From contig CAYWIC010000001.1 of assembly GCA_964458115.1 (NCBI GenBank), positions 11,984 to 75,983 of the forward strand: DNA of 64,000 bases, read 5' to 3'. Below are positions 1 through 64,000 of this stretch, piece after piece. The notes under the pieces were generated by a model. It was not told where the DNA came from and did not search any database. It worked only from the letters and a program-made list of their open reading frames with translations. This DNA is from an uncultured Anaerolineales bacterium. Its GTDB lineage: Bacteria > Chloroflexota > Anaerolineae > Anaerolineales > UBA11858. The translations under genes were made by a program, and so were the position numbers. Within the stretch, counting starts at the first letter, position 1. Every line of letters starts with the position of its first letter.

Positions 1-225
1 GCCGCGCAACGAGCGGTGTCCAAATTGAACGAGGGCAAAGCGCCTCCACCTTTCACGGTTTCCGAGCCAGTCCAGGCGGTCATCGAATTTCGATTGTCAG
101 AAATGGCGGACAAAGCTGGTCGCCTGCCTGGAGCAAAACGTCTAGATGCCACGCGCATCGAATTGTCTGCACCTGATATGCCCACAGCTTATATCAATTT
201 CCGAGCAGCCGTGCAGGCGGCTTGA
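1..225 (+). CDS. 3' end of a gene entering from the left edge; hypothetical protein
   Basis: Frame 1 is open from base 1 to the stop at 223-225. No recognisable motif. Confidence 0.3.
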   Translation, partial: AAQRAVSKLNEGKAPPPFTVSEPVQAVIEFRLSEMADKAGRLPGAKRLDATRIELSAPDMPTAYINFRAAVQAA

Positions 226-309
226 GATTTTTTACCCTGAGTTTACAAATCCTATATGGCTTGTGAACAAGCCTTGGTTAGAATGAAAGCAAGTGAAAAG
301 GAGATTGCT

Positions 310-1344
310 ATGAAACGTTTCGCGTTGATCATCTCATTTTTGGTTTTGCTTTCGATGGCCTGTTCCCTGACAAATTTTTTCGATCAGGATCAGGAGAGTC
401 TAAATCCTGAAGCGGCACAACCACTGCCTGAAGTACCGCTCCAGCAGGGTCAGTCTCAGCGGCGTTGTGGAGACGAAGTCTGTGATGGGCCTGAGAACAA
501 GGAAACCTGTCCGGATGACTGCTCCCAACCCAGAGCGGAGTCTGAGCAACCAGGCAAGGGAGCAGTGGAAGAGCATTGGGTCACGAATCCCACCACGGGG
601 ATGGAGTTGTATGTTCACATCACCTATCCCACAGGAGAAGGACCGTTCCCAGCCTTGGTCGTTGTCCCTGGCGGCATAGGAGCGGGTAATAAATTCCGTT
701 TACCTGGCGCGATGGCAGAAGCATTGGCCGATGCAGGAATTGTCGCAGTGACCTTCGACCCCGATGGCCGCGGCCAGAGCGGTGGCGAAGAAAATTACAA
801 TGGCCACATCCAACAAGACGGGTTGGCAGCGGTGATCGAATTTGCGGCTGCTCTTGTCAAAATCGATCCCCAACACGTTGGGTTGGCATCGTTTTCGTAC
901 GGCATCACCATGGCGTCCGGGACGTTGGCTCGATACCCTGAACTACCAGTCTTGTTTTTAATGGATTGGGAAGGCCCCGCCGATCGTTTCGATACCACCG
1001 TCGAATGCAGCAATGGCACCAGAATTGATTTCAACCCCTGTGATGATGATGCCTATTGGGCGCAGCGCGAGGCCCTGACGTTCATCTCCGATGTGCGTGT
1101 CCCCTATCAACGATTGCAGAGCGAAAAGGACCATGTACAACCCGATGTGAGCCATGCTATCAATATGATTAACAACGCGGTGGGCGGCGAGGTCCCATGG
1201 GCACGACTAAATGATCTGAGCCCTAACGAAACCTATGACCTTGATGCCCTTCTAGTGATGATCCCTGATACGATGGACAAGGGATTGGATTTGTTAGCGG
1301 TCCAATATGCTCAGGAGTTGTTTGCGTTGCATGGCGTTCCCTGA
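310..1344 (+). CDS. secreted alpha/beta-hydrolase-fold lipoprotein (dienelactone-hydrolase/peptidase-like)
   Basis: Within ORF 256-1344. The ATG at 310 follows AAGGAGA and gives a lipoprotein-type signal (MKRFALIISFLVLLSMAC). There is a short Cys-rich stretch, CGDEVCDGPENKETCPDDC. The core has VVVPGG, FDPDGRGQSGG and a SFSYG nucleophile-elbow-like motif. Confidence 0.55.
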   Translation: MKRFALIISFLVLLSMACSLTNFFDQDQESLNPEAAQPLPEVPLQQGQSQRRCGDEVCDGPENKETCPDDCSQPRAESEQPGKGAVEEHWVTNPTTGMELYVHITYPTGEGPFPALVVVPGGIGAGNKFRLPGAMAEALADAGIVAVTFDPDGRGQSGGEENYNGHIQQDGLAAVIEFAAALVKIDPQHVGLASFSYGITMASGTLARYPELPVLFLMDWEGPADRFDTTVECSNGTRIDFNPCDDDAYWAQREALTFISDVRVPYQRLQSEKDHVQPDVSHAINMINNAVGGEVPWARLNDLSPNETYDLDALLVMIPDTMDKGLDLLAVQYAQELFALHGVP

Positions 1345-1375
1345 AATGGAAATTTATATTGATAATGATTGCGAA

Positions 1376-1416
1376 AACAGGGTTCCAGTAGCTTTTGCGC
1401 CGCTGGAACCCTGTTT
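1376..1416 (+). terminator. hairpin downstream of the hydrolase gene (GGTTCCAGC stem family)
   Basis: CAGGGTTCCAG..CTGGAACCCTG inverted repeat flanked by A/T-rich sequence, about 30 nt after the stop. Confidence 0.45.
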
Positions 1417-1515
1417 CGCGAAATAAGCCCCGATCCGCGTTCCTGACATAACGAATATTATATGGGGGATTTTCATGTTATTGTTCTAATACCCGAAAGA
1501 AACTGGAATTCGATA

Positions 1516-1543
1516 TTGACAACGCCCCCGTTTTGTGTACAAT
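1516..1543 (+). promoter_or_regulatory. sigma70-like promoter of the GntR gene
   Basis: TTGACA (1516-1521), a 16-bp spacer, then TACAAT (1538-1543), about 70 nt upstream of the ATG at 1616. Confidence 0.45.
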
Positions 1544-1584
1544 TATACAAAGATACAATCATACAATAATACAAAGAGACAATT
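1537..1584 (+). promoter_or_regulatory. six tandem 8-bp repeats (RTACAAnn) overlapping the -10 and leader; candidate GntR operator
   Basis: GTACAATT ATACAAAG ATACAATC ATACAATA ATACAAAG AGACAATT, starting at 1537, 1545, 1553, 1561, 1569 and 1577. Confidence 0.4.
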
Positions 1585-1615
1585 TCGTCTAACCACCGGA
1601 TTAAACGGAGTGTAT

Positions 1616-2029
1616 ATGCAAATTGAAATCGATCTGCTCTCGAAGATACCAATTTACGTGCAGATCATCGACCAGGTCAAACACATGATTGCAACGGGCA
1701 GTCTGAAGCCTGGTGACCAGCTCCCCACTGTGCGGCAAATGGCGACAGACTTGCGGGTAAATTTCAACACGATTGCCCGTGCTTACCGGATGCTAGATGA
1801 CAAGGGTCTGATCTCTACCCAACATGGACGCGGTACCTATATCTTGCCGCCATCTTCGGAAGAGAACGGGGAGCGCTTGCGTCGCCAGGATATCGAATGG
1901 TTGACGCGTCATTACCTGAACGAAGCTGCGGGTTTAGATTACACGGCTGAAGAAGTTAGAAAGATATTTGAAAGGTATATCATTCAATGGATCGAAGGTG
2001 GGGCGCCACCTCCAGAACACAAACAATAA
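1616..2029 (+). CDS. GntR-family transcriptional regulator, short YtrA-like form
   Basis: Winged-helix motif PGDQLPTVRQMATDLRVNFNTIARAYRMLDDKGLISTQHGRGTYI. The ATG at 1616 follows GGAG. About 137 aa with only a short C-terminal region. Confidence 0.85.
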   Translation: MQIEIDLLSKIPIYVQIIDQVKHMIATGSLKPGDQLPTVRQMATDLRVNFNTIARAYRMLDDKGLISTQHGRGTYILPPSSEENGERLRRQDIEWLTRHYLNEAAGLDYTAEEVRKIFERYIIQWIEGGAPPPEHKQ

Positions 2030-2046
2030 ATAGAGAGGAATTTATT

Positions 2047-2979
2047 ATGAAAAACCCAACGTACCAACGTATGCGCAAGTCCGATGCCAACGATCCCCGT
2101 ATCAATGGCGTTGCAGGAGTCTTATTTGCTTTCTTTCTCACCATCGCCACTGCAGGCGCGGTGATCATGGGGATAGAAAATGTAGATGCGTGGGTGATTA
2201 TTGTCTTTACCATTGCATTCACTTTGGTCGGCCTTTATTTTATGTTTGCTTTGAAGATCGCCGATCAATGGGAGAAGGCTGTTGTGCTGCGCTTTGGACG
2301 ATACCGCGGATTGCTTGGCCCGGGGTTGTTTTGGATCGTCCCCATTGTAGATACTGTTCCCGAATGGATCGACCACCGTGTGATGGTGACGCCCTTCAGT
2401 GCTGAAAAAACATTGACCAAGGATACCGTTCCCGTCGATGTGGACGCGGTTCTGTTCTGGATGGTGTGGGATGCCGAGAAGGCAGCTCTAGAAGTCGAGG
2501 ACTATAAGATGGCCATAGCTTGGGCCGCGCAAACCGCGCTGCGCGAAGTCATTGGCCAGATGGATTTGGCCGATATCCTGGTAGGGCGCGCCAAGATGGA
2601 CGAGGATTTGCAGAAGATCATCGATGAGCGCACAACGCCTTGGGGTGTCACCGTGCAATCGGTCGAGATCCGTGATATTGTCATCCCTCAGGAGTTAGAA
2701 GACACTATGTCACGCCAGGCGCAGGCCGAACGTGAACGCCAGGCCCGGGTGATCTTGGGTGAATCCGAGAAGCAAATCGCCGACTCGTTTTCCGAGGCTT
2801 CCAAAGCCTATGTTGATAATCCCACTGCCTTACACCTGCGGGCCATGAACATGCTCTTCGAAGGCCTGAAAGAAAAAGGCGCCATGGTCATTGTCCCCAG
2901 CAGCGCGGTGGACACCATGAATCTGGGCGGCCTGAGCGGAATGGTATCGCTGGCGAAAACTTCTGAAATCAAAGAATAA
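2047..2979 (+). CDS. SPFH/Band-7 (stomatin/slipin-like) membrane protein
   Basis: N-terminal TM region, then an SPFH core (EKAVVLRFGRYRGLLGPGLFWIVPIVD...TKDTVPVDVDAVLFW) and an Ala/Glu-rich coiled coil (QAQAERERQARV). The ATG at 2047 follows GAGAGGA. Confidence 0.85.
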   Translation: MKNPTYQRMRKSDANDPRINGVAGVLFAFFLTIATAGAVIMGIENVDAWVIIVFTIAFTLVGLYFMFALKIADQWEKAVVLRFGRYRGLLGPGLFWIVPIVDTVPEWIDHRVMVTPFSAEKTLTKDTVPVDVDAVLFWMVWDAEKAALEVEDYKMAIAWAAQTALREVIGQMDLADILVGRAKMDEDLQKIIDERTTPWGVTVQSVEIRDIVIPQELEDTMSRQAQAERERQARVILGESEKQIADSFSEASKAYVDNPTALHLRAMNMLFEGLKEKGAMVIVPSSAVDTMNLGGLSGMVSLAKTSEIKE

Positions 2980-3058
2980 TCCCGATTGTTGGAAATATGA
3001 TATTTTGGCTCAGGGCCGCTGAACTGCCCTGGGCCAGTCGGGATGAAAGGAGCCTCTC

Positions 3059-3286
3059 ATGGATGAAATCAAGAAATGGGAATACCAGGTTCTTACAATA
3101 GGTTCGTTCTGGTCTGGAACGAAGGATGAACAAATTGCCGCCACACTGAATGCCTGGGGGGAAGAGGGGTGGGAAGCCATCCATGTATACACTCCCTCTA
3201 ATAGCAACAAGGTGACGATTGTTGCCAAAAGGCCTTTGACTGAATCTGTTCGCAGACAGCGAACCCGGCTGCAACGAGATTGGTAA
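3059..3286 (+). CDS. DUF4177 domain protein
   Basis: KWEYQVLT...LNAWGEEGWEAIHVY pattern typical of DUF4177. Confidence 0.6.
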   Translation: MDEIKKWEYQVLTIGSFWSGTKDEQIAATLNAWGEEGWEAIHVYTPSNSNKVTIVAKRPLTESVRRQRTRLQRDW

Positions 3287-3310
3287 TGTTTTTGTGATGA
3301 GGATGACTCT

Positions 3311-3817
3311 ATGGCTTATCATAGTGCACATATTGCCGCTGCGGCGGCAGCAAAGAAACGAAGACTTGCAGAAGAAGCTGAGGAAGAAAAAATGACTAAG
3401 TACAATGATGAAAACACCGAGAAATGGGAATACAAGATCGTGCGCTCTGAATCTGGTGCGTTCCGGAATCCAAATGTTTTGGCAGCCCTTGTAGAAGAGG
3501 AGGCCTTAGCAGGGTGGGAAATGCTGGAGAAATTCGACAATCGTCGTGTCCGATTCCGACGCTCCGTTGATGCTCGCAAACGTGATGAGATGCTCCCAAA
3601 TGGCTATGATCCCTATCGCACAAATTATGGCGGCTCGCTCACGCGGACGGGCATAATGATTGCCCTTGGCTTGCTAATGCTTGGGGTATTTATGTTCAGC
3701 CTGTTGGCGTACCGAGGGGGATCTAGTTTTCCCATCGCAGGGGTCGTTCCTGTGATCGCGATTCTTGTGTTAATTATTGCAATTGCCGCGGTAGTCGCGG
3801 TTGCCCGATCCCGTTGA
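3311..3817 (+). CDS. DUF4177 domain protein with C-terminal membrane anchor
   Basis: KWEYKIVRSE...EEEALAGWEMLEKFD, followed by two hydrophobic helices. Confidence 0.55.
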   Translation: MAYHSAHIAAAAAAKKRRLAEEAEEEKMTKYNDENTEKWEYKIVRSESGAFRNPNVLAALVEEEALAGWEMLEKFDNRRVRFRRSVDARKRDEMLPNGYDPYRTNYGGSLTRTGIMIALGLLMLGVFMFSLLAYRGGSSFPIAGVVPVIAILVLIIAIAAVVAVARSR

Positions 3818-3905
3818 TCATAATTTTGTTTCACGTGCAACAGGTTTCCGAAGGCAGGAATCGTGTTTCACGTGAAACTTCCTTTGAGAATATACAGGAA
3901 AATCG

Positions 3906-4769
3906 ATGGATATTTTCGTTCGTGCATTGAATCCGTTTTTGATGATTGCCATGCCGCTTGGCCTGGGTGTTGTTCTTGCAAAACGCTGGAAGGTGGAGTG
4001 GAAAATCTTTGGTGTTGGAGCCGTTGTGTTTATCGCCTCCCAAGTTTTACATATCCCCTTCAATCAGTGGGTATTATCTCCAGGTATCGAGCGATTTGGA
4101 TTAAATGGGGCCGAGAGTGGAAGCGGGTTAGTAGCCCTGGCGGTCTTGTATGGGTTATCTGCGGGAGTGTTCGAAGAGAGCGCGCGATATCTGGCCTATC
4201 GTTTTTGGTTGAGGGATGAGAGAATCTGGAAATCAGCAGTGATGTTCGGAGCTGGGCATGGCGGCATCGAAGCTATCCTTCTCGGAGCGCTAGCCCTTTA
4301 TGCCTTGATCCAAGCCTTGGTTTTGCGTGGTACAGATTTGACGCAGGTCCTGCCCCCAGAGCAGATCCAGTTAGCTCAATCCCAACTTGAGTTTTATTGG
4401 TCTATGCCATGGCATCTAGCTTTGATGGGAGCCGTAGAACGAGTCGGTGCACTGTGCTTTCATCTGTCGGCTGCGGTGCTGGTGTTGCAGGCCTTTACAC
4501 GTCAGAACCCCTTGTGGGTTGGTGCAGCCATCCTCTGGCATACTGCCATCAACGCGCTGTCATTGATTGCATTGCAGGTTTGGGGCGTCTATATCAGCGA
4601 GGGGGTCGTGCTTTTCATGGGATTACTGAGTATCGGAATCGTGCTGTTGTTGCGCGATGATCACGGGGAGCAAGAACATGCTTCGGATGCGCCTCCCATG
4701 CTAAACATTGAGCCCGGACAACCTGTATTTTCAGAAAAAAATCTGGAAGACAGCAAATACATTTCATAG
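3906..4769 (+). CDS. YhfC-like intramembrane metalloprotease family protein
   Basis: Polytopic membrane protein with FEESARYLAYRF and GAGHGGIEA motifs, as in the YhfC/DUF2324 family. Confidence 0.55.
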   Translation: MDIFVRALNPFLMIAMPLGLGVVLAKRWKVEWKIFGVGAVVFIASQVLHIPFNQWVLSPGIERFGLNGAESGSGLVALAVLYGLSAGVFEESARYLAYRFWLRDERIWKSAVMFGAGHGGIEAILLGALALYALIQALVLRGTDLTQVLPPEQIQLAQSQLEFYWSMPWHLALMGAVERVGALCFHLSAAVLVLQAFTRQNPLWVGAAILWHTAINALSLIALQVWGVYISEGVVLFMGLLSIGIVLLLRDDHGEQEHASDAPPMLNIEPGQPVFSEKNLEDSKYIS

Positions 4770-4777
4770 GTGCTTTT

Positions 4778-5713
4778 ATGGATAATTCGCAGATGATTGA
4801 GTTAAAAGGATTGTCGAAATCTTTTGGCAATGTACAAGCTGTCGACAATTTGTCGTTCTCTGTACAGGCCGGGGAGATCTTTGGTTTATTAGGTCCCAAT
4901 GGGGCCGGAAAGACGACCACCATCCGTATGTTAAGTGCTTTGATTGGGCCGAGTGCCGGAAAGGCTTGGGTTCACGGTTTTCAGGTGGGGCGGCAGGATC
5001 AGGAGATCCGTCGGAGTGTAGGCATCTTGACCGAGTCGCCTGGATTGTATAACCAGCTTAGCGCTGAGAGGAACCTCGATTTCTATGCCCAAATGTATGC
5101 TGTGGATGATACGGCTGGATTCACCGGACAGGTGGAGCACTATCTGAAAATGCTGGGTTTGTGGGAGCGACGTCATGAGGCCGTGGGCACGTTCTCCAAA
5201 GGAATGCGACAGAAATTGGCCATTGCCAGGGCGCTGCTGCATGAGCCCAACGTGCTCTTTTTGGATGAGCCTACCAGCGGTCTTGATCCGCAGGCAGCAC
5301 GCATGTTACGAGGTTTTATCTCTGATCTGAAGAGCGATGGACGAGCGATAATTCTATGTACCCATAACCTTGATGAGGCAGATCGATTATGCGATCGCAT
5401 CGCGGTGCTCAAAGGCAACTTGTTGGCGTTAGATACGCCCACAGCGCTGCGACGAAAACTATTCGGTCGCAAAGTTGTTTTTCATTTGAAAAAGGCTGAG
5501 GCGCGTTTTGCTGATATCGTAGAACGCTTTGAGATCGTACAGTCTACCGAATTTATCGAAAACAAGCTTGTGATAGGGCTGGATGAGCCAGAGCAACATA
5601 ACCCCAAACTCGTCAGAGCGTTAGTTGAAGCAGGCGCTGAGATTCAATTCGTTGGCGAACTGCGTCGCAGACTTGAAGATGTTTACCTACAGTTAGTGAA
5701 CCAAGAGAATTGA
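4778..5713 (+). CDS. ABC transporter ATP-binding protein
   Basis: Walker A GPNGAGKTT, signature SKGMRQKLAIA, Walker B LFLDEPTSGLD. Confidence 0.9.
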   Translation: MDNSQMIELKGLSKSFGNVQAVDNLSFSVQAGEIFGLLGPNGAGKTTTIRMLSALIGPSAGKAWVHGFQVGRQDQEIRRSVGILTESPGLYNQLSAERNLDFYAQMYAVDDTAGFTGQVEHYLKMLGLWERRHEAVGTFSKGMRQKLAIARALLHEPNVLFLDEPTSGLDPQAARMLRGFISDLKSDGRAIILCTHNLDEADRLCDRIAVLKGNLLALDTPTALRRKLFGRKVVFHLKKAEARFADIVERFEIVQSTEFIENKLVIGLDEPEQHNPKLVRALVEAGAEIQFVGELRRRLEDVYLQLVNQEN

Positions 5714-5723
5714 TGGTGTTGCT

Positions 5724-6518
5724 ATGAAGAAAATCTGGACTCTGATCCGAAAAGAATGGGCCGAAGTATTCAAAAACCGCTTTGTACTGTTCACTGTTGC
5801 TTTCCTACCTTTGCTATTCACAGCATTGCCGTTGATCATTCTCTATTTCAGTAGATCTTCTGGAGATTGGAGTGATGCCATGGCGTTGTCAGATTTGCCA
5901 CCTCAATTCCTTGAGATGTGCAGCGGATTGGACACCAGTGGCTGTATGCAGTATTTTATCGTCAGTCAGTTCATGCTTTTGTTCATGATGGTGCCGATGA
6001 TCGTGCCAATCACCTTTGCCTCTTATTCTATTGTGGGGGAGAAGACCACCCGCACTCTCGAGCCTTTGCTGGCAACTCCGATTACGACTTTGGAACTTTT
6101 AGCGGGCAAGGCGCTGGCGGCGTCCATTCCGGCAGTGGTGGCAACTTGGCTGAGCTTCTTCTTGTATATGGTCGGGGTGCGAATGTTGGCAGTCAGTCCA
6201 GGAGTTTTGGGGAAGTTGATCGACCCCTTGTGGTTAAGCGCTATCTTTGTGGTGGGGCCCTTGTTAGCCTTGGCTGGAGTCAGCCTGGCGGTGATGATCT
6301 CCTCCCGGGTCACGGACCCACGGGTTGCGGAACAAATCTCTGCTATCTTCGTGTTGCCTTTAATTGGTTTATTTGTTGGTCAATCCACGGGGTTGATCTT
6401 CGTCAATGAACAGATCATTTTGTGGATGGCAGTAGGGTTATTGGTTCTCGATGCGGGGTTGTTTGCTTTTGCAATCCAACTTTTTCAACGTGAGACGATC
6501 CTGACACGTTGGAAGTAG
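5724..6518 (+). CDS. ABC-2 type transporter permease
   Basis: Six predicted TM helices, immediately downstream of the ATPase gene. Confidence 0.75.
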   Translation: MKKIWTLIRKEWAEVFKNRFVLFTVAFLPLLFTALPLIILYFSRSSGDWSDAMALSDLPPQFLEMCSGLDTSGCMQYFIVSQFMLLFMMVPMIVPITFASYSIVGEKTTRTLEPLLATPITTLELLAGKALAASIPAVVATWLSFFLYMVGVRMLAVSPGVLGKLIDPLWLSAIFVVGPLLALAGVSLAVMISSRVTDPRVAEQISAIFVLPLIGLFVGQSTGLIFVNEQIILWMAVGLLVLDAGLFAFAIQLFQRETILTRWK

Positions 6519-6625
6519 GTGTCGCCAATCGCGAAAATCCTTCCTCTAATTTTCCAATTTGCGGTTAGAATAATAATGTCCCTCTTTGTGCCATAACATA
6601 GAGGTGATGTTTTCAGGGTAAATTA

Positions 6626-7366
6626 ATGAAACGAGCTATTCCATTTTTGTTGATATTGGTTCTCTTGATGTCTCCCTATTTTGCAGCGGCTCAGGTTGAA
6701 TCTGATCCCCTGGTTATCAGCTTAGGCAAAGATTTTGGCTACGCTGCGGGCGTGAAAATCCAGGGCAGCTTTTCTTTGAAAGCGCGCTCACCTGATGACC
6801 TGGTGCGTGTCGATTATTTGATCGATGATATTATCGTTCATACGGCGACTGAACCTCCTTTTCGTTATCAGTTCAATACGGCGGATTTCTCAGTGGGTGA
6901 GCACAGTTTTAAGGCCATTGGCTATCGTGAAAATGGCTCTCAGATCGTTTCTAGTGAGTTTACGCGCGAATTTATCGGTGTTAAGCAGGCTTGGGACAAT
7001 GTGGGCAAACTCATCGTGCCACTATTTGTCGTTGTAGGGGGTGTCTCTCTACTGGCTGCACTGGGATCTGTGAATTTTGGAAGAAAACGAGATATCAAAC
7101 TGGGAGAATATGGTCTGGCTGGCGGTGTTGTTTGTCCACGTTGCCAGTTGCCGTATACAAGGAATGTTCTAGCCCCAAACCTGGTAGTTGGGAAGTTATC
7201 CCGATGCCCGCATTGTGGTAAATGGGCCGTCCTGCCACGTGCCTCTCAGATTGCTCTAGAAGCGGCTGAAGATCGTTATGCTATAAAAGGTGTAATCGAC
7301 TTAGAAGCGCGAGATAATGAAAAGGATTATCGCAAGTTGCTCGATGACTCTCGTTTTGAGGATTGA
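6626..7366 (+). CDS. signal-peptide protein with Ig-like N-domain, one TM helix and cytoplasmic zinc ribbon
   Basis: Signal peptide MKRAIPFLLILVLLMSPYFAAAQ, a TM helix at LIVPLFVVVGGVSLLAALG, and CPRCQ..x..CPHCG. Confidence 0.5.
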   Translation: MKRAIPFLLILVLLMSPYFAAAQVESDPLVISLGKDFGYAAGVKIQGSFSLKARSPDDLVRVDYLIDDIIVHTATEPPFRYQFNTADFSVGEHSFKAIGYRENGSQIVSSEFTREFIGVKQAWDNVGKLIVPLFVVVGGVSLLAALGSVNFGRKRDIKLGEYGLAGGVVCPRCQLPYTRNVLAPNLVVGKLSRCPHCGKWAVLPRASQIALEAAEDRYAIKGVIDLEARDNEKDYRKLLDDSRFED

Positions 7367-7381
7367 GGAAAAGAGAAGATT

Positions 7382-8620
7382 ATGGCTACTCTCAGTCAAG
7401 AGAACCCAGATGTAGAAAATCTGAACAGATTGGTTGAAATCAATCAGATACTGAATTCAGAGCTCGAACTGAGGCAGCAGTTGAAACATATTCTAAGCAC
7501 AGTGGTAGATATCCTCGCCTGTGAAGCCACTTCTCTGATGTTTTACGATGAAGATGAACAATTGTTGAAATTTACAGTCTCCATAGGCGCGGAGTCCGAA
7601 GACCTTGAATCCATTCCAGTTCCCCTCGAAGGCAGCATCGCTGGGATAGTGTTCACACAAAACCAACCCATGCTGATAAATGATGTCTCCCAAGAGCCAA
7701 ATCACTACACTGTAGTTGAAGAGATGACCGGTTTTAAAGTACGTAGCCTACTGGGGGTGCCGATAAATATTCGCGACCAAACCATCGGTGTTTTAGAAGG
7801 CTTGAACAAATTGGATGGTGAATTTACGGATCAAGATTTGCAGCTTCTCTCCTTGATAGCTGGACAAGCCGCAGTGGCCATCAACAATGTGCGCATCATC
7901 AACGAGCTGCAGAATGCCTATGAAGAGTTACGGAAAGCTGACAAGCTTAAAGCTGATTTTATGGCCGTTGCCTCCCATGAGCTGCGCACGCCCCTGGGCA
8001 TCATTCTAGGGTATGCGACGTTCCTGAAGGAAGAAGCCGAGGGAGATCTTTCAGAGCTTGCTGAAACTGTACATACTGCCGCAATGCGATTACGCACTTT
8101 GCTGGAAGATATGACCAATATGAACTTGTTACATACAGGCGCCACTGAGCTTCGGCTTCAACCCTTGCAGGTTCAGTCAATGATCAGCGAAGTGTTTGAT
8201 GATGTATCTCAAATGGCTGAGTCAAGAGAGTATCAGATTGACTTAATCTTGCCATCCCAAGAACTCTGGATTAATGCAGATGTGCGGCTCCAAAAGGTAT
8301 TTGAAAAGCTATTGAATAATGCCATGCGGTTTACGCCACCAAACGGTGAGATCACCTTGCAAGTATCGAGCTCTGATGAAGAGATTCTCGTCGAGATCAA
8401 AGATAGTGGGATCGGCATTGCACCCGAAGAAGTCGAACGCATCTTTGAACAGTTCTATCAAATAGAACATCACATGAGACGTCGTTATGAGGGTCTGGGT
8501 TTGGGGTTAGCAATTGCTCGGGGGATGGTAGAACTTCACCAGGGCCGGATATGGGCGGCATCAGATGGCCCAGGAAAAGGATCCACTTTCAAGGTTCAAC
8601 TACCGAGATATTATCCTTGA
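7382..8620 (+). CDS. GAF-domain sensor histidine kinase
   Basis: GAF-like N-terminal half, H-box ASHELRTPL, and HATPase N/G boxes (LLNNAMRFTP, DSGIGI, GLGLGLAI). Confidence 0.85.
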   Translation: MATLSQENPDVENLNRLVEINQILNSELELRQQLKHILSTVVDILACEATSLMFYDEDEQLLKFTVSIGAESEDLESIPVPLEGSIAGIVFTQNQPMLINDVSQEPNHYTVVEEMTGFKVRSLLGVPINIRDQTIGVLEGLNKLDGEFTDQDLQLLSLIAGQAAVAINNVRIINELQNAYEELRKADKLKADFMAVASHELRTPLGIILGYATFLKEEAEGDLSELAETVHTAAMRLRTLLEDMTNMNLLHTGATELRLQPLQVQSMISEVFDDVSQMAESREYQIDLILPSQELWINADVRLQKVFEKLLNNAMRFTPPNGEITLQVSSSDEEILVEIKDSGIGIAPEEVERIFEQFYQIEHHMRRRYEGLGLGLAIARGMVELHQGRIWAASDGPGKGSTFKVQLPRYYP

Positions 8621-8623
8621 ATG

Positions 8624-8656
8624 AAAAAGCTGGCTTCACGTTGAGCCAGCTTTTTG
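8624..8656. terminator. bidirectional intrinsic terminator between convergent genes
   Basis: AAAAAGCTGGCT-loop-AGCCAGCTTTTT. Confidence 0.6.
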
Positions 8657-8663
8657 TTTATTC

Positions 8664-9668
8664 TCAAGCCCCATGTTCAAGGGCCCAGTTCTCGATTTTT
8701 TCCTCCACCTGCTCTAAAAAGATATCCAGAGCCTCGACGCGTTCTGGGAAATCCTCGCCCAGCAATCCCAGTTGCTCAAAGGCCGATTGCCATTCTTGGA
8801 TATCAGCATCGCCCTCTGGGAGACAACCGACGACCTGAGTCCATATATGCAGTAGGGGCCAGATCACGTCCTTTGGCTTTGGGCTGGCTAACAGAGCTTC
8901 GAAGGCGCGCGCGTAGTAGCCTTTGCGGTAAGGATGAATACCAGGCGGTCGATTGATAATGGACGTGGCATCGAAGGTAATCTTCCACACCGACACCCAA
9001 TCATGAAGTGTTTCGACTTCCACGCGAGGCGCTCCAAGCAAGCCCATCAATCCAGCATACATTCCTGGCTGCTCCAAGGCTTGCACACGTCTGGCGAAGG
9101 CAATTAGAAAACGTCGATCTGTGAGAGGCTCACCTACCAACAGCGCCAGTGCATTGGCAGTATCATCGATGCACTTCAGGTACTCGGTGACAGTTTGATG
9201 ATTGCTCGTTGTGGGCGATTCATGCAAAGACATCCAACCCTTGCGAGCATTTTCGATCAAAGTGCGCACACGTATCGCCGTATGATCTTCCCGATGAAAC
9301 ATCCCTCGAACTGTGGCGATAGTGAAGTCGAGGAAATGTTGGGGATCATGCATAACTTGGGCGTTATACAAGCTTGGCCCCATCCAGGGGTGCACACGTA
9401 ATTCTCGACCTTTCAAATATTCCTTTTGAGAATGGTGCTCGATATCCAGATGGACTTCGTCAGTAAGCCTTAGGATTTCACGTGCCACCCTGGGGGTATC
9501 TGTGTGGATGAAGACAAGGTCAATATCCGTGGTGTTTCCAAGCAGGGGATCTTCCCCCATCACCAGCGAACCTCGCAAATATGCGGCCAAGATATCATAA
9601 TTAGCCCGCGTGATTTTTTCTACGGTTGTATCAGCAAATTGTTTCAGGATACCAGAAGTAATTTGCAT
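8664..9668 (-). CDS. nucleotidyltransferase-domain protein (pol-beta superfamily)
   Basis: N-terminal GS..x..DIDLVFIH motif (LRGSLVMGEDPLLGNTTDIDLVFI). The remainder is helical and unassigned. Confidence 0.45.
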   Translation of the reverse strand: MQITSGILKQFADTTVEKITRANYDILAAYLRGSLVMGEDPLLGNTTDIDLVFIHTDTPRVAREILRLTDEVHLDIEHHSQKEYLKGRELRVHPWMGPSLYNAQVMHDPQHFLDFTIATVRGMFHREDHTAIRVRTLIENARKGWMSLHESPTTSNHQTVTEYLKCIDDTANALALLVGEPLTDRRFLIAFARRVQALEQPGMYAGLMGLLGAPRVEVETLHDWVSVWKITFDATSIINRPPGIHPYRKGYYARAFEALLASPKPKDVIWPLLHIWTQVVGCLPEGDADIQEWQSAFEQLGLLGEDFPERVEALDIFLEQVEEKIENWALEHGA

Positions 9669-9709
9669 CTCTCTTCCTCCTTACTCCGGAGCAGGACTCG
9701 ACTCAATGA

Positions 9710-10357
9710 TCAGTTATCAATTTTGATATCGAGCGGCAGCTCAGTTTGGAAGGGGGGTAACTCCAAGCTTTGGCGGATGCGATTCTCAACCAGTTGCAGG
9801 TCTTCTAAGTTGGCAACGTAGTTAAGATTGTTCGTATCAATGGTTAGAATTTTGGGTCCGTTGAAACCATCTCCAAAAAAATCCTCATAAGCCTGATTTA
9901 GCTCGGCAATATAGCCTGAATCCATATCTCTTTCGTAAGGTCGATCTCGGTGTGCGATACGTTGCATCAGCACATCGGTGCTTGCTCGCAAATAGACGAT
10001 TAGATTTGGGAGATGGATTTTTTCAGCTAAGGCATCATGCACTTGGTGATAGGTGTCGAGTTCATCATTTTCGAGGTTGATCCCGGCAAAAAGAGCGTCT
10101 TTTTTGAACGTGTAATCTGCAATCACATTCTTCCCCGGTTTCAGAAGTTTAGAAACAGCCCGCTGCTGATGATAGCGGCTGAGCAAAAAGAAAATCTGGG
10201 TTTGAAATGCATATCGCTCTCGATCGGAATAGAAATCTGCTAGAAACGGGTTTTCTTCGAATACTTCCAGAAGCATTTCAGCTTCAAATATTGGTTGTAG
10301 AAGACGGGCTAATGTGGTTTTGCCGACACCGATGACGCCTTCGATCGCGATGTACAT
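9710..10357 (-). CDS. deoxynucleoside kinase
   Basis: P-loop IAIEGVIGVGKTTLARLL and lid RIAHRDRPYERDM. The ATG at 10357 is preferred over the TTG at 10393. Confidence 0.8.
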   Translation of the reverse strand: MYIAIEGVIGVGKTTLARLLQPIFEAEMLLEVFEENPFLADFYSDRERYAFQTQIFFLLSRYHQQRAVSKLLKPGKNVIADYTFKKDALFAGINLENDELDTYHQVHDALAEKIHLPNLIVYLRASTDVLMQRIAHRDRPYERDMDSGYIAELNQAYEDFFGDGFNGPKILTIDTNNLNYVANLEDLQLVENRIRQSLELPPFQTELPLDIKIDN

Positions 10358-10436
10358 ATTCCCTCGAATTCGCTTTGTTTGGAGAGGTATCAATTTTCTT
10401 CAAGGATACCAGCCTTTGATTTCTGCCACAAGGTTC

Positions 10437-10464
10437 TTGACAAATGCGAATCTAACATTACAAT
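10437..10464 (+). promoter_or_regulatory. sigma70-like promoter of ssb
   Basis: TTGACA, 16 bp, then TACAAT, about 40 nt upstream of the ssb ATG. Confidence 0.45.
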
Positions 10465-10502
10465 AATAGTGCAGAATAATTTCAAATTACAAGGAGAGCG
10501 AT

Positions 10503-10874
10503 ATGGCTGGTCTCAACCGTGTACAACTAATTGGTCATTTGGGAAAAGATCCGGAGAGCCGATACACCCCCTCCGGGCGGCAGGTCTGTTCCTTCAGTAT
10601 CGCCGTTGGACGTCGCTGGAAGGGCTCCAATGGGGAAGAAAAACAGGCTACAGATTGGTTCAATGTGGATGCCTGGGGTCGTTTGGGGGAGATATGCCAA
10701 CAGTACCTGGGCAAAGGACGATTGGTGTTTGTGGAAGGGCGCCTGCAAATCGATCGAGTTGAGGGTGACGGCGATACTCGCTTTTTCACCAAGGTGGTAG
10801 CTTCTCAGATGCAAATGCTTGACCGCAAGCCTGAAGAATCTGAAGAGGCCCTCGAATTGGTCGAAGAAGAATAA
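10503..10874 (+). CDS. ssb: single-stranded DNA-binding protein
   Basis: MAGLNRVQLIGHLGKDPESRYTPSGRQVCSFSIAV OB-fold signature and an acidic C-terminal tail. Confidence 0.9.
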   Translation: MAGLNRVQLIGHLGKDPESRYTPSGRQVCSFSIAVGRRWKGSNGEEKQATDWFNVDAWGRLGEICQQYLGKGRLVFVEGRLQIDRVEGDGDTRFFTKVVASQMQMLDRKPEESEEALELVEEE

Positions 10875-10922
10875 GGGCCTTGCAGACTCCCTTGGGGTTG
10901 ATTGCTACATCCCTAACAAATA

Positions 10923-11438
10923 CTATGCTCGCGCCTCGAGTTCCAGCAACCAGGCTTTCGTTTCCAAGCCTCCGTACCCGCTATACCCATGCAACTTCCC
11001 ACCAGAGCTGATCACCCGGTGACAAGGGATCACTAAGGGGATTGGGTTGGTGGCTTCGGCTCGGCCCACAGCGCGCGAGGCCTTGGGGTTACCGACTTGA
11101 GCGGCGATCTCACCATATGTGCGTGTTTCACCTCGTGGAATTTCACAGGTTGCCCTGAGTGCTTTTTGTTGAAAAAGTGTCATCACTGACCAATCGATGG
11201 GCAAATCGAACGTCTCTCGCTCACCGCTTAGAAATTCCCCAATTTGACGTGTGCACTCTTCCGTGCGCTGCTCATCATGGACTACTACGCGCTGATGACG
11301 TTTATCCAGGGCTTCGGTAAACTTATTATTGTCATCTAGTAGCGAAACCGCCATAAGTCCATTTTCACCGATGGCAACCCAAACTACGCCAAGGGGTGTA
11401 GTGATAGTACTCCCAACATAGATAGTTTCAGAATTCAT
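10923..11438 (-). CDS. ogt: methylated-DNA--protein-cysteine methyltransferase
   Basis: Active-site IPCHRV motif and a helix-turn-helix (TYGEIAAQVGNPKASRAVG). Confidence 0.9.
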   Translation of the reverse strand: MNSETIYVGSTITTPLGVVWVAIGENGLMAVSLLDDNNKFTEALDKRHQRVVVHDEQRTEECTRQIGEFLSGERETFDLPIDWSVMTLFQQKALRATCEIPRGETRTYGEIAAQVGNPKASRAVGRAEATNPIPLVIPCHRVISSGGKLHGYSGYGGLETKAWLLELEARA

Positions 11439-11486
11439 AATTACTCCAATAAACTGTTCAACCTGCCGATGTGCAACAGTGAACGT

Positions 11487-12386
11487 TTAATAATTCGTCA
11501 CCATATCGATCATGCCGCGCTCTCGAGCGCGATGTTCGCACCAAAAGAAAATTACTGCGGCGAGCACGGCAAAGACGGCTGTCAGACCCAGTAGGATGCC
11601 CATTAATTGGGCATTATTGAATCCCGAAAGGGTGGGAAAGGCTTCAGCTACAGAGCCAACCAGAGAGCGCCGTAATAACTCCAGCCAATATGTGATAGGC
11701 ATGAAAAAGCCCACCGGACGCAAGAATTTGGGTAGCACCTCCAGCGGGAAGATGGCGCCGCTAAAAAGGTATAGCGCCCCTGCAGTGATATCGCCAATGA
11801 ACCAGACATGTTGTGCGATAAGCAAGGTGATCCCAGCCAGCATGAGTCCCATCATCGCCAGCATGATTACCCCGATAAATAAGGATAGAAAGAACAATCC
11901 CCAGTTCACCTCGGCCAGTTCGATCTGTACATGCAGGAAGGCAACGCCGAATAAGATCGTGATCAGCACCGAGATCGAAGAGACGATGAAACGCGCCACA
12001 CCTCTACCGAGCAAATAGGTTGGCATGTGGATGGGAGCGACGTACATATACTTGAGGGTTTTGTAATGCTCGCGGTCGTCGATCACAGCCCAAGAGATGC
12101 CGGTCATTACTCCACCGACGTACATATAGAAAGCGTTGCCCAGGTAGATGTAGGGAAAGATCGGTGTATCGAAGTTCCCATTGGTGATGATGCTGTACAT
12201 AACCACCAAGATAGCCGCACCTGCAAGCGGTTTGGCGATGGAGTAGATTGCGAAAAGAAATGGATCTGTCCAGTTAGATTCGATCTGCCACCCCAGCCAG
12301 GCGGCGATGCGGAATGTGCGTGTGAATGTGCTGCGATCAGGGATTAGGGATTGGATGTAAGTAATTGCTGATTTGCTTGTTTGCAT
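11487..12386 (-). CDS. ABC-2 type transporter permease
   Basis: Polytopic membrane protein, last gene of the ATPase-permease-permease unit. Confidence 0.75.
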   Translation of the reverse strand: MQTSKSAITYIQSLIPDRSTFTRTFRIAAWLGWQIESNWTDPFLFAIYSIAKPLAGAAILVVMYSIITNGNFDTPIFPYIYLGNAFYMYVGGVMTGISWAVIDDREHYKTLKYMYVAPIHMPTYLLGRGVARFIVSSISVLITILFGVAFLHVQIELAEVNWGLFFLSLFIGVIMLAMMGLMLAGITLLIAQHVWFIGDITAGALYLFSGAIFPLEVLPKFLRPVGFFMPITYWLELLRRSLVGSVAEAFPTLSGFNNAQLMGILLGLTAVFAVLAAVIFFWCEHRARERGMIDMVTNY

Positions 12387-12399
12387 AGTTGCCCTTTTT

Positions 12400-13284
12400 T
12401 TACCGCCTGCTCTCGGTCAAGCGGCCCTCGCGGATGGCCAATTTCTCCATATATGATAGGAGCAATTTGGCCGCGGTGAGAAAGATCACACACAGGATTG
12501 CGAGGATGCCCATTTCTACTGACACGCTGAGAAAGCCCAGAGCGGCCCCAGATGGGAATACCAATTGACGCATCGCATCTAATCCCAAGGTTAGAGGGAT
12601 GATTGATGCGGTCGCTGCTACCCAAATGTTAAAGCTCTTGATGGGGAAGTAGAACCCCGAAAACAGGTATACCGGCTCCTGGGCAAGGTTGGAAAGATGC
12701 CAGGCTTCGCGGCTTAGGAGCAAGAACAGCGAGGCGAATAACATCCCCATGCCATACAACGCCACCATTGCTAAGGTGAAAACTAGAAAGAGTTGACCAA
12801 AACTGGCTACAGCATAAGGGATCTTGAAGACCCAACTTCCCAGGATGGTGATAGCCAAGGCTCTCAATGTGGTGGCTACCAGGCCGCCTAATGCCATCCC
12901 GAGTAAGATCGCCATCATTGAGTTGGGTGCCATAATGTACAAAGACAGATTGCCCATCTCTTTTTCCCAATAGAGTTGGCTGGACATACTCCAAAGCACA
13001 TTCATCCAGAAAGCCGTCATCGCTCCGCCCATAACCACAAAGCCGACATATTCATCCGGCGCGTCAATAGCCCGGTAGACAAACACATAGGCCGAAACTG
13101 CCAGCATTGGCAACAAAATATCAAAGATCATCCACGACTTTTCGCGCTGCTGCCCAATGATGCGTGGGTACGCGCGGGCGATTACGGTTTGGAAGAACAA
13201 TTTGACGCCCGTATTTTTCTCAAGCTGCTGACTGCTGTCAGCGGACAGCGGTCTGTCGTCTGCTATCTGTGGTCTATTGCTCAC
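12400..13284 (-). CDS. ABC-2 type transporter permease
   Basis: Polytopic membrane protein whose start overlaps the ATPase stop by 11 nt. Confidence 0.75.
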   Translation of the reverse strand: MSNRPQIADDRPLSADSSQQLEKNTGVKLFFQTVIARAYPRIIGQQREKSWMIFDILLPMLAVSAYVFVYRAIDAPDEYVGFVVMGGAMTAFWMNVLWSMSSQLYWEKEMGNLSLYIMAPNSMMAILLGMALGGLVATTLRALAITILGSWVFKIPYAVASFGQLFLVFTLAMVALYGMGMLFASLFLLLSREAWHLSNLAQEPVYLFSGFYFPIKSFNIWVAATASIIPLTLGLDAMRQLVFPSGAALGFLSVSVEMGILAILCVIFLTAAKLLLSYMEKLAIREGRLTESRR

Positions 13285-14278
13285 CTGCTTCTACCTCCTC
13301 CATGCTGCGACCCACCAGGTCGACGAAAACATCTTCCAAGGTAGGTTCGCGCTTCTGCAGGTTGAGAATATGCACATCGTTCGAGGTCATCATGTTGACT
13401 ACACCACCCAGAGCATCGTCTTTCTCAAGGATCAGGTCCAATTCGGCAGAGCCATCTTTGGGAGCATGAACCACTTTCCTCACTCCGGGCAACTCTTCGA
13501 AGGAATCCACATTCAGCCCGTTCAGGGGGCTGACCTCCATCTTGAAGATGGCATCCTGTTGAAGTCGGCGTTTCAAATTGGCAGGTTGATCACAGGCCAA
13601 AACTCGCCCTTCGTTGATAATCGCCACGCGGTCACACAGCTCATCAGCTTCGACCATATAGTGTGTGGTCAGCAGCAGGGTGCGGGTGTGGTCTTCGTCG
13701 ATCCAATCGCGGATGAAACCGCGCACGTCACGCGATGCTCCCACATCGAGGCCCAGGGTCGGCTCGTCCAGGAAGAGCACATCGGGGTTGGTCATAAAAC
13801 CGCGCACAATATTCATCTTCTGGCGCAGGCCGGTGGAGAGATCAGATGATTTTGTGTTGATACGATCTCCGAGACCGACAATCTCGAGCAGTTGTTTGAT
13901 GCGCCGATTGGCCTCCTTGGAGGGGATGCCGTAAAACTGGCTGAACATCCAAAGATTTTCGCGCACGGTGAGCAAACCATAACCGGACGACTCGCCCCCC
14001 GAGACCATATTGATGCGAGAGCGTACCTTTGGGGGGTCCTTGATGACATCGAAACCGCTAACACAAGCCTGGCCGGTAGTAGGCGCCAGCAGGGTTGTGA
14101 GGATCTTGATCAGTGTGGTTTTGCCCGCTCCATTAGGGCCCAGCAGCCCAAACAATTCTCCTTGGGGAATTTCCAGATCGACCTTGTGCAGGGCTTCCAG
14201 TTCCTTGGGGTCAGATTTCTTTCCACCGCGAATCTTATAGATTCGCCCTAAGTTTTGTGTGTGAATGGCTGAGTTCAT
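13274..14278 (-). CDS. ABC transporter ATP-binding protein
   Basis: Walker A GPNGAGKTT, signature LSTGLRQKMNI, Walker B LFLDEPTLGLD. Confidence 0.9.
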   Translation of the reverse strand: MNSAIHTQNLGRIYKIRGGKKSDPKELEALHKVDLEIPQGELFGLLGPNGAGKTTLIKILTTLLAPTTGQACVSGFDVIKDPPKVRSRINMVSGGESSGYGLLTVRENLWMFSQFYGIPSKEANRRIKQLLEIVGLGDRINTKSSDLSTGLRQKMNIVRGFMTNPDVLFLDEPTLGLDVGASRDVRGFIRDWIDEDHTRTLLLTTHYMVEADELCDRVAIINEGRVLACDQPANLKRRLQQDAIFKMEVSPLNGLNVDSFEELPGVRKVVHAPKDGSAELDLILEKDDALGGVVNMMTSNDVHILNLQKREPTLEDVFVDLVGRSMEEVEAGEQ

Positions 14279-14313
14279 GAGAATATGATTAAAACTATCA
14301 GATTTGATGGTTT

Positions 14314-14343
14314 ATCGTAGGTTAAGCGTAGGGTAAGCGTCAA
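14314..14343 (-). promoter_or_regulatory. putative promoter of the ABC-2 exporter operon containing an 11-bp-phased direct repeat
   Basis: The minus strand reads TTGACGCTTACCCTACGCTTAACCTACGAT. This gives TTGACG and TACGAT hexamers, with ACGCTTA(C/A)C repeated 11 bp apart between them. Confidence 0.4.
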
Positions 14344-14465
14344 GCAATTTTCGAAGTCTTTTAGTATATTTATCCTCGAAGGGCGATTTCTCTTCTTCTC
14401 CTCCTTAGAGAGAGCCGGGTATGGCGAACCCGGCTCTCGGTGATTCTGGCGTAAATAAGGGACTA

Positions 14466-14960
14466 TCAGGCAGGGATTTGTTCAGCCAATAACTCTTGTA
14501 GTTGAACTTTGTGCAGAATAGGGTGCATGACAGCATGTTCCAGCATAGCGTCAATACAGTAACGGGTGCCCCAATTGGACTCATACTCTCGTCTATAAAA
14601 GGCTTTTTCATCAACATCAGCCAGGGGGGTGCTCCAGCGTTCGATCAAGTGTGTGATATAGCCGTCAGCCTGGGCTGCGATGACATCCAATGCTGGTGCC
14701 GGTTCGATCATAGGGTCTGGCAATTCTAGTTGTTTACAGATCCAGGTGATATAGCCGCGGTCTGCTCTAAGAACGTGCGATAGCAGTGCTTCTAAGGAGA
14801 CATAACTTGGATCGTCGGTCTCAGGTAACGTAAGATCAACTTTCTTGGCTTCCTTCCAAGCTGCAAGGCATTCACGTAGATACAACCCGCGCAGATGAAC
14901 CATGGTGCGCGCGCCACCGTATCGGTATTCAGGGAGAGGGTTTGTTTGTATCGGTGTCAT
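14466..14960 (-). CDS. DinB-superfamily-like protein
   Basis: Four-helix-bundle-like protein with a C-terminal EHAVMHPILH motif. Confidence 0.4.
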   Translation of the reverse strand: MTPIQTNPLPEYRYGGARTMVHLRGLYLRECLAAWKEAKKVDLTLPETDDPSYVSLEALLSHVLRADRGYITWICKQLELPDPMIEPAPALDVIAAQADGYITHLIERWSTPLADVDEKAFYRREYESNWGTRYCIDAMLEHAVMHPILHKVQLQELLAEQIPA

Positions 14961-15667
14961 GAGTTTGTTTCCTTAAATTTCTCATTCATCGCCAGAAGCC
15001 AACTCACGATTGGCTCAAGGTTCCGATAGTGCTCAAAACAGTAATCCACTAATGCCGCTGAATGCAGCTCTGCTGGATGTCCGCTTTCATTCCCAGCGGT
15101 CAACCCGCTATATAATAGCAACTCTGCATTTTTGTGTTCGGGATCGTATCCGCGTGGCACGCGTTTATAGGTCTTTTGCCCGACTCCGTAGCCTTTCTCG
15201 GCTACATCAACAACAGTCTGTGCCAAAGCAGGACCAAGTTCAGGGTCTACAACGGCCTCACGGTAGGCCTTGAGGATCGGTTTAGCAAAGGAATATAACC
15301 CCACCCCTAGCATCAAGTTATCAGCATCCAGGTGAAAGTAGTATCCAGGATTTTCGAACTTGGCGCCCTCCCCAACCCAGAACCACAACCCCAGGTTTGT
15401 TTTATAGGGAGTCTTGTCCTTAGAAAAGCGCGTGTCCCGGTAAATGCGAAAGATGGATTTATTGACGCGCGGGTCAGCGTTGACGCCGGGGGATATTTCT
15501 CCTAAGCGCTCCCCCATAGCGACCACAAAATCGCGTGCTGGGGTCATGACAAAATTCTCGAAATCAGGTTTGTGCTCTGTGAACCAGGTCTTGTTATTAT
15601 TGGCAGCTAGTTCAACGAAGAATAGGATGGCTTCTTCGGAAAATCCATTGAAGGGGGAAGAGGGCAT
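14957..15667 (-). CDS. DUF2461 (TIGR02453) family protein
   Basis: NNKTWFTEHKPDFE and RIYRDTRFSKDKTPYKT signature motifs. Confidence 0.8.
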   Translation of the reverse strand: MPSSPFNGFSEEAILFFVELAANNNKTWFTEHKPDFENFVMTPARDFVVAMGERLGEISPGVNADPRVNKSIFRIYRDTRFSKDKTPYKTNLGLWFWVGEGAKFENPGYYFHLDADNLMLGVGLYSFAKPILKAYREAVVDPELGPALAQTVVDVAEKGYGVGQKTYKRVPRGYDPEHKNAELLLYSGLTAGNESGHPAELHSAALVDYCFEHYRNLEPIVSWLLAMNEKFKETNS

Positions 15668-15914
15668 ATCGTTTGCTCCTTGGGCATCAACTTATCAGGT
15701 CTGACGGAACGCGGATCCATTATATTCGAACTAATGTTCTAGCACAAGTTTAGCAAACTTAAAGAATCGGATTCTTTAAGTCCAATTTGATGAAATTCTT
15801 CGAACCTCTGTGCTATAATGCCGATTAGTCACATAGTCTGGTAGTTGCATAGTCTGGTGGCCTTTCATTCTATTTGGCTATTTGACAATCAGACTAAGAG
15901 ACTACAGACTAACC

Positions 15915-18900
15915 ATGTCATTCGTCCATCTCCATACTCACACAGAATATTCCTTGCTCGATGGCTTCAGCAATATCAAGAAGCTGGTTCAGCGCGCCGC
16001 AGAATTGGAGATGCCCGCCTTGGCGATCACCGATCATGGCACCATGTTCGGCGCGATCGACTTCTATAAGGCAGCCACGGATGCTGGCATCAAGCCTGTG
16101 ATTGGGTTGGAAGCGTATATGGCAGCCCGGCGGATGACCGACCGGATTGCTCAATACGACAAGAAGTCGTCGCATTTGTTGCTCTTAGCCCAAAACCAAA
16201 CCGGGTATCAGAATCTGTTGAAGATTGCATCTGCAGCCCAGTTGCAAGGCTTCTATTATTTTCCACGTATTGACCATGAATTCCTTGCCGAACATGCTGA
16301 CGGGCTGATCTGCACATCAGGTTGCATGGCGGCCGAGATTCCCCGTTTGATCAATCGCGGTGATCTCAAAGGAGCCCGAACAAAATTAGATTGGTATTAC
16401 GACGTCTTCGGGGCGGAGAATTTCTATCTAGAACTCCAGGAACACGAAATTCCAGAGTTGCACAATATCAACAAGGCCCTGCTGGAACTCGGCCCGCGCT
16501 ACAACGCTCGCTATGTAGCTACCAACGATGTCCACTACATCAACCCTTCCGATGCGGAGTTGCAGGATATCTTGTTGGCTGTGCAGACCGGCTCACTTTT
16601 GACCGATCCCAAGCGCATGCGCATGTCCGATAGCACGTACTATCTGAAAAGTGCTGAAGAGATGAGCCGAATCTTTGTCGAAGTTCCCGAAGCGCTTACC
16701 AACACGCTGCTCATCGCTGAGCGCTGCGAAGTCGATTTGGGATTCAAAGGCTACCGCCTGCCCGATTTTCCTGTTCCCGAAGGCTATGATACGCAATCAT
16801 ATTTGCGAGAGTTATGTGAGCGCGGCCTGGAATGGCGCTACGGTTCCAACGCGCAAAACGAAGTTTATCAGGAGCGCCTGAATTACGAACTCGAGATCAT
16901 CCATACCATGGGCTTTGATGCCTACTTCTTGATCGTTTGGGATTTATGCCAATATGCCAAGAAGCAAGGTATCTGGTACAACGCCCGAGGTTCCGCAGCG
17001 GGTTCGATTGTGGCCTATGCCTTGGAGATCACCCTGGTTGATCCCATCGAGCATGAGCTGATTTTCGAGCGTTTCCTCAACCCTGGGCGTGTCTCCATGC
17101 CCGATATCGACCTGGATTTCCGCGACGACCGCCGTGCTGAGATGATGGAATACACCGCTCACAAATACGGCGATGACAAGGTTGCCCAGATCATCACCTT
17201 TGGCACCATGAAAGCCCGTGCTGCCATCCGCGATGTCGGGCGTGTCAAAGATATCCCCATCAACGAAGTCGACCGCATTGCCAAACTGATCCCCGCCATC
17301 CCAGGAAAGCCTGTAACAATTGAACAGGCGCTGGAAACCGTTCCTGAATTCAAGCAAGCATACAAATCTACTGCTTACATACAAGATTTAATCGATACAG
17401 CCATGGGGATGGAAGGTGTGGTTCGGAATGCTGGGACTCATGCTGCGGGAGTGGTGGTCACAGATAAGCCTATTATTGAGTATTTACCTCTCCACCGGCC
17501 TACTGGCTCAGCACAGGACAGCCCGGTCAAAACTGTTACTCAGTTCGAAATGTCGGTCATCGACGAGCAGGGCTTGCTCAAGGTCGATTTCCTGGGCCTC
17601 TCCACGCTGACGGTGATGGCCCGGGCATGCGACCTGATAAAAGAACGGCACGGGGTAGAGTTCAACCTCAATAATATTCCCTTAGACAATCCTGAAACGT
17701 ACGAACTCCTTGGACGCGGCGAGACAGCCGGGGTTTTCCAGGTTGAAGGGGCTGGGATGCGGCGCAACCTGGTGCAGATGAAGCCGAAGAACCTGGATCA
17801 TGTGATCGCCATGGTCGCTCTCTTCCGCCCTGGGCCGATGGATTTCATTCCTAGCTACATCAAACGTATGCATGGCCAGGAAGAGATCGAATACCTGCAT
17901 CCCGAGTTAGAGCCGATTTTGGGGGAAACCTACGGAATTACGGTCTATCAGGAGCAAATCATGTATACGGCCATGAACATGGCTGGGTACACGGCTTCCG
18001 AAGCGGATTTTTTGCGCAAAGGCGTCGCCAAGAAAAAAGCCGATGTGCTCTTGCAGCAGCGTAACCGCTTTGTGGGTGGGGCAGTCGAGAATGGCGTTTC
18101 AGAAGAGGTTGCTAACAAAATCTTCGATAATTGGGAGGCCTTCGCACGCTACGGCTTCCCCAAAGGCCATGCCGCCGATTATGGCGTTATCGCAGTGCAA
18201 ACCGCGTATCTCAAAGCCCATTACCCTGTTGAGTATATGACGGCGCTGCTTTCGGTCGAGTTGAACAATTCCGACAAAGTCGCTACTTATGTTGCCGACT
18301 GCCGTCGTATGGGCATAGAAGTCTTGCCGCCGGATATCAATTCCAGTGCCTGGGATTTCACGATAGAAGACGAGAGATTAGAAACTGAAGACGGAAGTGA
18401 AGCCGATCCCCCGCTTGATCAGAGTAATCACGAAGAGTCCCCCGACTCTGGTCAAAGTATCCGATTTGGTTTGGGTGCGGTCAAGAATGTTGGGCATGGA
18501 CCTGTAGATACATTGCTAGAAGCTCGTAAAGAAGGCCCATTTGACGACCTCGACGATTTTGTCCGGCGTGCCGATTTGCGCAAAGTCGGCAAACGCGCCC
18601 TGGAATGCCTGATCAAAGTAGGGGCTTTAGATGTCTTTGGTACGCGCCCCGCCTTGTTCGATGCCCTCGACCGGATTGTCTCCATTAGCTCTTCCTATTT
18701 CGCAGCTGCCGATTCTGGACAAATGACCATGTTTGGGCCGGGTACCGGCCTGGACGAAAGTATCGAATTGCCCGCTTTCAATGCCGAAGTCACCCGCCGC
18801 GAGCAGCTCGATTGGGAGCGCGAGTTAATTGGCCTCTATGTTTCTGATCACCCCCTCAGCACAGTGATGGAAGCCATCGATCAGAACGTGACGCATTATT

Positions 18901-19928
18901 CCACCGAACTGGTCGAGACAAACGATAAGCAGCTCGTTCGGGTTGCCGGCCTGATCTCTCGCATCCGGCCTCATACCACCAAAAAAGGCGCCCCCATGGG
19001 ATTCGTTACCCTTGAAGATGTACAAGGGATGATCGACCTGGTGGTTTTTCCCAGAACTTGGGAGAAGTACCGCGATCTGATCGATTTCGACGCCATTGTG
19101 ATGGTCGATGGCAAAGTGGACGCCCAAGGTGCCGAACCCAAAATACTGGTCGACCATTTCAGCACAGAGCTGAATCATGTCACCCCTTTGGAGCAGACTG
19201 ATCCTCCCTCTGCTGGACAATCCGGCCCAAGGTTTGGCGTGGTACCAGATCCTCAACCTGATATGCGCCCCCAGCCAGGATCCACGAAATCTACCTCCCA
19301 AAAAAATGCCGCAGAGCAGCCATCTTATGAGCCCGATGCATGGGATGACGACGGCCTGCCTCCTCCCCCTGATGCATTTCCAGATGATTGGGGAGAGACT
19401 ACCGGAGTTCCTTTGGTGATTGCCGATGCACCTGTGGTAGCTGACGATGTTGATGATAAAACTGAGGAACCGCAAGAGACGGTATCACTGGTCGAAGAGG
19501 CTTTATCCTTAGCTCAAGAATTCCAGGAAGTGCAGCAGTTACACCAGTTGCAGGAAGTCATCGAAGAAGAAACCGCGCTGGATTCTGCTTCTTCCGATCC
19601 CGATCTAAAAGATGTGATTGCTGAACCGCCTCTTCCGGCGATCCAACCCCTGCCCAAATTGGATGGTGATGACGTCCACATGGTCACGGTCATTATGAGA
19701 CCTTCATTGGGCCGCATCCGTGATAGTTTATTAATGCGCCGTATCTTTGGAAAGCTGATCAGCTACCCTGGTGTAGATCGCTTCGCTTTCCACATCTTCG
19801 AGGATGGGCGTGGCTACCTGCTGGATTTTCCCAATTATTCTACTCGTCTGAACCCCGACTTGATCTCTGAATTGCATGCCCTGGTGGGGGAAGAAAATAT
19901 ACGCATCGAAACGATCACTTTTCAATGA
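15915..19928 (+). CDS. dnaE: DNA polymerase III alpha subunit, with long C-terminal extension
   Basis: PHP start MSFVHLHTHTEYSLLDG, palm motif PDIDLDF, a fingers region, and an OB fold (VRVAGLISRIRPHTTKKG). About 250 extra C-terminal residues. Confidence 0.95.
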   Translation: MSFVHLHTHTEYSLLDGFSNIKKLVQRAAELEMPALAITDHGTMFGAIDFYKAATDAGIKPVIGLEAYMAARRMTDRIAQYDKKSSHLLLLAQNQTGYQNLLKIASAAQLQGFYYFPRIDHEFLAEHADGLICTSGCMAAEIPRLINRGDLKGARTKLDWYYDVFGAENFYLELQEHEIPELHNINKALLELGPRYNARYVATNDVHYINPSDAELQDILLAVQTGSLLTDPKRMRMSDSTYYLKSAEEMSRIFVEVPEALTNTLLIAERCEVDLGFKGYRLPDFPVPEGYDTQSYLRELCERGLEWRYGSNAQNEVYQERLNYELEIIHTMGFDAYFLIVWDLCQYAKKQGIWYNARGSAAGSIVAYALEITLVDPIEHELIFERFLNPGRVSMPDIDLDFRDDRRAEMMEYTAHKYGDDKVAQIITFGTMKARAAIRDVGRVKDIPINEVDRIAKLIPAIPGKPVTIEQALETVPEFKQAYKSTAYIQDLIDTAMGMEGVVRNAGTHAAGVVVTDKPIIEYLPLHRPTGSAQDSPVKTVTQFEMSVIDEQGLLKVDFLGLSTLTVMARACDLIKERHGVEFNLNNIPLDNPETYELLGRGETAGVFQVEGAGMRRNLVQMKPKNLDHVIAMVALFRPGPMDFIPSYIKRMHGQEEIEYLHPELEPILGETYGITVYQEQIMYTAMNMAGYTASEADFLRKGVAKKKADVLLQQRNRFVGGAVENGVSEEVANKIFDNWEAFARYGFPKGHAADYGVIAVQTAYLKAHYPVEYMTALLSVELNNSDKVATYVADCRRMGIEVLPPDINSSAWDFTIEDERLETEDGSEADPPLDQSNHEESPDSGQSIRFGLGAVKNVGHGPVDTLLEARKEGPFDDLDDFVRRADLRKVGKRALECLIKVGALDVFGTRPALFDALDRIVSISSSYFAAADSGQMTMFGPGTGLDESIELPAFNAEVTRREQLDWERELIGLYVSDHPLSTVMEAIDQNVTHYSTELVETNDKQLVRVAGLISRIRPHTTKKGAPMGFVTLEDVQGMIDLVVFPRTWEKYRDLIDFDAIVMVDGKVDAQGAEPKILVDHFSTELNHVTPLEQTDPPSAGQSGPRFGVVPDPQPDMRPQPGSTKSTSQKNAAEQPSYEPDAWDDDGLPPPPDAFPDDWGETTGVPLVIADAPVVADDVDDKTEEPQETVSLVEEALSLAQEFQEVQQLHQLQEVIEEETALDSASSDPDLKDVIAEPPLPAIQPLPKLDGDDVHMVTVIMRPSLGRIRDSLLMRRIFGKLISYPGVDRFAFHIFEDGRGYLLDFPNYSTRLNPDLISELHALVGEENIRIETITFQ

Positions 19929-19995
19929 TCCTTTTATGCTCAGGGTACTCGGGCTGCAAAAAATAAGAATACTCACCACCAAGACACGAAGACAC

Positions 19996-20850
19996 ATGAG
20001 AGGCAATTCTTGTCGTGATGTTTTCGTGGTGCTATATCTAGCATTCCCAATGCTCTTTTTGGCTTGCTCTTCCGTCCCTTCGATCGAAGAAATTCCCGTA
20101 GAACTAACCTCAACCGAAGCTGCGACACATGCATATCAGAATCATGATTGGTGGCAGCCCGCTCCTGGGACTCGTTGGCAATGGCAGTTGAGCGGCGAAA
20201 TCGATACATCCTTCGTTGTAGCGATGTACGATATTGACCTCTTCGATACCCCCCAGAGCGTGATCGATGAGTTGCACGCTGCCGGGCGAGTTGTGATCTG
20301 CTATTTCAGCGCCGGGAGTTGGGAAGATTGGCGTGAGGATGCGGGTGAATTTCCACCAGTGATCCTTGGCAGTGAACTCGAAGGTTGGCCAAATGAGAAA
20401 TGGTTGGATATCCGCAGGGAAGATCTGTTAGCTCCGATCATCACAGCGCGTTTGGATCTCGCCGTTGCCAAAGGGTGTGATGGTGTCGAGCCAGACAATG
20501 TCGATGGGTACGCCAACCAAAGCGGGTTTCCGCTCGAGTATCAGGATCAACTTGAATACAATACCTGGCTAGCTGAAGCCGCCCACACCCGCGGGTTGTC
20601 CATTGGTCTGAAAAACAATTTGGAACAAATCCCTGACTTATTAGATCATTTTGATTGGGCACTCAATGAGGAATGCTTCTTCTATGATGAGTGCGAATTC
20701 CTGAATCCATTCATACAAGCTGGAAAGGCGGTTTTTGGGGTAGAATATGAACACCGCAGCGATGAGTTTTGCCCTTCCGCCAACGCCATGGATTTTGATT
20801 TTTTGGTAAAGAATTGGGACCTGGATTCCTGGCGGGAAGCTTGCCGCTGA
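19996..20850 (+). CDS. GH114-like endo-alpha-1,4-polygalactosaminidase family lipoprotein
   Basis: WQWQLSG, VICYFSAGSWEDWR, WLDIR and KGCDGVEPDNVDGY motifs. The ATG at 19996 gives a signal peptide ending in LACSS. Confidence 0.7.
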   Translation: MRGNSCRDVFVVLYLAFPMLFLACSSVPSIEEIPVELTSTEAATHAYQNHDWWQPAPGTRWQWQLSGEIDTSFVVAMYDIDLFDTPQSVIDELHAAGRVVICYFSAGSWEDWREDAGEFPPVILGSELEGWPNEKWLDIRREDLLAPIITARLDLAVAKGCDGVEPDNVDGYANQSGFPLEYQDQLEYNTWLAEAAHTRGLSIGLKNNLEQIPDLLDHFDWALNEECFFYDECEFLNPFIQAGKAVFGVEYEHRSDEFCPSANAMDFDFLVKNWDLDSWREACR

Positions 20851-20889
20851 CCAAAACTCTTATCCGTATCCATTGCCAAAGGAAAAAAT

Positions 20890-21447
20890 ATGAAACGAAA
20901 ACAAACATTACTTCTATTAATGGTAACGCTATTGATTGCCAGCCTGGCATGTTCATTGGTTGGAACTGCCGAGGAGGCAGTTGACGCACCTGAAGCGCCT
21001 GCAGAGGAATCCGCTCCCGATACCGACCAAGAAGATGCTGACGCGGGAGAGAGTCATTCAGATTCAGAAGAAGAGGGCGAAGACAGCCATGCTGATGATA
21101 CTGACGCGACTGACGCTGAAGGAGAAGCGGAAGACACCACCGAAGCAGATACTGAAGCTCATGACTATGACACGGAGTTTCCGCTTCCTGCAGATGTGCA
21201 GAACTTCACCGGTGGCGGTGATCAGATCAATTTTGCTACCAGCCTGAATGTCGAGGATTCAATCCAGTTTTACCGCGATGCGCTAACTGCGTTGGGCTTG
21301 ACCGAGCGCACGCTTAATACCGCCATTACCGAAACCACCTTTAGCATGGTCTTCGATGGCCACGAAAATGGCAAAGCCATCGTTGTTCAAGGTGTTGATC
21401 TAGGCAACGGCACAACCAATATCAATATCCGATTCGAGGATGTATAA
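20890..21447 (+). CDS. acidic lipoprotein, hypothetical
   Basis: Lipobox LIASLAC, an Asp/Glu/Thr-rich linker of about 80 aa, and a small C-terminal globular domain. Confidence 0.5.
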   Translation: MKRKQTLLLLMVTLLIASLACSLVGTAEEAVDAPEAPAEESAPDTDQEDADAGESHSDSEEEGEDSHADDTDATDAEGEAEDTTEADTEAHDYDTEFPLPADVQNFTGGGDQINFATSLNVEDSIQFYRDALTALGLTERTLNTAITETTFSMVFDGHENGKAIVVQGVDLGNGTTNINIRFEDV

Positions 21448-21452
21448 TAACT

Positions 21453-21482
21453 ATTCCCCGGAAAATTAAAGTTTCCGGGGAA
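21453..21482 (+). terminator. hairpin after the lipoprotein gene
   Basis: TTCCCCGGAAA-loop-TTTCCGGGGAA followed by T-rich sequence. Confidence 0.45.
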
Positions 21483-21504
21483 TTAATTATTGAAGGAGAA
21501 TCAA

Positions 21505-21723
21505 ATGGTCAGTCAAGAGCTCATTGACATTTTACGCTGCCCTGCCTGCGTGCGGGATAAAGAAGGATTGCTGGAATTCTACAAGGAAACCTGGTTCATT
21601 TGCCAGGACTGTGGGCGCAAGTACCCTATTCGCGATGACATCCCAGTCATGTTGATCGATGAAGGTGATAAGTGGGTTGAGACCGCCAAAGACGATCTTC
21701 CCATTCCCCCACCAGAGAAATAA
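21505..21723 (+). CDS. Trm112-family small zinc-ribbon protein
   Basis: LRCPAC...CQDCGRKYPIRDDIPVMLIDE. The ATG at 21505 follows AAGGAGA. Confidence 0.75.
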   Translation: MVSQELIDILRCPACVRDKEGLLEFYKETWFICQDCGRKYPIRDDIPVMLIDEGDKWVETAKDDLPIPPPEK

Positions 21724-21809
21724 TTTTTGGGTAGTTGCTCAACACGGTTGGGAAACTCCAGATTGATTTCCCTTCATCGCCAACGCGGGTGGCTTCCTAC
21801 GCACGAGGT

Positions 21810-22388
21810 ATGCCTAATCTTCAACCCATAATTTCCAAACTGACCAGTGGGGATGATGCCATGGCTGAAGCTGCTGCGATAGAGATCGCAGCTTTCGGCA
21901 GAGAGGCGTTACCAGCATTGGAATCACTACTTGCCTCTGAAAATGCAGACCACCGCTGGTGGTTCACGCGAACTTTGGCGCTGATCGCGGACCCTCGGGC
22001 ATCCACTATGCTCCTAGAGTCTTTTCAAGACACAGATGTTGCAGTTCGTCAATGTGCTGCCCTGGCATTGAAAGAGCAACCCACTCCAGAAGCGATCCCA
22101 GCGCTGATCATCGCCCTTGATGACACAGATCGTCTGCTTTCACGTCTAGCAGGTGATGCACTCATTGCCCAAGGAGAAGTAGCAGTTCCGGCATTAATTG
22201 AAATCTTGGAAAAGGGGGAACAACGTCAACAGGGAGACGCTGCTAGAGCCTTAGCTCTGATTGGGGATACGCGCGCCATCCCCGTGATGTTCGAAGTTTG
22301 GGAACGTGGTTCCATATTGGTCCAGCATTGGATCGAGCAGGGTTTCGAACGAATGGGGGTGGGGATGACATTTTTTAATCCAGAATGA
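21810..22388 (+). CDS. HEAT-repeat (PBS-lyase-like) protein
   Basis: Repeated A-x-ALG..GD..A.P.L motifs, for example AARALALIGDTRAIPVM. The start is uncertain; the ORF is open from 21735. Confidence 0.55.
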   Translation: MPNLQPIISKLTSGDDAMAEAAAIEIAAFGREALPALESLLASENADHRWWFTRTLALIADPRASTMLLESFQDTDVAVRQCAALALKEQPTPEAIPALIIALDDTDRLLSRLAGDALIAQGEVAVPALIEILEKGEQRQQGDAARALALIGDTRAIPVMFEVWERGSILVQHWIEQGFERMGVGMTFFNPE

Positions 22389-22443
22389 ATGGACATGACT
22401 CATCCCTAATTCTATGAGAACTGAGAAGGCTGATTTGTTTCGA

Positions 22444-22483
22444 AAAACCGGTTCCCAGCAACGTTGCTGGGAACCGGTTTTTC
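22444..22483. terminator. bidirectional intrinsic terminator (GGTTCCAGC stem family)
   Basis: AAAAACCGGTTCCCAGCAACGTTGCTGGGAACCGGTTTTT between convergent genes. Confidence 0.6.
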
Positions 22484-22568
22484 AAATAGCAGCGAGAGTG
22501 TGGCATCCTTGCACGCTCTCGCTGCACCTAGCACAAGAGTGCCGGGCAAAGATGTGTTTCTTAATTTG

Positions 22569-23066
22569 TTACCCGATAAAGGCCCAAGCAGCCCAAACGC
22601 CGATCATGATCAACCCCAGGGCGAAGCGCGCCAAAAAAGACATACCTAAACCCAACAGCAATCCGCGGACCACCTCTGTGGCTGCTTTACTGTCGCCCAG
22701 ACGACGGAATTCCATCAGGTAAAGAATCAGGGGGGCAGCGATGATGCCACCAATGGGGGGAAACACAAATGTGAAGATCACACCCGCAACCAGGGCGGCG
22801 ATGATTGAACTCCAGGAGGCGCCCTTCTCACGGGCTTTGGCCCCCATCAGCACGTTGTCCGCGCCGACGGCAACCAGCATCAGCAGCGTGATCAGAGCGA
22901 ACAACACGCCACCAAGGTTGCCAAACCCAAACACAATACCGTATAGCAGAGCCGCGCTCCAAATGACGACATTGCCTGGAAAAATGGGAACGATCAGGCC
23001 TAATTGACCCACTGTCATGGTGAGGATGATAAGCACTAAAGATGTTGTTTCTAGCCAGGCGGGCAT
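22569..23066 (-). CDS. DUF456-like small membrane protein
   Basis: Four TM helices with the GLIVPIFPGNVVIW pattern. An AAGGAGA ribosome-binding site precedes the start. Confidence 0.55.
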   Translation of the reverse strand: MPAWLETTSLVLIILTMTVGQLGLIVPIFPGNVVIWSAALLYGIVFGFGNLGGVLFALITLLMLVAVGADNVLMGAKAREKGASWSSIIAALVAGVIFTFVFPPIGGIIAAPLILYLMEFRRLGDSKAATEVVRGLLLGLGMSFLARFALGLIMIGVWAAWAFIG

Positions 23067-23086
23067 TATTTCTCCTTGGGCATTTA

Positions 23087-23120
23087 AGACCCTAAAGGAT
23101 TATGGAATCCTTTAGGGTCT
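23087..23120 (-). terminator. hairpin after serS (CCCTAAAGG palindrome family)
   Basis: AGACCCTAAAGGA-loop-TCCTTTAGGGTCT, about 45 nt downstream of the serS stop. Confidence 0.5.
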
Positions 23121-23166
23121 GATGATAGATATTTATATTGTATACGAAAACATCGATCCAGAGTTG

Positions 23167-24444
23167 CTATTTTACCGGCTCAATCACCTCGATGCCGCCC
23201 ATCCAGTGGCGAAGGACCTCGGGGATGACCACGGAGCCGTCAGCCTGTTGGTAGTTCTCGATAATGGCAATCATCACGCGTGGCAGCCCCAATCCAGACC
23301 CGTTGAGGGTGTGCAAGAAGCGAGGCTTTCCACCCTCCTCAGGGCGGTAACGAATGTTAGCCCGGCGCGCCTGGAAGTCGGTCACGTTCGAGACGGAGGA
23401 AGCTTCCAGCCACTCTCCACAGCCTGCGGCCCAAACCTCGAGGTCGTATGTGATGCTGGCCCCAAAGCCCAGGTCACCGGTGCAGAGCTGGTGTGTGCGA
23501 TAAGGCAGCCCAAGCAGTTCGGCAGTTTCTTCGGCATCGGTGAACATCTTCTCGAACGCCGCAGGCGAATCTTCGGGCTTTGTGAACATGTACATCTCGA
23601 CCTTGTCGAATTGGTGGCCGCGTTTGATGCCGCGCACATCGCGTCCGGCGCTCATTTTTTCTCGTCGGAAGCAGGGCGTGTAAGCGGTGTAGTAAAGCGG
23701 CAGATCTTCTTCAGGGATGATCTCATCCATGTGGTAGCCGGTCAGCGGTACTTCGGCTGTGGGCACAAAGTACAGGTCTTCCTCGTGGTCTTTGTACAGG
23801 TTGTCGGCGAACTTTGGAAGTTGCCCGGCGCCAAAGACCGTATCTGTACGCACCATGAAGGGAGTATATTTCTCGGTGTAGCCCTGTTTGATATGTAGGT
23901 CGAGCATGAAGGCGATCAACGCTCGCTGCAGGCGGGCGCCGGCGCCACTGAGTACGTAGAAGCGCGAGCCTGTGATCTTGACGCCGCGTTCGAAATCCAG
24001 GATGCCCAGGGCTGGCCCAAGATCCCAGTGAGCCTTGGGTTCGAAGTCAAATTCGGGGATCTCGCCAGAGGATTTGAGAACTACATTTTCGCTTTCATCC
24101 AGCCCCAAGGGAGTCCGTTCGTCCGGTATATTGGGTAAGGTGGACATGACGGCATCCAGCGATGCCTGCACCTCCCGCAATTTTTCGTCGATGTGGCTGA
24201 TCTTATCTCCTACAGCGCGCATTGCCTCAATCTTGGACTGCCGCTCGTCGGCATCCTTCATCTTTCCGATCTCTTTTGAGACTTTGTTGCGCTCTGCTTT
24301 GAGAGCTTCCACTTCTTGAATCAGATCACGGCGCTGCGCGTCCAATTCAAGCACCTGTTCGACGGGCGCAGGGTCTTCCTGGCGCTTCTTCAGCGCCTCC
24401 CGTACGATGTCAGGATTTTCGCGGATTATGTTGATGTCTAACAT
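23167..24444 (-). CDS. serS: serine--tRNA ligase
   Basis: [12 protein letters not shown] start, N-terminal coiled coil, and class II motifs (FRRE..., GSGLGLPRV). The ATG at 24444 follows GGAGGTG. Confidence 0.95.
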
Positions 24445-24619
24445 TTTGCACCTCCGACACATTGTGGTTGGGATTGGATTTAGGCCGAGGCCTATTCCAC
24501 AATGTGCTTGTCAAATTCGCAGTCTGCCGAATTTTTAGATCAACTTGAATTTGCGAATTTGCTTAGCCATAGAGTATATTGATTTACACACTCTATATGC
24601 TACGCTTTTGAAGCGAAGC

Positions 24620-24900
24620 TCCAAAAACAAAGCCCCCCTCTCCGTGCAGGACGAGGGGGGCGCTCGTGGTGCCACCTGCTTTCTCCGCTCTTTCCCCTCT
24701 TCCTCAGGGAGAGGCAAGGGGTGAGAGCGAACTCAAACTCGCGCTAACGGGCGAACCCGGCTTCCTTCAGCCAAAAGTACTCCGTAATCTATTGACTCTT
24801 CAGAAGCGATTCCCCAAGATGGGGGACGGAGGGGATTTCATCGTTTGGCCTGCCGCCTCACACCGACCGGCGGCTCTCTGAAAGGTTGGGCGATTACTTG
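24620..24900 (-). promoter_or_regulatory. T-box leader RNA (tRNA-Ser specific) with intrinsic terminator
   Basis: All motifs are read on the minus strand. They are AGAGA, distal-loop GGUGUGA, GAAAUCCCCUCC (UCC specifier candidates), F-box CCGUUA, and T-box AAAGCAGGUGGCACCACGAG with a UGGC bulge. A terminator follows: CCCCCCUC..GAGGGGGG plus CUUUGUUUUU. Confidence 0.8.
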
Positions 24901-24936
24901 TCTCCGTGCTGATCTTTCCGAGATCGGAATGTTGCG

Positions 24937-24964
24937 ATTATACCGAATGATGGCAGTGAGTCAA
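24937..24964 (-). promoter_or_regulatory. sigma70-like promoter driving the serS T-box leader
   Basis: The minus strand reads TTGACT, 16 bp, then TATAAT. It overlaps the stop codon of the upstream MFS gene. Confidence 0.55.
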
Positions 24965-26154
24965 GATTCGGCGAGGTCTTTCTTCCCAAAGATCGCTGGC
25001 AGAAGAGGTAACGCCAGGATATTTAGCAATGCGAGTATTGCAAACGTCCAGCGGAAACCGACTGCGTCGGCGGAGATACCACTGATGGCCATTCCCGCAC
25101 CTTGAGCCACATTGGTGACTGCCATCAGGATCGAGAACATCGAAGCGGCGATGCGCTTCTCGGTATATTTCATTGCTAGAGCAAAGAATACGGTCTGCTG
25201 GGTGCCGTAAGCCAAACCATACAGGGTCACCAATGGCCAGGCCATGGTTGGGCTGTTGATGAAGGCCAATAGCAAGATCCCAACCAAACCGACACCCATC
25301 GCCAGCAGAGTAGCGTTCTTCATCCCAATGCGTCCATAGAGACGGCCACCAAATGCACCACCTAGCACTACACCGACGCCCCAAACGGTTGTGAAGTATC
25401 CAGCCATGCTCAAAGAGATGTCGAAATCGGTTTGCAGGAATGCATTCACCAAAGGGTTAGCTCCCTGGATGATGAAGAAGAACAAGAAACCCAACAGTGC
25501 CAGGAAGATGACGGTCTTCTGTTTGAAAGCCCCAAAGGCGCTCCAATCGAAATCTTCTCCTGCTGTGCGTTTTTCTTCTTTGACACCTAGCACGAGGGGG
25601 ATCGGCACCAAAGTAATCGCTGCCAGAGTCCAAAAAACGGCTGCCCAAGAGACGTGCTCGGCCAATAGCCCCACCACAGAGGCCGTCACCACCACAGCTA
25701 GAGCGCGCCCGCCGACCATGAATCCCTGAATGGTACCTTGTTCTTCGGGAGGCGTAGTGTCTAAGGCCAATCCATCGGTACAGGTGTCATAGAGCGCCAT
25801 ACCCATTTGGAGAATGAATGCCAGAGCAACAAAGCCCCAGTAATTTTCTGCTGGATCGACGAAAGAAACCAGGATCAGGCAAATAACCTGAATTAGCAAA
25901 CCTACAAGGATATATGGCTTGCGGTGGCCCATGCCAAAGAGGTTGACGCGATCGCTGAGTATGCCTAGGAAGATCTTGAGCACGAATGGGAGCAGGGCGA
26001 TGGAGGCGAAGATGCCCACATCGGTCATCGATAGGCCCCGCGATAGGAAATAGAGGGCGTTGAGGGCGGTAAAGTAACTTAGGATCGTGCCCTGGGTGAA
26101 GTACAACGAGCCAAACATGCCGTAACGTAGTGTTTTGTTGGTGTACATGTGCAT
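24961..26154 (-). CDS. MFS transporter
   Basis: Twelve predicted TM helices. A DRVNLFGMGHRKPY loop resembles the MFS motif A. Confidence 0.8.
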   Translation of the reverse strand: MHMYTNKTLRYGMFGSLYFTQGTILSYFTALNALYFLSRGLSMTDVGIFASIALLPFVLKIFLGILSDRVNLFGMGHRKPYILVGLLIQVICLILVSFVDPAENYWGFVALAFILQMGMALYDTCTDGLALDTTPPEEQGTIQGFMVGGRALAVVVTASVVGLLAEHVSWAAVFWTLAAITLVPIPLVLGVKEEKRTAGEDFDWSAFGAFKQKTVIFLALLGFLFFFIIQGANPLVNAFLQTDFDISLSMAGYFTTVWGVGVVLGGAFGGRLYGRIGMKNATLLAMGVGLVGILLLAFINSPTMAWPLVTLYGLAYGTQQTVFFALAMKYTEKRIAASMFSILMAVTNVAQGAGMAISGISADAVGFRWTFAILALLNILALPLLPAIFGKKDLAES

Positions 26155-26283
26155 TCTCCGTTTACTTATGAGGAAAGCAGGAACCTAGGAAAACAGATTT
26201 GTTCAAGCTCTTCTTGCCTATTACAGAAATTCTAGATATTCCTGCTCTCCATGTTTCCTCATGAATATGCTGAATTCTGATCT

Positions 26284-27549
26284 TCAAATCTTATTCAATC
26301 TCGGTGGAGTAGCCCAAAGCCCAGCGATGGACAGACCAAACAGGATTATGGCGATGACGAACAAGGAGATGAAAAAATCTCCACTCTGATCGTAAGATAC
26401 ACCCATCAGGAAGGGGCCGATGCTACTGCCAGCTACGGCTGCGGTCCAGACGCTGCCGCGGACCTTGCCCAAGTGTTCACGCCCGAAGTAGCGCACCCAG
26501 ACGGTATTGCCCAGCCCACCGAATAGTCCCTGTGACATGCCCAGGATGATGGTATACACCAGAACAACAGAGCCAACCGGAACGTAGATCAGAGCGCAGA
26601 CCGCAAAGCCGTATAACCCAAGAGCGCCAAAGGCCATCCAACGTAGTTGCACCCGGTCGGCAATCACGCCGCCAATGATCTGGAAGATGGCTGAAGCTAC
26701 CATCAGGATGGTGTAGCTGGCAGCGGCTTGCTGTTCGGTGAGGCCTTTGGCAGTGAAGATGGGCAACAAGTTAAAGGTGATAGCCGTGGCGATGGCTGCC
26801 CAGGCGAACCAGGACAGGGTCAAGATCCAATAGGCTCTCGTTCGCATGGCCTCTTTGAGGGATAATTCGTTCTCAGGTAGTGTTCTGGCAGCCAATTCTG
26901 TGGAGCTTGCCAGACTGCCACCATCGATGCTTTGGCCGATCTCCTCGGGTCGGTTGATGTAGAAGAAATAGACCAAGGGTATCAAGGCTGTGAATACTGT
27001 TGCTCCGGCCAGCAGATAGGTCGTTCGCCAGCCGACCTGATCGATCAATGCCAGTATCCCGACGGGCACAAGGCCAATCATCAGGCTGAGGACTACGTTC
27101 TTGATCCCTGAGACTGTGCCCAGCTTATCGCGAAACCACATGGGCAGCATATTCACCGAGAGTAGCTCTAAGGCCCCCTGTGCGAACATGCGTAAAAAGA
27201 GAAATGCGAAAAAGAGCATCAGCAAGCTGTTGACCTGAGAGATAAAGATACAGGCCAGGCTGACCACGCTGACGATCAGGAGGAGCATCTTGCGGATGCC
27301 GACACGGTCAGCCCACTGGCCGATGTAGGATTGAGGCAGCGAGGCCAGCACCGTTCCCAGCATATAGGCACCGGTGAGTTGGCTTAAGCTGAGATCAAGT
27401 GCTTCTCTTAGCGACGGATTGAAGACAGAGACCATGTAGGTCTGGCCGGGGCTGGTGAAGAATGCCGTCAGGGTGGAGATGGGCAGGATGATCCAGCCGT
27501 AATAAAAGTTGGTTCGCTTGGCGAGCCAGTGATTGTTTGTTGATATCAT
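26284..27549 (-). CDS. MFS transporter
   Basis: Twelve predicted TM helices and a GQWADRVGIRKM motif-A-like loop. Confidence 0.8.
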   Translation of the reverse strand: MISTNNHWLAKRTNFYYGWIILPISTLTAFFTSPGQTYMVSVFNPSLREALDLSLSQLTGAYMLGTVLASLPQSYIGQWADRVGIRKMLLLIVSVVSLACIFISQVNSLLMLFFAFLFLRMFAQGALELLSVNMLPMWFRDKLGTVSGIKNVVLSLMIGLVPVGILALIDQVGWRTTYLLAGATVFTALIPLVYFFYINRPEEIGQSIDGGSLASSTELAARTLPENELSLKEAMRTRAYWILTLSWFAWAAIATAITFNLLPIFTAKGLTEQQAAASYTILMVASAIFQIIGGVIADRVQLRWMAFGALGLYGFAVCALIYVPVGSVVLVYTIILGMSQGLFGGLGNTVWVRYFGREHLGKVRGSVWTAAVAGSSIGPFLMGVSYDQSGDFFISLFVIAIILFGLSIAGLWATPPRLNKI

Positions 27550-27562
27550 GTGGATATATTTT

Positions 27563-27595
27563 AGACCCTAAAGGATTGTCAAACCTTTAGGGTCT
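27563..27595. repeat. CCCTAAAGG palindromic element overlapping the 3' end of the methyltransferase gene
   Basis: AGACCCTAAAGG-loop-CCTTTAGGGTCT. On the minus strand it encodes the last residues, PDPKGLTIL, plus the stop. Confidence 0.55.
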
Positions 27596-28704
27596 GGTAT
27601 TGAATTCTTTCTCCGCACTTTCAAAATAGCGATCTTGGTGGGGTGGTTGAAGGGTGCTGGATCTGTGGGTGGCGCATTAACGATCGTTTCTGGGTAACCA
27701 GTGATATCTTCAGGTACCGTGATCAAGGATTCGATGGATAGATACCCATCGGCACTAAGGGTTTCAAGGGAAGCAAGATAATCTTTTCCACTCAAGAATA
27801 GGGCGTTGTTGATCGCCACCAGGTAGCCACCATCGCTTACCAGTGGACGCACTTTATTGATCAGGCGCGTGCTTTCATTGACCAGGTCAACCGATCCTTT
27901 CTTAGTGCTCGAAAAGAAGGGCGGGTCGAGGATCACGCAGTCGAACAGCTCTCCTTTGCGCTTGAGTTGGGATACTATGCTGAAGAAATCGTTGGCCTTC
28001 AATTTCATTTTGCCGATGTCCAGTCGGTTGAGTATGCCGCTTGTGCGGGCTAATTCCAGAAATTTACGCTTGAGATCGGTTTGCAAGACGTACTCCGCAC
28101 CCCCGGCCAGAGCCGCTACCCCCAGGCTGCCAGTGTAGGCGAATGTGTTGAGGACGCGCCATCCTTCGACATGGCTCAGGACAGGCCCATCGACTTCGCT
28201 CGGGGCAGGATCTCCCGCGTTATCGATCAGCCATCGCCGCAGGTTGCGTGTATCCAAATAGAAGCTGGCATCTTGTTGCATCAACAGGTCGAGAGCGTAC
28301 CAGACTCCGTGCTCGCGGGTTTTTTCGGTTGGCGAATCGCCAAAGGCAAGTACTCCTCTCCTTCGAGCAGGATCACGCGCCGAGCGTGTCTTATGAACCA
28401 CGCAATCGATCCAAGGTAGCCTCTCGAGTAAAAATGCTTGTGCCCTGCCTAAAATATCCACTGATTCCCCATAGTTGAATAGGACCAAGGTCGTGCCATA
28501 GAGGTCGACGACCAGGTCTGGGCAGCCCTCATAAAAACCGTTGAACAATCTAAGACTTCGGTAGTCTGATAAACTTGAGCGGGCGTCAAAGGCTTGGGAG
28601 AGGACTTCTTCCAGTGGGAGCATGCTGGGGATTATAGCACCTGTAGCGGCGAACCCTTGAATGTTTTTGAAAGCGTTTTGCAACACGTGTTTGGGGTAGA
28701 CCAT
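27568..28704 (-). CDS. class I SAM-dependent rRNA methyltransferase (RlmI/RlmK-like)
   Basis: VLNTFAYTGSLGVAALAGGA SAM-binding motif, DCVILDPPFFS catalytic motif, and a PUA-like N-terminal region. Confidence 0.7.
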   Translation of the reverse strand: MVYPKHVLQNAFKNIQGFAATGAIIPSMLPLEEVLSQAFDARSSLSDYRSLRLFNGFYEGCPDLVVDLYGTTLVLFNYGESVDILGRAQAFLLERLPWIDCVVHKTRSARDPARRRGVLAFGDSPTEKTREHGVWYALDLLMQQDASFYLDTRNLRRWLIDNAGDPAPSEVDGPVLSHVEGWRVLNTFAYTGSLGVAALAGGAEYVLQTDLKRKFLELARTSGILNRLDIGKMKLKANDFFSIVSQLKRKGELFDCVILDPPFFSSTKKGSVDLVNESTRLINKVRPLVSDGGYLVAINNALFLSGKDYLASLETLSADGYLSIESLITVPEDITGYPETIVNAPPTDPAPFNHPTKIAILKVRRKNSIPDPKGLTIL

Positions 28705-28737
28705 CGATTGGTTGGTTGCGGTAGAATATGAATAAAA

Positions 28738-29886
28738 ATGAATACTTCTCCCAATCCCATCGAAATCACCTGCTCGCGCGACTTTTTAGTTTGGCTCTCA
28801 CAAGAACACATTAGTATCGCCTTCACCACGTACCAGACGAACCGTCTGTTTATGCTGGGCGTCAAACAAAATGGCGCACTTTCTGCCATTGAACGACTTC
28901 TCGATCGCCCGATGGGGTTGTTCGCCCAGCGCGACCGCCTGTATGTGGGTTGCCGCTACCAGATCTGGCAGTTCGATAATGCCCTGCCACCGGATGCGAC
29001 CCATAACGGCTACGATGCCTTGTACGTTCCCCGCCGCAGCTACACTACCGGTGATGTTGATGTGCATGATGTACGTCTGGATAATAATGATGACCGTCTG
29101 GTGTTTGTCAATACACTTTATAGCTGCCTAGCGACAATCAGCGAACGCTATAGTTTCAAACCGATTTGGCAGCCCACTTTCATTTCTAAACTGGTCCCTG
29201 AAGACCGCTGCCATCTCAATGGCTTGGCAATCGTAGACGGACAGCCCCGCTACGTCACGGCTGTTTCCCACTCTGATTTGCAAAACGGCTGGCGGAAACA
29301 ACGTGAAAATGGGGGAATTTTGATTGACGTCCAGACCAATGAAATCCTGCTTGACAACCTTTCTATGCCTCATTCCCCTCGCCTATATCAAGATAAACTC
29401 TGGCTACTCAACGCTGGCAGCGGCGATCTAGGTTACGTAGATTTGAGAGCGGGGCTATTTGAGCCGGTGGTATTCTGCCCGGGATTTGCCCGCGGGCTGG
29501 CTTTCCACAAAAACTATGCCATTGTCGGTCTCTCCAAACCTCGGAGGGTCAAAGCTTTTGAAGGTCTCAGCCTGGAGGATCGACTGACTGATAATGAGAG
29601 CGATGCTATCTGTGGACTGGCGGTGATCGACCTGACGAGCGGCAGCGTGGCTCATTGGCTCAAAGTTGAGGGCCTGATAAGCGAACTTTACGATATTGAA
29701 GTGCTCCCAGACGTGCGCCGTCCGATGGTCCTGGGTTTCAAATCCGATGAAATATGCCGTTTTGTCTCTATCGACTACCTCAATGCCGACCCAGTATTCC
29801 AGGAGATCAAGAAAAATCCAGAGAAATATTCTGCTCCGATAGATTTTCTCGCATTGCAGAATGCGGAAACCAAGGATCGGCCTTAA
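28738..29886 (+). CDS. TIGR03032-like conserved hypothetical (beta-propeller-like) protein
   Basis: SIAFTTYQTNRLFMLG...ERLLDRPMGL pattern, recalled from the TIGR03032 family. Repeated beta-strand-rich blades. Confidence 0.45.
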   Translation: MNTSPNPIEITCSRDFLVWLSQEHISIAFTTYQTNRLFMLGVKQNGALSAIERLLDRPMGLFAQRDRLYVGCRYQIWQFDNALPPDATHNGYDALYVPRRSYTTGDVDVHDVRLDNNDDRLVFVNTLYSCLATISERYSFKPIWQPTFISKLVPEDRCHLNGLAIVDGQPRYVTAVSHSDLQNGWRKQRENGGILIDVQTNEILLDNLSMPHSPRLYQDKLWLLNAGSGDLGYVDLRAGLFEPVVFCPGFARGLAFHKNYAIVGLSKPRRVKAFEGLSLEDRLTDNESDAICGLAVIDLTSGSVAHWLKVEGLISELYDIEVLPDVRRPMVLGFKSDEICRFVSIDYLNADPVFQEIKKNPEKYSAPIDFLALQNAETKDRP

Positions 29887-30134
29887 AATTTCAAATACCC
29901 ATCCAACCATGGGAATTCAGTTACACGGCCCCGCCTGACCTAAATATTTACGTCGGTTTTATAGACTCCCACTTCTACCCCCGATACACTCACATAAGCA
30001 ATCAACCAACATTGGGCATGGATTATCTTTTGATTTAAGCACTTGAATAATCGTGTGCTCAAAATTTCATCGCCTAACAGTGTTCAATCTACGTGCATTT
30101 CATAGAAATGGCATCATCATACGGAGTCATCAGC

Positions 30135-32042
30135 ATGGTAGATCAAATGGTTTCACAGTCAACCGCGGTCCCCCAGATGAATAACGCCCAAAAGTCATCT
30201 GAAGAGAGCAATCGTTCGGATTTTTTGTTCATCTGGTTGCGCATCCAATGGTTGAAATCTCGCCTGGCTTACATTCTCTCTCGACTACGTGCGCTGCACT
30301 TCCGCCGCGGCTGGGGTTCTCGCTCCAGGAGAGAACTCAACCGAATAATGAAGGCCGCTGCATCAATGTTATTAGCTGCCTCGATGTTGCTGGTTCCCCT
30401 CAGCCCGGCTTACTCCGCGGATGTCACGTTTGCCGAACGGACGGGCATAGACAATCCCTTCAACGGCGTGGATGTAGGAAATACCAGTTCTCCCAGATTC
30501 GTGGACATAGATGGGGATGGCGATATGGATGCCTTCATTGGAGAATATGGTGGCTCTGTTTTCTACTATAAGAACACCGGCACAAATCTAGCCCCCAAAT
30601 TTACCCAACAAACTGGCGCCGACAATCCCTTAGACAGCGTGAGTACGGGAACAAACAGCGTACCCAGTTTTGTGAATGTGGATGGAGATGGCGATATGGA
30701 CGCCTTCATCGGGGCTGGGAATGGAAAAATACTCTATTATAAGAACACCGGTACAAACCTGGCCCCAGTCTTCACCCAACAAACCGGCGGCGATAATCCC
30801 TTCGACGGCGTGGATGTGGGTGACGATAGCGCGCCAACCTTCGTGGACGTGGACGGGGATGGGGATATGGATGCCTTCATTGGGGCATTTGACGGTACGA
30901 TCTATTACTATAAGAATACCGGTACCAATCTAGCTCCAGTCTTCAACCAGCAAACCGGCGCTGATAACCCCTTTGATGGGGTGGATGTGGGGAGCGCAAG
31001 CAAACCCAGCTTCGCAGATATAGATGGGGATGGGGATAAGGATGCCTTCATTGGGGCTGACGATGGAAAGATCTATTATTATGAGAATACCAGCCCACCT
31101 CCCTCATCAGACGAAGGCGGCGATGACGCTGCTGATGCCGGCAGTGACGATAGCTCCGGATGCAGTTTTGGAGTAGGGGAATCGGGCGGTACGTATAACT
31201 GCGATTTGGGGAAGGTAGTAATCCCCGCGGGCACCGTCGATGATGCCTGTCAACTGGTCATCGAAGAGAGCTCTAGTGGAAACTTCAAGCTGGGCGATCA
31301 GGTTTATGACGTCAAGCTGATCTGCAACGGCCTGAATGTGACACAGCTTCCCAAGTCAGTCAAGGTATGCATCCGGCCTACGGTAGGGGGCACGGCGGGA
31401 AAACAGCTCTTTCACCAGCATAGCGGAGCCAGTGTTTTCACACCGCTGAATGTTGTGGGTGGTCCGGCTGGTCATGTCTGTGGAGAGACCAGCAAACTCT
31501 CGCTCTTTGGTCTGGGGACGTTGCAACTGCCCGATACCGGATTCGCACCAGGGGCGGTGACATTGCTCGAAGAGCAACCTGCTGAGATCATCTATTCGGC
31601 GACAAGGGATTTGCGTTTGGAGATACCCACTTTGGGCGTGGAACTGCCCATCGTTGGGATTCCGCTGACTGGGCAAGGCTGGAATGTCACTTGGCTCGAT
31701 GAGTCTGCTGGCTATCTCGAGGGGACAGCCTACCCGACCTGGGCGGGCAACACTGCCCTGACTGCCCATGTTTGGGATGCAAACAATCAGCCGGGGCCTT
31801 TCGTGAACCTACACAAATTGCAGTTTGGGGATCAAATCTTTATCAAAGCCTGGGGAAAGACCTACACCTACGAGGTGCGTGATGTTATGCAAGCGCGTCC
31901 AAGTGACCTGAGCACTTTGCCCCACGACGATTACGACGTGTTGACGCTGATCACCTGTCAGGGCTACGATGAATCCAGCGGGGAGTACGATTGGAGATTA
32001 GCTGTGAGGGCTGTGCTCGTATCAGTAGACATTAATCAGTAA
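30135..32042 (+). CDS. FG-GAP/VCBS-repeat protein fused to a C-terminal sortase domain
   Basis: Four 59-aa repeats (DxDGDGDMDAFIG..G.I.YYKNTGTNLAP.FTQQTG.DNPF). The C-terminus has sortase His (ALTAHV), TLITC and RLAVRAV motifs. The ATG at 30135 follows GGAG; alternative starts are 30093 and 30348. Confidence 0.75.
   Translation: MVDQMVSQSTAVPQMNNAQKSSEESNRSDFLFIWLRIQWLKSRLAYILSRLRALHFRRGWGSRSRRELNRIMKAAASMLLAASMLLVPLSPAYSADVTFAERTGIDNPFNGVDVGNTSSPRFVDIDGDGDMDAFIGEYGGSVFYYKNTGTNLAPKFTQQTGADNPLDSVSTGTNSVPSFVNVDGDGDMDAFIGAGNGKILYYKNTGTNLAPVFTQQTGGDNPFDGVDVGDDSAPTFVDVDGDGDMDAFIGAFDGTIYYYKNTGTNLAPVFNQQTGADNPFDGVDVGSASKPSFADIDGDGDKDAFIGADDGKIYYYENTSPPPSSDEGGDDAADAGSDDSSGCSFGVGESGGTYNCDLGKVVIPAGTVDDACQLVIEESSSGNFKLGDQVYDVKLICNGLNVTQLPKSVKVCIRPTVGGTAGKQLFHQHSGASVFTPLNVVGGPAGHVCGETSKLSLFGLGTLQLPDTGFAPGAVTLLEEQPAEIIYSATRDLRLEIPTLGVELPIVGIPLTGQGWNVTWLDESAGYLEGTAYPTWAGNTALTAHVWDANNQPGPFVNLHKLQFGDQIFIKAWGKTYTYEVRDVMQARPSDLSTLPHDDYDVLTLITCQGYDESSGEYDWRLAVRAVLVSVDINQ
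30436..31094 (+). repeat. in-frame tandem repeats (~177 bp x4) encoding FG-GAP units
   Basis: Near-identical GATGGGGATGGCGATATGGATGCCTTCATTGG blocks recur with a 177-bp period. Confidence 0.7.
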
Positions 32043-32147
32043 CCAGTAAACAGTCACTATAAACTCGAAAAGTCCCTGGCGGCGTGCCGTGCTGCTCGGG
32101 ACTTCACTGTTTATTGAAGACTATATACCGAACCTTGGGTCAGTGAG

Positions 32148-33656
32148 TTATGCCGGCAGTTCAATTGTGAATCGAGTCCCCCTCCCTAACTCACTTTCAA
32201 CCCCAATCTTCCCCCCGTGCATTTCGACAATCGACTTGGCGATTGCCAATCCCAATCCGGTTTCGCCACCCTCGCCGTTGCGGGCGTCATCCACACGATA
32301 GAAGCGGTCGAATATGCGCGAGATGTCGGATGGATTGATTCCCGTTCCAGTATCTGCAACGGAAAATTTGACCGACGGCTGACCGCTGACTGCTGACTGC
32401 TGGCTGCTGACCGCAATCATCCCATCTTCAGGAGTATAGCGCAGAGCATTGCTGACCAGGTTGCCCAGCACTTGCATCATGCGGTCAGGGTCAGCGTTGA
32501 TGCGTGGCAGGCCTGCTTCGGTCTGGATGGAGAGTTCGATGCCTTTTTGGTCAGCGGCGTGTTGATAGGCCGCCTTCACTTGCTCTAGCAATCCAAGAGG
32601 GGCAATCGGGGCGCGGTTGAGAGAGAGTTCCCCAGCTTCAGCCAGCGAGAGTGTGCGCAGGTCTTCGACCAGACGTTGTAGTTGATGAACTTCTTTGTGC
32701 ATCGTTTCCAGCCGCTCGGGTGTAGGTTTTAGCACGCCATCTCGCATAGACTCGATATACCCGCCGATGACTGACAACGGAGTTCGTAAGTCATGTGCAA
32801 TATCGGCCGTCATCTGGCGGCGTTGTTCGCTGAGGTGGGCCAGATCGGCGCTCATCTGGTTGAAGTCGCTCGCCAATTGGCCGATCTCGTCTTTTGAGTG
32901 AACAGCCACCTGACGACCGAACTCCCCCGTAGCAGTGTGGCGAATTGCGGTGGTCAGTTCGCGCAAGGGACGGGTCAGTCCACGGGTGAGCACCAGGCTG
33001 ATCACCAGGGCGATGCCCATGGCTCCTAGAGTAGCGTAGATCAGCGACTGATTGGTGCGCTCCAAAAATAATTCTTCACGTTTTGCCAAAGGGGGAATAT
33101 CCCCTGTGGCAATGACTGTGCCCACGGCTTGACCGTCGATCTCAATGGCGGTGCCGCTCTCCCACTGGTCTTCAGACAGGAAATCTCCCATGCGGTACTC
33201 GCCAGCCGGGACGACCACTCGCCCGCGGATGTCGATAAGTGCAAAGGTAAGGGGTTGGTTGCCCACTGCATTGCCAAGATTATCTTGCGGTGGTGGCTGT
33301 TGAGCGGGTTGTTGTGGAGGAGGTTGTTGTTGGGCTGGCGCTTGCCCTGGTTGGCGCGGTTGCTGACCCTCAGGCGGATTCTGTAATACCCCAGCTGGTT
33401 GCTGTTGCGGAAGTTGTCCTGGAGGGTTACTCTGTTGATTCTGGCGGCGGAAGATCGATGCCGCAAACCCCTGCCACGAGCCGGTAGCCTGGTAATAAGT
33501 TGTCGCCCGGTCGATGAAGTTATTCTGGGCGTTGCTAAAGGCCAGCCTTTCGAAATCTCGTTGCGTGGTGAAGCGCGTGATCGCCGCGGCTAAAAGAGCC
33601 ACAGTAAGGCTGATGGCCAGAAATGCCAGGAGCAGTTTGGGAGCCAGTGAACGCAT
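32148..33656 (-). CDS. sensor histidine kinase (HAMP-HisKA-HATPase) with Pro/Gln-rich insert in the extracytoplasmic domain
   Basis: Two TM helices, a HAMP domain, H-box AHDLRTPL, and N/G boxes ([26 protein letters not shown]). The sensor loop holds about 70 aa of P/Q-rich sequence. Confidence 0.9.
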
Positions 33657-33707
33657 AGTTTCAATGAATAGTAACCAGTGGGAGGCGGGCAGAAAACTGA
33701 ATGCCGT

Positions 33708-34403
33708 TCACTGTCCACTGTCCATTGTCTGAAAGCGATACCCAACCCCAAAGACGGTCTCGATGCGCTGCGGGTTGCTGGGGTCGGTCTCGATCTTCGT
33801 ACGCAGGTTACGGATGTGCACATCTATCGTGCGCTCGACGCCCTCGAAGGCTGTACCCTGCAAACTTTCCAGCAGATCCAGACGGGAGAAGACGCGTCCC
33901 GGGGCAGTCATCAGCACTACTAACAGATCGAACTCCGAGGGGGTCAGATCGACGTATTGATCCCCCACCTTTACGGTGTGCTCGTCCTGGTTGAGGGTGA
34001 TCCCGCCTCCGCGCAGAATATTGGCCGGCGGCGCGGCCTGGCTGGTACGCCTCAGCACCGCCCGGATGCGGGCGACGATTTCCTTCATGCCAAAGGGCTT
34101 GGTGACGTAGTCGTCGGCGCCTAACTCCAGGCCCAGCACCTTGTCCGTCTCTTCTAATTTGGCAGTCAGCATGATGATGGGCGTATCGCTCTCTTTGCGG
34201 TAGTGGCGCATAAAATCATAGCCGCCCATCTCGGGCATCATGATATCGAGGATGATCAAGTCGGGTTTTTCGTGGCGCGCCACAAAGAGAGCTTCTCGGC
34301 CGTTCTCGGCAGTGACTACCTGGAAGCCCTCTTCGGTGAGATATTCTCTCAGCAGCGTACGCACATTGGCTTTGTCGTCTACGACGAGGATTGTTTTGGT
34401 CAT
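33708..34403 (-). CDS. OmpR/PhoB-family response regulator
   Basis: Receiver domain (ILVVDD, DLIILDIMMP, LTAK) and a winged-helix output (LTPSEFDLL..., RTIDVHIRNLRTKIE, VFGVGYRF). The start is placed at the ATG at 34403. Confidence 0.9.
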   Translation of the reverse strand: MTKTILVVDDKANVRTLLREYLTEEGFQVVTAENGREALFVARHEKPDLIILDIMMPEMGGYDFMRHYRKESDTPIIMLTAKLEETDKVLGLELGADDYVTKPFGMKEIVARIRAVLRRTSQAAPPANILRGGGITLNQDEHTVKVGDQYVDLTPSEFDLLVVLMTAPGRVFSRLDLLESLQGTAFEGVERTIDVHIRNLRTKIETDPSNPQRIETVFGVGYRFQTMDSGQ

Positions 34404-34480
34404 ACTGTTATTGTACCTAAAAACTCCCGAAGACCCTAAAGGTCTCAAAGTAGTTCAATGGGATTTCCCGTGAGAGGCCT

Positions 34481-34531
34481 CACATTTGGGGGTATGGGGC
34501 GTGCTCCGCTCGCCCCATACCCCCAAATGTG
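34481..34531. repeat. long palindromic element (TTTGGGGGTATGGGGCG family), copy 1
   Basis: 21-nt perfect arms CACATTTGGGGGTATGGGGCG / CGCCCCATACCCCCAAATGTG with a 9-nt loop. It lies between the secreted-protein gene and the response regulator gene. Confidence 0.75.
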
Positions 34532-34590
34532 GAACATTGCATCGGCAATTCCTGGAGATCGCTCAATGACCTTTTGGGTCTAGAAAAAAT

Positions 34591-36021
34591 CTACGGCGTC
34601 GCCTTCCAGGTCAAATAATCGAAGGTCAAACCATTGTTGTCAAAGTGAGTTGGCCGCAGCCAGCCATGATAGGTGCCCACACCTGGTGTAAATTGATAGC
34701 AATAGTACTCAGTCTCCGAGATGGGCCAGATGGCAGATTGGCCGTAAGAGGCATTCTCGCAATCCGACTTGCTCGGCTCGTCTGCAAAGGCTTCTGAAAA
34801 CAGCGCTTCTTTGGGCACAATCTGCATCACAGTGAGGGTATTTCTGATCATTTTCCTGAATAACAATCCAGCGAAAACACCGCTGCATTGTTCGTTGAGT
34901 TGGCCATTCTGAACATCGAAACACTCCCCGGTGAGCATGGAGACCTGATCGCCCTGGCTCTCGACGAAAAGAGCATTGGGGTTAATGGGCTGCATCTGGG
35001 GTGGATCGGCTTCAAAGGTCACAAAATCGAAGGTAACGCCATTCTGGTCGAAGCGTTCTACCCGGATCCAGCCGTAGGTCGTATTGACAATATTGCTGAT
35101 TTGGAAGCAGAAGTACTTATCTTCCAGGGCTGAATGCGCCATCGGGAGATACACCTCAGCTTCACAGGCGGCTTTATCGGGCTCGTCATCACGGTTAGTT
35201 GCCAGCTCGGTGTTGTTTTCACCATGAAATTTTCCGCTCGTCACGGGGTTGAACTGATACATGATGTCTGCAGACGAGTCGTTGCAATCTACTTCCTGAC
35301 CGTTGTTCAGGTCGAAGCATTGCCCGTTCAATAGAGTCTCACCGCTACCCGTTGTCTGCGCTTCGGGATTGCTTTCCGGTTCAGGGGTTGGGGACGGGGT
35401 GTTGCCGCCGCTGGGGATGACTTTGATCGCAACTCTCAGCGGGCTATTCGGCGGAGCGTCCATCCCAAAAACATGACCCTGTGCATCGATCATCTTCCAT
35501 GCAGAGACGTAAGCACCCGGTTGAGAAGGGGCCTGCATTTCGACAGATAGCGTCGTCGAGTGCCCCGGTGCTACTGGCGTAGAAAGAGAAAGAATTTCCT
35601 CTGAAACGCCGATATCGCCTCCCAGCATCTTCAATTTGTATTGCGGGTTCCAGGTGCAGTCGCCGGTATTCTCGATTGTCCAATTGACCTGGAAGACATC
35701 ATCTGGCTGGAACTGCTGGCCGTTGGTGACATTGGCGTTGGCGATGAAGCCATCGCTGCATTGAACCCCGTCCTGGGGCTGGGAAGGCTGAACCGGTTGA
35801 TTTGGTTCCGCTGGCTCAGGAGCCTCAGCCTGTTCAGGTTCTTCCTGTTGTTCAGGGGGAGTTTCAGTCTCAGATTCGGTTGCATCAGGTTGTTGAACAG
35901 TTTGATCCTCGGGAGGAGAATCCGCCTCGGGGGTCTCGGATAATCCTGGTAGGGAACAGGCAAATTGTGCTAGGGCTAACGTAATGATTATCGACATTAG
36001 AACAATGACTTTGTACTTCAT
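34591..36021 (-). CDS. secreted protein: acidic/Pro linker, NBR1-FW-like Ig domain, two paralogous ~120-aa 4-Cys domains
   Basis: Signal peptide MKYKVIVLMSIIITLALAQFAC after AAGGAGG. NBR1-like segment FQVNWTIENTGDCTWNPQYKLKMLGG...GAYVSAWKMIDAQGHVFG. Internal duplication GQCFDLNNGQ.../GECFDVQNGQ.... Confidence 0.6.
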   Translation of the reverse strand: MKYKVIVLMSIIITLALAQFACSLPGLSETPEADSPPEDQTVQQPDATESETETPPEQQEEPEQAEAPEPAEPNQPVQPSQPQDGVQCSDGFIANANVTNGQQFQPDDVFQVNWTIENTGDCTWNPQYKLKMLGGDIGVSEEILSLSTPVAPGHSTTLSVEMQAPSQPGAYVSAWKMIDAQGHVFGMDAPPNSPLRVAIKVIPSGGNTPSPTPEPESNPEAQTTGSGETLLNGQCFDLNNGQEVDCNDSSADIMYQFNPVTSGKFHGENNTELATNRDDEPDKAACEAEVYLPMAHSALEDKYFCFQISNIVNTTYGWIRVERFDQNGVTFDFVTFEADPPQMQPINPNALFVESQGDQVSMLTGECFDVQNGQLNEQCSGVFAGLLFRKMIRNTLTVMQIVPKEALFSEAFADEPSKSDCENASYGQSAIWPISETEYYCYQFTPGVGTYHGWLRPTHFDNNGLTFDYLTWKATP

Positions 36022-36087
36022 GACTGCCTCCTTTGGAGTACTCTCCATTTACTCGTTTGAAAAACATGAATCTTGTAAAGTGGTCTT

Positions 36088-36135
36088 AGGATAGCACAGA
36101 GATGTTCAGAAGTTGTTTAGATTGTGTTTAGCACC
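36088..36135 (-). promoter_or_regulatory. regulon promoter (a): extended -10 plus three phased 11-bp direct repeats
   Basis: On the forward strand, AGGATA at 36088-36093 corresponds to TATCCT on the coding strand, followed by GCA (TGC). After 9 bp come TGTTCAG (36103), TGTTTAG (36114) and TGTTTAG (36125). Confidence 0.6.
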
Positions 36136-36187
36136 ACGATAGAAGTTGTAAGAAACAAAGGATTGTTCTCAAGAAGTTGCCAAGATG

Positions 36188-36250
36188 ATTATCCGAATTT
36201 AGGGGTGAGCGGGTTGCAGAGCAACCCGCTCACCCCTAAATTCGGATAAT
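36188..36250. repeat. 63-bp perfect palindrome (AATTTAGGGGTGAGCGGG type)
   Basis: ATTATCCGAATTTAGGGGTGAGCGGGTTGC-AGA-GCAACCCGCTCACCCCTAAATTCGGATAAT, in a divergent intergenic region. Confidence 0.75.
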
Positions 36251-36353
36251 TTCACCGAGTTTCACAATAATCATTATTAAATTGGAGTAATAAGGTACAA
36301 ATTATGATTTATAATTGGTATTATGAAATAAGTTGCACAAAGGAGGTTTTTTT

Positions 36354-37547
36354 ATGTATGAAAGGGTGATTTTTGACTTCCTAATGGTTCTCATCCCCAT
36401 CTTGGCCATCGTCGCAGTGATCAGGGCGGTTTATCGGGGATCGTATATGGCAGAGGATACGATAGAGGCTTGGAAAGGCTCACGTATTCGCAATATCAAG
36501 CGTGAGGGCCGCGTCATTGTGTCGGATGATGTAATTATTCAACTTTTCAAGGGACTTAGTCGCTTTGCCAGTACGGTTGTAGTTTTGGTAGGTATGGCCA
36601 TCTATATTCCACTGGTGTTGAATCTGTTTCCTTCTACAAAATGGGTGGCGGAAAGCATTTTTACCTCGGCGACAGACAAACTAATTGCTTTCAAGGACGC
36701 TCTGATTGCCTTCCTTCCGACTTTACTTTTCTTGATTGCTGTTGGTCTAATAGTACATTTCATCATAGGCGCTGTGAAGCTTTTCTTCCTTGAGATCGAA
36801 ATTGGTGATATTGAAATCCCCAGGTTTCATAGAGATTGGGCTCAACCAAGTTTTCAGATGGTACGTGGGGTAATTGTCATGATCACCGCCTTGTATATGT
36901 ATTCACAAATTCCTGGCAGTCAAACTGTCACAGTACAAGGAGCTGTCGTAATCACCTCGTTACTGGCTGGGATTGGAGCGCGTGACATTATTACCGATAT
37001 GGTTTCCGGTTTGGTGCTAACGTTTTCACGCACCTTTAGTATTGGTGATTTTGTAGAAATCGGCAATGTGAGCGGCAGGGTCGGTGAAAAATCTCTCCTG
37101 GTGACACGCATCCGAACCCCGCAAGGTGAAGAGGTATCGATCCCGAACGGCAAAGTATTACGAAACCAGGTAGTCAATGTCAGTAGCCTGAAGATGAGTA
37201 AACCCTTGTTGAAAACATCCGTTACAGTCAGTTATCAAGAAGATTGGCGCCGTGTGCAAGATCTGCTGCAAAAGGCTGTTGAGAGCACCCCCGAAATTCT
37301 ATCCGATCCTGCTCCGAATGTCCTCCAATCCAGCTTAGATGATTTTTACGTGCAGTACCAGCTCATTTTCTTCATAGATTTTACGGACAGCAAACTAAAG
37401 AAAATGAATATTTTAACCAATCTTCACCAAAATATTCGCGATCTATTCGAAGAGGCTGGTGTGAATTTGATTACACCGCAATATATGAGTTCTTGGGCTG
37501 AAGCATTAGATAGCGGTTCTGTAGAGTCTGAGATAAAAGGTCAATAG
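36354..37547 (+). CDS. mechanosensitive ion channel (MscS family)
   Basis: TM helices followed by VSGLVLTFSRTFSIGDFVEIGNVSGRVGEKSLLVTRIRTPQGEEVSIPNG. The ATG at 36354 follows AAAGGAGG. Confidence 0.8.
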   Translation: MYERVIFDFLMVLIPILAIVAVIRAVYRGSYMAEDTIEAWKGSRIRNIKREGRVIVSDDVIIQLFKGLSRFASTVVVLVGMAIYIPLVLNLFPSTKWVAESIFTSATDKLIAFKDALIAFLPTLLFLIAVGLIVHFIIGAVKLFFLEIEIGDIEIPRFHRDWAQPSFQMVRGVIVMITALYMYSQIPGSQTVTVQGAVVITSLLAGIGARDIITDMVSGLVLTFSRTFSIGDFVEIGNVSGRVGEKSLLVTRIRTPQGEEVSIPNGKVLRNQVVNVSSLKMSKPLLKTSVTVSYQEDWRRVQDLLQKAVESTPEILSDPAPNVLQSSLDDFYVQYQLIFFIDFTDSKLKKMNILTNLHQNIRDLFEEAGVNLITPQYMSSWAEALDSGSVESEIKGQ

Positions 37548-37567
37548 AGCAAAGTGAGGTTATTATC

Positions 37568-38545
37568 ATGGTTAGTTTAGTAAAAAGAGTACTTGGCAAC
37601 CTAGCATTTGATTTTGGGCTGCTGTTATTCCTGGCGGCGATGGTTTCAATCCTTAGTTTGTTTGGCCTAAGGCGAATTCGGGCGGATTACAAGGAATTAA
37701 TCGAACATAGCTTTGAAATTGAGCGCCTGACAGCAAAGATCGAGATCGATTTGCTTAGAGCTGTTGAGCTTGAAGAACAATTTCTTTTGCAATTGGAACA
37801 TGAAGGATTTGAAGCTGCTGCCGAAAACTACCTCGTTCCTCACAAGGAGTTCACAGACAACCTGGAAGATGATATCGCCCAACTGATGGATTTAGTTAAA
37901 GATCACGAGGTATTGGGTGATGAAGAGATTGAAAAGAATCTCAAGCAAGTAATAGAGAAAGTCAACCGCTATGAGGCCAATTACGAATTATTGATCCAGG
38001 ATGTTGAGAAACGTGGCACACTTGAATCTGGTCTTGAAGGCAATTTTCGTAATCGCGCAGCCTATGTAGACAATCTCATTTCCTCTCATGGAAACCATTT
38101 TGAGATGCACTACACGCTTTGCAAAATGCGCTTTCATGAAGAAGAATATCTACTTGTCCGTGATCCAAAGTTGGCTGAAACCGTTAATCTTTGGTACCAC
38201 GATTTGGCTATCCAGGTACAAGAATCAGATCTACCACGGGCTGAGATCGCGACGATCTCATTTGAGCTGGAATTCTACGACAACGAATTTCTAGATGTCG
38301 TAGAAATTGACCAAGAAATTGATAGACTGCATTCTGAAATACGCGCATTAGTTGATGAAATTTCCTACATCGCGGAAGATATCGATCGCATTGCCCGCGA
38401 AGAAGCCGCACGCGATTTAGATGATGCAGATAAAGTGGCCCGACAAACCATTCAACTGGTTACGATGAGCGTTGTCGTAATTTTGGTATTTGGCCTCGGC
38501 TTGGCACTGGCCATGTCTTTACAGATGCGCAAGGGTGATGAATGA
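37568..38545 (+). CDS. hypothetical bitopic membrane protein with long helical (sensor-like) ectodomain
   Basis: TM helices at the N- and C-termini with a helical, Glu-rich region between them. There is no output domain. Confidence 0.45.
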   Translation: MVSLVKRVLGNLAFDFGLLLFLAAMVSILSLFGLRRIRADYKELIEHSFEIERLTAKIEIDLLRAVELEEQFLLQLEHEGFEAAAENYLVPHKEFTDNLEDDIAQLMDLVKDHEVLGDEEIEKNLKQVIEKVNRYEANYELLIQDVEKRGTLESGLEGNFRNRAAYVDNLISSHGNHFEMHYTLCKMRFHEEEYLLVRDPKLAETVNLWYHDLAIQVQESDLPRAEIATISFELEFYDNEFLDVVEIDQEIDRLHSEIRALVDEISYIAEDIDRIAREEAARDLDDADKVARQTIQLVTMSVVVILVFGLGLALAMSLQMRKGDE

Positions 38546-38577
38546 GGCGTAATCATAGCGGATTAGTGCAAGGCAGC

Positions 38578-40110
38578 CTAAGGTCTGTTCTCAGGAATGC
38601 AAACAAGCTGTGATTGCCTGATTTGACAAGAGCCGCTAACTTCCTTGTTGGGGTGTTGGATGGTACAAGCCGCGCCGACGACCAAGCTTTTGCAGGCATC
38701 TAACGCCCTTTGGTGTTGTTCGTTGTTCCTTTGAGTGCCTTCTGCTTCCGGGGGCTCAGCTATGAGCGTTTCCCCAGGTTCAAGGGTCAGGTTAGCCAAT
38801 CCTGGGTAATCGGCAGCGAATTTTGTCATGCGAAAGACATTATCGCCAAAATCATAGCTCCAGACGATTTCGCCCTCTTGCGTGACCTCGAAGAAATAGC
38901 CATTGGTGCCGCTGCAGATAAGCGTATTGCCATTGGGCAAACGCTGCGCCCCGGAGATGTGGTCGGCGAAGAAGTCGGTGGGGTTATCGGCCGCGTACGT
39001 CCAGGTGGGAGCCTCGGGACCAAATGCTGCACCAGGTGTCAGGTTATAGCTGCCATCATCGTTTAAGGGCGGAATGATTTCATCTATGGTGGAGTAGGCA
39101 CGGGCAGCCTTGTGCCCGTTGTTGAACACTAAGATATTGCCTCCACCAGGATAATCGGTGGGAATCCATTGAGTGTCATGCTGAACATAAAGCTGTCGAT
39201 CATCTGCGGTTCCAGAGTCATAGGCCTCAGGGTTGCCCCAACGATAGAGTAGGTCACCCGCGGGTCCGGCCGCTTCTTCGGTGGTTGTGTCGTGATCGAT
39301 AATCCAAATCTCGCTAAACCCATGCACGCTGAGCATAATCTGGTCCAGTTCAGGGTTGTAGTCGATGGCATTGGTGTGGTTCCAGTCCGCGCTGGGTTCG
39401 CGAGCGATGTGATTTAGATTGATCAACTCAGGATGCTCGGATACTGTGCCGTAGTTCTCTTTGGTGGCATCGTAATCCTGAATGAGATGATCCCAGACAT
39501 GCCACTCCCAGACGATTTGATCGGTGCTGGGATCCACCTCGATGATGTGATCTGGCCAGAGTTCGCCGTCCTTCAGCAAGCTAGGATCGCGCCCGGCGGC
39601 GATGGCTTCGGCGCGTGTCTTATACTCCCAGGCGATCATCAGGATGTTACCGTTGGGAAGTTGCTCGATATCGTGATGCAGTTGCACCTGGTTGTTGGCA
39701 TATCTGAATTCCCAGACGATAGTATTGTCGGGGGCGATCTCTTGCACCACTCCGCCAGATCCACCGGCATCGAATACGCCTGTTTTTTCCGTGCCGGGTT
39801 GCAGTAGGTTGCCGTTCTCCAACAGATAGACCGAATTACCAGGGGTGTAGTCGCTCTCCCAGGTGTAGAAGGCCACGCCCTCGGCGTTCATCAGGTGCGT
39901 TTCAGTGGAACGGATCGGGGAGAAAAAATATAGCCCTTCGGATGCGATCTGTTCTTCTGGGGATGGCACATTGTTTTTAACAGAATCATCTGTTACCGAA
40001 TCTTCGCTCGTAGCCTCAGCGATTGTTTGATCAGTGAAGCCTGCGAGGAGTGAACAGGCCAGAGTAGTGATGAGGGTAATCGTGATCAGGAGAATTTTTT
40101 TGCTGTGCAT
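38578..40110 (-). CDS. arylsulfotransferase (ASST)-like beta-propeller lipoprotein with C-terminal 4-Cys module
   Basis: Lipobox LITTLAC, then LENGNLL, HHDIEQLPNGNIL, WHVWDHL, DWNHTNAIDYN and SEIWIIDH motifs. The C-terminus is QRALDACKSLVVGAACTIQHPNKEVSGSCQIRQSQLVCIPENRP. Confidence 0.6.
   Translation of the reverse strand: MHSKKILLITITLITTLACSLLAGFTDQTIAEATSEDSVTDDSVKNNVPSPEEQIASEGLYFFSPIRSTETHLMNAEGVAFYTWESDYTPGNSVYLLENGNLLQPGTEKTGVFDAGGSGGVVQEIAPDNTIVWEFRYANNQVQLHHDIEQLPNGNILMIAWEYKTRAEAIAAGRDPSLLKDGELWPDHIIEVDPSTDQIVWEWHVWDHLIQDYDATKENYGTVSEHPELINLNHIAREPSADWNHTNAIDYNPELDQIMLSVHGFSEIWIIDHDTTTEEAAGPAGDLLYRWGNPEAYDSGTADDRQLYVQHDTQWIPTDYPGGGNILVFNNGHKAARAYSTIDEIIPPLNDDGSYNLTPGAAFGPEAPTWTYAADNPTDFFADHISGAQRLPNGNTLICSGTNGYFFEVTQEGEIVWSYDFGDNVFRMTKFAADYPGLANLTLEPGETLIAEPPEAEGTQRNNEQHQRALDACKSLVVGAACTIQHPNKEVSGSCQIRQSQLVCIPENRP
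38581..38712 (-). other. 4-Cys module, copy in ASST-like protein 1
   Basis: QRALDAC-x7-AC-x11-C-x8-CIPEN. Confidence 0.6.
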
Positions 40111-40166
40111 GTTGGTTTGCTCTGCGTATCATTCTTAGAGATGAAAAATTCATATAGTTGGAGTTG

Positions 40167-41495
40167 TTAGTCCGATGGAGCGTCATCTAGCGGGGTGCCG
40201 TCGAAACCGGGGTAGTCAGGGTAGTAGCGCTCGACGCGGAATACAGCGTTCCGATCGGGATCGGGCTCTTGGACCTGGTATTCCCAAACCTTTTCGCATG
40301 ATGGGGTCACCTCGAAGAGGTAGGAGTTCCCCCCATGGCAAGTCAGTGTGTTGCCATTGGGAAGTCGTTGAGCTCCCGAGATGGATTTTGCGTAGAAGTC
40401 GGTGGGGGGCTCTGCTGTGTAAATCCAAACTGGGTCGCTGGGACTGTATGCGGAGCCCGCATCAAGGGGATAACTGCCATCGGAGTTCACCGGCGATATG
40501 ATCTCGACGATCGAAGAGTATCTCCCTTCGGGGCGTCTCATGCCGTTGTTGAAGACCAGGATATTCCCCTCACCTGGCAGCCCAGCGCCGATCCACTCGG
40601 CATCGTGTTGGTGAAAGAGCTGCTGATCGGCGGCAGTCCCTGCATCGTATGTTTGGGGGTTGCCCCAGCGATAGAGCAGGTCACCGCCCATCCCGCTATT
40701 GCCACCTGTGTGACCAGCCGCTTCAGCAGTTGTTGTGCTGTGGTCGATGATCCAAACTTCGCTGAAGCTGTGGACACTCAGCAAAATCTGATCCAGTTCG
40801 GCGTTGTAATCAACGGCGTTGGAGTGGAACCAATCGGCGGCATTGAACCCGACATAGTTCAGGTCAATCAGCTCGGGGTGGTTGGCAACGACGCCGAAGT
40901 TATCTTTGGTGGTATCATAATCCTGAACGAGATGATCCCAGGCATACCATTCCCAGACAATATCGCCCGATTTGGGCCCGGTGGGTTGCACCTCGATGAT
41001 ACTGCCTGGCCACAACTCGCCATCGTTCAAAAGCGATGGATCGCGACCTGCGGCGAGGGCCTCAGCCTCAGTCTTGTACTGCCAGGCGATCATCAGCACG
41101 TTGCCGTTGGGCAGCATCTCGACGTCATGGTGCTGCAAGTGTGTGTTGCTGGAGTACTCGTACTCCCAAGTGACATTTCCATCCCAGTCGATCAACTGGA
41201 CGATGCCGCCAGCACCGTCCGCTCTGAAGATGCGGTTACGCGCACCGCCAGTGTAAAGTAGTTGGCCGTTTTCCAAGAAGTAAACTACATTGCCAGGTTT
41301 GTAGTTGGTTTCCCAGGAGTGGACTATGTTGCCTTCAGTGTCCACCAGGTTGACTGTCGTTGTGTGGAGTAATACGAACAGGTTGTAGCCTTCCGTGCCA
41401 GGTTCTTCCTGACCAGCGAAAGCGCTCATAAATGTCAAGGCTAAAACCAACCCCGTGATGAAAATGATGGGGATGATGCGGATGATTTCCTTCAT
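40167..41495 (-). CDS. arylsulfotransferase (ASST)-like beta-propeller protein, paralog without 4-Cys module
   Basis: The same motif set: LENGQLL, HHDVEMLPNGNVL, WYAWDHL, DWFHSNAVDYN and SEVWIIDH. The ATG at 41495 (MKEIIRIIPIIF signal) follows GGAG. Confidence 0.6.
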   Translation of the reverse strand: MKEIIRIIPIIFITGLVLALTFMSAFAGQEEPGTEGYNLFVLLHTTTVNLVDTEGNIVHSWETNYKPGNVVYFLENGQLLYTGGARNRIFRADGAGGIVQLIDWDGNVTWEYEYSSNTHLQHHDVEMLPNGNVLMIAWQYKTEAEALAAGRDPSLLNDGELWPGSIIEVQPTGPKSGDIVWEWYAWDHLVQDYDTTKDNFGVVANHPELIDLNYVGFNAADWFHSNAVDYNAELDQILLSVHSFSEVWIIDHSTTTAEAAGHTGGNSGMGGDLLYRWGNPQTYDAGTAADQQLFHQHDAEWIGAGLPGEGNILVFNNGMRRPEGRYSSIVEIISPVNSDGSYPLDAGSAYSPSDPVWIYTAEPPTDFYAKSISGAQRLPNGNTLTCHGGNSYLFEVTPSCEKVWEYQVQEPDPDRNAVFRVERYYPDYPGFDGTPLDDAPSD

Positions 41496-41506
41496 GCTGA
41501 TCTCCA

Positions 41507-41565
41507 TTCTTCCCTCACCCCCAACCCCTCTCGCTCAGCGAGAGGGGTTGGGGGTGAGGGAAGAA
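41507..41565. repeat. 59-bp near-perfect palindrome filling the intercistronic gap
   Basis: TTCTTCCCTCACCCCCAACCCCTCTCGCT-C-AGCGAGAGGGGTTGGGGGTGAGGGAAGAA, located between the stop at 41568 and the downstream start. Confidence 0.8.
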
Positions 41566-41567
41566 AT

Positions 41568-43166
41568 CTATGGTTGCCCTCCTGAGCCCGTCGAAGGGCC
41601 ACCCTCTGGAGGCGGTCCACCACCGCCAGGGCCACCTTCGGGCACACAAGCTAGCGTACTTTGGATATTTGTACAGCTACCGTCTAGGGTTCCTCGTGGA
41701 GTATTGATGGTACAGGCTGCCCCTTCACTCGAGGCTGAACAAGCATCGATGGCTTCCTGGGGGGGTGATCCCTGATCGCCCGGGCCTTGTCCCAAACCAG
41801 TTGAAGGGAGTTGGCCAGCTTGCTGCTGAGATTGACTTGCAAACTCAGAACCAGTTCCAATGTTTGGGTCCGTTTCGCCGCCGGTGAGAACTTCTCCGGT
41901 GGTGCCGCCGGTTACGCAGCGGGCATAGTTGTAGATGCGTACGGCGTCACCTTGCGGGCCATGGCCTGTTGGATAAACAGAAGGATCACCACTTTTTTGC
42001 TCAGCCCGTTGAGCCCCAGCGCCATGGACATCCATCCAGGTGCCGTTCATATAGCCCATCGAGCGACCGAAGTTGATGTATACACCCGAACGACTAAAGC
42101 CATCAGCATTGGTGTGTGTGGTGCTGCTCCAATAGGCTGGATAATCTGATTGACCAGCTTCGTTCGTGATCAGAGTGACATTGAAGATAGGATCGATGGC
42201 TGCTGAGTTGGTTGTGTCTGGTGAGCGAGAGTAATCGATGATGCTGTGCAACTCTTTGGCATTGGGGAGACGCCAATCGCTAATTCCACCATAATCCAGG
42301 CTGGAGCAGTAATTCAAAGCACCTTCCCAGTCCAGTGAATTACCGCTATCGGATTGCATCCAGGTCAGGCCGGTTGCATTGTCGGTTACCATGCCGTTGC
42401 CCTCATCGACGAATTCGTTGACTCCGTAGCTGGTGTTGTCGCGTACGTAGATTACGAAGAAAGTTTTGGCAGAGCGGCCATGCAGCGCTTCAGTCCCGTA
42501 GCCCTTGATGCGTCCATCGGCAAAGTTGACACCAAACATGGTTTCATGGCCGTTCATGGTGGTGCTGACATATCTGGTGCTGGTAGCCCACTGAGAGTCG
42601 ATGATACGATCACCGCTGGATGTGTCTCCATACTTGAAGACGAAGTAATCGGTATCGATGAAAGGAATTCCTGTGCAGGTTCCTTCTTCGACACACCGGC
42701 TGACGTCGGTGCCGCTGAAATCGATCAATGAATAAAGCTCTTTGATGGTAGGTAAGCGCCAATCGTTGTACCCACCCAAAGTCAGACTGGAAGCACCCGC
42801 AACCGCTTGGTTGTAGGTCATCTTCTCGCCAGGATCCTGCTGCCATATCAAACCTGTCACCAGGTCGGTCACTGTGCCGTCACCATTATCCTGGTAGCTT
42901 GCCTGGGTGCCGACGACCTGACCATCCTGTCCGTAGAAGGATTTGCCTTCTTCGGGGCAGGGGATGCTGGTTGAATCGCTATAGCAGTATTCCTGTCCAG
43001 TATCAACGATGGCATAACTATAGACAGATGCGTTGGCAGTGTCTTGCTCTGCAGTTGGGGCAAGTGAGTCAGCGCTAACTGAAGTCAGAGGGTAGACTGC
43101 TCCGCTGGCTGATAATATGAAAGCGATTGCGATTGCAATCATTAGGGTTTTTCTTTTCTTGTTCAT
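41568..43166 (-). CDS. secreted protein with two DUF1566 (Lcl C-terminal-like) domains and C-terminal 4-Cys module
   Basis: A signal peptide, then WRLPTIKELYSLID and WRLPNAKELHSIID motifs. The C-terminus is PPQEAIDACSASSEGAACTINTPRGTLDGSCTNIQSTLACVPEG plus a Gly/Pro tail. Confidence 0.65.
   Translation of the reverse strand: MNKKRKTLMIAIAIAFILSASGAVYPLTSVSADSLAPTAEQDTANASVYSYAIVDTGQEYCYSDSTSIPCPEEGKSFYGQDGQVVGTQASYQDNGDGTVTDLVTGLIWQQDPGEKMTYNQAVAGASSLTLGGYNDWRLPTIKELYSLIDFSGTDVSRCVEEGTCTGIPFIDTDYFVFKYGDTSSGDRIIDSQWATSTRYVSTTMNGHETMFGVNFADGRIKGYGTEALHGRSAKTFFVIYVRDNTSYGVNEFVDEGNGMVTDNATGLTWMQSDSGNSLDWEGALNYCSSLDYGGISDWRLPNAKELHSIIDYSRSPDTTNSAAIDPIFNVTLITNEAGQSDYPAYWSSTTHTNADGFSRSGVYINFGRSMGYMNGTWMDVHGAGAQRAEQKSGDPSVYPTGHGPQGDAVRIYNYARCVTGGTTGEVLTGGETDPNIGTGSEFASQSQQQAGQLPSTGLGQGPGDQGSPPQEAIDACSASSEGAACTINTPRGTLDGSCTNIQSTLACVPEGGPGGGGPPPEGGPSTGSGGQP
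41634..41765 (-). other. 4-Cys module, copy in DUF1566 protein
   Basis: PPQEAIDAC-x8-C-x12-C-x8-CVPEG. Confidence 0.6.
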
Positions 43167-43202
43167 GGTTTGCTCCTTGATTATACAAGTAATCTTGGGT
43201 AG

Positions 43203-43240
43203 ATATTAGCAAACGCATGTTCAGAAGTTGTTTAGAAGTT
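43203..43240 (-). promoter_or_regulatory. regulon promoter (b)
   Basis: The coding strand reads ACTTCTAAACA ACTTCTGAACA, then 9 bp containing TGC, then TAATAT. On the forward strand the repeats are at 43218 and 43229 and the hexamer at 43203-43208. Confidence 0.6.
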
Positions 43241-43394
43241 TTGTGGATTCTATTGGTTTCTTGGGAGGTACCACGTACCCCAAAATTTGGATGATCCCAC
43301 GGCGTTCCCCAGAGCCCCCCCTTTCCCCCAATTATTGGTTGGCTAATTTTCCTTCCTCAAATAGCGCGTGTGTGCCAATACCCCGGGATTGGCA

Positions 43395-43955
43395 TCAATT
43401 TGGGTTACAGATTGAATGAATCAGTTGGACATGAGGCTGTTTTTGATCCCAAGCCGAAAGGGGGGGTGGGTTGAAATCTGAAATTTGATTCTTCCCTATT
43501 GCTTTGGCGGCTTGCTGGCGAAATTGGGCTGTTTCAACAGAACCCCCAATCCCTATGCTGACTTGAAAGCCGAGCTCATTGATTTGCCCAAGGATTCTCT
43601 CGGCGATATCCTTTGCCTCAGCGACCGTTGTATCATATAGCAGGACTGCAAATTCATCTCCTCCCCAATGGCTGACCAAGTCTGTTTTCCTGACATGCTG
43701 AACAACGCTAACCGCTACAGCTTTTATGGCCATATCTCCAGCATGATATCCTTGTTCCCGGTTTATTTCCTTAAGATTATCCAGATCGATAAAAAGAGCA
43801 ATAAACCCACCCTCAAGTGTTGCAATTTCAAAAGCCTCTCTCGTTGGTAATCGTGTCAGGGGATTGCGAACATAAAAAGGCTTTGAATCACGAAGTACCC
43901 AATCAGCGATCATAAAGCGTAAGCGATTGATAAGGGTGGCATGTATTCCTAGCAT
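43395..43955 (-). CDS. stand-alone GGDEF diguanylate cyclase (no sensor domain)
   Basis: RKTDLVSHWGGDEFAVLL carries an intact GGDEF motif with an RxxD I-site five residues upstream. Only about 186 aa. Confidence 0.85.
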   Translation of the reverse strand: MLGIHATLINRLRFMIADWVLRDSKPFYVRNPLTRLPTREAFEIATLEGGFIALFIDLDNLKEINREQGYHAGDMAIKAVAVSVVQHVRKTDLVSHWGGDEFAVLLYDTTVAEAKDIAERILGQINELGFQVSIGIGGSVETAQFRQQAAKAIGKNQISDFNPPPLSAWDQKQPHVQLIHSICNPN

Positions 43956-44002
43956 CTCTATTTCCTCTCTGGAGTATCAATTCCAAACCATTTGGTGCAA
44001 GG

Positions 44003-44040
44003 ATCGTACCAATTCGTTGTTCAGAAGCTGTTTAGGAGCA
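44003..44040 (-). promoter_or_regulatory. regulon promoter (c)
   Basis: The coding strand reads CTCCTAAACA GCTTCTGAACA, then 9 bp containing TGG, then TACGAT. On the forward strand the repeats are at 44018 and 44029 and the hexamer at 44003-44008. Confidence 0.55.
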
Positions 44041-44085
44041 TTGAATAAATCATGTAGGTCCTTCCCCTGGAATTTAGGAATATGT

Positions 44086-44126
44086 AAAAAACAGCAAGTA
44101 CCGCCTTCACCTCTTGCTGTTTTTTA
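44086..44126 (-). terminator. intrinsic terminator of acs
   Basis: AAAAAACAGCAAG-loop-CTTGCTGTTTTTT, about 45 nt after the acs stop. Confidence 0.7.
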
Positions 44127-44167
44127 CTAACCACCCCTTTGATTAGTATTTTGAAGTTGAAAACCTG

Positions 44168-46063
44168 TTAGTCTGCCAAGGTGCTGGTATCGCCTTCATC
44201 TTCACCGAGAGCTTGCGCTTTGAGCAGTCGGCGCATGATCTTTCCACTGCGAGTTTTCGGCAGGCTATCAACGAAGGAGATGCTCTCTGGTTTTGCAATG
44301 GGCCCCATTTCTTTGCCAACATGTTCGATCAATTTATTTACCAGATCATCACTCCCCGTTTGACCAGCATTCAAAATTACATAGGCATGTACAGCGCTGC
44401 CTTTGATATCGTGCGGAAGACCGATCACGGCCGCTTCGGCAACAGTGACATGGCTAACCAATGCGCTTTCGACTTCAGCAGTGCCCAATCGGTAGCCACT
44501 CACCTTGAGGACATCATCCATACGCCCGATGACCCAGATATAGCCGTCCTTGTCCTTGCGCGCCGAGTCGCCAGTTTGGTACATATCCCCAAACTTTCCC
44601 CAGTATTGCTGTTTATAGCGCTCATCATCCCCATATACGGTACGTAGCATCCCCGGCCAGGGTCTTTTTAGCACCAGATAGCCTTCTTCGCCTGCTTTGA
44701 CGGATTTCCCATCGTCATCCACGACATCGACTTCATGTCCGAAGAACGGTTTCGTTGCCGAACCGGGCTTGAGAGGCGTTGTTGGCAACGGTGTGATTAC
44801 GAAGCCCCCGGTTTCAGTCTGCCACCAGGTATCCATGATGGGACACTCATCGTTGCCAATCACCTTGCAATACCATCTCCAGGCTTCGGGATTGATAGGC
44901 TCTCCCACGCTTCCAAGCAGGCGCAAGCTCGAAAGATCATAACGTTTCGGCCATGCATCGCCGTAGCGCATTAGTCCTCGTATGGCGGTAGGTGCGGTGT
45001 AAAGGATCGAAATTCCAAACTTTTCGATCATGCGCCACCAGCGATAGGGATATGGATAGTTCGGTGCGCCCTCATACATGAAGCTGGTTGCTCCGGCGAT
45101 CAACGGAGAATAAACAATATAACTATGACCGGTGATCCAACCGGGGTCAGCAGCACACCACCAACGGTCTTCATCCTTGATATCGAAGACGGACTTCAGG
45201 GTGGTATACGTATAAACCTGATAGCCGCCATGGGTATGAACAACTCCCTTTGGGCGACCAGTAGTACCCGAAGTATACAGAATGAAAAGCAGATCTTCGG
45301 CATCCATGAATTCGGTTTCGCATTTAGGGTTGGCGATGGGCAATTCCAATAGATCGTGGTACCAGTAATCCCGCCCGGTTTCCATATAGATTTCCTGTTC
45401 GGTGCGTTTGACCACAATGCAATTTTCGATGGTAGGTTGACGAGCCATGGCTTCATCGGCGATATTCTTCAACTCTACGATTTTGCCGCGCAGCCAACCG
45501 CCATCAGCAGTGACTAGCACACGGCTTTGAGCATCTTCGATGCGCTCAGCCAACGCCTCCACACTGAAGCCACCGTAAACCACGCTATGTGCAGCACCAA
45601 TCTTGGCGCAGGCCAGCATCGCGAATACTTGCTCAGGGATGCGCGGCATATAGATAGTTACGATGTCCCCTTTCTGCACGCCCATGCTCTTGAGAATATT
45701 GGCCATCTTGCTGACCTCACGATCTATGGCGTGATAGGAAAACGTGCGCACATCGCCGGGCTCGCCTTCCCAGATCAGTGCCAGTTTATTACGCCGCCAG
45801 GTTTTCAGATGTCGGTCAATGGCGTTGTGGACGATATTGGTTTTGGCACCCACGAACCACTTGAAGAAAGGAGCATTACTATCATCCAGAACCCTGTCCC
45901 ATTTTTGGAACCATTCCAGTTGCTCAGCTCGTTCAGCCCAAAAGCCCTCCGGATCTTCAATGGATTGTTGGTACCAGGTTTCATAGTCCTGAACGTTAGC
46001 ATTTTGCACGATATCCTGGGATGGAAAAAATACTTCCCCCTCGATTTTTTGATCTTTTAACAT
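44168..46063 (-). CDS. acs: acetyl-CoA synthetase
   Basis: YTSGTTGRPKGV AMP-binding motif, WWQTETGG, YQTGDSARKDKDGYIW, and C-terminal PKTRSGKIMRR. The ATG at 46063 follows AGGAGGA. Confidence 0.95.
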   Translation of the reverse strand: MLKDQKIEGEVFFPSQDIVQNANVQDYETWYQQSIEDPEGFWAERAEQLEWFQKWDRVLDDSNAPFFKWFVGAKTNIVHNAIDRHLKTWRRNKLALIWEGEPGDVRTFSYHAIDREVSKMANILKSMGVQKGDIVTIYMPRIPEQVFAMLACAKIGAAHSVVYGGFSVEALAERIEDAQSRVLVTADGGWLRGKIVELKNIADEAMARQPTIENCIVVKRTEQEIYMETGRDYWYHDLLELPIANPKCETEFMDAEDLLFILYTSGTTGRPKGVVHTHGGYQVYTYTTLKSVFDIKDEDRWWCAADPGWITGHSYIVYSPLIAGATSFMYEGAPNYPYPYRWWRMIEKFGISILYTAPTAIRGLMRYGDAWPKRYDLSSLRLLGSVGEPINPEAWRWYCKVIGNDECPIMDTWWQTETGGFVITPLPTTPLKPGSATKPFFGHEVDVVDDDGKSVKAGEEGYLVLKRPWPGMLRTVYGDDERYKQQYWGKFGDMYQTGDSARKDKDGYIWVIGRMDDVLKVSGYRLGTAEVESALVSHVTVAEAAVIGLPHDIKGSAVHAYVILNAGQTGSDDLVNKLIEHVGKEMGPIAKPESISFVDSLPKTRSGKIMRRLLKAQALGEDEGDTSTLAD

Positions 46064-46246
46064 GCTCTTTCCTCCTCGAATGAATAAGGGATACGAATAA
46101 GCGATTATTTCATACAATCCTCTAAAACCCAATTCTTTCGAGATGGTTTCGTATCGACGGCGATTCCCATAGACTCAACCTCGAAAATTACCGTAATTGG
46201 ATAAATTTAGTTATAATATCAGGAGTTACGCACTTGAAGTGGATTG

Positions 46247-46373
46247 GGCTGGGAATAGGGGGTGGGGGGGGGGGCGCCCCCCCCCCCCGGGGCGCCCCCC
46301 CCCCTTTTTGGGGGGGGGGGGGGGTTTTGGGGGGGGGGGGGGCCCCCCCCCCCCCCACCCCCTATTCCCAGCC
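46247..46373. repeat. 127-bp palindrome made of long G and C homopolymer runs
   Basis: GGCTGGGAATAGGGGG-T-G11-CG-C12-G4-CG-C10-T5-G15-T4-G14-C14-A-CCCCCTATTCCCAGCC. The outer arms are perfectly complementary over 28 nt. Confidence 0.8.
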
Positions 46374-46431
46374 ATTTTTTCGCTGGACTGCGTACGTCCT
46401 AAATATGTAGTTTTATCCATGGAGGATCAGT

Positions 46432-47262
46432 ATGGAACGCGACAGTTTTCTCATTGAAGCCGATGAGTTGCTTACCAAAATCAAAGACCCCGATATCCGC
46501 ATTTACGATGCCACGATCATGTTCCACATGGGCATGAGCCCAGAGGAAGCCGCCAAAATGCCGACAGCCCAAGAGATTTATCTTCAGGGGCATATCCCCG
46601 GCGCGGCCTTCTTCAACCACCTGGATTTCTCGGATACCGATAGTCCCTACGAGTACATGCTGGCTGCGGATGACAAACTGGCGGACCAGATCGGGAAAAT
46701 CGGTATCGCAAATGTTTCCGAGGTTATCTTGTATGCTACCACTCTTTTGGCTACCGCCACGCGGGCCTGGTGGTTGCTGCGCTATGCCGGTGTGGAAAAT
46801 GTGCGTGTGCTCAACGGCGGTTTCCCAACATGGAAGGAAGCGGGCGGGGCCATTGAACAGGATGCGCGGTTTTATCCAGCGGTCCAGTTTGATGCCCAAT
46901 TCGATGCGGACATGTTTGCCAATAAGAAAGAAGTGCAGTCCGCTATTGAAAACGACGACGTGACCGTCCAGAACTCCCTGACGCAGGACTGGCATGACGA
47001 TGAGCACATACCAGGTTCCACTTGCCTGCCGCTCACGGACCTGACGATTGGATGGGACGCTTTCTTGCCGGAGGATCAGTTGGGGGCGCTCCTACCGGGC
47101 ACCGACCGTCAAAAGCGCATCATCACCTACTGTGGGGGTGGCGTTGCTGCAACGCTGAACGCCATGGCTTATATGATGAACGGCTTCGAGAATGTGGCCG
47201 TTTATGATGGTTCCTTGTATGAATGGATTGGGGAAGGGTTGCCAGTGGCAAGTAATGAGTAG
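46432..47262 (+). CDS. two-domain rhodanese-like sulfurtransferase
   Basis: Tandem rhodanese domains with the active-site loop YCGGGVAAT in the second. A GGAGGA ribosome-binding site precedes the start. Confidence 0.8.
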   Translation: MERDSFLIEADELLTKIKDPDIRIYDATIMFHMGMSPEEAAKMPTAQEIYLQGHIPGAAFFNHLDFSDTDSPYEYMLAADDKLADQIGKIGIANVSEVILYATTLLATATRAWWLLRYAGVENVRVLNGGFPTWKEAGGAIEQDARFYPAVQFDAQFDADMFANKKEVQSAIENDDVTVQNSLTQDWHDDEHIPGSTCLPLTDLTIGWDAFLPEDQLGALLPGTDRQKRIITYCGGGVAATLNAMAYMMNGFENVAVYDGSLYEWIGEGLPVASNE

Positions 47263-47397
47263 TGTGGATCTTTCCATTTGAAAAAAACACGGCATTTGCA
47301 GTTCACGCAGGTCCGATAATGCATGAGGCATCCAGAATTTAAGAAATATATCGATATTTGATAGAAAATCACTCCCGACACTCTCTCGCTGGTAGTA

Positions 47398-47448
47398 GAA
47401 AAAATAGGGTTCCAGCAGCATTTTGCGCTGCTGGAACCCTATTTTTTC
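47398..47448. terminator. bidirectional intrinsic terminator (GGTTCCAGC stem family)
   Basis: AAAAAATAGGGTTCCAGCAGC-loop-GCTGCTGGAACCCTATTTTTT between convergent genes. Confidence 0.7.
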
Positions 47449-47456
47449 GAAATGCA

Positions 47457-47497
47457 TCCCCCCTTCCCCATTTCATTAAAAGAGGGGAAGGGGGGAC
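47457..47497. repeat. second hairpin in the same convergent gap
   Basis: TCCCCCCTTCCCC-14 nt-GGGGAAGGGGGGA. Confidence 0.5.
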
Positions 47498-47583
47498 GCG
47501 AAGCAGGGGGAATGGAGAAAACAGACATGACACACCAGAATATTAAATTCAGGGTGTGTCATGTTTCTAAAACTGGGTGAGGT

Positions 47584-49605
47584 TTACCTGAAGAGAAAAT
47601 CCGAATTGGGGATCTCCGGCATGGAAATTGGTTGTGAGTACAGGTACGCACCATCAGGATACAACATATCACCAAGCATCTCTTCTCGGAAAGCCATCAA
47701 CTGGGCTTCTTGCTCCCTGGTCAACGATGAGCCGACCTGGGCAAAGTTTTCAGCGAAATTGTAGATGATTGCGCCATCCAACTCGCCGTATTCTTCCATC
47801 CAGGCCAAGACAGCATCCATATCAGCGGATTCACCAGCCATGAACTTGCGCAGGTCGACGGCGACCAGTTGGCGTGTATCTACGATCTCCAGCAGGTAGG
47901 GTCGTTGGATGTCTACTAGGCCAGTTAAGAGCTGCGCCTGGTCTGGGGTTAGGGTATTCAACATGGCTTCCCCCATATCTCCTGTCAGGTTGGATGAGAT
48001 GGTGTAATCGGGGTTGCCCATGGCGGGAGCATCTTTGAGATAGAACGAACCAAAGTAGGTCCCTTGGCGTTCGGGGCAGAAGTACACATCTGCTTCGACC
48101 GAGCCGAGATACCAACTGAACATGTCACCGGCATAAGTCATCACAGCGACTTTGACATCCCGGTCCAGGCCGCGTATATCGGAAGGCTCCTCAACATCTG
48201 GCCAATCGAGCATCCCTACGCCAACCAGTGCCTCCAGATAGTTTTGCTGAGATTCATCCAAAGCGCTAAGCATGCCGCCCATCACCTGCGCCCTCTCGAA
48301 GCTGATCTCGCCATCCAGCCGATAGAGATCAGCTGAGTAATCCTTGACAGCTTCTTCGTCCAAGCGTGACGTTCCGGCCGGGAGATCACCATCCAGCAAG
48401 CGGCGGAAAGCGTCCATCAGGACAAAACGCATTTCAGCGTACTCATCAATGGAGTCAACTTGACCCTCGGCCAGAGTCACCAGCTCGGAGCGCTGCTCAG
48501 GGGTCAGCACATTGAGCATGTTGAAGGCGGCTTGGGTCAGGAAATCAGTGTTATGCCCCATCTCGGTGGGGTCGTTATCACGCAGGTACTGAAAACCCCA
48601 GAAATCAGCCACCTTGCCAGGAGGGAAGAAGGAATCAGCACCCAGGTCGCCGGTCAGAAAAGCCAGGGCGTCGAAGGAAATTGTCATCTCCTGTGCATGG
48701 TCTGAGATAGCCTGTTCAATATTGTATGCAGCTCCATTCTCAGCGGGCGGTCTTCCATCGCTTGGATCACGCTCGCTGGGATGTTGTGCGTCAAGAGGGC
48801 CATCAGATTGGTTTTCGGGCGGACCCTCGAACGGATCTCGTTGGGGTGAGCAGGCCAGCTGATCCTGAACAACTTCACAGACCCCTGTTTCAGGACCATT
48901 GTTGGATGTAAATTCACAGGCATCTTGTTCAATCCCTCCACTGCAGGCAGCGATGGCCTCCTGTGGGGGTGTTCCTCCAAGGGCAGCAAGTTGCCCTGGA
49001 TTAGTTTGATCATTATTGTCGCCGGGCTGCTGGAGGTCAGATGATCCACCTGTTTGGTTTTCGGGCGGACTGTCAGACGGATCGCGTTGGGGTGAGCAAG
49101 CTAGTTGTTCTTGTACCACTTCACAGACGCCTGTTTCAGTACCCTGGTTGAATGAAAATTCACAGGCATCTTGCTCAACTCCTCCATTACAGGCAGCGAT
49201 GGCTTCCTGTGGGGGTGTTCCTCCAGGAGCAGGGGGCTGTTGGCCGTTACCTGTATCCCCGCTTTCCCTTGGCGGAGGTTGCTGGCCGCTGCCAAGGTCC
49301 CGGTTTTGCGGGGGTTGTTGCCCATTCTGCGTCCCTTCATCTTCTCTGGGAGGGGGCGGCTGATTATTGTCAGAACCCTCTCTTGGCGGGGGTGGAGGCT
49401 GGCTGTTGTCTGAACCTTCTCTTAGTGGAGGTGGGGGAGCGTTATTCTGGCTGTCACTTGGAGGAGGTGATTCCTGCCCGAGTTCATCTTCGACTAATTG
49501 AATTACTGGAGCCTCATCGAGTTGATCCGCGGCAACGATGCCTGGTGTACAGACAAGTGCCAGCAAGGTTACGAGCAGAATATTGTAAATGGGTTTGGTG
49601 TTCAT
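47584..49605 (-). CDS. secreted protein: Pro-rich repeats, two tandem 4-Cys modules, ~400-aa unassigned C-terminal domain
   Basis: A signal peptide, then QPPPPPREGSDN repeats. The sequence TPPQEAIAAC..C..C..ACSPQRDP appears twice with an ~82-aa period. The C-terminal domain has no motif I recognise. Confidence 0.6.
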   Translation of the reverse strand: MNTKPIYNILLVTLLALVCTPGIVAADQLDEAPVIQLVEDELGQESPPPSDSQNNAPPPPLREGSDNSQPPPPPREGSDNNQPPPPREDEGTQNGQQPPQNRDLGSGQQPPPRESGDTGNGQQPPAPGGTPPQEAIAACNGGVEQDACEFSFNQGTETGVCEVVQEQLACSPQRDPSDSPPENQTGGSSDLQQPGDNNDQTNPGQLAALGGTPPQEAIAACSGGIEQDACEFTSNNGPETGVCEVVQDQLACSPQRDPFEGPPENQSDGPLDAQHPSERDPSDGRPPAENGAAYNIEQAISDHAQEMTISFDALAFLTGDLGADSFFPPGKVADFWGFQYLRDNDPTEMGHNTDFLTQAAFNMLNVLTPEQRSELVTLAEGQVDSIDEYAEMRFVLMDAFRRLLDGDLPAGTSRLDEEAVKDYSADLYRLDGEISFERAQVMGGMLSALDESQQNYLEALVGVGMLDWPDVEEPSDIRGLDRDVKVAVMTYAGDMFSWYLGSVEADVYFCPERQGTYFGSFYLKDAPAMGNPDYTISSNLTGDMGEAMLNTLTPDQAQLLTGLVDIQRPYLLEIVDTRQLVAVDLRKFMAGESADMDAVLAWMEEYGELDGAIIYNFAENFAQVGSSLTREQEAQLMAFREEMLGDMLYPDGAYLYSQPISMPEIPNSDFLFR
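48841..48969 (-). other. 4-Cys module, second copy in the 673-aa secreted protein
   Basis: PPQEAIAACSGGIEQDACEFTSNNGPETGVCEVVQDQLACSPQ. Confidence 0.6.
49087..49215 (-). other. 4-Cys module, first copy in the 673-aa secreted protein
   Basis: PPQEAIAACNGGVEQDACEFSFNQGTETGVCEVVQEQLACSPQ. Confidence 0.6.
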
Positions 49606-49798
49606 TACTTTCTCCTTTCGTTTGTCATGTTCTAAATCTAAAGGTTCTCAGGAAAAAGAGAGAGTGGCCGCTGTCACCCTTTGAGGCGCACAGGCATGAG
49701 GCCACTCCTCAATTACCATGACTCCAGTCATGGTTCATCATCAAAAACCGTGACACTCTATAGAAGTGGCCTGTGATATTGCATGATATGATAAGAAT

Positions 49799-51058
49799 AT
49801 GCGACGGGACAAATTCAAGGGCAAACAAATACAGCGCATTGCTGCCTGGATGTGGATTGGCTACCTGCTGGCAATGACTTTGGTGGATTCAACCATCTAT
49901 AGAGATTTCTTGAATTCGCCATTGGCGCTTTATGCCTGGACGAATGGCTTGGCAGCGCTGTGCTTTCTTGGTTTAGCATATTGGGGTTGGGCACAAAAAC
50001 GGTTGGAGGATGCTTACTTCCCATTGCTGATCCTGCTGATCTCGGTGACTCCGATATTGCTGCACCACCTCCTCTTGCCGCAGTTGCCGCCGGGTCCGTT
50101 GTCCAACGCCGAGGGGATGATCATGCGGCAGTTGCCCGTTCACTTCATTGGTCTCATTCTGGTTGCCTGGCAATACTCTTGGGGGCCAATCATTTTCTAT
50201 AGTATTGGGACGGCAGCCTTCGAATTGCTGATCATCATGCTGTTCAAACGGGTCAATCCCGGTACTTTCACTATTATCGTTTTAATCACCGTCATTCGTA
50301 CGATTAGTTTCCTGGTGATTGGCATCTTCATTCATCGTCTGATGTCTCGACTGCGAGCCCAGCAAGATTCCCTCCGACAGGCAAACCTGCAGCTCAAGCA
50401 CTATGCCAGCACACTCGAGAACCTGACCATCAGCCGGGAGCGTAACCGCATGGCTCGCGAGCTGCATGACACCTTAGCCCATACCCTGAGCGGTTTGTCA
50501 GTACAGTTAGAGACTGTCAAGGCCTACTGGGAAGTGGAACCAAATACCGCTCAAAACCTACTCGATCAATCTTTAGCGGCCACCCGCTCCGGTTTGGATG
50601 AAACCCGCCGGGCACTGAAAGCCCTGAGAGCCACTCCGTTAGATGATTTGGGCTTAGGTATGGCAATCCGCAATTTGGCAGAAACCGCCGTGAACAGAAG
50701 CACCTTAAAACTGAGTCTGATGCTCCCGGAACAAATCCCAACCCTGTCTCCAGATATCGAACAGTGCATCTATCGTGTTGCCCAAGAGGCGATTGAAAAT
50801 GTGACCCAGCACGCCAATGCCCGAAACCTGGCCCTCCGACTGACGTTTGATGAGGACACTGGTATTCTCAAAGTTCAGGATGACGGCCTGGGGTTTGATG
50901 TGCGGCAGAGAGAAAAGACAGGCCATTTTGGTTTATCTGGGATGCGCGAACGCGCCCATCTGGCAGGTGGCAAATTGACCATCGACAGCCAACCTGAGAA
51001 AGGGACCATCGTCAAGCTAATTCTAAAAGGAATTATCGATGAGAGTGATCATCTGTGA
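49799..51058 (+). CDS. membrane sensor histidine kinase, HisKA_3 (NarX/LiaS-like) type
   Basis: Multi-TM N-terminal half, H-box RERNRMARELHDTLAHTL, and a HATPase domain (DDGLGFD, GHFGLSGMRERA). Confidence 0.85.
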   Translation: MRRDKFKGKQIQRIAAWMWIGYLLAMTLVDSTIYRDFLNSPLALYAWTNGLAALCFLGLAYWGWAQKRLEDAYFPLLILLISVTPILLHHLLLPQLPPGPLSNAEGMIMRQLPVHFIGLILVAWQYSWGPIIFYSIGTAAFELLIIMLFKRVNPGTFTIIVLITVIRTISFLVIGIFIHRLMSRLRAQQDSLRQANLQLKHYASTLENLTISRERNRMARELHDTLAHTLSGLSVQLETVKAYWEVEPNTAQNLLDQSLAATRSGLDETRRALKALRATPLDDLGLGMAIRNLAETAVNRSTLKLSLMLPEQIPTLSPDIEQCIYRVAQEAIENVTQHANARNLALRLTFDEDTGILKVQDDGLGFDVRQREKTGHFGLSGMRERAHLAGGKLTIDSQPEKGTIVKLILKGIIDESDHL

Positions 51059-51671
51059 CGATCAGGCTATTATCCGTGATGGCCTGGAAATGCTCTTGAA
51101 ATTAGAGAAGGATATCGAGGTAGTCGGGCTCGCTCAAGACGGAGCCGAAGCCGTGGAGTTAGCAGAGCGAGAATCCCCGGACCTGGTGTTGATGGATTTG
51201 AAAATGCCAGGGATGAATGGCGTAGAAGCCACCCGGCGCATTCGAACCCATCATCCCGAGATCAAAGTACTGGTGCTAACCACCTACGATGATGACGAGT
51301 GGGTTTTCGATGCCATCCGGGCTGGGGCATCAGGATACCTGCTTAAGGATACCCCCCGTGAAGCTGTCGTTGATGCTATCCGAGGAACCGTAGAAGGGAA
51401 GTCATTCGTAGATCCAGCTGTCACGGGCAAACTACTAAACCAATTGGCCAGCAAGCAGGAGCAACCCACATCGTTGATCATTGATAAACTGACTGGACGA
51501 GAAGCAGATGTGTTGTGCCTTATCGCTCGTGGCCTGAGCAACACTGAAATCGCTGAAGAACTCCACCTTTCCGAGGGGACAGTGCGCAATCATGTCAGCG
51601 CAATTTTTTCGAAATTGGATGTCTCAGATCGCACCCAGGCCGCGATTATGGCGATTCAGCATGGGTTGTAA
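51039..51671 (+). CDS. NarL/LuxR-family response regulator
   Basis: Receiver domain (VIICDD, DLVLMDLKMPGMNG) and a LuxR HTH (LTGREADVLCLIARGLSNTEIAEELHLSEGTVRNH). The start overlaps the kinase stop by 20 nt. Confidence 0.9.
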   Translation: MRVIICDDQAIIRDGLEMLLKLEKDIEVVGLAQDGAEAVELAERESPDLVLMDLKMPGMNGVEATRRIRTHHPEIKVLVLTTYDDDEWVFDAIRAGASGYLLKDTPREAVVDAIRGTVEGKSFVDPAVTGKLLNQLASKQEQPTSLIIDKLTGREADVLCLIARGLSNTEIAEELHLSEGTVRNHVSAIFSKLDVSDRTQAAIMAIQHGL

Positions 51672-51674
51672 TTT

Positions 51675-53288
51675 TCAAGCTCTCTGTACCTGAATTGCCG
51701 ATTGTCCTTCCATAGGGCAATTGTATTCACAAATTCCGCAGCCAATACAAAGATCACGAACAACGTAGGGTTGCTGCAAGTAAATTTCTCCACCCCATTC
51801 ATCTATCGCGGTGACCTCTTCTAGCCGGATGGCTTTATCCGGAACCGGGCACATCTCCTCGCAGACAATGCAGTCAGTGGCATAGGCCCAGGGCAGGCAG
51901 CGGTTTTGGTCCAGGACGGCTAATCCCATCACCTGCTCACGCTTTGTTTCCAGATCCAAAACGGGGATTGCTCCACTGGGGCACGCTTGCCCGCAAGCGG
52001 TACAACTGTAATCGCAAGGACCCAGCCGCGGTACCAGGTAGGGAGTCCACAGTCCTTCTAATCCCGCTTCCAATAAAGCCGGCTGTAAGCCTGTCGTCGC
52101 GCAAACTTGCATGCACTCACTGCAGTGGATACATTTGGAGAGAAAATCATCTTCATCTTCGACTCCCGGAGGGCGGATCAGGCGCGGGTCGGGCGATTTT
52201 GCGGCAGCGTTCGTGCCCATCATCAGCGCGCCGGCGGCACCCATCCCCAGCGAGACCAATGCCTGACGACGGCTGGGATCGTACTCCTGTGCCAATACAG
52301 GGTGGGTCTGCCAACGAAAAGCGATGCTGCTGTCTGGACACTCAACAAAGCAATCCATGCACAGGGTGCACTCTGATGGGATGATTTCCTGGGGATGGAT
52401 CCCATTTCCGTTATGCGCCTGGATGGCTTCCATCTGGCATTCGCTGATGCAGTGACCGCAGTGATTACATTGGGGTTTGATGAGTGGTTTGAACAGGGAA
52501 AACTTCGAGAGCCAACCCAACAACCCGCCCAACGGACACAGATAGCGACACCAAAAGCGATCCGCCAGGGCGTTTAGGGCCAGTATGCCCGCGAAAAGTG
52601 CGAAGATGAATATGTTCTGGGCATAGGCTGACTGGATCGAAGGTAAAACCACACCGCGCAGTGCGCTCTCGATCCAGTTGATCGCCGGTTGAAATAAGGG
52701 ATATTGGTATAAGGCGAACTCAAGCTGCGTGATTCCATAATTGAGCGCTGGGAGCAGGCCGGTGGTGATCGCACGGGTGATGATGGTGATAGGATCGAAG
52801 ATCAGCAGCGCCAGGCTGCCTAACAGAGCCATCCCCAGGGTTAGCAGCAAGAGCACATATTTAACTGACCTCCAGCGCGGCGAGACCTTTGCAGAGCGTT
52901 GATAAGCCCCCGAAAATCGGACCCACTCCAGGGTGGTGCCCATGGGACAAATCCACCCACACCATACCCGACCTAAAAGAAGAGTCACGCCCAGAGTGAT
53001 CAGCGCCCAGCCCATCGTAGGTATCCAGGCGCGGTCGGCGATCATGGCCGTCAGCGCCGTCAGGGGATTGAGACGAAAGAACAAACCTGATTGGGGTGAA
53101 GCCTCTCCTGCGCTCCAGTTGACCAGCAGCAAGTAGAGGAATAGCAACAGTGTCAGGATTTGCACAACCTGGCGAACTCTGCGCCAGCGGCTCCACTTGA
53201 GGGTTGGTTCTTTGGAAGGGGTGAGTTGCGTATCTTGGTTTGCCATCTTATTGGGATGAGAATCCTTGCTTGTAGTCGAGATTTCCAA
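51675..53288 (-). CDS. membrane-bound polyferredoxin (NapH/NosR-like membrane domain plus multiple 4Fe-4S motifs)
   Basis: CGWICPMGT and FWCRYLCPLGG membrane Cys motifs, plus CNHCGHCISEC, CTLCMDCFVECP, CIHCSECMQVC, CTACGQACP, CIVCEEMCP and CIGCGICEYNCP. Confidence 0.75.
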   Translation of the reverse strand: MEISTTSKDSHPNKMANQDTQLTPSKEPTLKWSRWRRVRQVVQILTLLLFLYLLLVNWSAGEASPQSGLFFRLNPLTALTAMIADRAWIPTMGWALITLGVTLLLGRVWCGWICPMGTTLEWVRFSGAYQRSAKVSPRWRSVKYVLLLLTLGMALLGSLALLIFDPITIITRAITTGLLPALNYGITQLEFALYQYPLFQPAINWIESALRGVVLPSIQSAYAQNIFIFALFAGILALNALADRFWCRYLCPLGGLLGWLSKFSLFKPLIKPQCNHCGHCISECQMEAIQAHNGNGIHPQEIIPSECTLCMDCFVECPDSSIAFRWQTHPVLAQEYDPSRRQALVSLGMGAAGALMMGTNAAAKSPDPRLIRPPGVEDEDDFLSKCIHCSECMQVCATTGLQPALLEAGLEGLWTPYLVPRLGPCDYSCTACGQACPSGAIPVLDLETKREQVMGLAVLDQNRCLPWAYATDCIVCEEMCPVPDKAIRLEEVTAIDEWGGEIYLQQPYVVRDLCIGCGICEYNCPMEGQSAIQVQRA

Positions 53289-53362
53289 ATCTCGTAATCA
53301 CGGGATCGCCCTGCGCGCCTTTGGCGTGGATATCCCGACTACAGAAGCAATTTGCAGTGCTA

Positions 53363-54295
53363 TTAAACAGCAACCTCTTCAATCTTCAAGCTGTCCAGAT
53401 CCAGCGTCCCCAAGCCCATCTCGGCGCCCAAACGCAGGGCATCGATATCTGCTCCGGTCAGGCCGAAGAAGGTGGTTGCATAAGCGCCTGTAGCTACAAA
53501 ATCCTGGCTGGCGATGATGGTATTCATCTGCTTGACATCGCTCAAGTTGCCGCCCCTGGGGCCGCGGGCCATAAGAATGTTGACTGCATCCATGATCGTC
53601 AGTGTGGGGCGGATCAGGCTGGCGAGGTCTGCCAGACGTTGGCCCAGTTTGCGGTGGAATTTGTTGCGCTGGGTGATCACGCCCATCAGGTTCTTCATGC
53701 TCAAGGTCAGCCGTGACAGACTGTGGTGTTTGGCTATGGGAACATTGATCACCACATCGGCATCGAGAATGTCACCATAGACAGACCAACTGGAGATGTC
53801 GAGCCCTTCAGGGATATCGACTGTGCGGTACTTAATGTCGCTCATCACCTCCGTTTGACCTCCGGCAGCGATGACAGCATCCCCAATACCGCTGCGAGCG
53901 TAAACCTGTTCGCAGGTGCTGCTGGAAGGTTTATCCATCATACGGACGCGCCCCGCACCAGCACCTACACAGAGTTCTGTGATGGCGTCGACAACCTCGG
54001 GGTTTGTGTAAGCAGCGTATTCATACGAGTAATCGGCAGCGACGATGTTGGGTTTGATGATCACATCATCCCCAGGCTTGACAAAAAGCTCAATGCCGCC
54101 CAGCGCTGCGATAGCCGCCTGCACCAGGGCTGTGGGGCTGGCGCTGGATCCTCGTGTGACAGTCATGTCAAATTTTGTTTCAATATTTTCCTGATCTGTA
54201 AGGGTAAGTAGGTTTCTCCCAAAGGTGGTACTGAAGCCACCAACTGCCAATAATTGAAGAAACTCCCGTCTGGATATGGAAGGTTTGTCGGTCAT
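53363..54295 (-). CDS. Tat-exported DUF362 domain protein
   Basis: Twin-arginine signal SRREFLQLLAVGG and a DUF362-like VIIKPNIV motif. Confidence 0.65.
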   Translation of the reverse strand: MTDKPSISRREFLQLLAVGGFSTTFGRNLLTLTDQENIETKFDMTVTRGSSASPTALVQAAIAALGGIELFVKPGDDVIIKPNIVAADYSYEYAAYTNPEVVDAITELCVGAGAGRVRMMDKPSSSTCEQVYARSGIGDAVIAAGGQTEVMSDIKYRTVDIPEGLDISSWSVYGDILDADVVINVPIAKHHSLSRLTLSMKNLMGVITQRNKFHRKLGQRLADLASLIRPTLTIMDAVNILMARGPRGGNLSDVKQMNTIIASQDFVATGAYATTFFGLTGADIDALRLGAEMGLGTLDLDSLKIEEVAV

Positions 54296-54340
54296 TGTTG
54301 TCTCCTTCTAGAAAGCAACGAATCGGTATCGATAGCATAA

Positions 54341-54383
54341 ATCATACCAAAAAGATATTCAGGAATTGTTCAAAAATGTTTGG
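54341..54383 (-). promoter_or_regulatory. regulon promoter (e), degenerate copy
   Basis: The forward-strand hexamer ATCATA (54341-54346) corresponds to TGGTATGAT on the coding strand. After 9 bp come TATTCAG (54356), TGTTCAA (54367) and TGTTTGG (54377). Confidence 0.45.
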
Positions 54384-54490
54384 AGTTCGATTTTTTTAAA
54401 GAGTTTCCGTTGAGGTAACTCTACAAAATACTGCCGACACAGAAGCCACCGGTTTTCCTGAAAAAGCCTTTCAAGCAGCCGATCTCAATT

Positions 54491-55222
54491 TCAGCGCAAA
54501 TTAAAGCGCCATTTCAAGTAATTGCGCTTAGCAACTTGTTCTTGCAACAAGCCCCATAGATCACGGAAGGCTTTGATAATCACCCGGATATCTGCTCCTG
54601 TAGCCTCACCACCGACGCGCGGACGATGTGTTACCGGTACTTCCTCGATTCTACATCCCAGTCGCCGGGCGCTGGAGAGAAATTCCGTATCGATTAGCGC
54701 ACCATCCGAAGTGATATTCACACATTTGAGTACGTCACGCCGAAATAGCTTGAACCCGCAATCGATATCCCGGCACAAATAGCCAAAAAGAATGCGAATG
54801 AGAGTATTCCAGCCAAAAGCGTTGAATTTACGTAGGAAAGGGTCGCGCCGGGGCGCACGGTAGCCACAAACGATATCAGCGTTTGCAGCTTCCTGGTGTT
54901 CAAGTAGGCGTGTGATTTCCTCAAAATGGAATTGGTTGTCGGCGGGGAAGAAAGCAATCAGGTCTTTTCGAGCGGCAGCAAACCCCGCTTTGAGCGCCCC
55001 CCCATAACCACGGTTAGGGTAGTGCTCTACCAGGCGGAATTCAGGGATATAAGCGGCCAGTTCACGCCCAATCTCGCCTGTGTGGTCGCGGCTGCCGTCG
55101 TTGACCAGGATGATCTCATGATCGAGGCCAAGGTTTTGTGCCACACCGGCTACTTCGGCGACTGTTGTGCGTACATTGGCTTCTTCGTTATATGCGGGTA
55201 AGACGATGGATAAACTTTTCAT
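54491..55222 (-). CDS. GT2 polyprenyl-phosphate glycosyltransferase (ArnC/GtrB/DPM1-like)
   Basis: LSIVLPAYNEEANV start, DGSRD motif, and an ED-containing acceptor loop. Confidence 0.85.
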   Translation of the reverse strand: MKSLSIVLPAYNEEANVRTTVAEVAGVAQNLGLDHEIILVNDGSRDHTGEIGRELAAYIPEFRLVEHYPNRGYGGALKAGFAAARKDLIAFFPADNQFHFEEITRLLEHQEAANADIVCGYRAPRRDPFLRKFNAFGWNTLIRILFGYLCRDIDCGFKLFRRDVLKCVNITSDGALIDTEFLSSARRLGCRIEEVPVTHRPRVGGEATGADIRVIIKAFRDLWGLLQEQVAKRNYLKWRFNLR

Positions 55223-55263
55223 GATAAACCTCTTTTTTGTAGAGATGTTCCGGCGGAGCGTCT

Positions 55264-55653
55264 CTACCGAAAAACTACCATTTTGTTCAAGATAAAATTC
55301 CAGCCAAAGGCGGCGCCGGTTGCCAGTACAAGGGAGATGACTTCACTAAGATTAAACGTCTCTAGACCGAGATACATGACACCGGCATTGATTCCCAGGG
55401 CGGCGATGTGGGTCAACGTGAACAAGAAAGCCGCCTTCCAGGTTGGGACACGGTATGCCGTATCCTTGCTCTTGAACGTCCAGTTGCGGTTCCAATAAAA
55501 ACTGTTGGTCATGCCAACAGCGTAGGCAATCCCTTTGGCCAGTACGGGCAGGGGCTCCAGCCACAGCCAGCGAGTTAGTACATAGTAGGTCGCTGCGTCG
55601 ATGAGGGTGTTGGATACGCCCACAGCCGCATATTTGATGACCTGTGAAATCAT
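55264..55653 (-). CDS. GtrA-family membrane protein
   Basis: MISQVIKYAAVGVSNTLIDAATYYVL start, four TM helices, and FGWNFILNKMVVF at the end. An alternative upstream start is at 55716. Confidence 0.7.
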   Translation of the reverse strand: MISQVIKYAAVGVSNTLIDAATYYVLTRWLWLEPLPVLAKGIAYAVGMTNSFYWNRNWTFKSKDTAYRVPTWKAAFLFTLTHIAALGINAGVMYLGLETFNLSEVISLVLATGAAFGWNFILNKMVVFR

Positions 55654-55699
55654 CTTCAAACCTTGAAAGTTTTCAAAACCTTCAAGGTTTCTCTTTGCG

Positions 55700-58072
55700 T
55701 TAGCTTCCGCAGTCATAGAGCACCTCTTCGGTTTGCCCGCCGGGGCTACCTGGGCCGCCTTGAATTTGGGGCATCGTAATCACGCCCGGCACATCGACCA
55801 CGCTACAGCTATTTCTCATCCATTGGGCGATCTCCTGCTTTTGCTGTGGGATGCCGAGGATGTAGCGCAGATCGCCGTTATCAATCATCTCAATCAACTC
55901 TCCCAGACTGATCACATCATCTCTGCCGCCGAAGCCGCCAAAGGTCAGCACTGCCCGATCCGATTCCAAGAGGTAGGGCGCCGCACCGCGGGCGTTGAGC
56001 GTAGCTAGTAGATAATCGTCAGGATCGGTGTTGGCCAGTGTGTAAACCAGGATGGCTTGCCCATTTGCGCTCAACGTAGTCACATCTGGGGTCATGAAGG
56101 TTGAGCGGGTGCGGTCGGATGCTGAAATGCCTGCGGTGGGGAGCCCCACGTTGGGATTGGGATTCAGCGTGGTCAAAGCAGACCAGGTGAGCGGGGCAAC
56201 CAGCATAGCGATTAGCACCAAGGAGAATCCGATTTTGTGGGCCGGGATCAGTTTACTCAATGCGAGGATGCCGATTCCAGCCAGCCAGATTAAGATGGAT
56301 ATCGCCGTAACCCAGCCTGCGTACTCCGGATAGTTTTGAATGATGTAGATCTCGAAGATGATCGTCAGCCCGGTAATGAAGGCCGTGACCAGCCAACCGA
56401 GGGTGGGGTTCTGTTTCCAGTGTTTGGCGACGCTCCAGAGGCTGATCCCAACTAAGGCCGCTAGTGGGGGTCCAATCATAATCAGGTAGTAGCGATGGAA
56501 CAGGCCGGTAGTGAAACTGAAATAAGCCATGGAGGGCAGCAGCCAGCCAGCCCAGAGCAGCAGGCTGTTGTGCTTACCATTCAGCGGCCATGACCAGCCT
56601 GTGGCGACCAACGCAACGGGCAGTCCCAACAATACCAGTGGCAGCAACCAGCTGGCCTCAGTGACCAGGGGCTCTTCGAACAGGCGCAGCACACCCGCTG
56701 TTCCAGTCTCTCCGCCGTTCATGTTACCCCGTCCTGAGCCTGTCGAAGGGCCACGTCCACCAACCTGCCCGCCGTCGATACCTTGGCCGCCAGGAGGGCC
56801 ATCGGGGAATTGTCCGTCAGGACCGTCTGGGAATTGACCAGGAACGTTGGCGGTTGATGACGTCGGTGGCGGCTGGCGCCCTTCCGGTACACAAACCAGG
56901 TCTCCACTCTGATTGTCATAACAAGTGCCATCGATGGTGTTGCCATTTCGTAAATTGACCGTGCAGTCTTCGCCAGTTCTCAAATCAGTACAGGCCTCCA
57001 GAGCTTCGGGTGGTGGTTGGCGATTAATTCCTTGGGGCTGATTCCCATCGAGAACGGAATTCTGCCCAGGAGGGCCCAACCCACCCTGAGGTCGCGTCGT
57101 TTTTCCATCTGGAGGGCTATCGCTAAATTGTGGGGCCTGGCCTGAATTTATGGAGGAGCCATCGGCTCCAACCCGGAGGCCTTGCCCTGAGTTTATCGAA
57201 GGGCCATCGGCGCCGCCTGGGCCACCAAGGCTCATATTTAAACGCTTCAGCCCGTTATGGCCGACGATTAACTCCATAACGGTGTTGTCTTCGCTGCTGC
57301 CAATATAGGGGCGCTCGTCCACAGGGGTCAAGTCTACTACCACCACCCAGGCCAAGGAGACAACCAACAGAACAATTGTCGCCACCCCAAGCTGGAGGAT
57401 GCGTTTCCACCAGGCATTGCGAGCGCCCAATAAATAGACGGCATAGAATGCGGGCAAAACCATATAGGCTTGCAGCATCTTGATATTGAAGCCCAGCCCA
57501 ACCAGTACCGCACCTAGCAACAGATGCCGGGTTTTCCCTGACTCAGCAGCCTTGAGAAACGCCCAGGCTGCCAGCAACGACACGAAAACCAGTAGGCCGT
57601 CGATGGTGTTGTTGCGCTCAGTGGCGATGGTCACGGGGACTAGTGCTAACACCAGAGCAGAAATCAACCCAGCCCAGATACCGAAATATTTGCGAACTAA
57701 ATGGTAGAGCACCGGGATGGAGAGCGTTCCGGCCAAGGCCTGTGGCAGCGCCAGAGCGAAGCCATTGATACCCAGGAAATAGGCCGAAACCGCTTGCACC
57801 CAGAATCCCAAGGGGGGTTTGTCGACGGTTACGGAGCCGCCCGGCTCGAAGGAGGCGTAGAAGAAATTGTGCCAGGAAGTCAGCATCGATTTGACCGTGG
57901 CAGCATAGTACGTGTTGCCGATAGTGTAAGTTCCCAATTGGTAAAAGCGCAAAAAGGCACCCAGTGCAACGATCGCCAACAGCCCAATACCGCCGATGAT
58001 CTTTTGGCGGCTGAGGTTTAGTGTCCGCGTCTGGGATGTGTTTGTTGGTAGGGTTTGCGTTTCTGTGGTCAT
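55700..58072 (-). CDS. GT-C fold glycosyltransferase (family 39, ArnT/PMT-like) with 4-Cys module inserted in its Gly-rich extracytoplasmic loop
   Basis: N-terminal PMT_2-like TM bundle (DKPPLGFW, ERNNTIDGL), then YIGSSEDNTVMELIVGHNGLKRL, an insert of about 190 aa of G/P/Q-rich sequence holding the module, then more TM helices. The ATG at 58072 follows GAGGA. Confidence 0.8.
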   Translation of the reverse strand: MTTETQTLPTNTSQTRTLNLSRQKIIGGIGLLAIVALGAFLRFYQLGTYTIGNTYYAATVKSMLTSWHNFFYASFEPGGSVTVDKPPLGFWVQAVSAYFLGINGFALALPQALAGTLSIPVLYHLVRKYFGIWAGLISALVLALVPVTIATERNNTIDGLLVFVSLLAAWAFLKAAESGKTRHLLLGAVLVGLGFNIKMLQAYMVLPAFYAVYLLGARNAWWKRILQLGVATIVLLVVSLAWVVVVDLTPVDERPYIGSSEDNTVMELIVGHNGLKRLNMSLGGPGGADGPSINSGQGLRVGADGSSINSGQAPQFSDSPPDGKTTRPQGGLGPPGQNSVLDGNQPQGINRQPPPEALEACTDLRTGEDCTVNLRNGNTIDGTCYDNQSGDLVCVPEGRQPPPTSSTANVPGQFPDGPDGQFPDGPPGGQGIDGGQVGGRGPSTGSGRGNMNGGETGTAGVLRLFEEPLVTEASWLLPLVLLGLPVALVATGWSWPLNGKHNSLLLWAGWLLPSMAYFSFTTGLFHRYYLIMIGPPLAALVGISLWSVAKHWKQNPTLGWLVTAFITGLTIIFEIYIIQNYPEYAGWVTAISILIWLAGIGILALSKLIPAHKIGFSLVLIAMLVAPLTWSALTTLNPNPNVGLPTAGISASDRTRSTFMTPDVTTLSANGQAILVYTLANTDPDDYLLATLNARGAAPYLLESDRAVLTFGGFGGRDDVISLGELIEMIDNGDLRYILGIPQQKQEIAQWMRNSCSVVDVPGVITMPQIQGGPGSPGGQTEEVLYDCGS
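56879..57016 (-). other. 4-Cys module, copy inside the GT-C enzyme
   Basis: PPPEALEACTDLRTGEDCTVNLRNGNTIDGTCYDNQSGDLVCVPEG. Confidence 0.6.
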
Positions 58073-58214
58073 GACTTTGTCCTCGAGTATTTTCATCGCG
58101 AGAAGCCTGCAGTAGGCGTGGCGACGAAGAGATCTGCTACTAATAGTGGGAGACTGCTTCGCCAAGCTGAACTTTGCTCAGCCGCTCGCAGTGACATTAT
58201 TCTTGAGTGTCCAA

Positions 58215-58252
58215 AGCTTAGCAAAGAGATGTTCAGAAGTTGTTTAGAAGTG
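58215..58252 (-). promoter_or_regulatory. regulon promoter (d)
   Basis: The coding strand reads ACTTCTAAACA ACTTCTGAACA, then 9 bp containing TGC, then TAAGCT. On the forward strand the repeats are at 58230 and 58241 and the hexamer at 58215-58220. Confidence 0.6.
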
Positions 58253-58380
58253 GTATGAATTGTGTAAAGGGTTGCTGGTGAGAAGAAATAGTAAAAAATG
58301 GGTGTGTGCAGGCGCAAAGCGCTGCACACACCCATTTTTTACACAAATTCCCCCTGAAAACCGGTTTCTGAAATAACTTA

Positions 58381-58411
58381 GGCCCTAAAGGTATCTGATA
58401 CCTTTAGAGCC
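58381..58411 (-). terminator. hairpin after the 684-aa secreted protein gene (CCCTAAAGG family, imperfect)
   Basis: GGCCCTAAAGGTATC-T-GATACCTTTAGAGCC. Confidence 0.45.
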
Positions 58412-58426
58412 TTCTTTCAACATTGA

Positions 58427-60478
58427 TTATCCCTCTGCCTCGTACTCATCGACTAACTCGATGCTCTCGTCGATTGAACCATCGCTGGCATAGTCGATAT
58501 CGATGAACAAGCTGCTGCCGGGGCCTTCCCACTCACTAAATAGGAAATAGCTGGTGTCGCCAGGTTCCATAAAAATATCATCGTTGCTGAACCAGGACTC
58601 ACCTGCATCATCAATGCGGTACATGACGATCTCGTAGACGCCGTATTCGGTGGTGTTATCCGTATTGACGCTCAGGGCGCCATATTCGAGATCTAGCTCG
58701 ATCACGAACTCAGCGCCTGATTCAATGTCCAGGGCAGCCACGATGAACTCGTAGTCCGCTTCGGGAGTCTCGACGCCGAAGATCATATCTGGAGCATCGT
58801 TATACTCGGTGCTGTATGCCAGCATCGTGCCATCCGATGAAACTGTGATCGTATCTGACGTACCGGGATCCAGATACAGGTCAGCAACTACCAGGTTGTA
58901 GCCAGGGCCGATCATGGCTACATCGGAAGTGATGCCTTCCGTAGAGCGGCTGGCATCCACGGTGATGCTGAATTCAATACCTACTGGAATTTTGTAGACT
59001 GGCTCGTTGTTGATATCCCAGATATCCACACCGAACTTGAAATTTTCACCGCTGGCACCTTCGATTTCGTTGATGAACTCGCCATCAAAGAAGCCGATGC
59101 GTTTTCCGTCTTCGGTGACGATCTGCAAATCCGCCTGACCCGTGAGCCAGACTTGATTGAAATCTTGATTTTCAGCAGGGGCTGCTAGACCGCGCCCGTT
59201 GTTCATCCCCGTTGAGCCGCCGCTGGCACAAAAATCGCACTCTTGCTGCTGCAATCGTGCAGAAATGCCGACAACCTCCAACGTGTGGGTATCCGCATTG
59301 CCTTCGTACAGGGACTCAGGTGCATTAGGGTTGGTGGCAGCCTGATATTTCCAGGTGTTCGCATTGTAGTCAACTTCTACAACTCGTTCTTCATTGGGCC
59401 AGTTGTTGTCATATACCATGATGTGATAAATGCCGCCTCCTTGATCAACAACTGCATAAGGCGTGATCGCATGACCACCGCTGAAATCAGGCATGTATAT
59501 ACCCATGACCCATTCTTCTTGGGGGGCTGGGTATGATGTGAAGGTTTCGATCAAAACATCTACAACTGCTGCAGGGGTTTCGTTAACTTTCACTGCGGCC
59601 GCCGGCCAGGTAGCCTGAGTAGTGAACCACATGGCGATCTCTCGTTGCAAAGCCTCGTCATTGATGGAAAGGTCATACGCGCTGCTGCCGCCGAAATTGC
59701 CGGGGTCAATGTGGTTGCTGTACATCAGCATGCTGAGCACAGCCATGCCTTCACAATGACCACCAGCCATGTAGCCGTTGATCTGTTCCATCCATTGTTT
59801 TGCAGGAGGGGTGAGTACACATTCTCCGCCTGCCATGCTTGCACAGACCTGGTCACCGAACAAGCGCTGCATTTCAACCGCTGTCAGGTTTGCGACTTGT
59901 ATATTGTCGCCATAGTTTTCAAAGCTAAAGCCATGGGAGTCAGGGCGGAAACCAGAATCGGCACCCCCAGTGGGTGCGGAAGTACTGCTCGAACTGCTTG
60001 AATTCGAATCAGCCTCCGAACTTGAACCTGCACCCGCAGATGATGCACCCCCACCAGAAGACTGTGCTTCAGTCTCATCGACTTCACCTAAATATTCCAC
60101 TTCTTCGCCGACCCACCATACAACTGGAACCTGGCCCAAAATGACCTCGGGGGCCTCAGCCACGATGGTGTACTCGTCACAGTCCGTGGCAATCAGCGTG
60201 AAAGTGCCTTCCAGACCCGTTTCAAGCCAAAAATCATCGCCTGGCCCGATCTCTTCTTCGGCAAAGATATGCTCTTGCGTTACTTCGGTGGCCCCTTGCG
60301 GAACTGCCCCAAACAGACACAAGGTCATATTGGTTTCATTGACGATCTCAACATAGGGATCTTCCTCTTGCAGTGCGGGGAATTGGCCTCCTGCGAATGC
60401 AGAGATGGCCAGGGAAGCCAGAATCAACAACGTAAAGGCTCCCAAACGCCTGGATCTAGCAACAAACTTTGATTTCAC
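58427..60478 (-). CDS. secreted protein with possible papain-fold (C39/BtrH-like) cysteine-peptidase core
   Basis: A GTG at 60478 follows AAAGGAG and is followed by signal peptide RRLGAFTLLILASLAISAFA and a Ser-rich linker. GGHCEGMAVLS (candidate Cys) and GGHAITPYAVVD...VYDNNWP (candidate His/Asn) occur in papain-like order. Confidence 0.4.
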   Translation of the reverse strand: MKSKFVARSRRLGAFTLLILASLAISAFAGGQFPALQEEDPYVEIVNETNMTLCLFGAVPQGATEVTQEHIFAEEEIGPGDDFWLETGLEGTFTLIATDCDEYTIVAEAPEVILGQVPVVWWVGEEVEYLGEVDETEAQSSGGGASSAGAGSSSEADSNSSSSSSTSAPTGGADSGFRPDSHGFSFENYGDNIQVANLTAVEMQRLFGDQVCASMAGGECVLTPPAKQWMEQINGYMAGGHCEGMAVLSMLMYSNHIDPGNFGGSSAYDLSINDEALQREIAMWFTTQATWPAAAVKVNETPAAVVDVLIETFTSYPAPQEEWVMGIYMPDFSGGHAITPYAVVDQGGGIYHIMVYDNNWPNEERVVEVDYNANTWKYQAATNPNAPESLYEGNADTHTLEVVGISARLQQQECDFCASGGSTGMNNGRGLAAPAENQDFNQVWLTGQADLQIVTEDGKRIGFFDGEFINEIEGASGENFKFGVDIWDINNEPVYKIPVGIEFSITVDASRSTEGITSDVAMIGPGYNLVVADLYLDPGTSDTITVSSDGTMLAYSTEYNDAPDMIFGVETPEADYEFIVAALDIESGAEFVIELDLEYGALSVNTDNTTEYGVYEIVMYRIDDAGESWFSNDDIFMEPGDTSYFLFSEWEGPGSSLFIDIDYASDGSIDESIELVDEYEAEG

Positions 60479-60528
60479 TGTGCACACTCCTTTGGGGATT
60501 AAAACGACAGAAAGGATATACTGGACCA

Positions 60529-60568
60529 TTTATGTCCAATATTATATGCGTTTTTATGTTTATGTCCA
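60529..60568 (-). promoter_or_regulatory. two TGGACATAAA direct repeats bracketing a TATAAT box
   Basis: Forward-strand TTTATGTCCA at 60529-60538 and 60559-60568. ATTATA (TATAAT on the coding strand) lies at 60541-60546. Confidence 0.35.
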
Positions 60569-60656
60569 GATTAAGGAATAATCAAATTGGGAAATTTTGT
60601 TTATTTAATCGGTAACCTAGATAGACGGCCTTCTGAATCCGTATACTCTTTGCCCC

Positions 60657-61565
60657 CTATTGACTAAGGATACTCGCCAGCACTCGAAGTACGACTGAAA
60701 TTGCGATGATGCATACCGATAAAGCTGCGAGTGTAGTGAATCCCACCATTGCAGCCAGTATCGTTATCGATTTGCGATCTAAGTGGCTTTCTTGTAAGAT
60801 CGGGATCGCCACAGTAATCTCTTGTGGATTTGGCGCGTGCTTGAGCGTTTGCAGCAGGGTAAGCATCTCATCAATCCAAGTTTCGACATTTTGTTGGTTG
60901 ATCTCATTTATGCGCACGCGGCGGATGATCAACTTCAATGCCTCGGGTTGGATAAAAATCTGGCGTAACTCTTGAACCCCACTAACGCGCATCAACGTCC
61001 GGATCGCTTTCCGTCCCGGATCGTCTGCCAGGATTTTGTTCATCCAGTTAGCATCCAGCGCATAGATGCTGAGATGATGGAACAGGGGATCGTTGAGCAC
61101 CAAGCTTTCGTACTCTGTCAGCTCCGCGGAAATTCGTCCCAGCTCACTTTTGAAGACTACTACGGCGCGCGTGTTCAGTGGTGCAGCAATTTGGATTTCT
61201 AGTGTTGGCCCACGCCGGAAATAGATCTTCACCTGATGATGGTTTATCTCGCCGTGATACTGGCGTCCATTTTGCAGGTAAGCAGAACCCTCTAACCCCC
61301 AGGGTTCGAATATGGCATCAAGATGTGCCGCACGTTTACGGATGCCAGAAACACCCCAAATTACAGTTCCGGCAATCCCTGCCAGGATGCCAAGAATCAA
61401 GATCCCCATGAAGATCCCAAAATTGGTATCGCGATCTCCACCCCACAGCGAAATTGCCAACGCGGGGATGAGGAAAAGGCTGAATGCCGCGGCCATGACT
61501 ATGATTTGAAAGGCCAGGCTGCGCCCACAGCCTTCTCCCCAGGTTTTTAACAGTCTCTTTTCCAC
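60657..61565 (-). CDS. hypothetical membrane protein
   Basis: Two N-terminal and one C-terminal TM helices. The start abuts the stop of the upstream M1 peptidase gene. Confidence 0.5.
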   Translation of the reverse strand: MEKRLLKTWGEGCGRSLAFQIIVMAAAFSLFLIPALAISLWGGDRDTNFGIFMGILILGILAGIAGTVIWGVSGIRKRAAHLDAIFEPWGLEGSAYLQNGRQYHGEINHHQVKIYFRRGPTLEIQIAAPLNTRAVVVFKSELGRISAELTEYESLVLNDPLFHHLSIYALDANWMNKILADDPGRKAIRTLMRVSGVQELRQIFIQPEALKLIIRRVRINEINQQNVETWIDEMLTLLQTLKHAPNPQEITVAIPILQESHLDRKSITILAAMVGFTTLAALSVCIIAISVVLRVLASILSQ

Positions 61566-63095
61566 TTATCTCTGAAAATATGTCGTTAGCAACGGAGTCC
61601 AATCCGCATCGGTGTGGCTGGCCAAAATCCTGAAGAAATCGTTTCCGGTGGCAATCTCATTGGCATACGTGGAGGCGTAATCTTGCAAGAAAGCAAAAAA
61701 GGCCTCATTACCAATTAGATTACGGAGGTCATTAAGGAAAATTGCGCCTTGCAGATAGACGGCATCACGGTAGTCTCGGTAGCCTGATGAACTGTAGATG
61801 GTGTGATTAACCCATCCAGAGGGTTGGTAGGGATTCACACGCCGGCCCCACCAGAAATCATCTAACCTGTCGGGATAGTAATATTCGTAGAATAAGTATT
61901 CACTGTATGTGGCCAAAGCTTCGTCCAGCCAGGGTTCCTGGGCCTGGTCGTTAGCGACAACGCCATACCACCACTGGTGAGAAGTTTCGTGTGCAGCAAT
62001 GGCGATCAAGAAGCTCCCAGCGGTTCCATCGTACGAAGAGAAGAACCCCCGGTTGAGGAAATAAAGACTCTGATATTCCATGCCGTGATCGAAATCTGCT
62101 TCCACCATGGTCAGCATAGGATGAGGGTACGGTCCGTAGAGTTCTGAATAGAGTTCGAAGGCATTTACCGTGGCATAGAATGCCTCTTCTCCAGCCTCGA
62201 CATCTGGGTGGAAAACGTAGCCTCGAATTGTGGTCCCATTGACCTGTTCTTCGAAGACGGAATAGTATTGGCTAACTGACCAAACAAAATTGCGACCATT
62301 CTCAATCTGGTATTTATGGGTTTCCCCCTCTCCAGTATCAGGCGCGCCGGCTGCGATGGTCACTGCCTGGGGCAGGTTCTTGAGCGTGATGGTGACATCG
62401 AAATTGGCCACCGGATAGACCAGAAATTCCCCGTAGGCCCACGGGTCTCGAATGATCCAGCCCTGGCCATCGCGATAAGGCGGCACGAAGGGATACCAAT
62501 CAACTAGATTGATCTGGCGGCTGGTATATCCAAAGGGCGTCGGCCCAGCTTGCGATGAGGAATTATTTGGGGGTAGCCAAAGATCATAGTAGATAAACAT
62601 GTTCATGGTCATGCCTGGGTCGAGCGGTTCAGTCAAGGGGATATATAATTGAGAACCCCGCATGTCGTGATCTGTTATCTCCTGGCCATCTTCCCAGGTT
62701 ATGCTCGTTAGGTGGAATGCGTCCTGGTATAGGTTTGGAGGAACAATGAGCATGATCTCATTGAAGGGTGTAGAAGAATTGTTGGGGATGCTGATAAACT
62801 GGGCCACCGTCAGTTTGAGATTTGTATAATCTAATTCAGTGGAGAATACATACTGGAGTTCCGGCGGCGGAGGCGTTGTGGGGGTGGGGCTGTTGGTGGG
62901 GGTTTCCGTGGGAATTGCCGTGGCTGTTGAGGTGGCAGTGCTCTGGACCGCAGCCACGACTTCCGGCGTAGGGCTGAAAACCCGGGTTTGCGTGGCAACG
63001 ATGGGGGTAATTGTCGGTTCCGCCTGAGGTGAACTACAGGCTGTCAGTGTAATTATTGCGAGCGTAATTGCGGTGAAGATGTGCAGGTATTTCAT
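61566..63095 (-). CDS. M1-family (aminopeptidase N-like) zinc metallopeptidase lipoprotein
   Basis: Lipobox ITLTAC, HETSHQWW (HExxH) and WLDEALATY (third zinc ligand). Confidence 0.85.
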   Translation of the reverse strand: MKYLHIFTAITLAIITLTACSSPQAEPTITPIVATQTRVFSPTPEVVAAVQSTATSTATAIPTETPTNSPTPTTPPPPELQYVFSTELDYTNLKLTVAQFISIPNNSSTPFNEIMLIVPPNLYQDAFHLTSITWEDGQEITDHDMRGSQLYIPLTEPLDPGMTMNMFIYYDLWLPPNNSSSQAGPTPFGYTSRQINLVDWYPFVPPYRDGQGWIIRDPWAYGEFLVYPVANFDVTITLKNLPQAVTIAAGAPDTGEGETHKYQIENGRNFVWSVSQYYSVFEEQVNGTTIRGYVFHPDVEAGEEAFYATVNAFELYSELYGPYPHPMLTMVEADFDHGMEYQSLYFLNRGFFSSYDGTAGSFLIAIAAHETSHQWWYGVVANDQAQEPWLDEALATYSEYLFYEYYYPDRLDDFWWGRRVNPYQPSGWVNHTIYSSSGYRDYRDAVYLQGAIFLNDLRNLIGNEAFFAFLQDYASTYANEIATGNDFFRILASHTDADWTPLLTTYFQR

Positions 63096-63202
63096 GGGCG
63101 GAATAATATCATTAATTTTGGCGGTTTTCCCACCAATACAGTATAATCGAACGGAATCTAAAGGAAAAACCTAGGGTCTCTGGGAATTCCCGTAGTGAAC
63201 TC

Positions 63203-63253
63203 CAGATTTGGGGGTATGGGGCGTGAAGAGCACGCCCCATACCCCCAAATCTG
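63203..63253. repeat. long palindromic element (TTTGGGGGTATGGGGCG family), copy 2
   Basis: CAGATTTGGGGGTATGGGGCGTG-AAGAG-CACGCCCCATACCCCCAAATCTG, in a divergent promoter region. Confidence 0.75.
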
Positions 63254-63304
63254 CTAAATTCCACGGCATTTCTAGAGATCCAAATCTGAGGACGTGGATA
63301 CGTA

Positions 63305-63946
63305 ATGAAAATAACTTGGCACGGACATTCTTGTTTCAGACTCTCCTCCCGCGGACTGGCTACGGTGATCACAGACCCTTATGATGAGAAAGTTGTCGGA
63401 TATGGGTCCTTGAATTTGCGTGGGCACATTGTTTCTATCAGCCAGGATGCACCTGCATACAATAATGAAGGGGCGGTCAAATCCAAGCAGCGTGTGATCA
63501 ATGGGCCTGGAGAATACGAGATCGGAAATGTTTTTATTACGGCAGTGCGCACCAACGGTAACAATCGCAAAAAGGACGAACTGCGTAATACGCTCTATGT
63601 GTTCGATTATGAAGGGGTTACTGTTGCCCACCTTGGGAATCTATTTCGGGTTCCCAGCCAATCGCAGGTGGAGGCCTTGGGCACCGTCAATATTGCCCTG
63701 GTCCCTGTCGGAGGTGGTGGGGGTCTCAACGCAGCCAAAGCTGCTGAAGTGATCAGTTTACTGGAGCCGGGAATTGTGATCCCCATGCATTATGGCTCTT
63801 CGCAATGTAAAATCAAGCTTGACCCGCTTAGTAAATTTCTCAAAGAGATGGGCTTGGGAACCATCAAGCCCGTGGAAGAACTCTCTGTGACTCCCTCATC
63901 GGTTCCCACGGAGACCCAGGTTGTGGTGTTAGATTACCAGGTCTAA
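63305..63946 (+). CDS. MBL-fold metal-dependent hydrolase (UPF0173-like)
   Basis: MKITWHGHSCFRL start typical of this family. About 212 aa. Confidence 0.8.
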   Translation: MKITWHGHSCFRLSSRGLATVITDPYDEKVVGYGSLNLRGHIVSISQDAPAYNNEGAVKSKQRVINGPGEYEIGNVFITAVRTNGNNRKKDELRNTLYVFDYEGVTVAHLGNLFRVPSQSQVEALGTVNIALVPVGGGGGLNAAKAAEVISLLEPGIVIPMHYGSSQCKIKLDPLSKFLKEMGLGTIKPVEELSVTPSSVPTETQVVVLDYQV

Positions 63947-63962
63947 CGACTTGAGTGTCATT

Positions 63963-64000
63963 ATGGCTGTCAAACTGTTGATGACATGGAATATCTTGCC
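63963..64000 (+). CDS. possible 5' end of a gene running off the right edge
   Basis: An ATG at 63963 is open to the window end (MAVKLLMTWNIL). No clear ribosome-binding site. Confidence 0.2.
   Translation, partial: MAVKLLMTWNIL

Follow-up and report, generated by a model that had tools for sequence, protein, structure and literature searches.

Sortases are commonly seen as free-standing enzymes which are anchored in the membrane, have housekeeping or pilus functions and act on substrates encoded separately. In a 64-kb stretch of DNA from an Anaerolineales bacterium (Chloroflexota), here referred to as the window, a gene was found in which a sortase domain follows an array of FG-GAP repeats on the same chain. 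This raises the question of what such an enzyme acts on, and whether the repeats serve the enzyme or are served by it.

Reading frame and domain composition

The gene is contained in a single uninterrupted ORF on the + strand (30093..32042, stop included), which encodes 649 aa when read from GTG 30093. In total, three possible starts were found, namely GTG 30093, ATG 30135 and ATG 30348. The start at ATG 30135 used in a first-pass annotation of the region is an in-frame candidate, but merely one among these three. Translation from ATG 30348 yields a 564-aa precursor with the signal peptide at its N-terminus. The in-frame leader of 85 codons located 5' of this signal peptide (30093..30347, +) had no match in Pfam. 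In an independent MAG, a syntenic ortholog (L001:4420-6540) is likewise one continuous ORF and is flanked by the same genes; similarity to this single MAG and the shared gene order place the window in Anaerolineales. The leader of the ortholog is 97% identical at the nucleotide level, corresponding to 7 substitutions without a third-position bias, too few to tell the possible starts apart.

The neighbours encode DUF4915, MFS transporters, a methyltransferase, a histidine kinase/response regulator pair, MscS and arylsulfotransferases, and for none of them was a functional link to the sortase-fusion gene evident. A promoter/terminator scan gave nothing above background, and the same was true for PADLOC.

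A Sec-type signal peptide or signal anchor, MKAAASMLLAASMLLVPLSPAYS (aa 86-108, 30348..30416, +), could be read directly from the sequence. This hydrophobic stretch agrees with the transmembrane or signal segment annotated before, and inspection suggests AYS|A, at its end, as the likely cleavage site. Next to it four tandem FG-GAP/VCBS-type repeats were detected by Pfam and TRF (aa 113-333, 30429..31091, +), with FG-GAP_3 (PF13517) at 52 bits (cutoff 26.9) and FG-GAP (PF01839) at 33 bits (cutoff 22.1). The repeats had been described as near-identical and 59 aa long; the period is in fact 57 aa (171 nt, 3.4 copies in TRF) and their pairwise identity is just 58-76%. A calcium-loop-like motif D-x-D-G-D-G-D-x-D (DIDGDGDMD-type) is present in all four. 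The number of copies differs between orthologs, with five repeats in that of L001.

As described previously, a linker and a beta-rich domain separate the repeats from the C-terminal part. The linker, at that time characterized by Ser and Asp, is rich in Pro, Ser, Asp and Gly and acidic by its sequence (aa 334-356, 31092..31160, +). The Cys-rich middle domain (aa 357-476, 31161..31520, +) is all-beta in AF2, with beta-strands throughout and a pLDDT of 87-97, and is here called a beta-sandwich. It ends two residues before the LPDTG motif discussed below. The domain is shared with the closest homologs and is present in homologs with a query coverage of at least 85%. No sequence match for aa 357-476 was found in Pfam or PDB, and Foldseek with a 293-aa model returned sortases only, without a match for the fold of the middle domain.

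The C-terminal end of the protein (aa 509-649, 31617..32039, +) was assigned to the sortases by PF04203, TIGR01076 and Foldseek. PF04203 matched aa 509-643 (E 8.7e-21, 74.4 bits, Pfam cutoff 26.6) and TIGR01076 reached 48.1 bits (cutoff 39.35). As a full-length homolog search was swamped by FG-GAP proteins, the non-repeat C-terminal half was used as query. Two alignments were compared, one of 33 module sequences (A1) and one of 121 sequences (A2). The catalytic residues are His559 in NTALTAHVW (31767..31769, +; H89 in A1, H203 in A2), Cys622 in the TLITC motif of VLTLITCQG (TGT, 31956..31958, +) and Arg635, 13 aa past the Cys (31995..31997, +; R165 in A1, R279 in A2). The latter is the first R of WRLAVRAV; the second one is variable among homologs. 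The triad thus stands in canonical order and at the positions given earlier, and all three residues are invariant in A1 and A2. The protein ends 27 aa past Cys622 and has no C-terminal TM helix.

The AF2 model built from the deep alignment of 121 sequences had a mean pLDDT of 95.3 and a pTM of 0.87. Foldseek matched many sortase structures with a probability of 1.00, in agreement with the eight-stranded beta-barrel fold, and class C, D and E sortases were found at E 1e-10 with an rmsd of 2.2-2.4 Å over approximately 143 columns. Judged from alignments and model, the sortase domain is genuine and appears catalytically intact. In the proposed comparison with sortase classes, the cutoffs of the curated class models listed (C, D, E, F and GN) were not reached. 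The class C model NF033745 gave 57.8 bits where 160 are required, and the NCBIfam models of classes D, E, F and GN gave 16.7-39 bits against cutoffs of 140-166. All 33 module sequences likewise matched class C weakly (best E 9.6e-21) and repeated the weak pattern of the window protein with the D, E, F and GN models.

The fusion as first annotated, with a sortase domain and FG-GAP repeats joined in a single exported protein, is genuine. Compared with textbook sortases it is unusual.

The LPDTG motif and the C-terminal module

The protein contains an LPDTG sorting-signal motif (aa 479-483, 31527..31541, +) followed by an invariant Phe484. The motif is located 26 aa ahead of the sortase domain on the same polypeptide, and FAPGAVTLLEEQP lies directly 3' of it and leads to the sortase domain. 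The earlier statement that no LPXTG-type signal is visible in the window holds for a C-terminal LPXTG with TM helix and basic tail, but it overlooked the motif inside this very protein. L, P, T, G and F of the motif are invariant in 33/33 module sequences. LPxTGF was found in 106 of 120 homologs and [MIVYA]PxTGF in 11 more, the other 3 being fragments; among further cluster representatives 134 of 137 carried xPxTGF. At least 16 different residues occur at position x, with L, P, T and G fixed. The distance from the L of the motif to the catalytic Cys, 143 aa in the window protein, is also well kept (139-145 aa in 98 of 101 sequences and 140-146 aa in 128 of 134 further representatives). By this pattern of conservation, LPDTG behaves like a true LPXTG.

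A linker of the type FAPGxVTxLxxQPxxxxY (aa 484-508, 31542..31616, +), defined by A1, the profile alignment and AF2, connects the motif to strand beta-1. Here, P16 of A1 (Pro486) is nearly invariant and Y31 (Tyr501) is invariant. Together with Phe484 these residues are conserved to a degree unlike that of ordinary sorting signals. In the profile alignment to the class C sortase of the Ebp pilus system, TGFAPG is placed opposite the PGLDPF lid, and the spacing to beta-1 is similar. In the deep model the linker had a pLDDT of at least 92 and the LPDTG coil one of approximately 95, which at a pTM of 0.87 implies that the coil has a defined, packed position between the two domains. In a shallow model of the 179-aa module (33 sequences) the motif region was disordered with a pLDDT below 50. 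The conservation behind the motif is as compatible with a permanent lid as with a poised substrate.

At E<=1e-30, a profile of the module retrieved 1,436 clusters of proteins grouped at 50% identity, and the window protein scored 294.6 bits on this profile. The survey in other genomes that the first-pass annotation had called for found the LPxTGF-sortase layout at no less than 582 loci. Almost all of the best 80 loci belong to Anaerolineales, with several paralogs within single genomes and with tandem gene pairs in which each member has its own module. In all members examined the module was the very last part of the protein, which ended a median of 26 aa past the Cys. The passengers ahead of it bear signal peptides, and proteins of up to 4,446 aa were found; a hydrophobic N-terminus comparable to MKAAASMLLAASMLLVPLSPAYS was present in 27 of 39 complete family ORFs. 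The passenger domains comprise beta-helix and Ig-like domains as well as DUF11, DUF7507, SBBP, Chlam_PMP, SdrD_B and FG-GAP, and the latter six are typical of wall-anchored adhesins. The window protein shares the family features, namely xPxTGF about 143 aa before the Cys, the extreme C-terminal position and the signal peptide.

Since the same sortase unit stands behind unrelated passengers, the FG-GAP array is to be read as one of many interchangeable cargos. This portability speaks against the earlier idea that the repeats are a recognition module, and the reading of the array shifts to cargo. The substrate had been called unknown; with a near-invariant LPxTG between every cargo and its sortase, the protein is most likely its own substrate.

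A search for separate substrates followed. Neither the window nor 816 kb of gene neighbourhoods around the 80 family loci contained an LPXTG or LAXTG with a TM helix and a basic tail behind it. The filter passed the control tails of SpA, M6 and InlA; the window protein failed it, and no match to TIGR01167 was listed for this protein. Pilin genes with LPXTG, TM helix and tail were found neither near the 80 loci nor in the window. An LPSTG in an Lcl_C protein (41568-43166, -) was considered as a trans substrate and rejected, as it is followed by neither a TM helix nor a basic tail.

Possible processing of the motif

On balance, we think it somewhat more likely than not that the FG-GAP array is cargo, that the sortase domain stands in for the usual membrane anchor and that it acts on the sorting signal of its own chain. 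The gene product would then be an Anaerolineales surface protein that sorts itself. The Sec signal peptide would export a passenger consisting of the four FG-GAP repeats, the linker and the beta-sandwich domain, and after LPDTG a complete sortase domain would take the place where a hydrophobic helix and a basic tail are usual. As LPxTGF corresponds to the position of the class C lid, an active site may be within its reach, either in the same chain or in a sister molecule. We infer cleavage, in a cis or trans mode, and an acceptor from this arrangement. Cys622 would attack the Thr482-Gly483 bond and form a thioester with the Thr of the passenger, and the sortase module of about 166 aa would be freed with the new N-terminus GFAPG. 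An amine nucleophile, most likely that of a stem peptide of the peptidoglycan or of a different envelope protein, would resolve the thioester and fix the FG-GAP passenger covalently to the envelope; with water as the attacker the passenger would simply be released. The enzyme would be single-use, one per molecule. Engineered SrtA-LPETG fusions cleave themselves (PMC2901362), so processing within the same chain is chemically feasible. Access to lipid II is in doubt because neither cleavage product has an obvious membrane tether. More tentatively, we propose as a possibility an undescribed kind of sorting in Anaerolineae, in which a single-turnover C-terminal sortase cleaves its own lid-held LPxTG and transfers the passenger covalently.

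The motif could also be a permanent, uncleaved autoinhibitory lid or pseudo-substrate. The protein would then be a conventional transpeptidase acting on separate substrates, and FG-GAP array and signal anchor would only position or target the enzyme, which is essentially the idea of the first-pass annotation. The closest solved relatives are indeed lid-bearing class C sortases with which the motif aligns at the lid, the (nearly) invariant Phe484, Pro486 and downstream linker suggest a structural docking role, and AF2 models the segment with high confidence as a fixed element. However, the lid of class C sortases is DP[FWY], and known lids do not use a cleavable consensus. An L-P-x-T-G kept exactly with x left free is the signature of substrate recognition. 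Furthermore, separate canonical substrates or pilin genes were found neither near the 80 loci nor in the window, the passenger families are typical cargo domains, and several paralogs per genome, tandem pairs and passengers of more than 2,000 aa fit poorly with domains that merely target an enzyme. We therefore regard a permanent lid as rather unlikely.

Less probable still is that LPDT|G is cleaved and the thioester hydrolysed, so that the module would serve only as a maturation protease or as a pro-domain that removes itself, and the passenger with its FG-GAP repeats would become a soluble or non-covalently bound exoprotein. All architectural evidence for self-sorting applies equally to autoproteolytic release, and proximity to lipid II is not assured once the signal peptide, and with it any membrane tether, has been cleaved off. 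That sortases hydrolyse their acyl-enzyme when no nucleophile is available is established enzymology. Against it stands the retention of the transpeptidase fold and the conserved Arg throughout the 1,436 clusters, although much simpler autoproteolytic solutions exist, and the resemblance of the passenger domains to those of anchored adhesins. An artefact or decay, that is a mis-assembly or frameshift joining two genes or an inactive relic sortase, could be suspected from the ambiguous start codon and the odd 85-codon leader ahead of the signal peptide. The continuous ORF and the neighbours recur in the independent MAG, the architecture is common to hundreds of independent loci and the catalytic residues are invariant, which makes this explanation extremely improbable. 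In particular, the concern that a sequencing error had merged two genes is ruled out by the L001 ortholog, and the family-wide architecture effectively refutes it as well.

If self-sorting of the passenger is correct, the family would form a seventh, 'self-sorting' sortase class and an enzyme-in-cis route of surface display for the Chloroflexota, a group with a poorly known envelope biology. It would also hint at a descent of class C lids from a cis-substrate, or the reverse, and thereby offer a connection in evolution between sorting signals and pseudo-substrate lids that can be tested. A large family (1,436 clusters, at least 582 loci) in which giant exported proteins end in a recognition motif with its enzyme fused right after it also accounts for many Chloroflexi proteins annotated merely as "sortase". 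Natural self-cleaving or self-ligating tags for sortase-based protein engineering could result.

Comparison with known systems

The nearest enzymes are the class C sortases, for which we compared Ebp SrtC of Enterococcus faecalis (24rr), SrtC-1 of Actinomyces oris (2xwg) and SrtC-1 of Streptococcus pneumoniae (2w1j). Among solved structures, the Ebp enzyme matches best by sequence (E 6.7e-17), and class C sortases are among the best structural matches of the window protein (rmsd 2.2-2.4 Å). Both share the His-Cys-Arg triad, the TLxTC motif and a conserved segment that occupies the lid position, approximately 25 aa ahead of strand beta-1. The window protein differs in carrying LPDTGFAPG instead of DP[FWY] at this position, in lacking a C-terminal TM helix and neighbouring pilin genes, and in being fused behind a large exported passenger. 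Furthermore, the module is hosted by Chloroflexota, whereas class C sortases belong to Firmicutes or Actinobacteria.

With the FG-GAP/VCBS proteins (PF13517, PF01839) the window protein shares four repeats above cutoff, and thousands of homologous repeat proteins exist. However, a sortase was present in none of the 120 top repeat homologs of the full-length search. An integrin-type propeller has seven blades, compared with four or five repeats in the window protein and its ortholog.

By analogy only, the module resembles the Hedgehog Hint domain, the T9SS C-terminal domain and the beta-domains of autotransporters, with folds and chemistry unrelated to it. Like the module in the proposed mechanism, these are portable C-terminal units behind diverse passengers, which carry out or direct a single covalent step of processing or attachment before they are lost.

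In the literature searched, mostly outside subscription journals, no natural fusion of LPXTG and sortase was described, and the fusions found were all engineered. In these (SrtA-LPETG-target of Mao, and BISOP; PMC2901362) enzyme and LPXTG are placed on one polypeptide and self-cleavage has been demonstrated. They are artificial, have the reversed order sortase-LPETG-target and serve tag removal, not anchoring.

The canonical Gram-positive sorting signal is the closest parallel in layout, with a signal peptide, an adhesin-like passenger and an LPxTG with variable x near the C-terminus of the passenger. It continues with a hydrophobic helix and a basic tail, whereas the window protein continues with a 166-aa sortase module, and in its family a Phe is invariant after the Gly. 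The layout of the module is thus that of a sortase substrate in which the anchor is swapped for the enzyme.

Domain architecture of the sortase fusion

The ORF encoding the sortase fusion is located at 30093-32042 on the forward strand, is uninterrupted and comprises 649 aa when counted from the first GTG. Pfam matches above cutoff within this single ORF confirmed the claim of the first-pass annotation that a sortase domain and FG-GAP repeats are present in one exported chain. The sortase domain was full-length at aa 509-643 (E 8.7e-21, 74 bits versus a cutoff of 26.6), and FG-GAP_3 as well as FG-GAP repeats exceeded their cutoffs. The catalytic residues proposed earlier were recovered as His559, Cys622 (TGT at 31956-31958) and Arg635, the first R of WRLAVRAV.

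The repeat array (30429-31091, +) contains four units of 57 aa when laid out by eye, with pairwise identities of 58-76%. Tandem Repeats Finder gave a period of 171 nt (57 aa) and 3.4 copies. The earlier description as "59 aa, near-identical" was therefore slightly off. A 120 aa middle domain (31161-31520, +), a Cys-rich beta-sandwich with seven Cys, gave no match in sequence searches of Pfam and PDB and was common to the closest module-bearing homologs. An LPDTG pentapeptide (nt 31527-31541, aa 479-483, +) is located on the same chain, 26 residues ahead of the sortase domain.

Distribution of the LPxTGF-sortase module and a syntenic ortholog

A homolog search with the whole protein retrieved FG-GAP proteins alone. 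Using the non-repeat half (aa 357-649) as query, 547 proteins were retrieved, the named entries being "sortase" or "LPXTG-site transpeptidase family protein" of Chloroflexi or Anaerolineae. LPxTGF was present in 106 of the 120 best homologs and [MIVYA]PxTGF in 11 more; the other three were N-terminal fragments. Within an alignment of 33 module sequences L, P, T, G, the next F and the catalytic His, Cys and Arg were invariant and x was free. In 98 of 101 sequences the Leu preceded the catalytic Cys by 139-145 residues, most often by 143.

At E<=1e-30, a profile of the module matched 1,436 cluster representatives (clustering at 50% identity). Among the 137 new representatives listed, 134 carried xPxTGF, in which 16 residue types occurred at x, the module ended at the very C-terminus (median 26 residues past the Cys), and the proteins reached up to 4,446 aa, with more than 1,000 aa in 47. 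A survey of the fusion in other genomes had been suggested by the first-pass annotation; the scan of a genome collection yielded at least 582 loci encoding the module. The best 80 of these were almost all from Anaerolineales or Anaerolineae MAGs, and several shared a genome (e.g. five in CAZLNX01, three in CAYTKR01). The reading frame upstream of the module often extended past the 6-kb flank, and a signal peptide opened 27 of 39 complete family ORFs. The passengers, i.e. the exported parts N-terminal of the motif, were highly diverse (DUF11, DUF7507, SBBP, Chlam_PMP, SdrD_B, FG-GAP, beta-helix and Ig-like domains). Tandem gene pairs with the module kept in each gene were found at three loci (L043:3109-6531, L050:367-6513 and L057:4120-9842). 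Both copies at L050 had identical motif regions with the variant motif APPKTGF.

In the MAG of an uncultured Anaerolineales bacterium (locus L001, CAYTKR010000004) the scan also identified a syntenic ortholog, flanked as in the window by a DUF4915 gene upstream and a histidine kinase and response regulator downstream. In the window the DUF4915 protein (28738-29886, +, E 3.7e-139) is encoded immediately upstream of the sortase gene, and no link between the two genes was established. The intergenic region (window ~29940) carries an insertion of ~108 nt in L001 which the window lacks. The ortholog (4420-6540) is an equally continuous ORF with 92% overall identity. Two genes joined through a sequencing error, a possibility raised earlier, do not fit this same unbroken ORF, and together with the family-wide occurrence the ortholog practically excludes an artefact. 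Based on synteny and ORF identity with this one MAG the window is chromosomal DNA of a close relative of the L001 bacterium; DnaE and acetyl-CoA synthetase are encoded there as well.

Identity between both proteins dropped along the gene, from 98-100% in signal peptide, repeats and linker to 91% in the middle domain, 81% in the LPDTG linker and 85% in the sortase domain. Either sequence evolution is faster in the C-terminal module, or the module is exchanged with its several paralogs in the genome. Five FG-GAP repeats were present in L001 versus four in the window, the indel being exactly one 57-aa unit. Such instability of the repeat number between close relatives speaks against a closed propeller with a fixed number of blades.

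Three candidate starts exist: GTG 30093, ATG 30135, which had been chosen before and is not the sole option, and ATG 30348. As read from the sequence, the latter leads straight into a typical Sec signal peptide, MKAAASMLLAASMLLVPLSPAYS, with a likely cleavage site before the following A. GGAG is located 9 nt 5' of ATG 30135 and AGGAG 16 nt 5' of ATG 30348. The Arg-rich, in-frame stretch of 85 codons 5' of the signal-peptide ATG (30093-30347, +) shared 97% nt identity with L001, showed substitutions without third-position bias and had no match in a Pfam search. It may extend the protein at a cytoplasmic N-terminus or form a 5' leader.

Search for separate substrates

Substrates were sought in gene neighbourhoods by a filter that required three elements in the last 45 residues of a protein: the motif [LIVNS][PA]x[TSA][GANS], then a hydrophobic stretch, then a basic tail. 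The C-terminal ends of protein A, M6 and InlA, used as controls, passed it. Neither the window nor 816 kb around the 80 family loci yielded an LPXTG-type candidate. The earlier statement that the window lacks an LPXTG-type signal hence holds for anchor-bearing candidates, but it missed the LPDTG within the same protein. Only one sortase module is present in the window. Among the substantial ORFs of the window, only one further LPxTG was in frame, an internal LPSTG at aa 466 of a secreted Lcl_C (PF07603) protein (41568-43166, -). It was rejected as an anchor signal since the sequence behind it is rich in Gly, Pro and Cys and provides neither a TM helix nor a basic tail; it is probably a chance motif. 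An 897-aa ORF adjoining another family member (L021:6920-9613, +) ends in CLGGFLPLGLVAAGWFFRRRR, where a hydrophobic helix and a basic tail occur but LPXTG does not; this may be another type of C-terminal sorting signal in the same organisms.

Proposed self-processing and relation to known sortases

In the order of signal peptide, adhesin-like passenger, LPxTG and a sortase domain replacing membrane helix and basic tail, the layout is that of a sortase substrate with an enzyme in place of the anchor. From this layout we prefer cargo to the previously suggested recognition module as the role of the FG-GAP array. Processing of the motif by its own module is the most economical reading and the one we lean towards. 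We infer cleavage, action in cis or in trans, and the acceptor as follows: upon attack of Cys622 on the Thr482-Gly483 bond, the ~166-aa module would depart, leaving a passenger thioester to be resolved by an amine of the envelope (or by water). Engineered SrtA-LPETG fusions cleave themselves (PMC2901362), and processing within one chain is thus chemically feasible. Pure autoproteolytic release, a variant of this reading, appears quite improbable to us.

The main rival, which we consider doubtful, regards LPxTGF as a pseudo-substrate that stays uncleaved and acts like a lid, on an enzyme that is conventional in other respects. Phe, Pro and Tyr downstream of the motif are indeed invariant or nearly so, and in a profile alignment TGFAPG of the module aligns with PGLDPF of the Enterococcus Ebp class C sortase, at a comparable spacing to strand beta-1. 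PGLDPF represents the DP[FWY] lid, which fills the active site in class C sortases. However, the cleavable consensus is kept exactly while x is free, nearby trans substrates are absent, paralogs are multiple and the passengers are cargo-like. Self-processing predicts Cys622-dependent cleavage between Thr and Gly of LPDTG.

Comparison of the C-terminus with sortase class HMMs, as proposed earlier, supported a Pfam sortase but remained below cutoff for the classes listed. No curated class model was reached by the window protein or by any of the 33 module sequences; class C scored best (57.8 bits versus a cutoff of 160) and classes D, E, F and GN lower, class A and B models not being among those listed. 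The solved structures closest by sequence were class C pilus sortases (E 6.7e-17). An AlphaFold model of aa 357-649 from a deep alignment (mean pLDDT 95.3, pTM 0.87) could be superposed on sortases of classes C, D and E with 2.2-2.4 A over ~143 columns. In this confident model the middle domain is predicted to pack against the sortase domain. The LPDTG segment was disordered in a shallow-alignment model; with a pLDDT of ~95 in the deep one, the coil is predicted to be packed at a defined place.

A natural LPXTG-sortase fusion or Anaerolineae sortases were not described in the full-text literature searched, most subscription journals being outside its coverage. The parts of the module are already known. 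As far as we found, their arrangement is apparently new: a portable C-terminal module of a sorting signal and its own enzyme, forming a clade outside the curated classes.

Follow-up and report, generated by a model that had tools for sequence, protein, structure and literature searches.

The window, by which we mean the whole stretch of 64,000 nucleotides (64 kb) that was analysed, carries five transcription units on the minus strand and, beside the first of them, the genes of a two-component system (Table 1). Pfam confirmed every gene call of the initial annotation. For the GT-C gene that opens the glycosylation trio, the in-frame ATG at 58072 is probably the true start rather than the TTG at 58165, because it is preceded by a GAGGA Shine-Dalgarno sequence and gives an N-terminus (MTTETQT) matching that of the 91%-identical orthologue at locus L040; the leader then measures ~136 nt. 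The GT2 protein has the ArnC model as its best NCBIfam match, and the GT-C protein matches ArnT weakly (27 < 567). A 43-aa module with four cysteines and without annotation (PPQEAxDAC..C..G.C..L.C.P) lies in the outer loop of the GT-C protein and recurs C-terminally in the DUF1566 and ASST-like proteins.

Table 1. Features of the locus. Promoters, -10 elements and transcription start sites (TSS) are predictions.
Feature	Position	Strand	Description
Cognate histidine kinase	32148-33656	-	TM 3-31, extracytoplasmic 32-202, TM 203-228, HAMP, HisKA, HATPase
OmpR/PhoB-family response regulator	33708-34403	-	REC and winged helix; candidate binder of the repeats
Box-less promoter of regulator-kinase pair	34404-34415	-	TACAAT 34415-34410, 6 nt before ATG 34403
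Palindrome	34483-34529		perfect 21-bp stem; between NBR1-Ig and regulator genes
NBR1-type Ig domain protein (PF16158)	34591-36048	-	secreted or lipoprotein-like; N-terminal hydrophobic segment ending ...FAC
Promoter 1	36088-36146	-	-10 TATCCT 36088-36093; proximal 11-mer starts 36103; estimated TSS ~36081
Promoter 1 repeats	36103-36146	-	9-nt spacer with TGC; three perfect 11-bp units 36103-36135; degenerate fourth 36136-36146
DUF1566/Lcl_C and two ASST-like operon	38578-43166	-	by Pfam
Two ASST-like beta-propeller proteins	40167-41507, 38578-40110	-	
DUF1566/Lcl_C secreted protein	41568-43166	-	
Promoter 2	43203-43239	-	-10 TAATAT 43203-43208; spacer TGCGTTTGC; two perfect units 43218-43239; estimated TSS ~43196
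GGDEF protein	43395-43955	-	stand-alone, 186 aa, GGDEF motif intact, without sensor domain
Promoter 3	44003-44039	-	-10 TACGAT 44003-44008; spacer ACGAATTGG; estimated TSS ~43996
Promoter 3 repeats	44018-44039	-	two units, heptamers perfect
DUF362 and polyferredoxin unit	51675-54295	-	
Membrane polyferredoxin	51675-53288	-	NapH/NapG fusion in appearance
Tat-signal DUF362 protein	53363-54295	-	
Promoter 4 (degenerate)	54341-54377	-	-10 TATGAT 54341-54346; spacer TCTTTTTGG; estimated TSS ~54334
Promoter 4 repeats	proximal 11-mer starts 54356	-	attcCTGAATA and atttTTGAACA; one mismatch per heptamer
Glycosylation trio	54491-58165	-	GT-C, GtrA, GT2
GT2 polyprenyl-phosphate glycosyltransferase	54491-55222	-	
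GtrA-type protein	55264-55716	-	
YkcB-like GT-C	ORF 55700-58165	-	PMT_2 and YkcB_C; probable start 58072
Promoter 5	58215-58273	-	-10 TAAGCT 58215-58220; spacer TCTCTTTGC; estimated TSS ~58208
Promoter 5 repeats	58230-58273	-	two perfect units 58230-58251; two weaker in-phase units incl. CTTTACA 58263-58273

The five units are headed by one and the same block. Read on the coding strand, it consists of [4 nt + CTAAACA][4 nt + CTGAACA], 9 nt and a TAnnnT hexamer, with TGn directly 5' of the hexamer at all five sites and a constant offset of 15 nt (forward coordinates) from hexamer to proximal 11-mer. When the 64 kb were scanned with the template [CTrAACA-N4-CTGAACA]-N9-TAnnnT, four sites were found at 0 mismatches and one at 2, all on the minus strand and pointing towards the genes, and no further match at ≤3 mismatches; 200 shuffles yielded 0.01 sites on average when ≤2 mismatches were allowed. 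Scan and shuffles agree with the initial annotation, which had described five sites of shared architecture, and on re-reading all of its coordinates for hexamers and repeats were correct, as was its view that the copy at 54341 is degenerate. Two look-alikes that it had rejected, 35831-35855 and 49746-49767, are absent from the template scan up to 4 mismatches; direct reading likewise rules out 49746-49767 as a box site. With the exception of the GT-C unit, 37-48 nt separate the hexamer from the start codon 3' of it, which has a Shine-Dalgarno sequence of the GGAG type.

The block recurs outside the window. An exact search of 185,579 species genomes for the 17-mer CTAAACANCTTCTGAACA gave 83 matches in 82 stretches, with a chance expectation of ~69 matches in total (1.19e12 positions / 4^17). 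Contigs labelled as Chloroflexota classes (Anaerolineae, Caldilineae, Chloroflexia, Thermoflexales, Aggregatilineales) account for 56 of the 83, from ~40 Chloroflexota MAGs. In these, TAnnnT stands at exactly +9 in 54 of 56 cases, compared with 2 of 27 in other phyla. The 57 unique sites give the four-unit consensus cTTTACA..nnAACa..CTAAACAacttCTGAACA, whose core positions are dictated by the search pattern; free of this bias are only flanks, spacing and the sites found regulator-first. There are 1-3 strict copies per MAG.

At the fetched loci, the first genes behind 69 boxes include GT-C (18), the regulator (8) and Lcl_C (6) and, counted outside the window, NBR1-Ig, GGDEF and DUF362 genes (2 each); DUF5666, YceI and MFP-ABC-FtsX efflux genes are among the remainder. 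The promoter contexts of the window reappear there. Promoter 1 would drive the NBR1-Ig gene, and both its layout and an NBR1-Ig orthologue as first gene behind the box are found in L022, L066 and L168. Boxes of the promoter 2 type are kept upstream of Lcl_C genes in L073, L083, L168, L044, L054, L015 and L076, and the gene order DUF1566/Lcl_C-ASST-ASST recurs in L066, L168 and one JGI contig. A box of the promoter 3 type precedes the GGDEF orthologue in L083 and L073. The degenerate promoter 4 has better counterparts upstream of the same gene in relatives (exact in L007, 1 mismatch in L040), and the GT-C context of promoter 5 is the commonest in other MAGs. Judged by box position, the regulator itself would be a conserved target, as would the YkcB-like GT-C along with its GtrA and GT2 partners, and secreted proteins, DUF1566/ASST among them.

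The layout is of the pho-box type, with at least two 11-bp direct repeats and the 9-bp spacer at all five window sites as well as at 54 of the 56 Chloroflexota sites. A sigma-70 consensus scan of 32000-44200 found no -35/-10 pair at the three sites covered, and by direct reading the hexamer located 16-18 bp upstream of each -10 lies within the conserved repeat and is far from TTGACA (ACAACT, AACAAC or CAACTT). Spacing and scan bear out the earlier proposal of helically phased direct repeats that adjoin the -10 and take over the role of a -35. In L003, L018, L033, L037 and L046 the regulator ATG begins 6 nt past the hexamer, and L077 joins this pattern if an internal ATG is the true start. An ATG at this distance implies a leaderless mRNA, which would place the repeats at -43 to -22 and supports TAnnnT as the putative -10 element of the boxed promoters. 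The initial annotation had named transcription from upstream of the repeats, which would turn them into a 5'-UTR element, as the outcome that would overturn its reading; the five regulator genes starting 6 nt after the hexamer oppose it.

The regulator belongs to the OmpR/PhoB family (PF00072, 1.9e-32; PF00486, 1.9e-26) and is the only OmpR-type regulator in the window, as the initial annotation had stated. In the PDB, MtrA and RegX3 are its closest relatives. D9, D10, D53, T80 and K102 are invariant across the orthologue alignment, and the recognition-helix region ERT(I/V)DVH(I/V)RNLR(T/A)K(I/L)E is almost invariant. In the kinase, the extracytoplasmic domain contains a Q/P-rich insert, and Pfam finds no cytoplasmic PAS domain. 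Kinase orthologues come after the regulator in L003, L018, L033, L045, L046, L077, L022 and L165-L171. The pair does lie downstream of the first unit, as had been claimed, but it cannot be counted as just the distal portion of that unit, since the palindrome and a box-less leaderless promoter of its own intervene. A second copy of the palindrome at 63205-63251 marks it as a REP-like element; the 131-nt stretch 34470-34600 that holds it folds with an MFE of -63.2 kcal/mol (z = -6.5), and it probably acts as terminator or attenuator. The geometry TACAAT/TATAAT, 6 nt, ATG is repeated in L022, L168 and at the box-bearing orthologues, and the regulator-kinase mRNA of the window is likewise predicted to be leaderless. 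Because the regulator gene of the window lacks a box and a strong hairpin parts it from the boxed gene upstream, autoregulation could act here at best through read-through.

Which protein binds the box? Seven MAGs found motif-first carry it directly upstream of the orthologous regulator-kinase operon; their regulators are 66-71% identical to that of the window, and the kinases encoded by the next gene are 43-49% identical over the full length. The regulator downstream of the box in L019 is 62% identical. In a reciprocal sample of seven loci chosen by the regulator alone (75-83% identity), six have a box at ≤2 mismatches immediately in front of the regulator or of the gene or operon preceding it, and L166 has no convincing box; among the six is a Longilinea MAG (L171) in which a GT-C-GtrA-regulator-kinase operon stands behind one box. 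Around 80 regulators that are only 43-57% identical (526 kb), no box was found even at 3 mismatches. The assignment of the boxes to the adjacent regulator, a guess as long as only the window was considered, is backed by these comparative data; they show the motif and its geometry, that it is conserved, and that it occurs together with the regulator orthogroup. OmpR-family paralogues are numerous in these MAGs, half-sites of the TnAACA or TTnACA type are common in the family (as in B. subtilis PhoP boxes), and the regulator gene of the window has no box itself, so another paralogue or direct-repeat factor might bind, with adjacency being coincidental or reflecting a cascade. We regard this as unlikely in view of the boxes at orthologous pairs in both samples, their absence around the more distant paralogues and the recognition helix shared within the orthogroup.

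Taken as a whole, the data are best explained if the five promoters belong, as its local members, to a regulon under the control of the neighbouring two-component system, which we consider probable. The kinase would sense an extracytoplasmic or envelope signal and phosphorylate the regulator, which would then bind the 11-bp direct repeats head-to-tail as one or two dimers, each unit consisting of a 7-bp core, CT(A/G)AACA, and a 4-bp spacer, A(C/T)TT. With the proximal unit ending 9 bp 5' of the TAnnnT -10, often with TGn before the hexamer, the repeats would extend from about -22 to -43, or as far as -65 where there are four units, stand in for the missing -35 and recruit RNA polymerase with the housekeeping sigma factor, like PhoB or PhoP. 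In most lineages the box on the regulator-kinase operon itself would give positive autoregulation through a leaderless mRNA, while in the lineage of the window it would drive the gene just upstream of the pair, which uses its box-less leaderless promoter. The output may be a remodelling of the surface by polyprenyl-phosphate-sugar glycosylation (GT2, GtrA flippase, YkcB-like GT-C) together with DUF1566/Lcl_C, ASST-like and NBR1-Ig secreted proteins or lipoproteins, the DUF362/polyferredoxin pair and a small diguanylate cyclase. Binding of the repeats by the regulator, and activation rather than repression, we infer from sequence, and the same holds for the signal and for the idea that the targets make up one programme.

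The same regulator might instead repress from the same sites by occluding -43 to -22 of an extended -10 promoter (TGn-TAnnnT). Extended -10 promoters can function without a -35, and with TGn before the hexamer at all five window sites basal, activator-independent transcription is possible. However, TGn is missing from roughly half of the sites found in other MAGs (e.g. tcttttttcTATACT), which still keep the exact geometry, the boxed regulator-kinase operons with their putative autoregulation and the pho-box-like position and orientation fit activation, and PhoB and M. tuberculosis PhoP both activate as tandem dimers bound at such a position (PMC11825685). Repression is thus improbable.

The boxes could also be true PHO boxes of a Chloroflexota phosphate-starvation (PhoPR/PhoBR) regulon, which we judge very unlikely. 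The four-unit TTnACA-like array close upstream of the -10 resembles the core site of B. subtilis PhoP; some orthologues carry the JGI label 'alkaline phosphatase synthesis response regulator PhoP', PhoB is among the top NCBIfam matches, and two boxes precede PhoD-like metallophosphoesterases and one a VTC-domain protein. Against this, pstS, pst and phoU are absent among the ~69 boxed first genes of the fetched loci, in which GT-C glycosyltransferases and secreted proteins dominate, and the window itself holds no phosphate genes. The regulator stays below the PhoB models (TIGR02154, 230.1 < 296.2; PRK10161, 193 < 471), as does the kinase, with no PAS domain by Pfam, below phoR_proteo (212.3 < 334.2) and PnpS (218.7 < 400). 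The signal is probably not phosphate.

That the block is an ECF-type sigma promoter, a general promoter element, a 5'-UTR RNA element or a mobile promoter cassette is extremely unlikely: ECF -35 elements resemble the GAAC of CTGAACA and the conservation is unusually high for a transcription-factor site, but the 9 bp from GAAC to the hexamer are far off ECF or sigma-70 spacing, the few strict copies per MAG and the block-free promoter of the window regulator oppose a general element, the predicted leaderless regulator genes would leave the repeats untranscribed, Rfam gives no match, and the block stands at orthologous positions before orthologous genes without terminal repeats.

Anaerolineae, whose genetics to our knowledge is largely undeveloped, abound in sediments, in digesters and in the subsurface. 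Our full-text literature search found nothing on an OmpR-family regulon, box or promoter of this type in Chloroflexota. The present analysis offers a sequence-defined putative operator, a predicted -10/TSS geometry, evidence for leaderless regulator mRNAs and a conserved target list, and it links YkcB-type GT-C enzymes, for which no substrate is known even in B. subtilis, to a specific set of putatively co-regulated secreted proteins. More tentatively, and with considerable doubt, we speculate that a phylum-wide regulon couples YkcB-type GT-C enzymes to secreted proteins sharing the four-Cys module, which could serve as docking or anchoring element. If true, this would be a signal-induced protein- or surface-glycosylation programme, and it would name candidate substrates for the substrate-less YkcB family.

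The initial annotation overstated both the novelty of the locus and the lack of a described system to match it: the design is the textbook one in which tandem dimers of PhoB, of B. subtilis PhoP or of M. tuberculosis PhoP bind, and B. subtilis YclJK controls GT-C/GT2/GtrA glycosylation genes of the same kind (PMC7961091). The systems of E. coli PhoB, B. subtilis PhoP and M. tuberculosis/Streptomyces PhoP share with our candidate system two to four 11-bp tandem units (7+4), a proximal unit ending ~10 bp 5' of the -10, the lack of a -35 hexamer and a REC and winged-helix regulator with a PhoB-like recognition helix, encoded in an autoregulated regulator-kinase operon. In M. tuberculosis, tandem PhoP dimers on the PHO box displace the contact of sigma region 4 with the -35 (PMC11825685); PhoP sites are described as built of 7+4 bp repeats (PMC4832192), and Streptomyces PhoP uses 11-nt DRus (PMC2275107). 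Our four-unit consensus agrees with this tandem-dimer mode and repeat structure. The core of the window, CTrAACA, differs from CTGTCAT, TCACAGC or GTTCACC, no pst/pho genes are among the targets found, the scores stay below the PhoB/PhoR equivalog cut-offs, and, in contrast to PhoB/PhoR, the kinase has an extracytoplasmic domain of ~170 aa and no PAS domain by Pfam.

PmrAB (BasRS) is similar as an OmpR-family pair with a periplasmic-sensing kinase and surface modification by ArnT-like GT-C and ArnC-like GT2 enzymes. The BaeS model aligns over the whole window kinase including the sensor region, and efflux operons are boxed in some MAGs, as in BaeSR. However, the box sequence differs from those of PmrAB and BaeSR, and the scores stay far below BaeS_SmeS (273.4 < 500) and BaeR (197.2 < 380), and also below MtrA (230.8 < 300) and MtrB (180.8 < 450).

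The closest described parallel, by analogy, is the OmpR-family two-component system YclJK of B. subtilis, or PieRS of Listeria. YclJK activates yclHI as well as ykcBC and yngABC, the latter two encoding the GT-C YkcB, the GT2 YkcC and the GtrA-type YngA (PMC7961091), similar to the PMT_2 and YkcB_C/GtrA/GT2 operon behind a putative box in the window and the boxed GT-C genes (18) elsewhere. yclHI and lmo1505-1506 adjoin YclJK and PieRS (PMC9545042), much as a box-bearing MFP-ABC-FtsX transporter operon adjoins the pair in some MAGs (L169). The binding site is a direct repeat in both systems, that of the window being a candidate. The YclJ/PieR box is published as a TTCATAnTTT-type direct repeat (PMC9545042), which the reverse complement of the window box (TTCAGAAGTT) resembles loosely: in TTCAGAAGTTG-TTTAGAAGT, TTCA.A..TT is common with the YclJ consensus and the other positions differ. 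By curated models the pair is not orthologous to PieRS (PieR 171.9 < 450, PieS 173.4 < 850), and the MtrA, PhoB, RpaB and YycF models outscore those of PieR and PieS. The further candidate targets of the window (DUF1566, ASST-like, NBR1-Ig, DUF362/polyferredoxin and GGDEF) lie outside the YclJ regulon. The proposed regulon itself is previously undescribed, while its predicted mechanism is the ordinary, textbook design of a tandem-dimer activator, which extends the standard PhoB/PhoP paradigm without challenging it.

Five intergenic regions on the minus strand carry two 11-bp direct repeats followed by 9 nt and a TAnnnT hexamer (the box), each 11-bp unit consisting of 4 nt and a CT(A/G)AACA core. 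The proximal unit starts 15 nt beyond the hexamer start at all five sites, and TGn stands immediately 5' of every hexamer. A template scan of both strands over 64 kb returned four sites with 0 mismatches over 14 core positions and the site at 54341 with 2, no further match at ≤ 3 mismatches on either strand, and 0.01 such sites per shuffled sequence. At 4 mismatches the template matches elsewhere only at 249-284 and 18261-18293, no more often than expected by chance. Two look-alikes at 35831-35855 and 49746-49767, the latter also inspected by direct reading, had been discarded in the initial annotation and are indeed not sites, as neither matches the template at ≤ 4 mismatches. The site positions in that annotation were exact by template scan and direct reading, and the observation of five sites is confirmed. 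At site 36088 three cores are perfect and a fourth unit is degenerate, and at site 58215 two extra, weaker units lie in phase further upstream. The hexamers lie 37-48 nt upstream of the start codons, which are preceded by GGAG-type ribosome-binding sites, with the exception of the gene of the YkcB-like GT-C glycosyltransferase.

Features of the window discussed in the text
Feature	Coordinates	Strand	Annotation or basis
TAnnnT hexamer starts	36088, 43203, 44003, 54341, 58215	minus	read directly
Kinase	32148-33656	minus	HAMP/HisKA/HATPase (Pfam)
Regulator	33708-34403	minus	REC + Trans_reg_C (Pfam)
TACAAT-6 nt-ATG of regulator	34404-34415	minus	
Palindrome, two copies	34483-34529, 63205-63251		both intergenic
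Boxed secreted protein, NBR1-Ig	34591-36048	minus	Pfam
Boxed secreted proteins, Lcl_C (DUF1566) + two ASST-like		minus	Pfam
GGDEF protein		minus	186 aa, GGDEF motif intact (Pfam)
DUF362 unit		minus	Tat-signal DUF362 protein + NapH/NapG-like polyferredoxin (Pfam)
Glycosylation unit	54491-58165	minus	PMT_2+YkcB_C GT-C, GtrA protein, GT2 (Pfam)
GT-C leader from ATG 58072	58073-58208	minus	~136 nt
Four-Cys module copies	41637-41765, 38590-38715, 56882-57016, 49090-49215, 48844-48969	minus	unannotated
673-aa protein	47584-49605	minus	
Second two-component system	49799-51671	plus	HisKA_3 kinase + NarL/GerE-type regulator
649-aa protein	30093-32042	plus	FG-GAP repeats + C-terminal sortase domain

Pfam bears out the gene content described earlier, including the claim of a single OmpR-type regulator, the other regulator (51039-51671) being of NarL type. 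Genes for DnaE, SerRS and ABC and MFS transporters also lie in the window, which is an ordinary part of the chromosome of an uncultured Anaerolineales bacterium known from metagenomes; the closest species representative, MAG CAYTKR01, is syntenic (loci L040, L066 and L083). The gene of the sortase-domain protein is convergent with the kinase gene. The second two-component system is divergent from the gene of the 673-aa protein and tail-to-tail with the polyferredoxin gene, the last one of the DUF362 unit. Its neighbourhood is conserved, since in another contig the same HisKA_3 and NarL/GerE-type pair adjoins the Lcl_C/ASST/regulator-kinase cluster and an acetyl-CoA synthetase gene.

When 185,579 species, each represented by a single genome, were scanned for exact copies of CTAAACANCTTCTGAACA, 83 matches appeared in 82 stretches; 56 of these matches fall in ~ 40 Chloroflexota-class MAGs labelled Anaerolineae/Anaerolineales, Caldilineaceae, Chloroflexia, Thermoflexales, Aggregatilineales or Phototrophicaceae. 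TAnnnT follows after exactly 9 nt in 54 of these 56 matches, in contrast to 2 of the 27 in other phyla. The two exceptions are MAGs labelled Rhodothermales (L019) and Kapaibacterium (L082), in which the box could reflect mis-binning or horizontal transfer; L019 also encodes the orthologous regulator and kinase, 62% and 40% identical to those of the window. The unconstrained flanks of 57 unique sites show a T-rich spacer, TCTtTTTgc, a -10 of the form TAtaCT and two more half-sites in phase upstream, cTTTACA and nnAACa, which lie at -22 and -11 as counted from the first core, so that the full element comprises four 11-bp units. Strict copies number only 1-3 per MAG, which marks the box as a specific operator rather than a general promoter feature; on this copy number and on the spacing, an ECF-sigma or general-promoter reading was rejected.

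The position of the transcription start can be predicted from the regulator genes themselves. The first gene behind the box in L003, L018, L033, L037 and L046 is that of the regulator, with its ATG exactly 6 nt past the hexamer, and L077 has the same geometry if an internal ATG is taken as the start. The window regulator has TACAAT-6 nt-ATG, as do its counterparts in L022 and L168. The interval between hexamer and ATG is too short for a ribosome-binding site, and the regulator mRNAs of this orthogroup are predicted to be leaderless, with the A of the ATG as 5' end, a feature that would be conserved across Anaerolineae. This geometry identifies TAnnnT as the -10 element and places the repeats outside the transcript. 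The opposing possibility raised with the initial annotation, that the repeats are a 5'-UTR element, is thereby contradicted as far as sequence can tell. If transcription starts 7 nt past the hexamer, the pair of core units covers -43 to -22 and a four-unit array reaches ~ -65. A consensus scan of 32000-44200 found no -35 hexamer at the three sites covered, and at every site the sequence 16-18 bp 5' of the -10 lies within the conserved repeat and is unlike TTGACA.

For the GT-C gene, the TTG at 58165 looks like an annotated start but is probably wrong; translation most likely begins in the same frame at ATG 58072, where there is a GAGGA Shine-Dalgarno sequence and the N-terminus matches that of the 91%-identical orthologue in L040. 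The resulting leader contains hairpin-forming sequence. In related MAGs (L021, L025, L029, L048, L063 and L069) the GT-C leaders have strong hairpins or odd short-period repeats such as gtctaaagtctaaagtctaaagtcta (L069) and ggtaactaggtatcaggtaattaggtgattagg (L025). Rfam and tRNA scans of the window gave no match, thus the long GT-C 5' UTR corresponds to no known riboswitch or leader.

Three lines of evidence support the adjacent regulator as the candidate binder of the box, as had been proposed: orthologous boxed regulator-kinase pairs, a reciprocal sample and the absence of the box from distant loci. Firstly, in seven MAGs the box precedes regulators that share 66-71% identity with the window protein over the full length, and behind each lies a kinase that has 43-49% full-length identity to the window kinase and the same TM-sensor-TM-HAMP layout. 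The recognition-helix segment of the regulators, ERT(I/V)DVH(I/V)RNLR(T/A)K(I/L)E, is nearly invariant among orthologues. Secondly, a reciprocal sample was drawn by regulator homology, independently of the motif. Where the source names of homologues ≥ 71% identical are informative, they read Chloroflexota, Anaerolineales or Longilinea. Among seven long contigs from this sample, six have the box (≤ 2 mismatches), either immediately 5' of the regulator (L167, L169, L170) or 5' of the same-strand gene or operon preceding it (L165, L168, L171). The boxed gene before the regulator in L168 encodes an NBR1-Ig protein, as in the window, and in L171, a Longilinea MAG, the box stands upstream of a GT-C-GtrA-regulator-kinase operon. 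Thirdly, a metagenome scan with the regulator alignment served as negative control, because none of the best 80 of at least 600 loci was > 57% identical; around these regulators (43-57% identical; 526 kb) there was no box, even at 3 mismatches. The operon fusions in L170 (regulator-kinase-MptA_B-family GT-C, 12151-13686 of that locus) and L171 (7456-12061 of that locus) strengthen the link of the two-component system to glycosyltransferases. In the clade of the window, the regulator-kinase pair has a box-less promoter and is separated by a hairpin from the boxed NBR1-Ig gene, so autoregulation in the window would need read-through. The hairpin is a perfect palindrome, CATTTGGGGGTATGGGGCG-loop-reverse complement with a 21-bp stem, and is a REP-like element of which the window holds a second copy.

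The first gene downstream of the box was determined for 69 boxes. YkcB-like GT-C is the commonest (18 boxes), followed by the regulator itself (8) and Lcl_C/DUF1566 (6), while NBR1-Ig, GGDEF and DUF362 have two relatives each beyond the window. Other boxed first genes encode Gly-rich DUF5666 secreted proteins, YceI, PhoD-like metallophosphoesterases, HlyD, an ABC ATPase, haem peroxidase, PEBP, VTC and DUF4405, and in L169 an MFP-ABC-FtsX efflux operon is boxed. Each of the five window units is also boxed in at least one other genome. Better copies of the degenerate 54341 site precede the same gene in L007 and L040, which argues that this site is functional.

BLAST cross-matches between the GT-C and secreted proteins led to a module of ~ 43 amino acids and four Cys residues with the pattern PPQEA(I/L)dAC-x8-C-x8-10-G-x-C-x6-9-L-x-C-x-P, which accounts for these matches; S/T/P-rich linkers were considered as the cause, and none were found. 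In the Lcl_C protein and the second ASST-like protein the module is C-terminal, in the GT-C it lies in a loop insert, and two copies lie in the unannotated 673-aa protein, which has no significant Pfam match, only a weak one to LTXXQ (CpxP/Spy-like, E = 0.015), and no box upstream. Local HMM iteration gave 37 copies in the motif loci, and at least 16 of 19 clustered GT-C proteins, including that of the window, have the module. Pfam, NCBIfam and PDB sequence searches with it gave no meaningful match. Among 1.84 billion representative proteins, a profile search detected 2,271 with E up to 0.001; most among the 150 top matches listed have 2-11 matched copies and 120-360 amino acids, and the two that were inspected (P0123, P0138) both begin with a signal-peptide-like N-terminus. 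Because the module is common to an enzyme and co-regulated secreted proteins, we speculate that it may serve for docking or anchoring.

We propose that the kinase would sense an extracytoplasmic cue and phosphorylate the regulator, of which one or two head-to-tail dimers would cover the DNA from -65/-43 to -22 and bring RNA polymerase to promoters without a -35 element. From the box position, the autoregulated operons and the many sites without TGn we infer activation rather than repression. In the alignment, the sensor domain consists of two conserved segments with a variable P/Q-rich insert between them and gives no clue to the ligand. Polyprenyl-phosphate-sugar glycosylation, secreted proteins and lipoproteins, and efflux in some lineages point to envelope adaptation as the output.

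The promoters are built as in PhoB-type activation. Repeat units of 11 nt are bound by Streptomyces PhoP (PMC2275107), M. tuberculosis PhoP binds 7-bp motifs in direct repeat, 4 bp apart (PMC4832192), and in cryo-EM PhoP dimers sit in tandem on PHO boxes and displace the sigma-region-4/-35 contact (PMC11825685). A phosphate regulon is nevertheless unlikely, and this reading is largely rejected by target content and curated model scores: none of the 69 boxed first genes is pst or phoU, the regulator scores below the PhoB cut-off (230/296), and Pfam detects no PAS domain in the kinase. The other curated equivalog cut-offs are missed as well (MtrA 231/300, BaeS 273/500, PieR 172/450), with a sub-threshold resemblance of the kinase to BaeS over its full length. 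Regulator and kinase are an unnamed OmpR-family pair. Full-text searching of a paper library found no such system in Chloroflexota. The comparative genomic evidence supports the interpretation of the five boxes as one two-component regulon, which would be phylum-wide and previously undescribed, and mechanistically conventional.

The closest described parallel in content is YclJK of B. subtilis, which activates ykcBC (GT-C and GT2) and yngABC (with the GtrA-type YngA), a proposed multicomponent glycosylation system with unknown target (PMC7961091). In Listeria, the YclJK orthologue PieRS governs the ABC/FtsX transporter next to it (PMC9545042). The YclJ/PieR box given in the literature consists of TTCATAnTTT repeats and bears only a loose resemblance to the reverse complement of the window box. 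A further functional analogue is the control of arnT by PmrAB.

Follow-up and report, generated by a model that had tools for sequence, protein, structure and literature searches.

Between an acetyl-CoA synthetase gene (acs) and a rhodanese-domain gene of an uncultured Anaerolineales bacterium, the assembled DNA contains a 127-bp palindrome built largely from long runs of G and C. Is this palindrome a real element of the genome, or was it produced by sequencing and assembly? We analyzed the 64-kb stretch that surrounds it (the window), which corresponds to positions 11984-75983 of contig C1 in a draft MAG, here called G000 (299 contigs, 5.28 Mb, 50% GC, with 10-N scaffold gaps). The two genes are divergent, with acs on the minus strand and rhodanese on the plus strand, and members of the acs protein cluster carry the name acetate--CoA ligase. 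A repeat element sits between them (Table 1).

At 46247-46373 the assembly reads GGCTGGGAATAGGGGG-T-G11-CG-C12-G4-CG-C10-T5-G15-T4-G14-C14-A-CCCCCTATTCCCAGCC, an exact match to the string and run lengths given in a preliminary description of this locus. Its outer 28 nt on each side are perfectly complementary, as had been claimed. The palindrome is upstream of both genes, at 58 nt from the rhodanese ATG and 184 nt from that of acs, in agreement with the earlier figures of about 60 and 185 nt. All six G or C runs of 10 nt or longer in the window fall inside these 127 nt, a clustering far beyond chance. Across the whole of G000 there are 80 such runs, compared to about 8 estimated for 50% GC, and nearly all of them lie at the centers of palindromic repeats or at contig ends.

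A short mobile repeat carries the hairpin

The preliminary description had proposed a genome search for more GGCTGGGAATAGGGGG arms, and this check proved decisive: it returned about 70 copies, nearly all with an apex of 3-7 nt. Allowing up to two mismatches, the 20-nt arm core CTGGGAATAGGGGGTGGGGG is present in G000 as 73 forward and 71 reverse arms. The apex between paired arms is exactly 5 nt long in 42 of 56 pairs and 3-7 nt in 51, and the 5-nt apices read CGAAG, CTTCG, CTACG, CGTAG and similar. Only five pairs have expanded apices. These are the window copy (83 nt) and the copies on contigs C43 (164 nt), C111 (124 nt), C80 (15 nt) and C101 (16 nt), with 10-N gaps inside the apices on C43 and C111.

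The arms are the center of a larger repeat. From an alignment of 48 clean copies we derived a consensus of about 104 nt, TAGGAGTTACGCACTTGAAGCGGATTGGGCTGGGAATAGGGGGTGGGGG-CGAAG-CCCCCACCCCCTATTCCCAGCCATTTTCTCGCTGAACTGCGTAAGTCCTA, and the window copy would measure about the same if it had a normal 5-nt apex. The repeat is bounded by 13-nt terminal inverted repeats with the consensus TAGGA(G/C)TTACGCA, which has 135 matches in G000, including 21 pairs spaced approximately 100-119 nt apart. An exact 5-bp target duplication is found at the same offsets in 12 of 30 copies, and the mean longest word shared by the two flanks is 4.8 nt, compared to 3.82 ± 0.16 nt for shuffled pairings (maximum 4.43 in 500 shuffles). 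The copies are intergenic in 45 of 48 cases and have no strand bias. Presence and absence also vary between genomes: the site upstream of rhodanese is empty in one relative, and the copy on C43 is missing from the ortholog in the sister species G006.

Table 1. Features of the acs/rhodanese intergenic region, in window coordinates.
Feature	Position	Strand	Description	Basis
acs	44168..46063	-	Acetyl-CoA synthetase gene, 631 aa from ATG 46063	PF16177, PF00501, PF13193
TATAAT	46212..46217	+	-10-like hexamer left of the insertion, overlapping the target duplication	Conservation in relative
Target-site duplication, left copy	46215..46219	.	AATAT, 5 bp	Flank comparison
MITE-like repeat copy	46220..46401	+	A-end to B-end, 182 nt as assembled	Family alignment
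Left terminal inverted repeat	46220..46232	+	CAGGAGTTACGCA, 13 nt	Family consensus TAGGA(G/C)TTACGCA
Left hairpin arm	46247..46268	+	GGCTGGGAATAGGGGGTGGGGG, judged genuine	Arm family; G006 ortholog; L019, L020
Homopolymer core	46269..46351	.	83 nt of G/C/T homopolymers, judged a very likely sequencing and assembly artefact replacing an apex of about 2-7 nt	Ortholog, assemblies, family
Right hairpin arm	46352..46373	+	CCCCCACCCCCTATTCCCAGCC, judged genuine	Arm family; G006 ortholog; also L041
ATTTTTT tail	46374..46380	+	Directly after the stem; terminator-like with a short apex, in the rhodanese direction	
Right terminal inverted repeat	46389..46401	-	TGCGTACGTCCTA, 13 nt; reverse complement TAGGACGTACGCA	Family consensus
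Target-site duplication, right copy	46402..46406	.	AATAT, 5 bp	Flank comparison
Rhodanese-domain gene	46432..47262	+	276 aa, ATG 46432	PF00581; ORF list

These are the properties of a miniature mobile element under the MITE definition that we applied (PMC10969869), which calls for a length below 500 bp and no coding capacity; the consensus of about 104 nt has both. The CTGGGAATAGGGGGTGGGGG arms also occur in G001 (29), G006 (79) and G007 (34), and with G000 these are the 4 genomes that contain the family among 13 searched in the genus. We found no autonomous insertion sequence with matching terminal repeats in G000, a genome that is 85% complete, and its sole long pair of terminal inverted repeats (C111, 2436 nt) encloses ordinary genes. 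A search of Rfam returned only sub-threshold generic hairpin or miRNA noise, the best being BjrC80 (34 bits; gathering score 80). We conclude that the repeat is a MITE family new to the record, from an uncultured Anaerolineales genus, and that it belongs to an already known kind, the prokaryotic MITEs.

Several other properties of the family emerged from the alignments. Relative to the outer ends of the element, the apex occurs about equally often in either orientation among the 48 clean copies (CGAAG 9 and CTTCG 6; CTACG 6 and CGTAG 5; for example C3:69953, C16:27600, C14:24982 and C97:14899), and it looks as if the loop flips between perfect arms. Short variants also exist, at C111:~2585-2640 and at 10 other pairs of terminal repeats 40-99 nt apart. 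In the C111 copy, the one example that we read, the central GC hairpin is missing from between the outer ends; the short variant may be a deletion of the palindrome or an ancestral form. Finally, at C16:16690-16800 in G000 the MITE occupies a site where G006 (L059, from contig C101) has a different sequence of about 100 nt between the same flanks, which suggests an insertion hot spot or a replacement.

The homopolymer core in orthologs and other assemblies

In G006 (GCA_964438295.1), the element is present at the orthologous position between acs and rhodanese, where the flanks share 93% and 85% identity with those of the window, and its apex there is only TA. This TA apex is backed by an independent Logan contig from a different run (L043). 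A second orthologous pair has G9C6 at the apex in G000 (C80) compared to CTACG in G006 (C38), between flanks that are 92% identical.

Four other, independent assemblies of the same strain give a similar answer. Five contigs (L017-L020 and L041) carry an acs or rhodanese gene whose protein is the same, or nearly the same, as in the window, and all five break at or inside the element. L018 stops where the element and its arms start, while L017 begins to the right of the hairpin, within the right terminal repeat. L019 ends after G8, L020 continues as G8-TAGCG-C12-GATTACCCGGC before ending, and L041 starts with TTTTTTGGGTTGGGGGGGTGTTTT-G13-CGGCA-C9. The contigs that enter the core differ from the window and among themselves, and none spans it, so the core is reproduced by no independent assembly of the strain. 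Neither the left nor the right flank had an exact match among metagenome contigs, in a search that may miss records near the window's own genome.

Long G runs are also distributed in a way that follows the assembly rather than the phylogeny or the element. Runs of G13 are absent from G001, G006 and G007, all of which carry the MITE family, and are abundant in G000 (98 + 64), G004 (824 + 665), G023 (452 + 262) and others. G004 is without the MITE family, and G023 belongs to another bacterial family. Expanded sites occur in G000 and G004 where hairpins of at least three unrelated repeat families have their apices; 10-N scaffold gaps are found in them, together with long runs of each of the four bases. 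Poly-G is found at contig 3' ends and poly-C at 5' ends, and patterns of the form arm-Gn-Cm-A4-5 recur across sites.

The expanded copy on C43 of G000 (21680-21883) shows directly that bad reads entered the assembly. After its left arm comes an 83-nt duplicate that aligns without gaps to the true right-hand sequence at 77% identity, and beyond this duplicate lie 10 N, homopolymer junk and then the true copy. The duplicate aligns with a score of 109, compared to 37 ± 5 for shuffles, and is a clear local assembly error. Because the duplicate is laden with errors, bad reads that crossed the hairpin must have been assembled into G000. A lag-type miscall signature was not significant in this echo (9/19 vs 0.39 ± 0.11). 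We also compared the window core with the arm and flanks as a possible noisy echo, and the match was not significant (24 vs 12.4 ± 4.0, with a shuffle maximum of 24; 21 vs 16.0 ± 4.1).

Similar structures were seen elsewhere in G000. Two further families of palindromic repeats (GTCTCTGGGAAACGCCGTGGGACTATCCAGATGTAGGGGTGGGT... and CCGAAAAAGGGGTGTGGGCC...) have apices occupied by GnCm junk, by N gaps or by contig breaks, at G000:C1:80427-80508 (outside the window) and on contigs C6, C44, C97, C98, C101, C137 and C151. G004 has like junk at cognate repeat families. One contig of G000 ends in G51 (C117:17389-17439) that does not adjoin these repeat hairpins and appears as a plain poly-G assembly tail. 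In addition, G000 contains hybrid hairpins that pair a normal arm with one of the form AATC-G11, or of the form C11-GATT when it is on the other side (C16:16722-16766, C16:27600-27644, C60:23522-23566 and similar). The exact hybrid motif GGAATCGGGGGGGGGGG was found only in G000 and not in G001, G006 or G007. Of the copies with an AATC-G11 arm, one corresponds to a site that holds a different repeat in G006, and two are at sites without an ortholog there. A single rule, A>C and T>G miscalls in the arm that is read second, would explain both hybrid types, and the short G11 runs of these arms may also be systematic errors.

Given these comparisons, the 83-nt core is very likely an artefact of sequencing and assembly, located where an ordinary GC-rich MITE hairpin has its tip. 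The grounds for rejecting it are comparative and internal. They bear out the caution in the preliminary description that runs of this kind resemble sequencing or assembly artefacts.

The main alternative is that all 127 bp are real and that the MITE apex expanded in vivo, for example through replication slippage at the G5/C5 tip, to give a hypermutable element prone to cruciform or G4 formation. We consider this unlikely. The contig does run unbroken through the core with no N gap, and reads or k-mers with such runs must therefore have existed. A partial motif beside the right arm, TTTT-G13/14 followed by a C run, is common to the window and L041 and could be real, but a systematic miscall would give it equally, and TTTT followed by a G run and a C run recurs at hairpins of other repeat families. 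Heterogeneity of tract length in the population would also break assemblies at this point, yet the assemblies disagree in content and order, beyond tract length. The expansion would also have to be reconciled with the 2-nt apex at the same site in the sister species, with the absence of G13 runs from G001, G006 and G007, which also carry the family, with the like pattern at unrelated hairpin families and in unrelated assemblies, where N gaps and A/T junk accompany it, and with the C43 duplicate, which demonstrates that bad reads were assembled in this genome. The wider claim that would follow if the expansions were real, that GC-rich MITE apices in some Anaerolineales populations undergo in-vivo expansion of G/C tracts, is less likely still. 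If true, slippage or hairpin cleavage with imprecise repair would be possible routes, and strain-variable promoter tracts prone to cruciform or G4 formation would be the outcome.

A chimeric join is highly improbable. Here, acs and rhodanese would not be true neighbors, and two contigs ending in the MITE would have been merged through their arms and poly-G/poly-C tails. A repeat of about 70 copies at which many contigs end would lend itself to such an error, and the independent contigs hold acs or rhodanese, never both. However, acs and a rhodanese remnant are also neighbors in G006, where a single contig carries both, separated by the same element, and the outer ends match the window. In addition, the window copy is flanked left and right by an intact AATAT, the pattern that a single insertion would leave. 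Least probable of all, and still an artefact, is that the core formed in library molecules by PCR or amplification stutter or by hairpin snap-back: the A and T runs, the reproducibility of the arm-Gn-Cm-A4-5 patterns across sites and the non-significant lag-type signature would fit, and nothing here separates this origin from base-calling failure.

We return to the artefact reading and interpret the locus as follows. A non-autonomous MITE of about 104 nt inserted just after a conserved TATAAT upstream of rhodanese, before the window's species and G006 split. Reads entering its very stable inverted repeat from either side would degenerate into low-complexity miscalls, and the assembler or scaffolder would have stitched the bad read tails together into 83 nt. 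Inverted repeats, in both directions, and GGC motifs are known to trigger consecutive Illumina miscalls and to hinder de novo assembly (Nakamura et al. 2011, NAR 39:e90, PMC3141275). The arms of the MITE begin with GGC, and the predicted DNA hairpin has a free energy of -31.6 kcal/mol. The miscalls may be attributable to dephasing at the folded template (Nakamura et al. 2011), possibly together with no-signal G calls, and we infer that the window core arose in the same way as the other bad-read assemblies in G000. That dark cycles called as G were the source of the G runs is our conjecture.

The status of the core bears on several earlier proposals. G-quadruplex and i-motif structures had been suggested for its G tracts, and the element, with its hypermutable homopolymer tracts, had been suggested to gate either promoter. 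The G tracts exist only in the unreproducible core, while the genuine arms hold G5-T-G5. Because these ideas depend entirely on the rejected sequence, they are left without support. The 127-bp feature is best filed as not real, and it fits what is known of sequence-specific read failures caused by inverted repeats. Its main value is as a caution. G000 and at least one congener (G004) hold dozens of fabricated G/C-run blocks at hairpin repeats, and such blocks, with N-gapped junk and duplicated flanks, could pass for phase-variable tracts, G-quadruplexes or novel palindromes.

A terminator-like hairpin in the rhodanese leader

With the core set aside, the MITE still places a genuine 22-bp GC-rich hairpin upstream of rhodanese. 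In a terminator scan of the window the 83-nt core hides this hairpin, whereas the clean G006 ortholog is flagged as terminator-like on the rhodanese strand, with 20 pairs (the maximum of the scan) and the tail ATTTTTTCGC. The stem and its T-run have the form of an intrinsic (Rho-independent) terminator, and we regard them as a putative terminator in the rhodanese leader.

The element is absent from one relative (L036-L038 and L040), in which another gene lies upstream of rhodanese. Its rhodanese is 88% identical to that of the window (242/276 residues), GATAAA(T/A)TTAGTTATAAT is conserved upstream, and GATAAAATTAGTTATAAT is kept ahead of the gene. This conservation suggests that TATAAT is probably the rhodanese -10 box and that the MITE inserted right after it. 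A consensus promoter scan of 46000-46480 found no sigma-70-like promoter and no full match. Transcripts from a TATAAT promoter would start in the MITE and meet the GC-rich stem followed by AUUUUUU. The earlier idea that the palindrome could gate a promoter thus survives in a weaker form, as a genuine hairpin with ATTTTTT between TATAAT and the rhodanese start, while gating by homopolymers does not.

In G006, the rhodanese ortholog downstream of the same insertion is a pseudogene (L042:343-1224; GCA_964438295.1 contig CAYTKR010000039.1). Its ribosome-binding site, start and first 11 codons are deleted, and the remainder, which is approximately 90% identical to the intact G000 protein, contains one frameshift and two in-frame stops. 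This single observation is compatible with insertional silencing followed by decay of the gene. The genuine biology of the locus is modest: a MITE with a terminator-like hairpin between a -10-like box and the rhodanese start, and, in G006, one small case, open to testing, in which a MITE may have silenced a gene.

Comparison with known systems

The expanded apices share much with the Illumina errors described at inverted repeats (PMC3141275): a long GC-rich repeat that starts with GGC, errors from both directions, assemblies that break or degrade at the repeat and, in the C43 echo, sequence laden with errors after the hairpin. They differ in that homopolymers tens of nucleotides long have been built into a contig here. 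The lag signature of that earlier work was statistically undetected in the single echo that we examined (C43).

In two-color Illumina chemistry, lost signal is called as G and produces poly-G tails. Contig ends in poly-G or poly-C, including the G51 end, and the patchy occurrence of G runs across assemblies resemble such tails. In contrast to them, the junk described here also includes long runs of C, A and T.

Among repeats, the element resembles REP/BIME sequences in being a short GC-rich intergenic hairpin present in many copies. REPs are without terminal inverted repeats or target duplications and are mobilized by RAYT transposases, whereas the element described here has both terminal inverted repeats and a 5-bp target duplication.

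The closest match is to the prokaryotic MITEs, such as Correia elements, RUP and SPRITE (PMC10969869; Delihas 2011, PMC3184786). In common with them, the family consists of intergenic elements without coding capacity, about 104 nt long and present in about 70 copies, that end in 13-nt terminal inverted repeats and are flanked by a 5-bp direct duplication of AT-rich targets; their predicted fold is very stable. The family differs in that its core is GC-rich rather than AT-rich, no parent insertion sequence or transposase was found, and it was seen in 4 of the 13 genomes searched in one genus. SPRITE is the closest functional analogy, since both it and the element at the acs/rhodanese site have a terminator-like hairpin with a T-run in one orientation.
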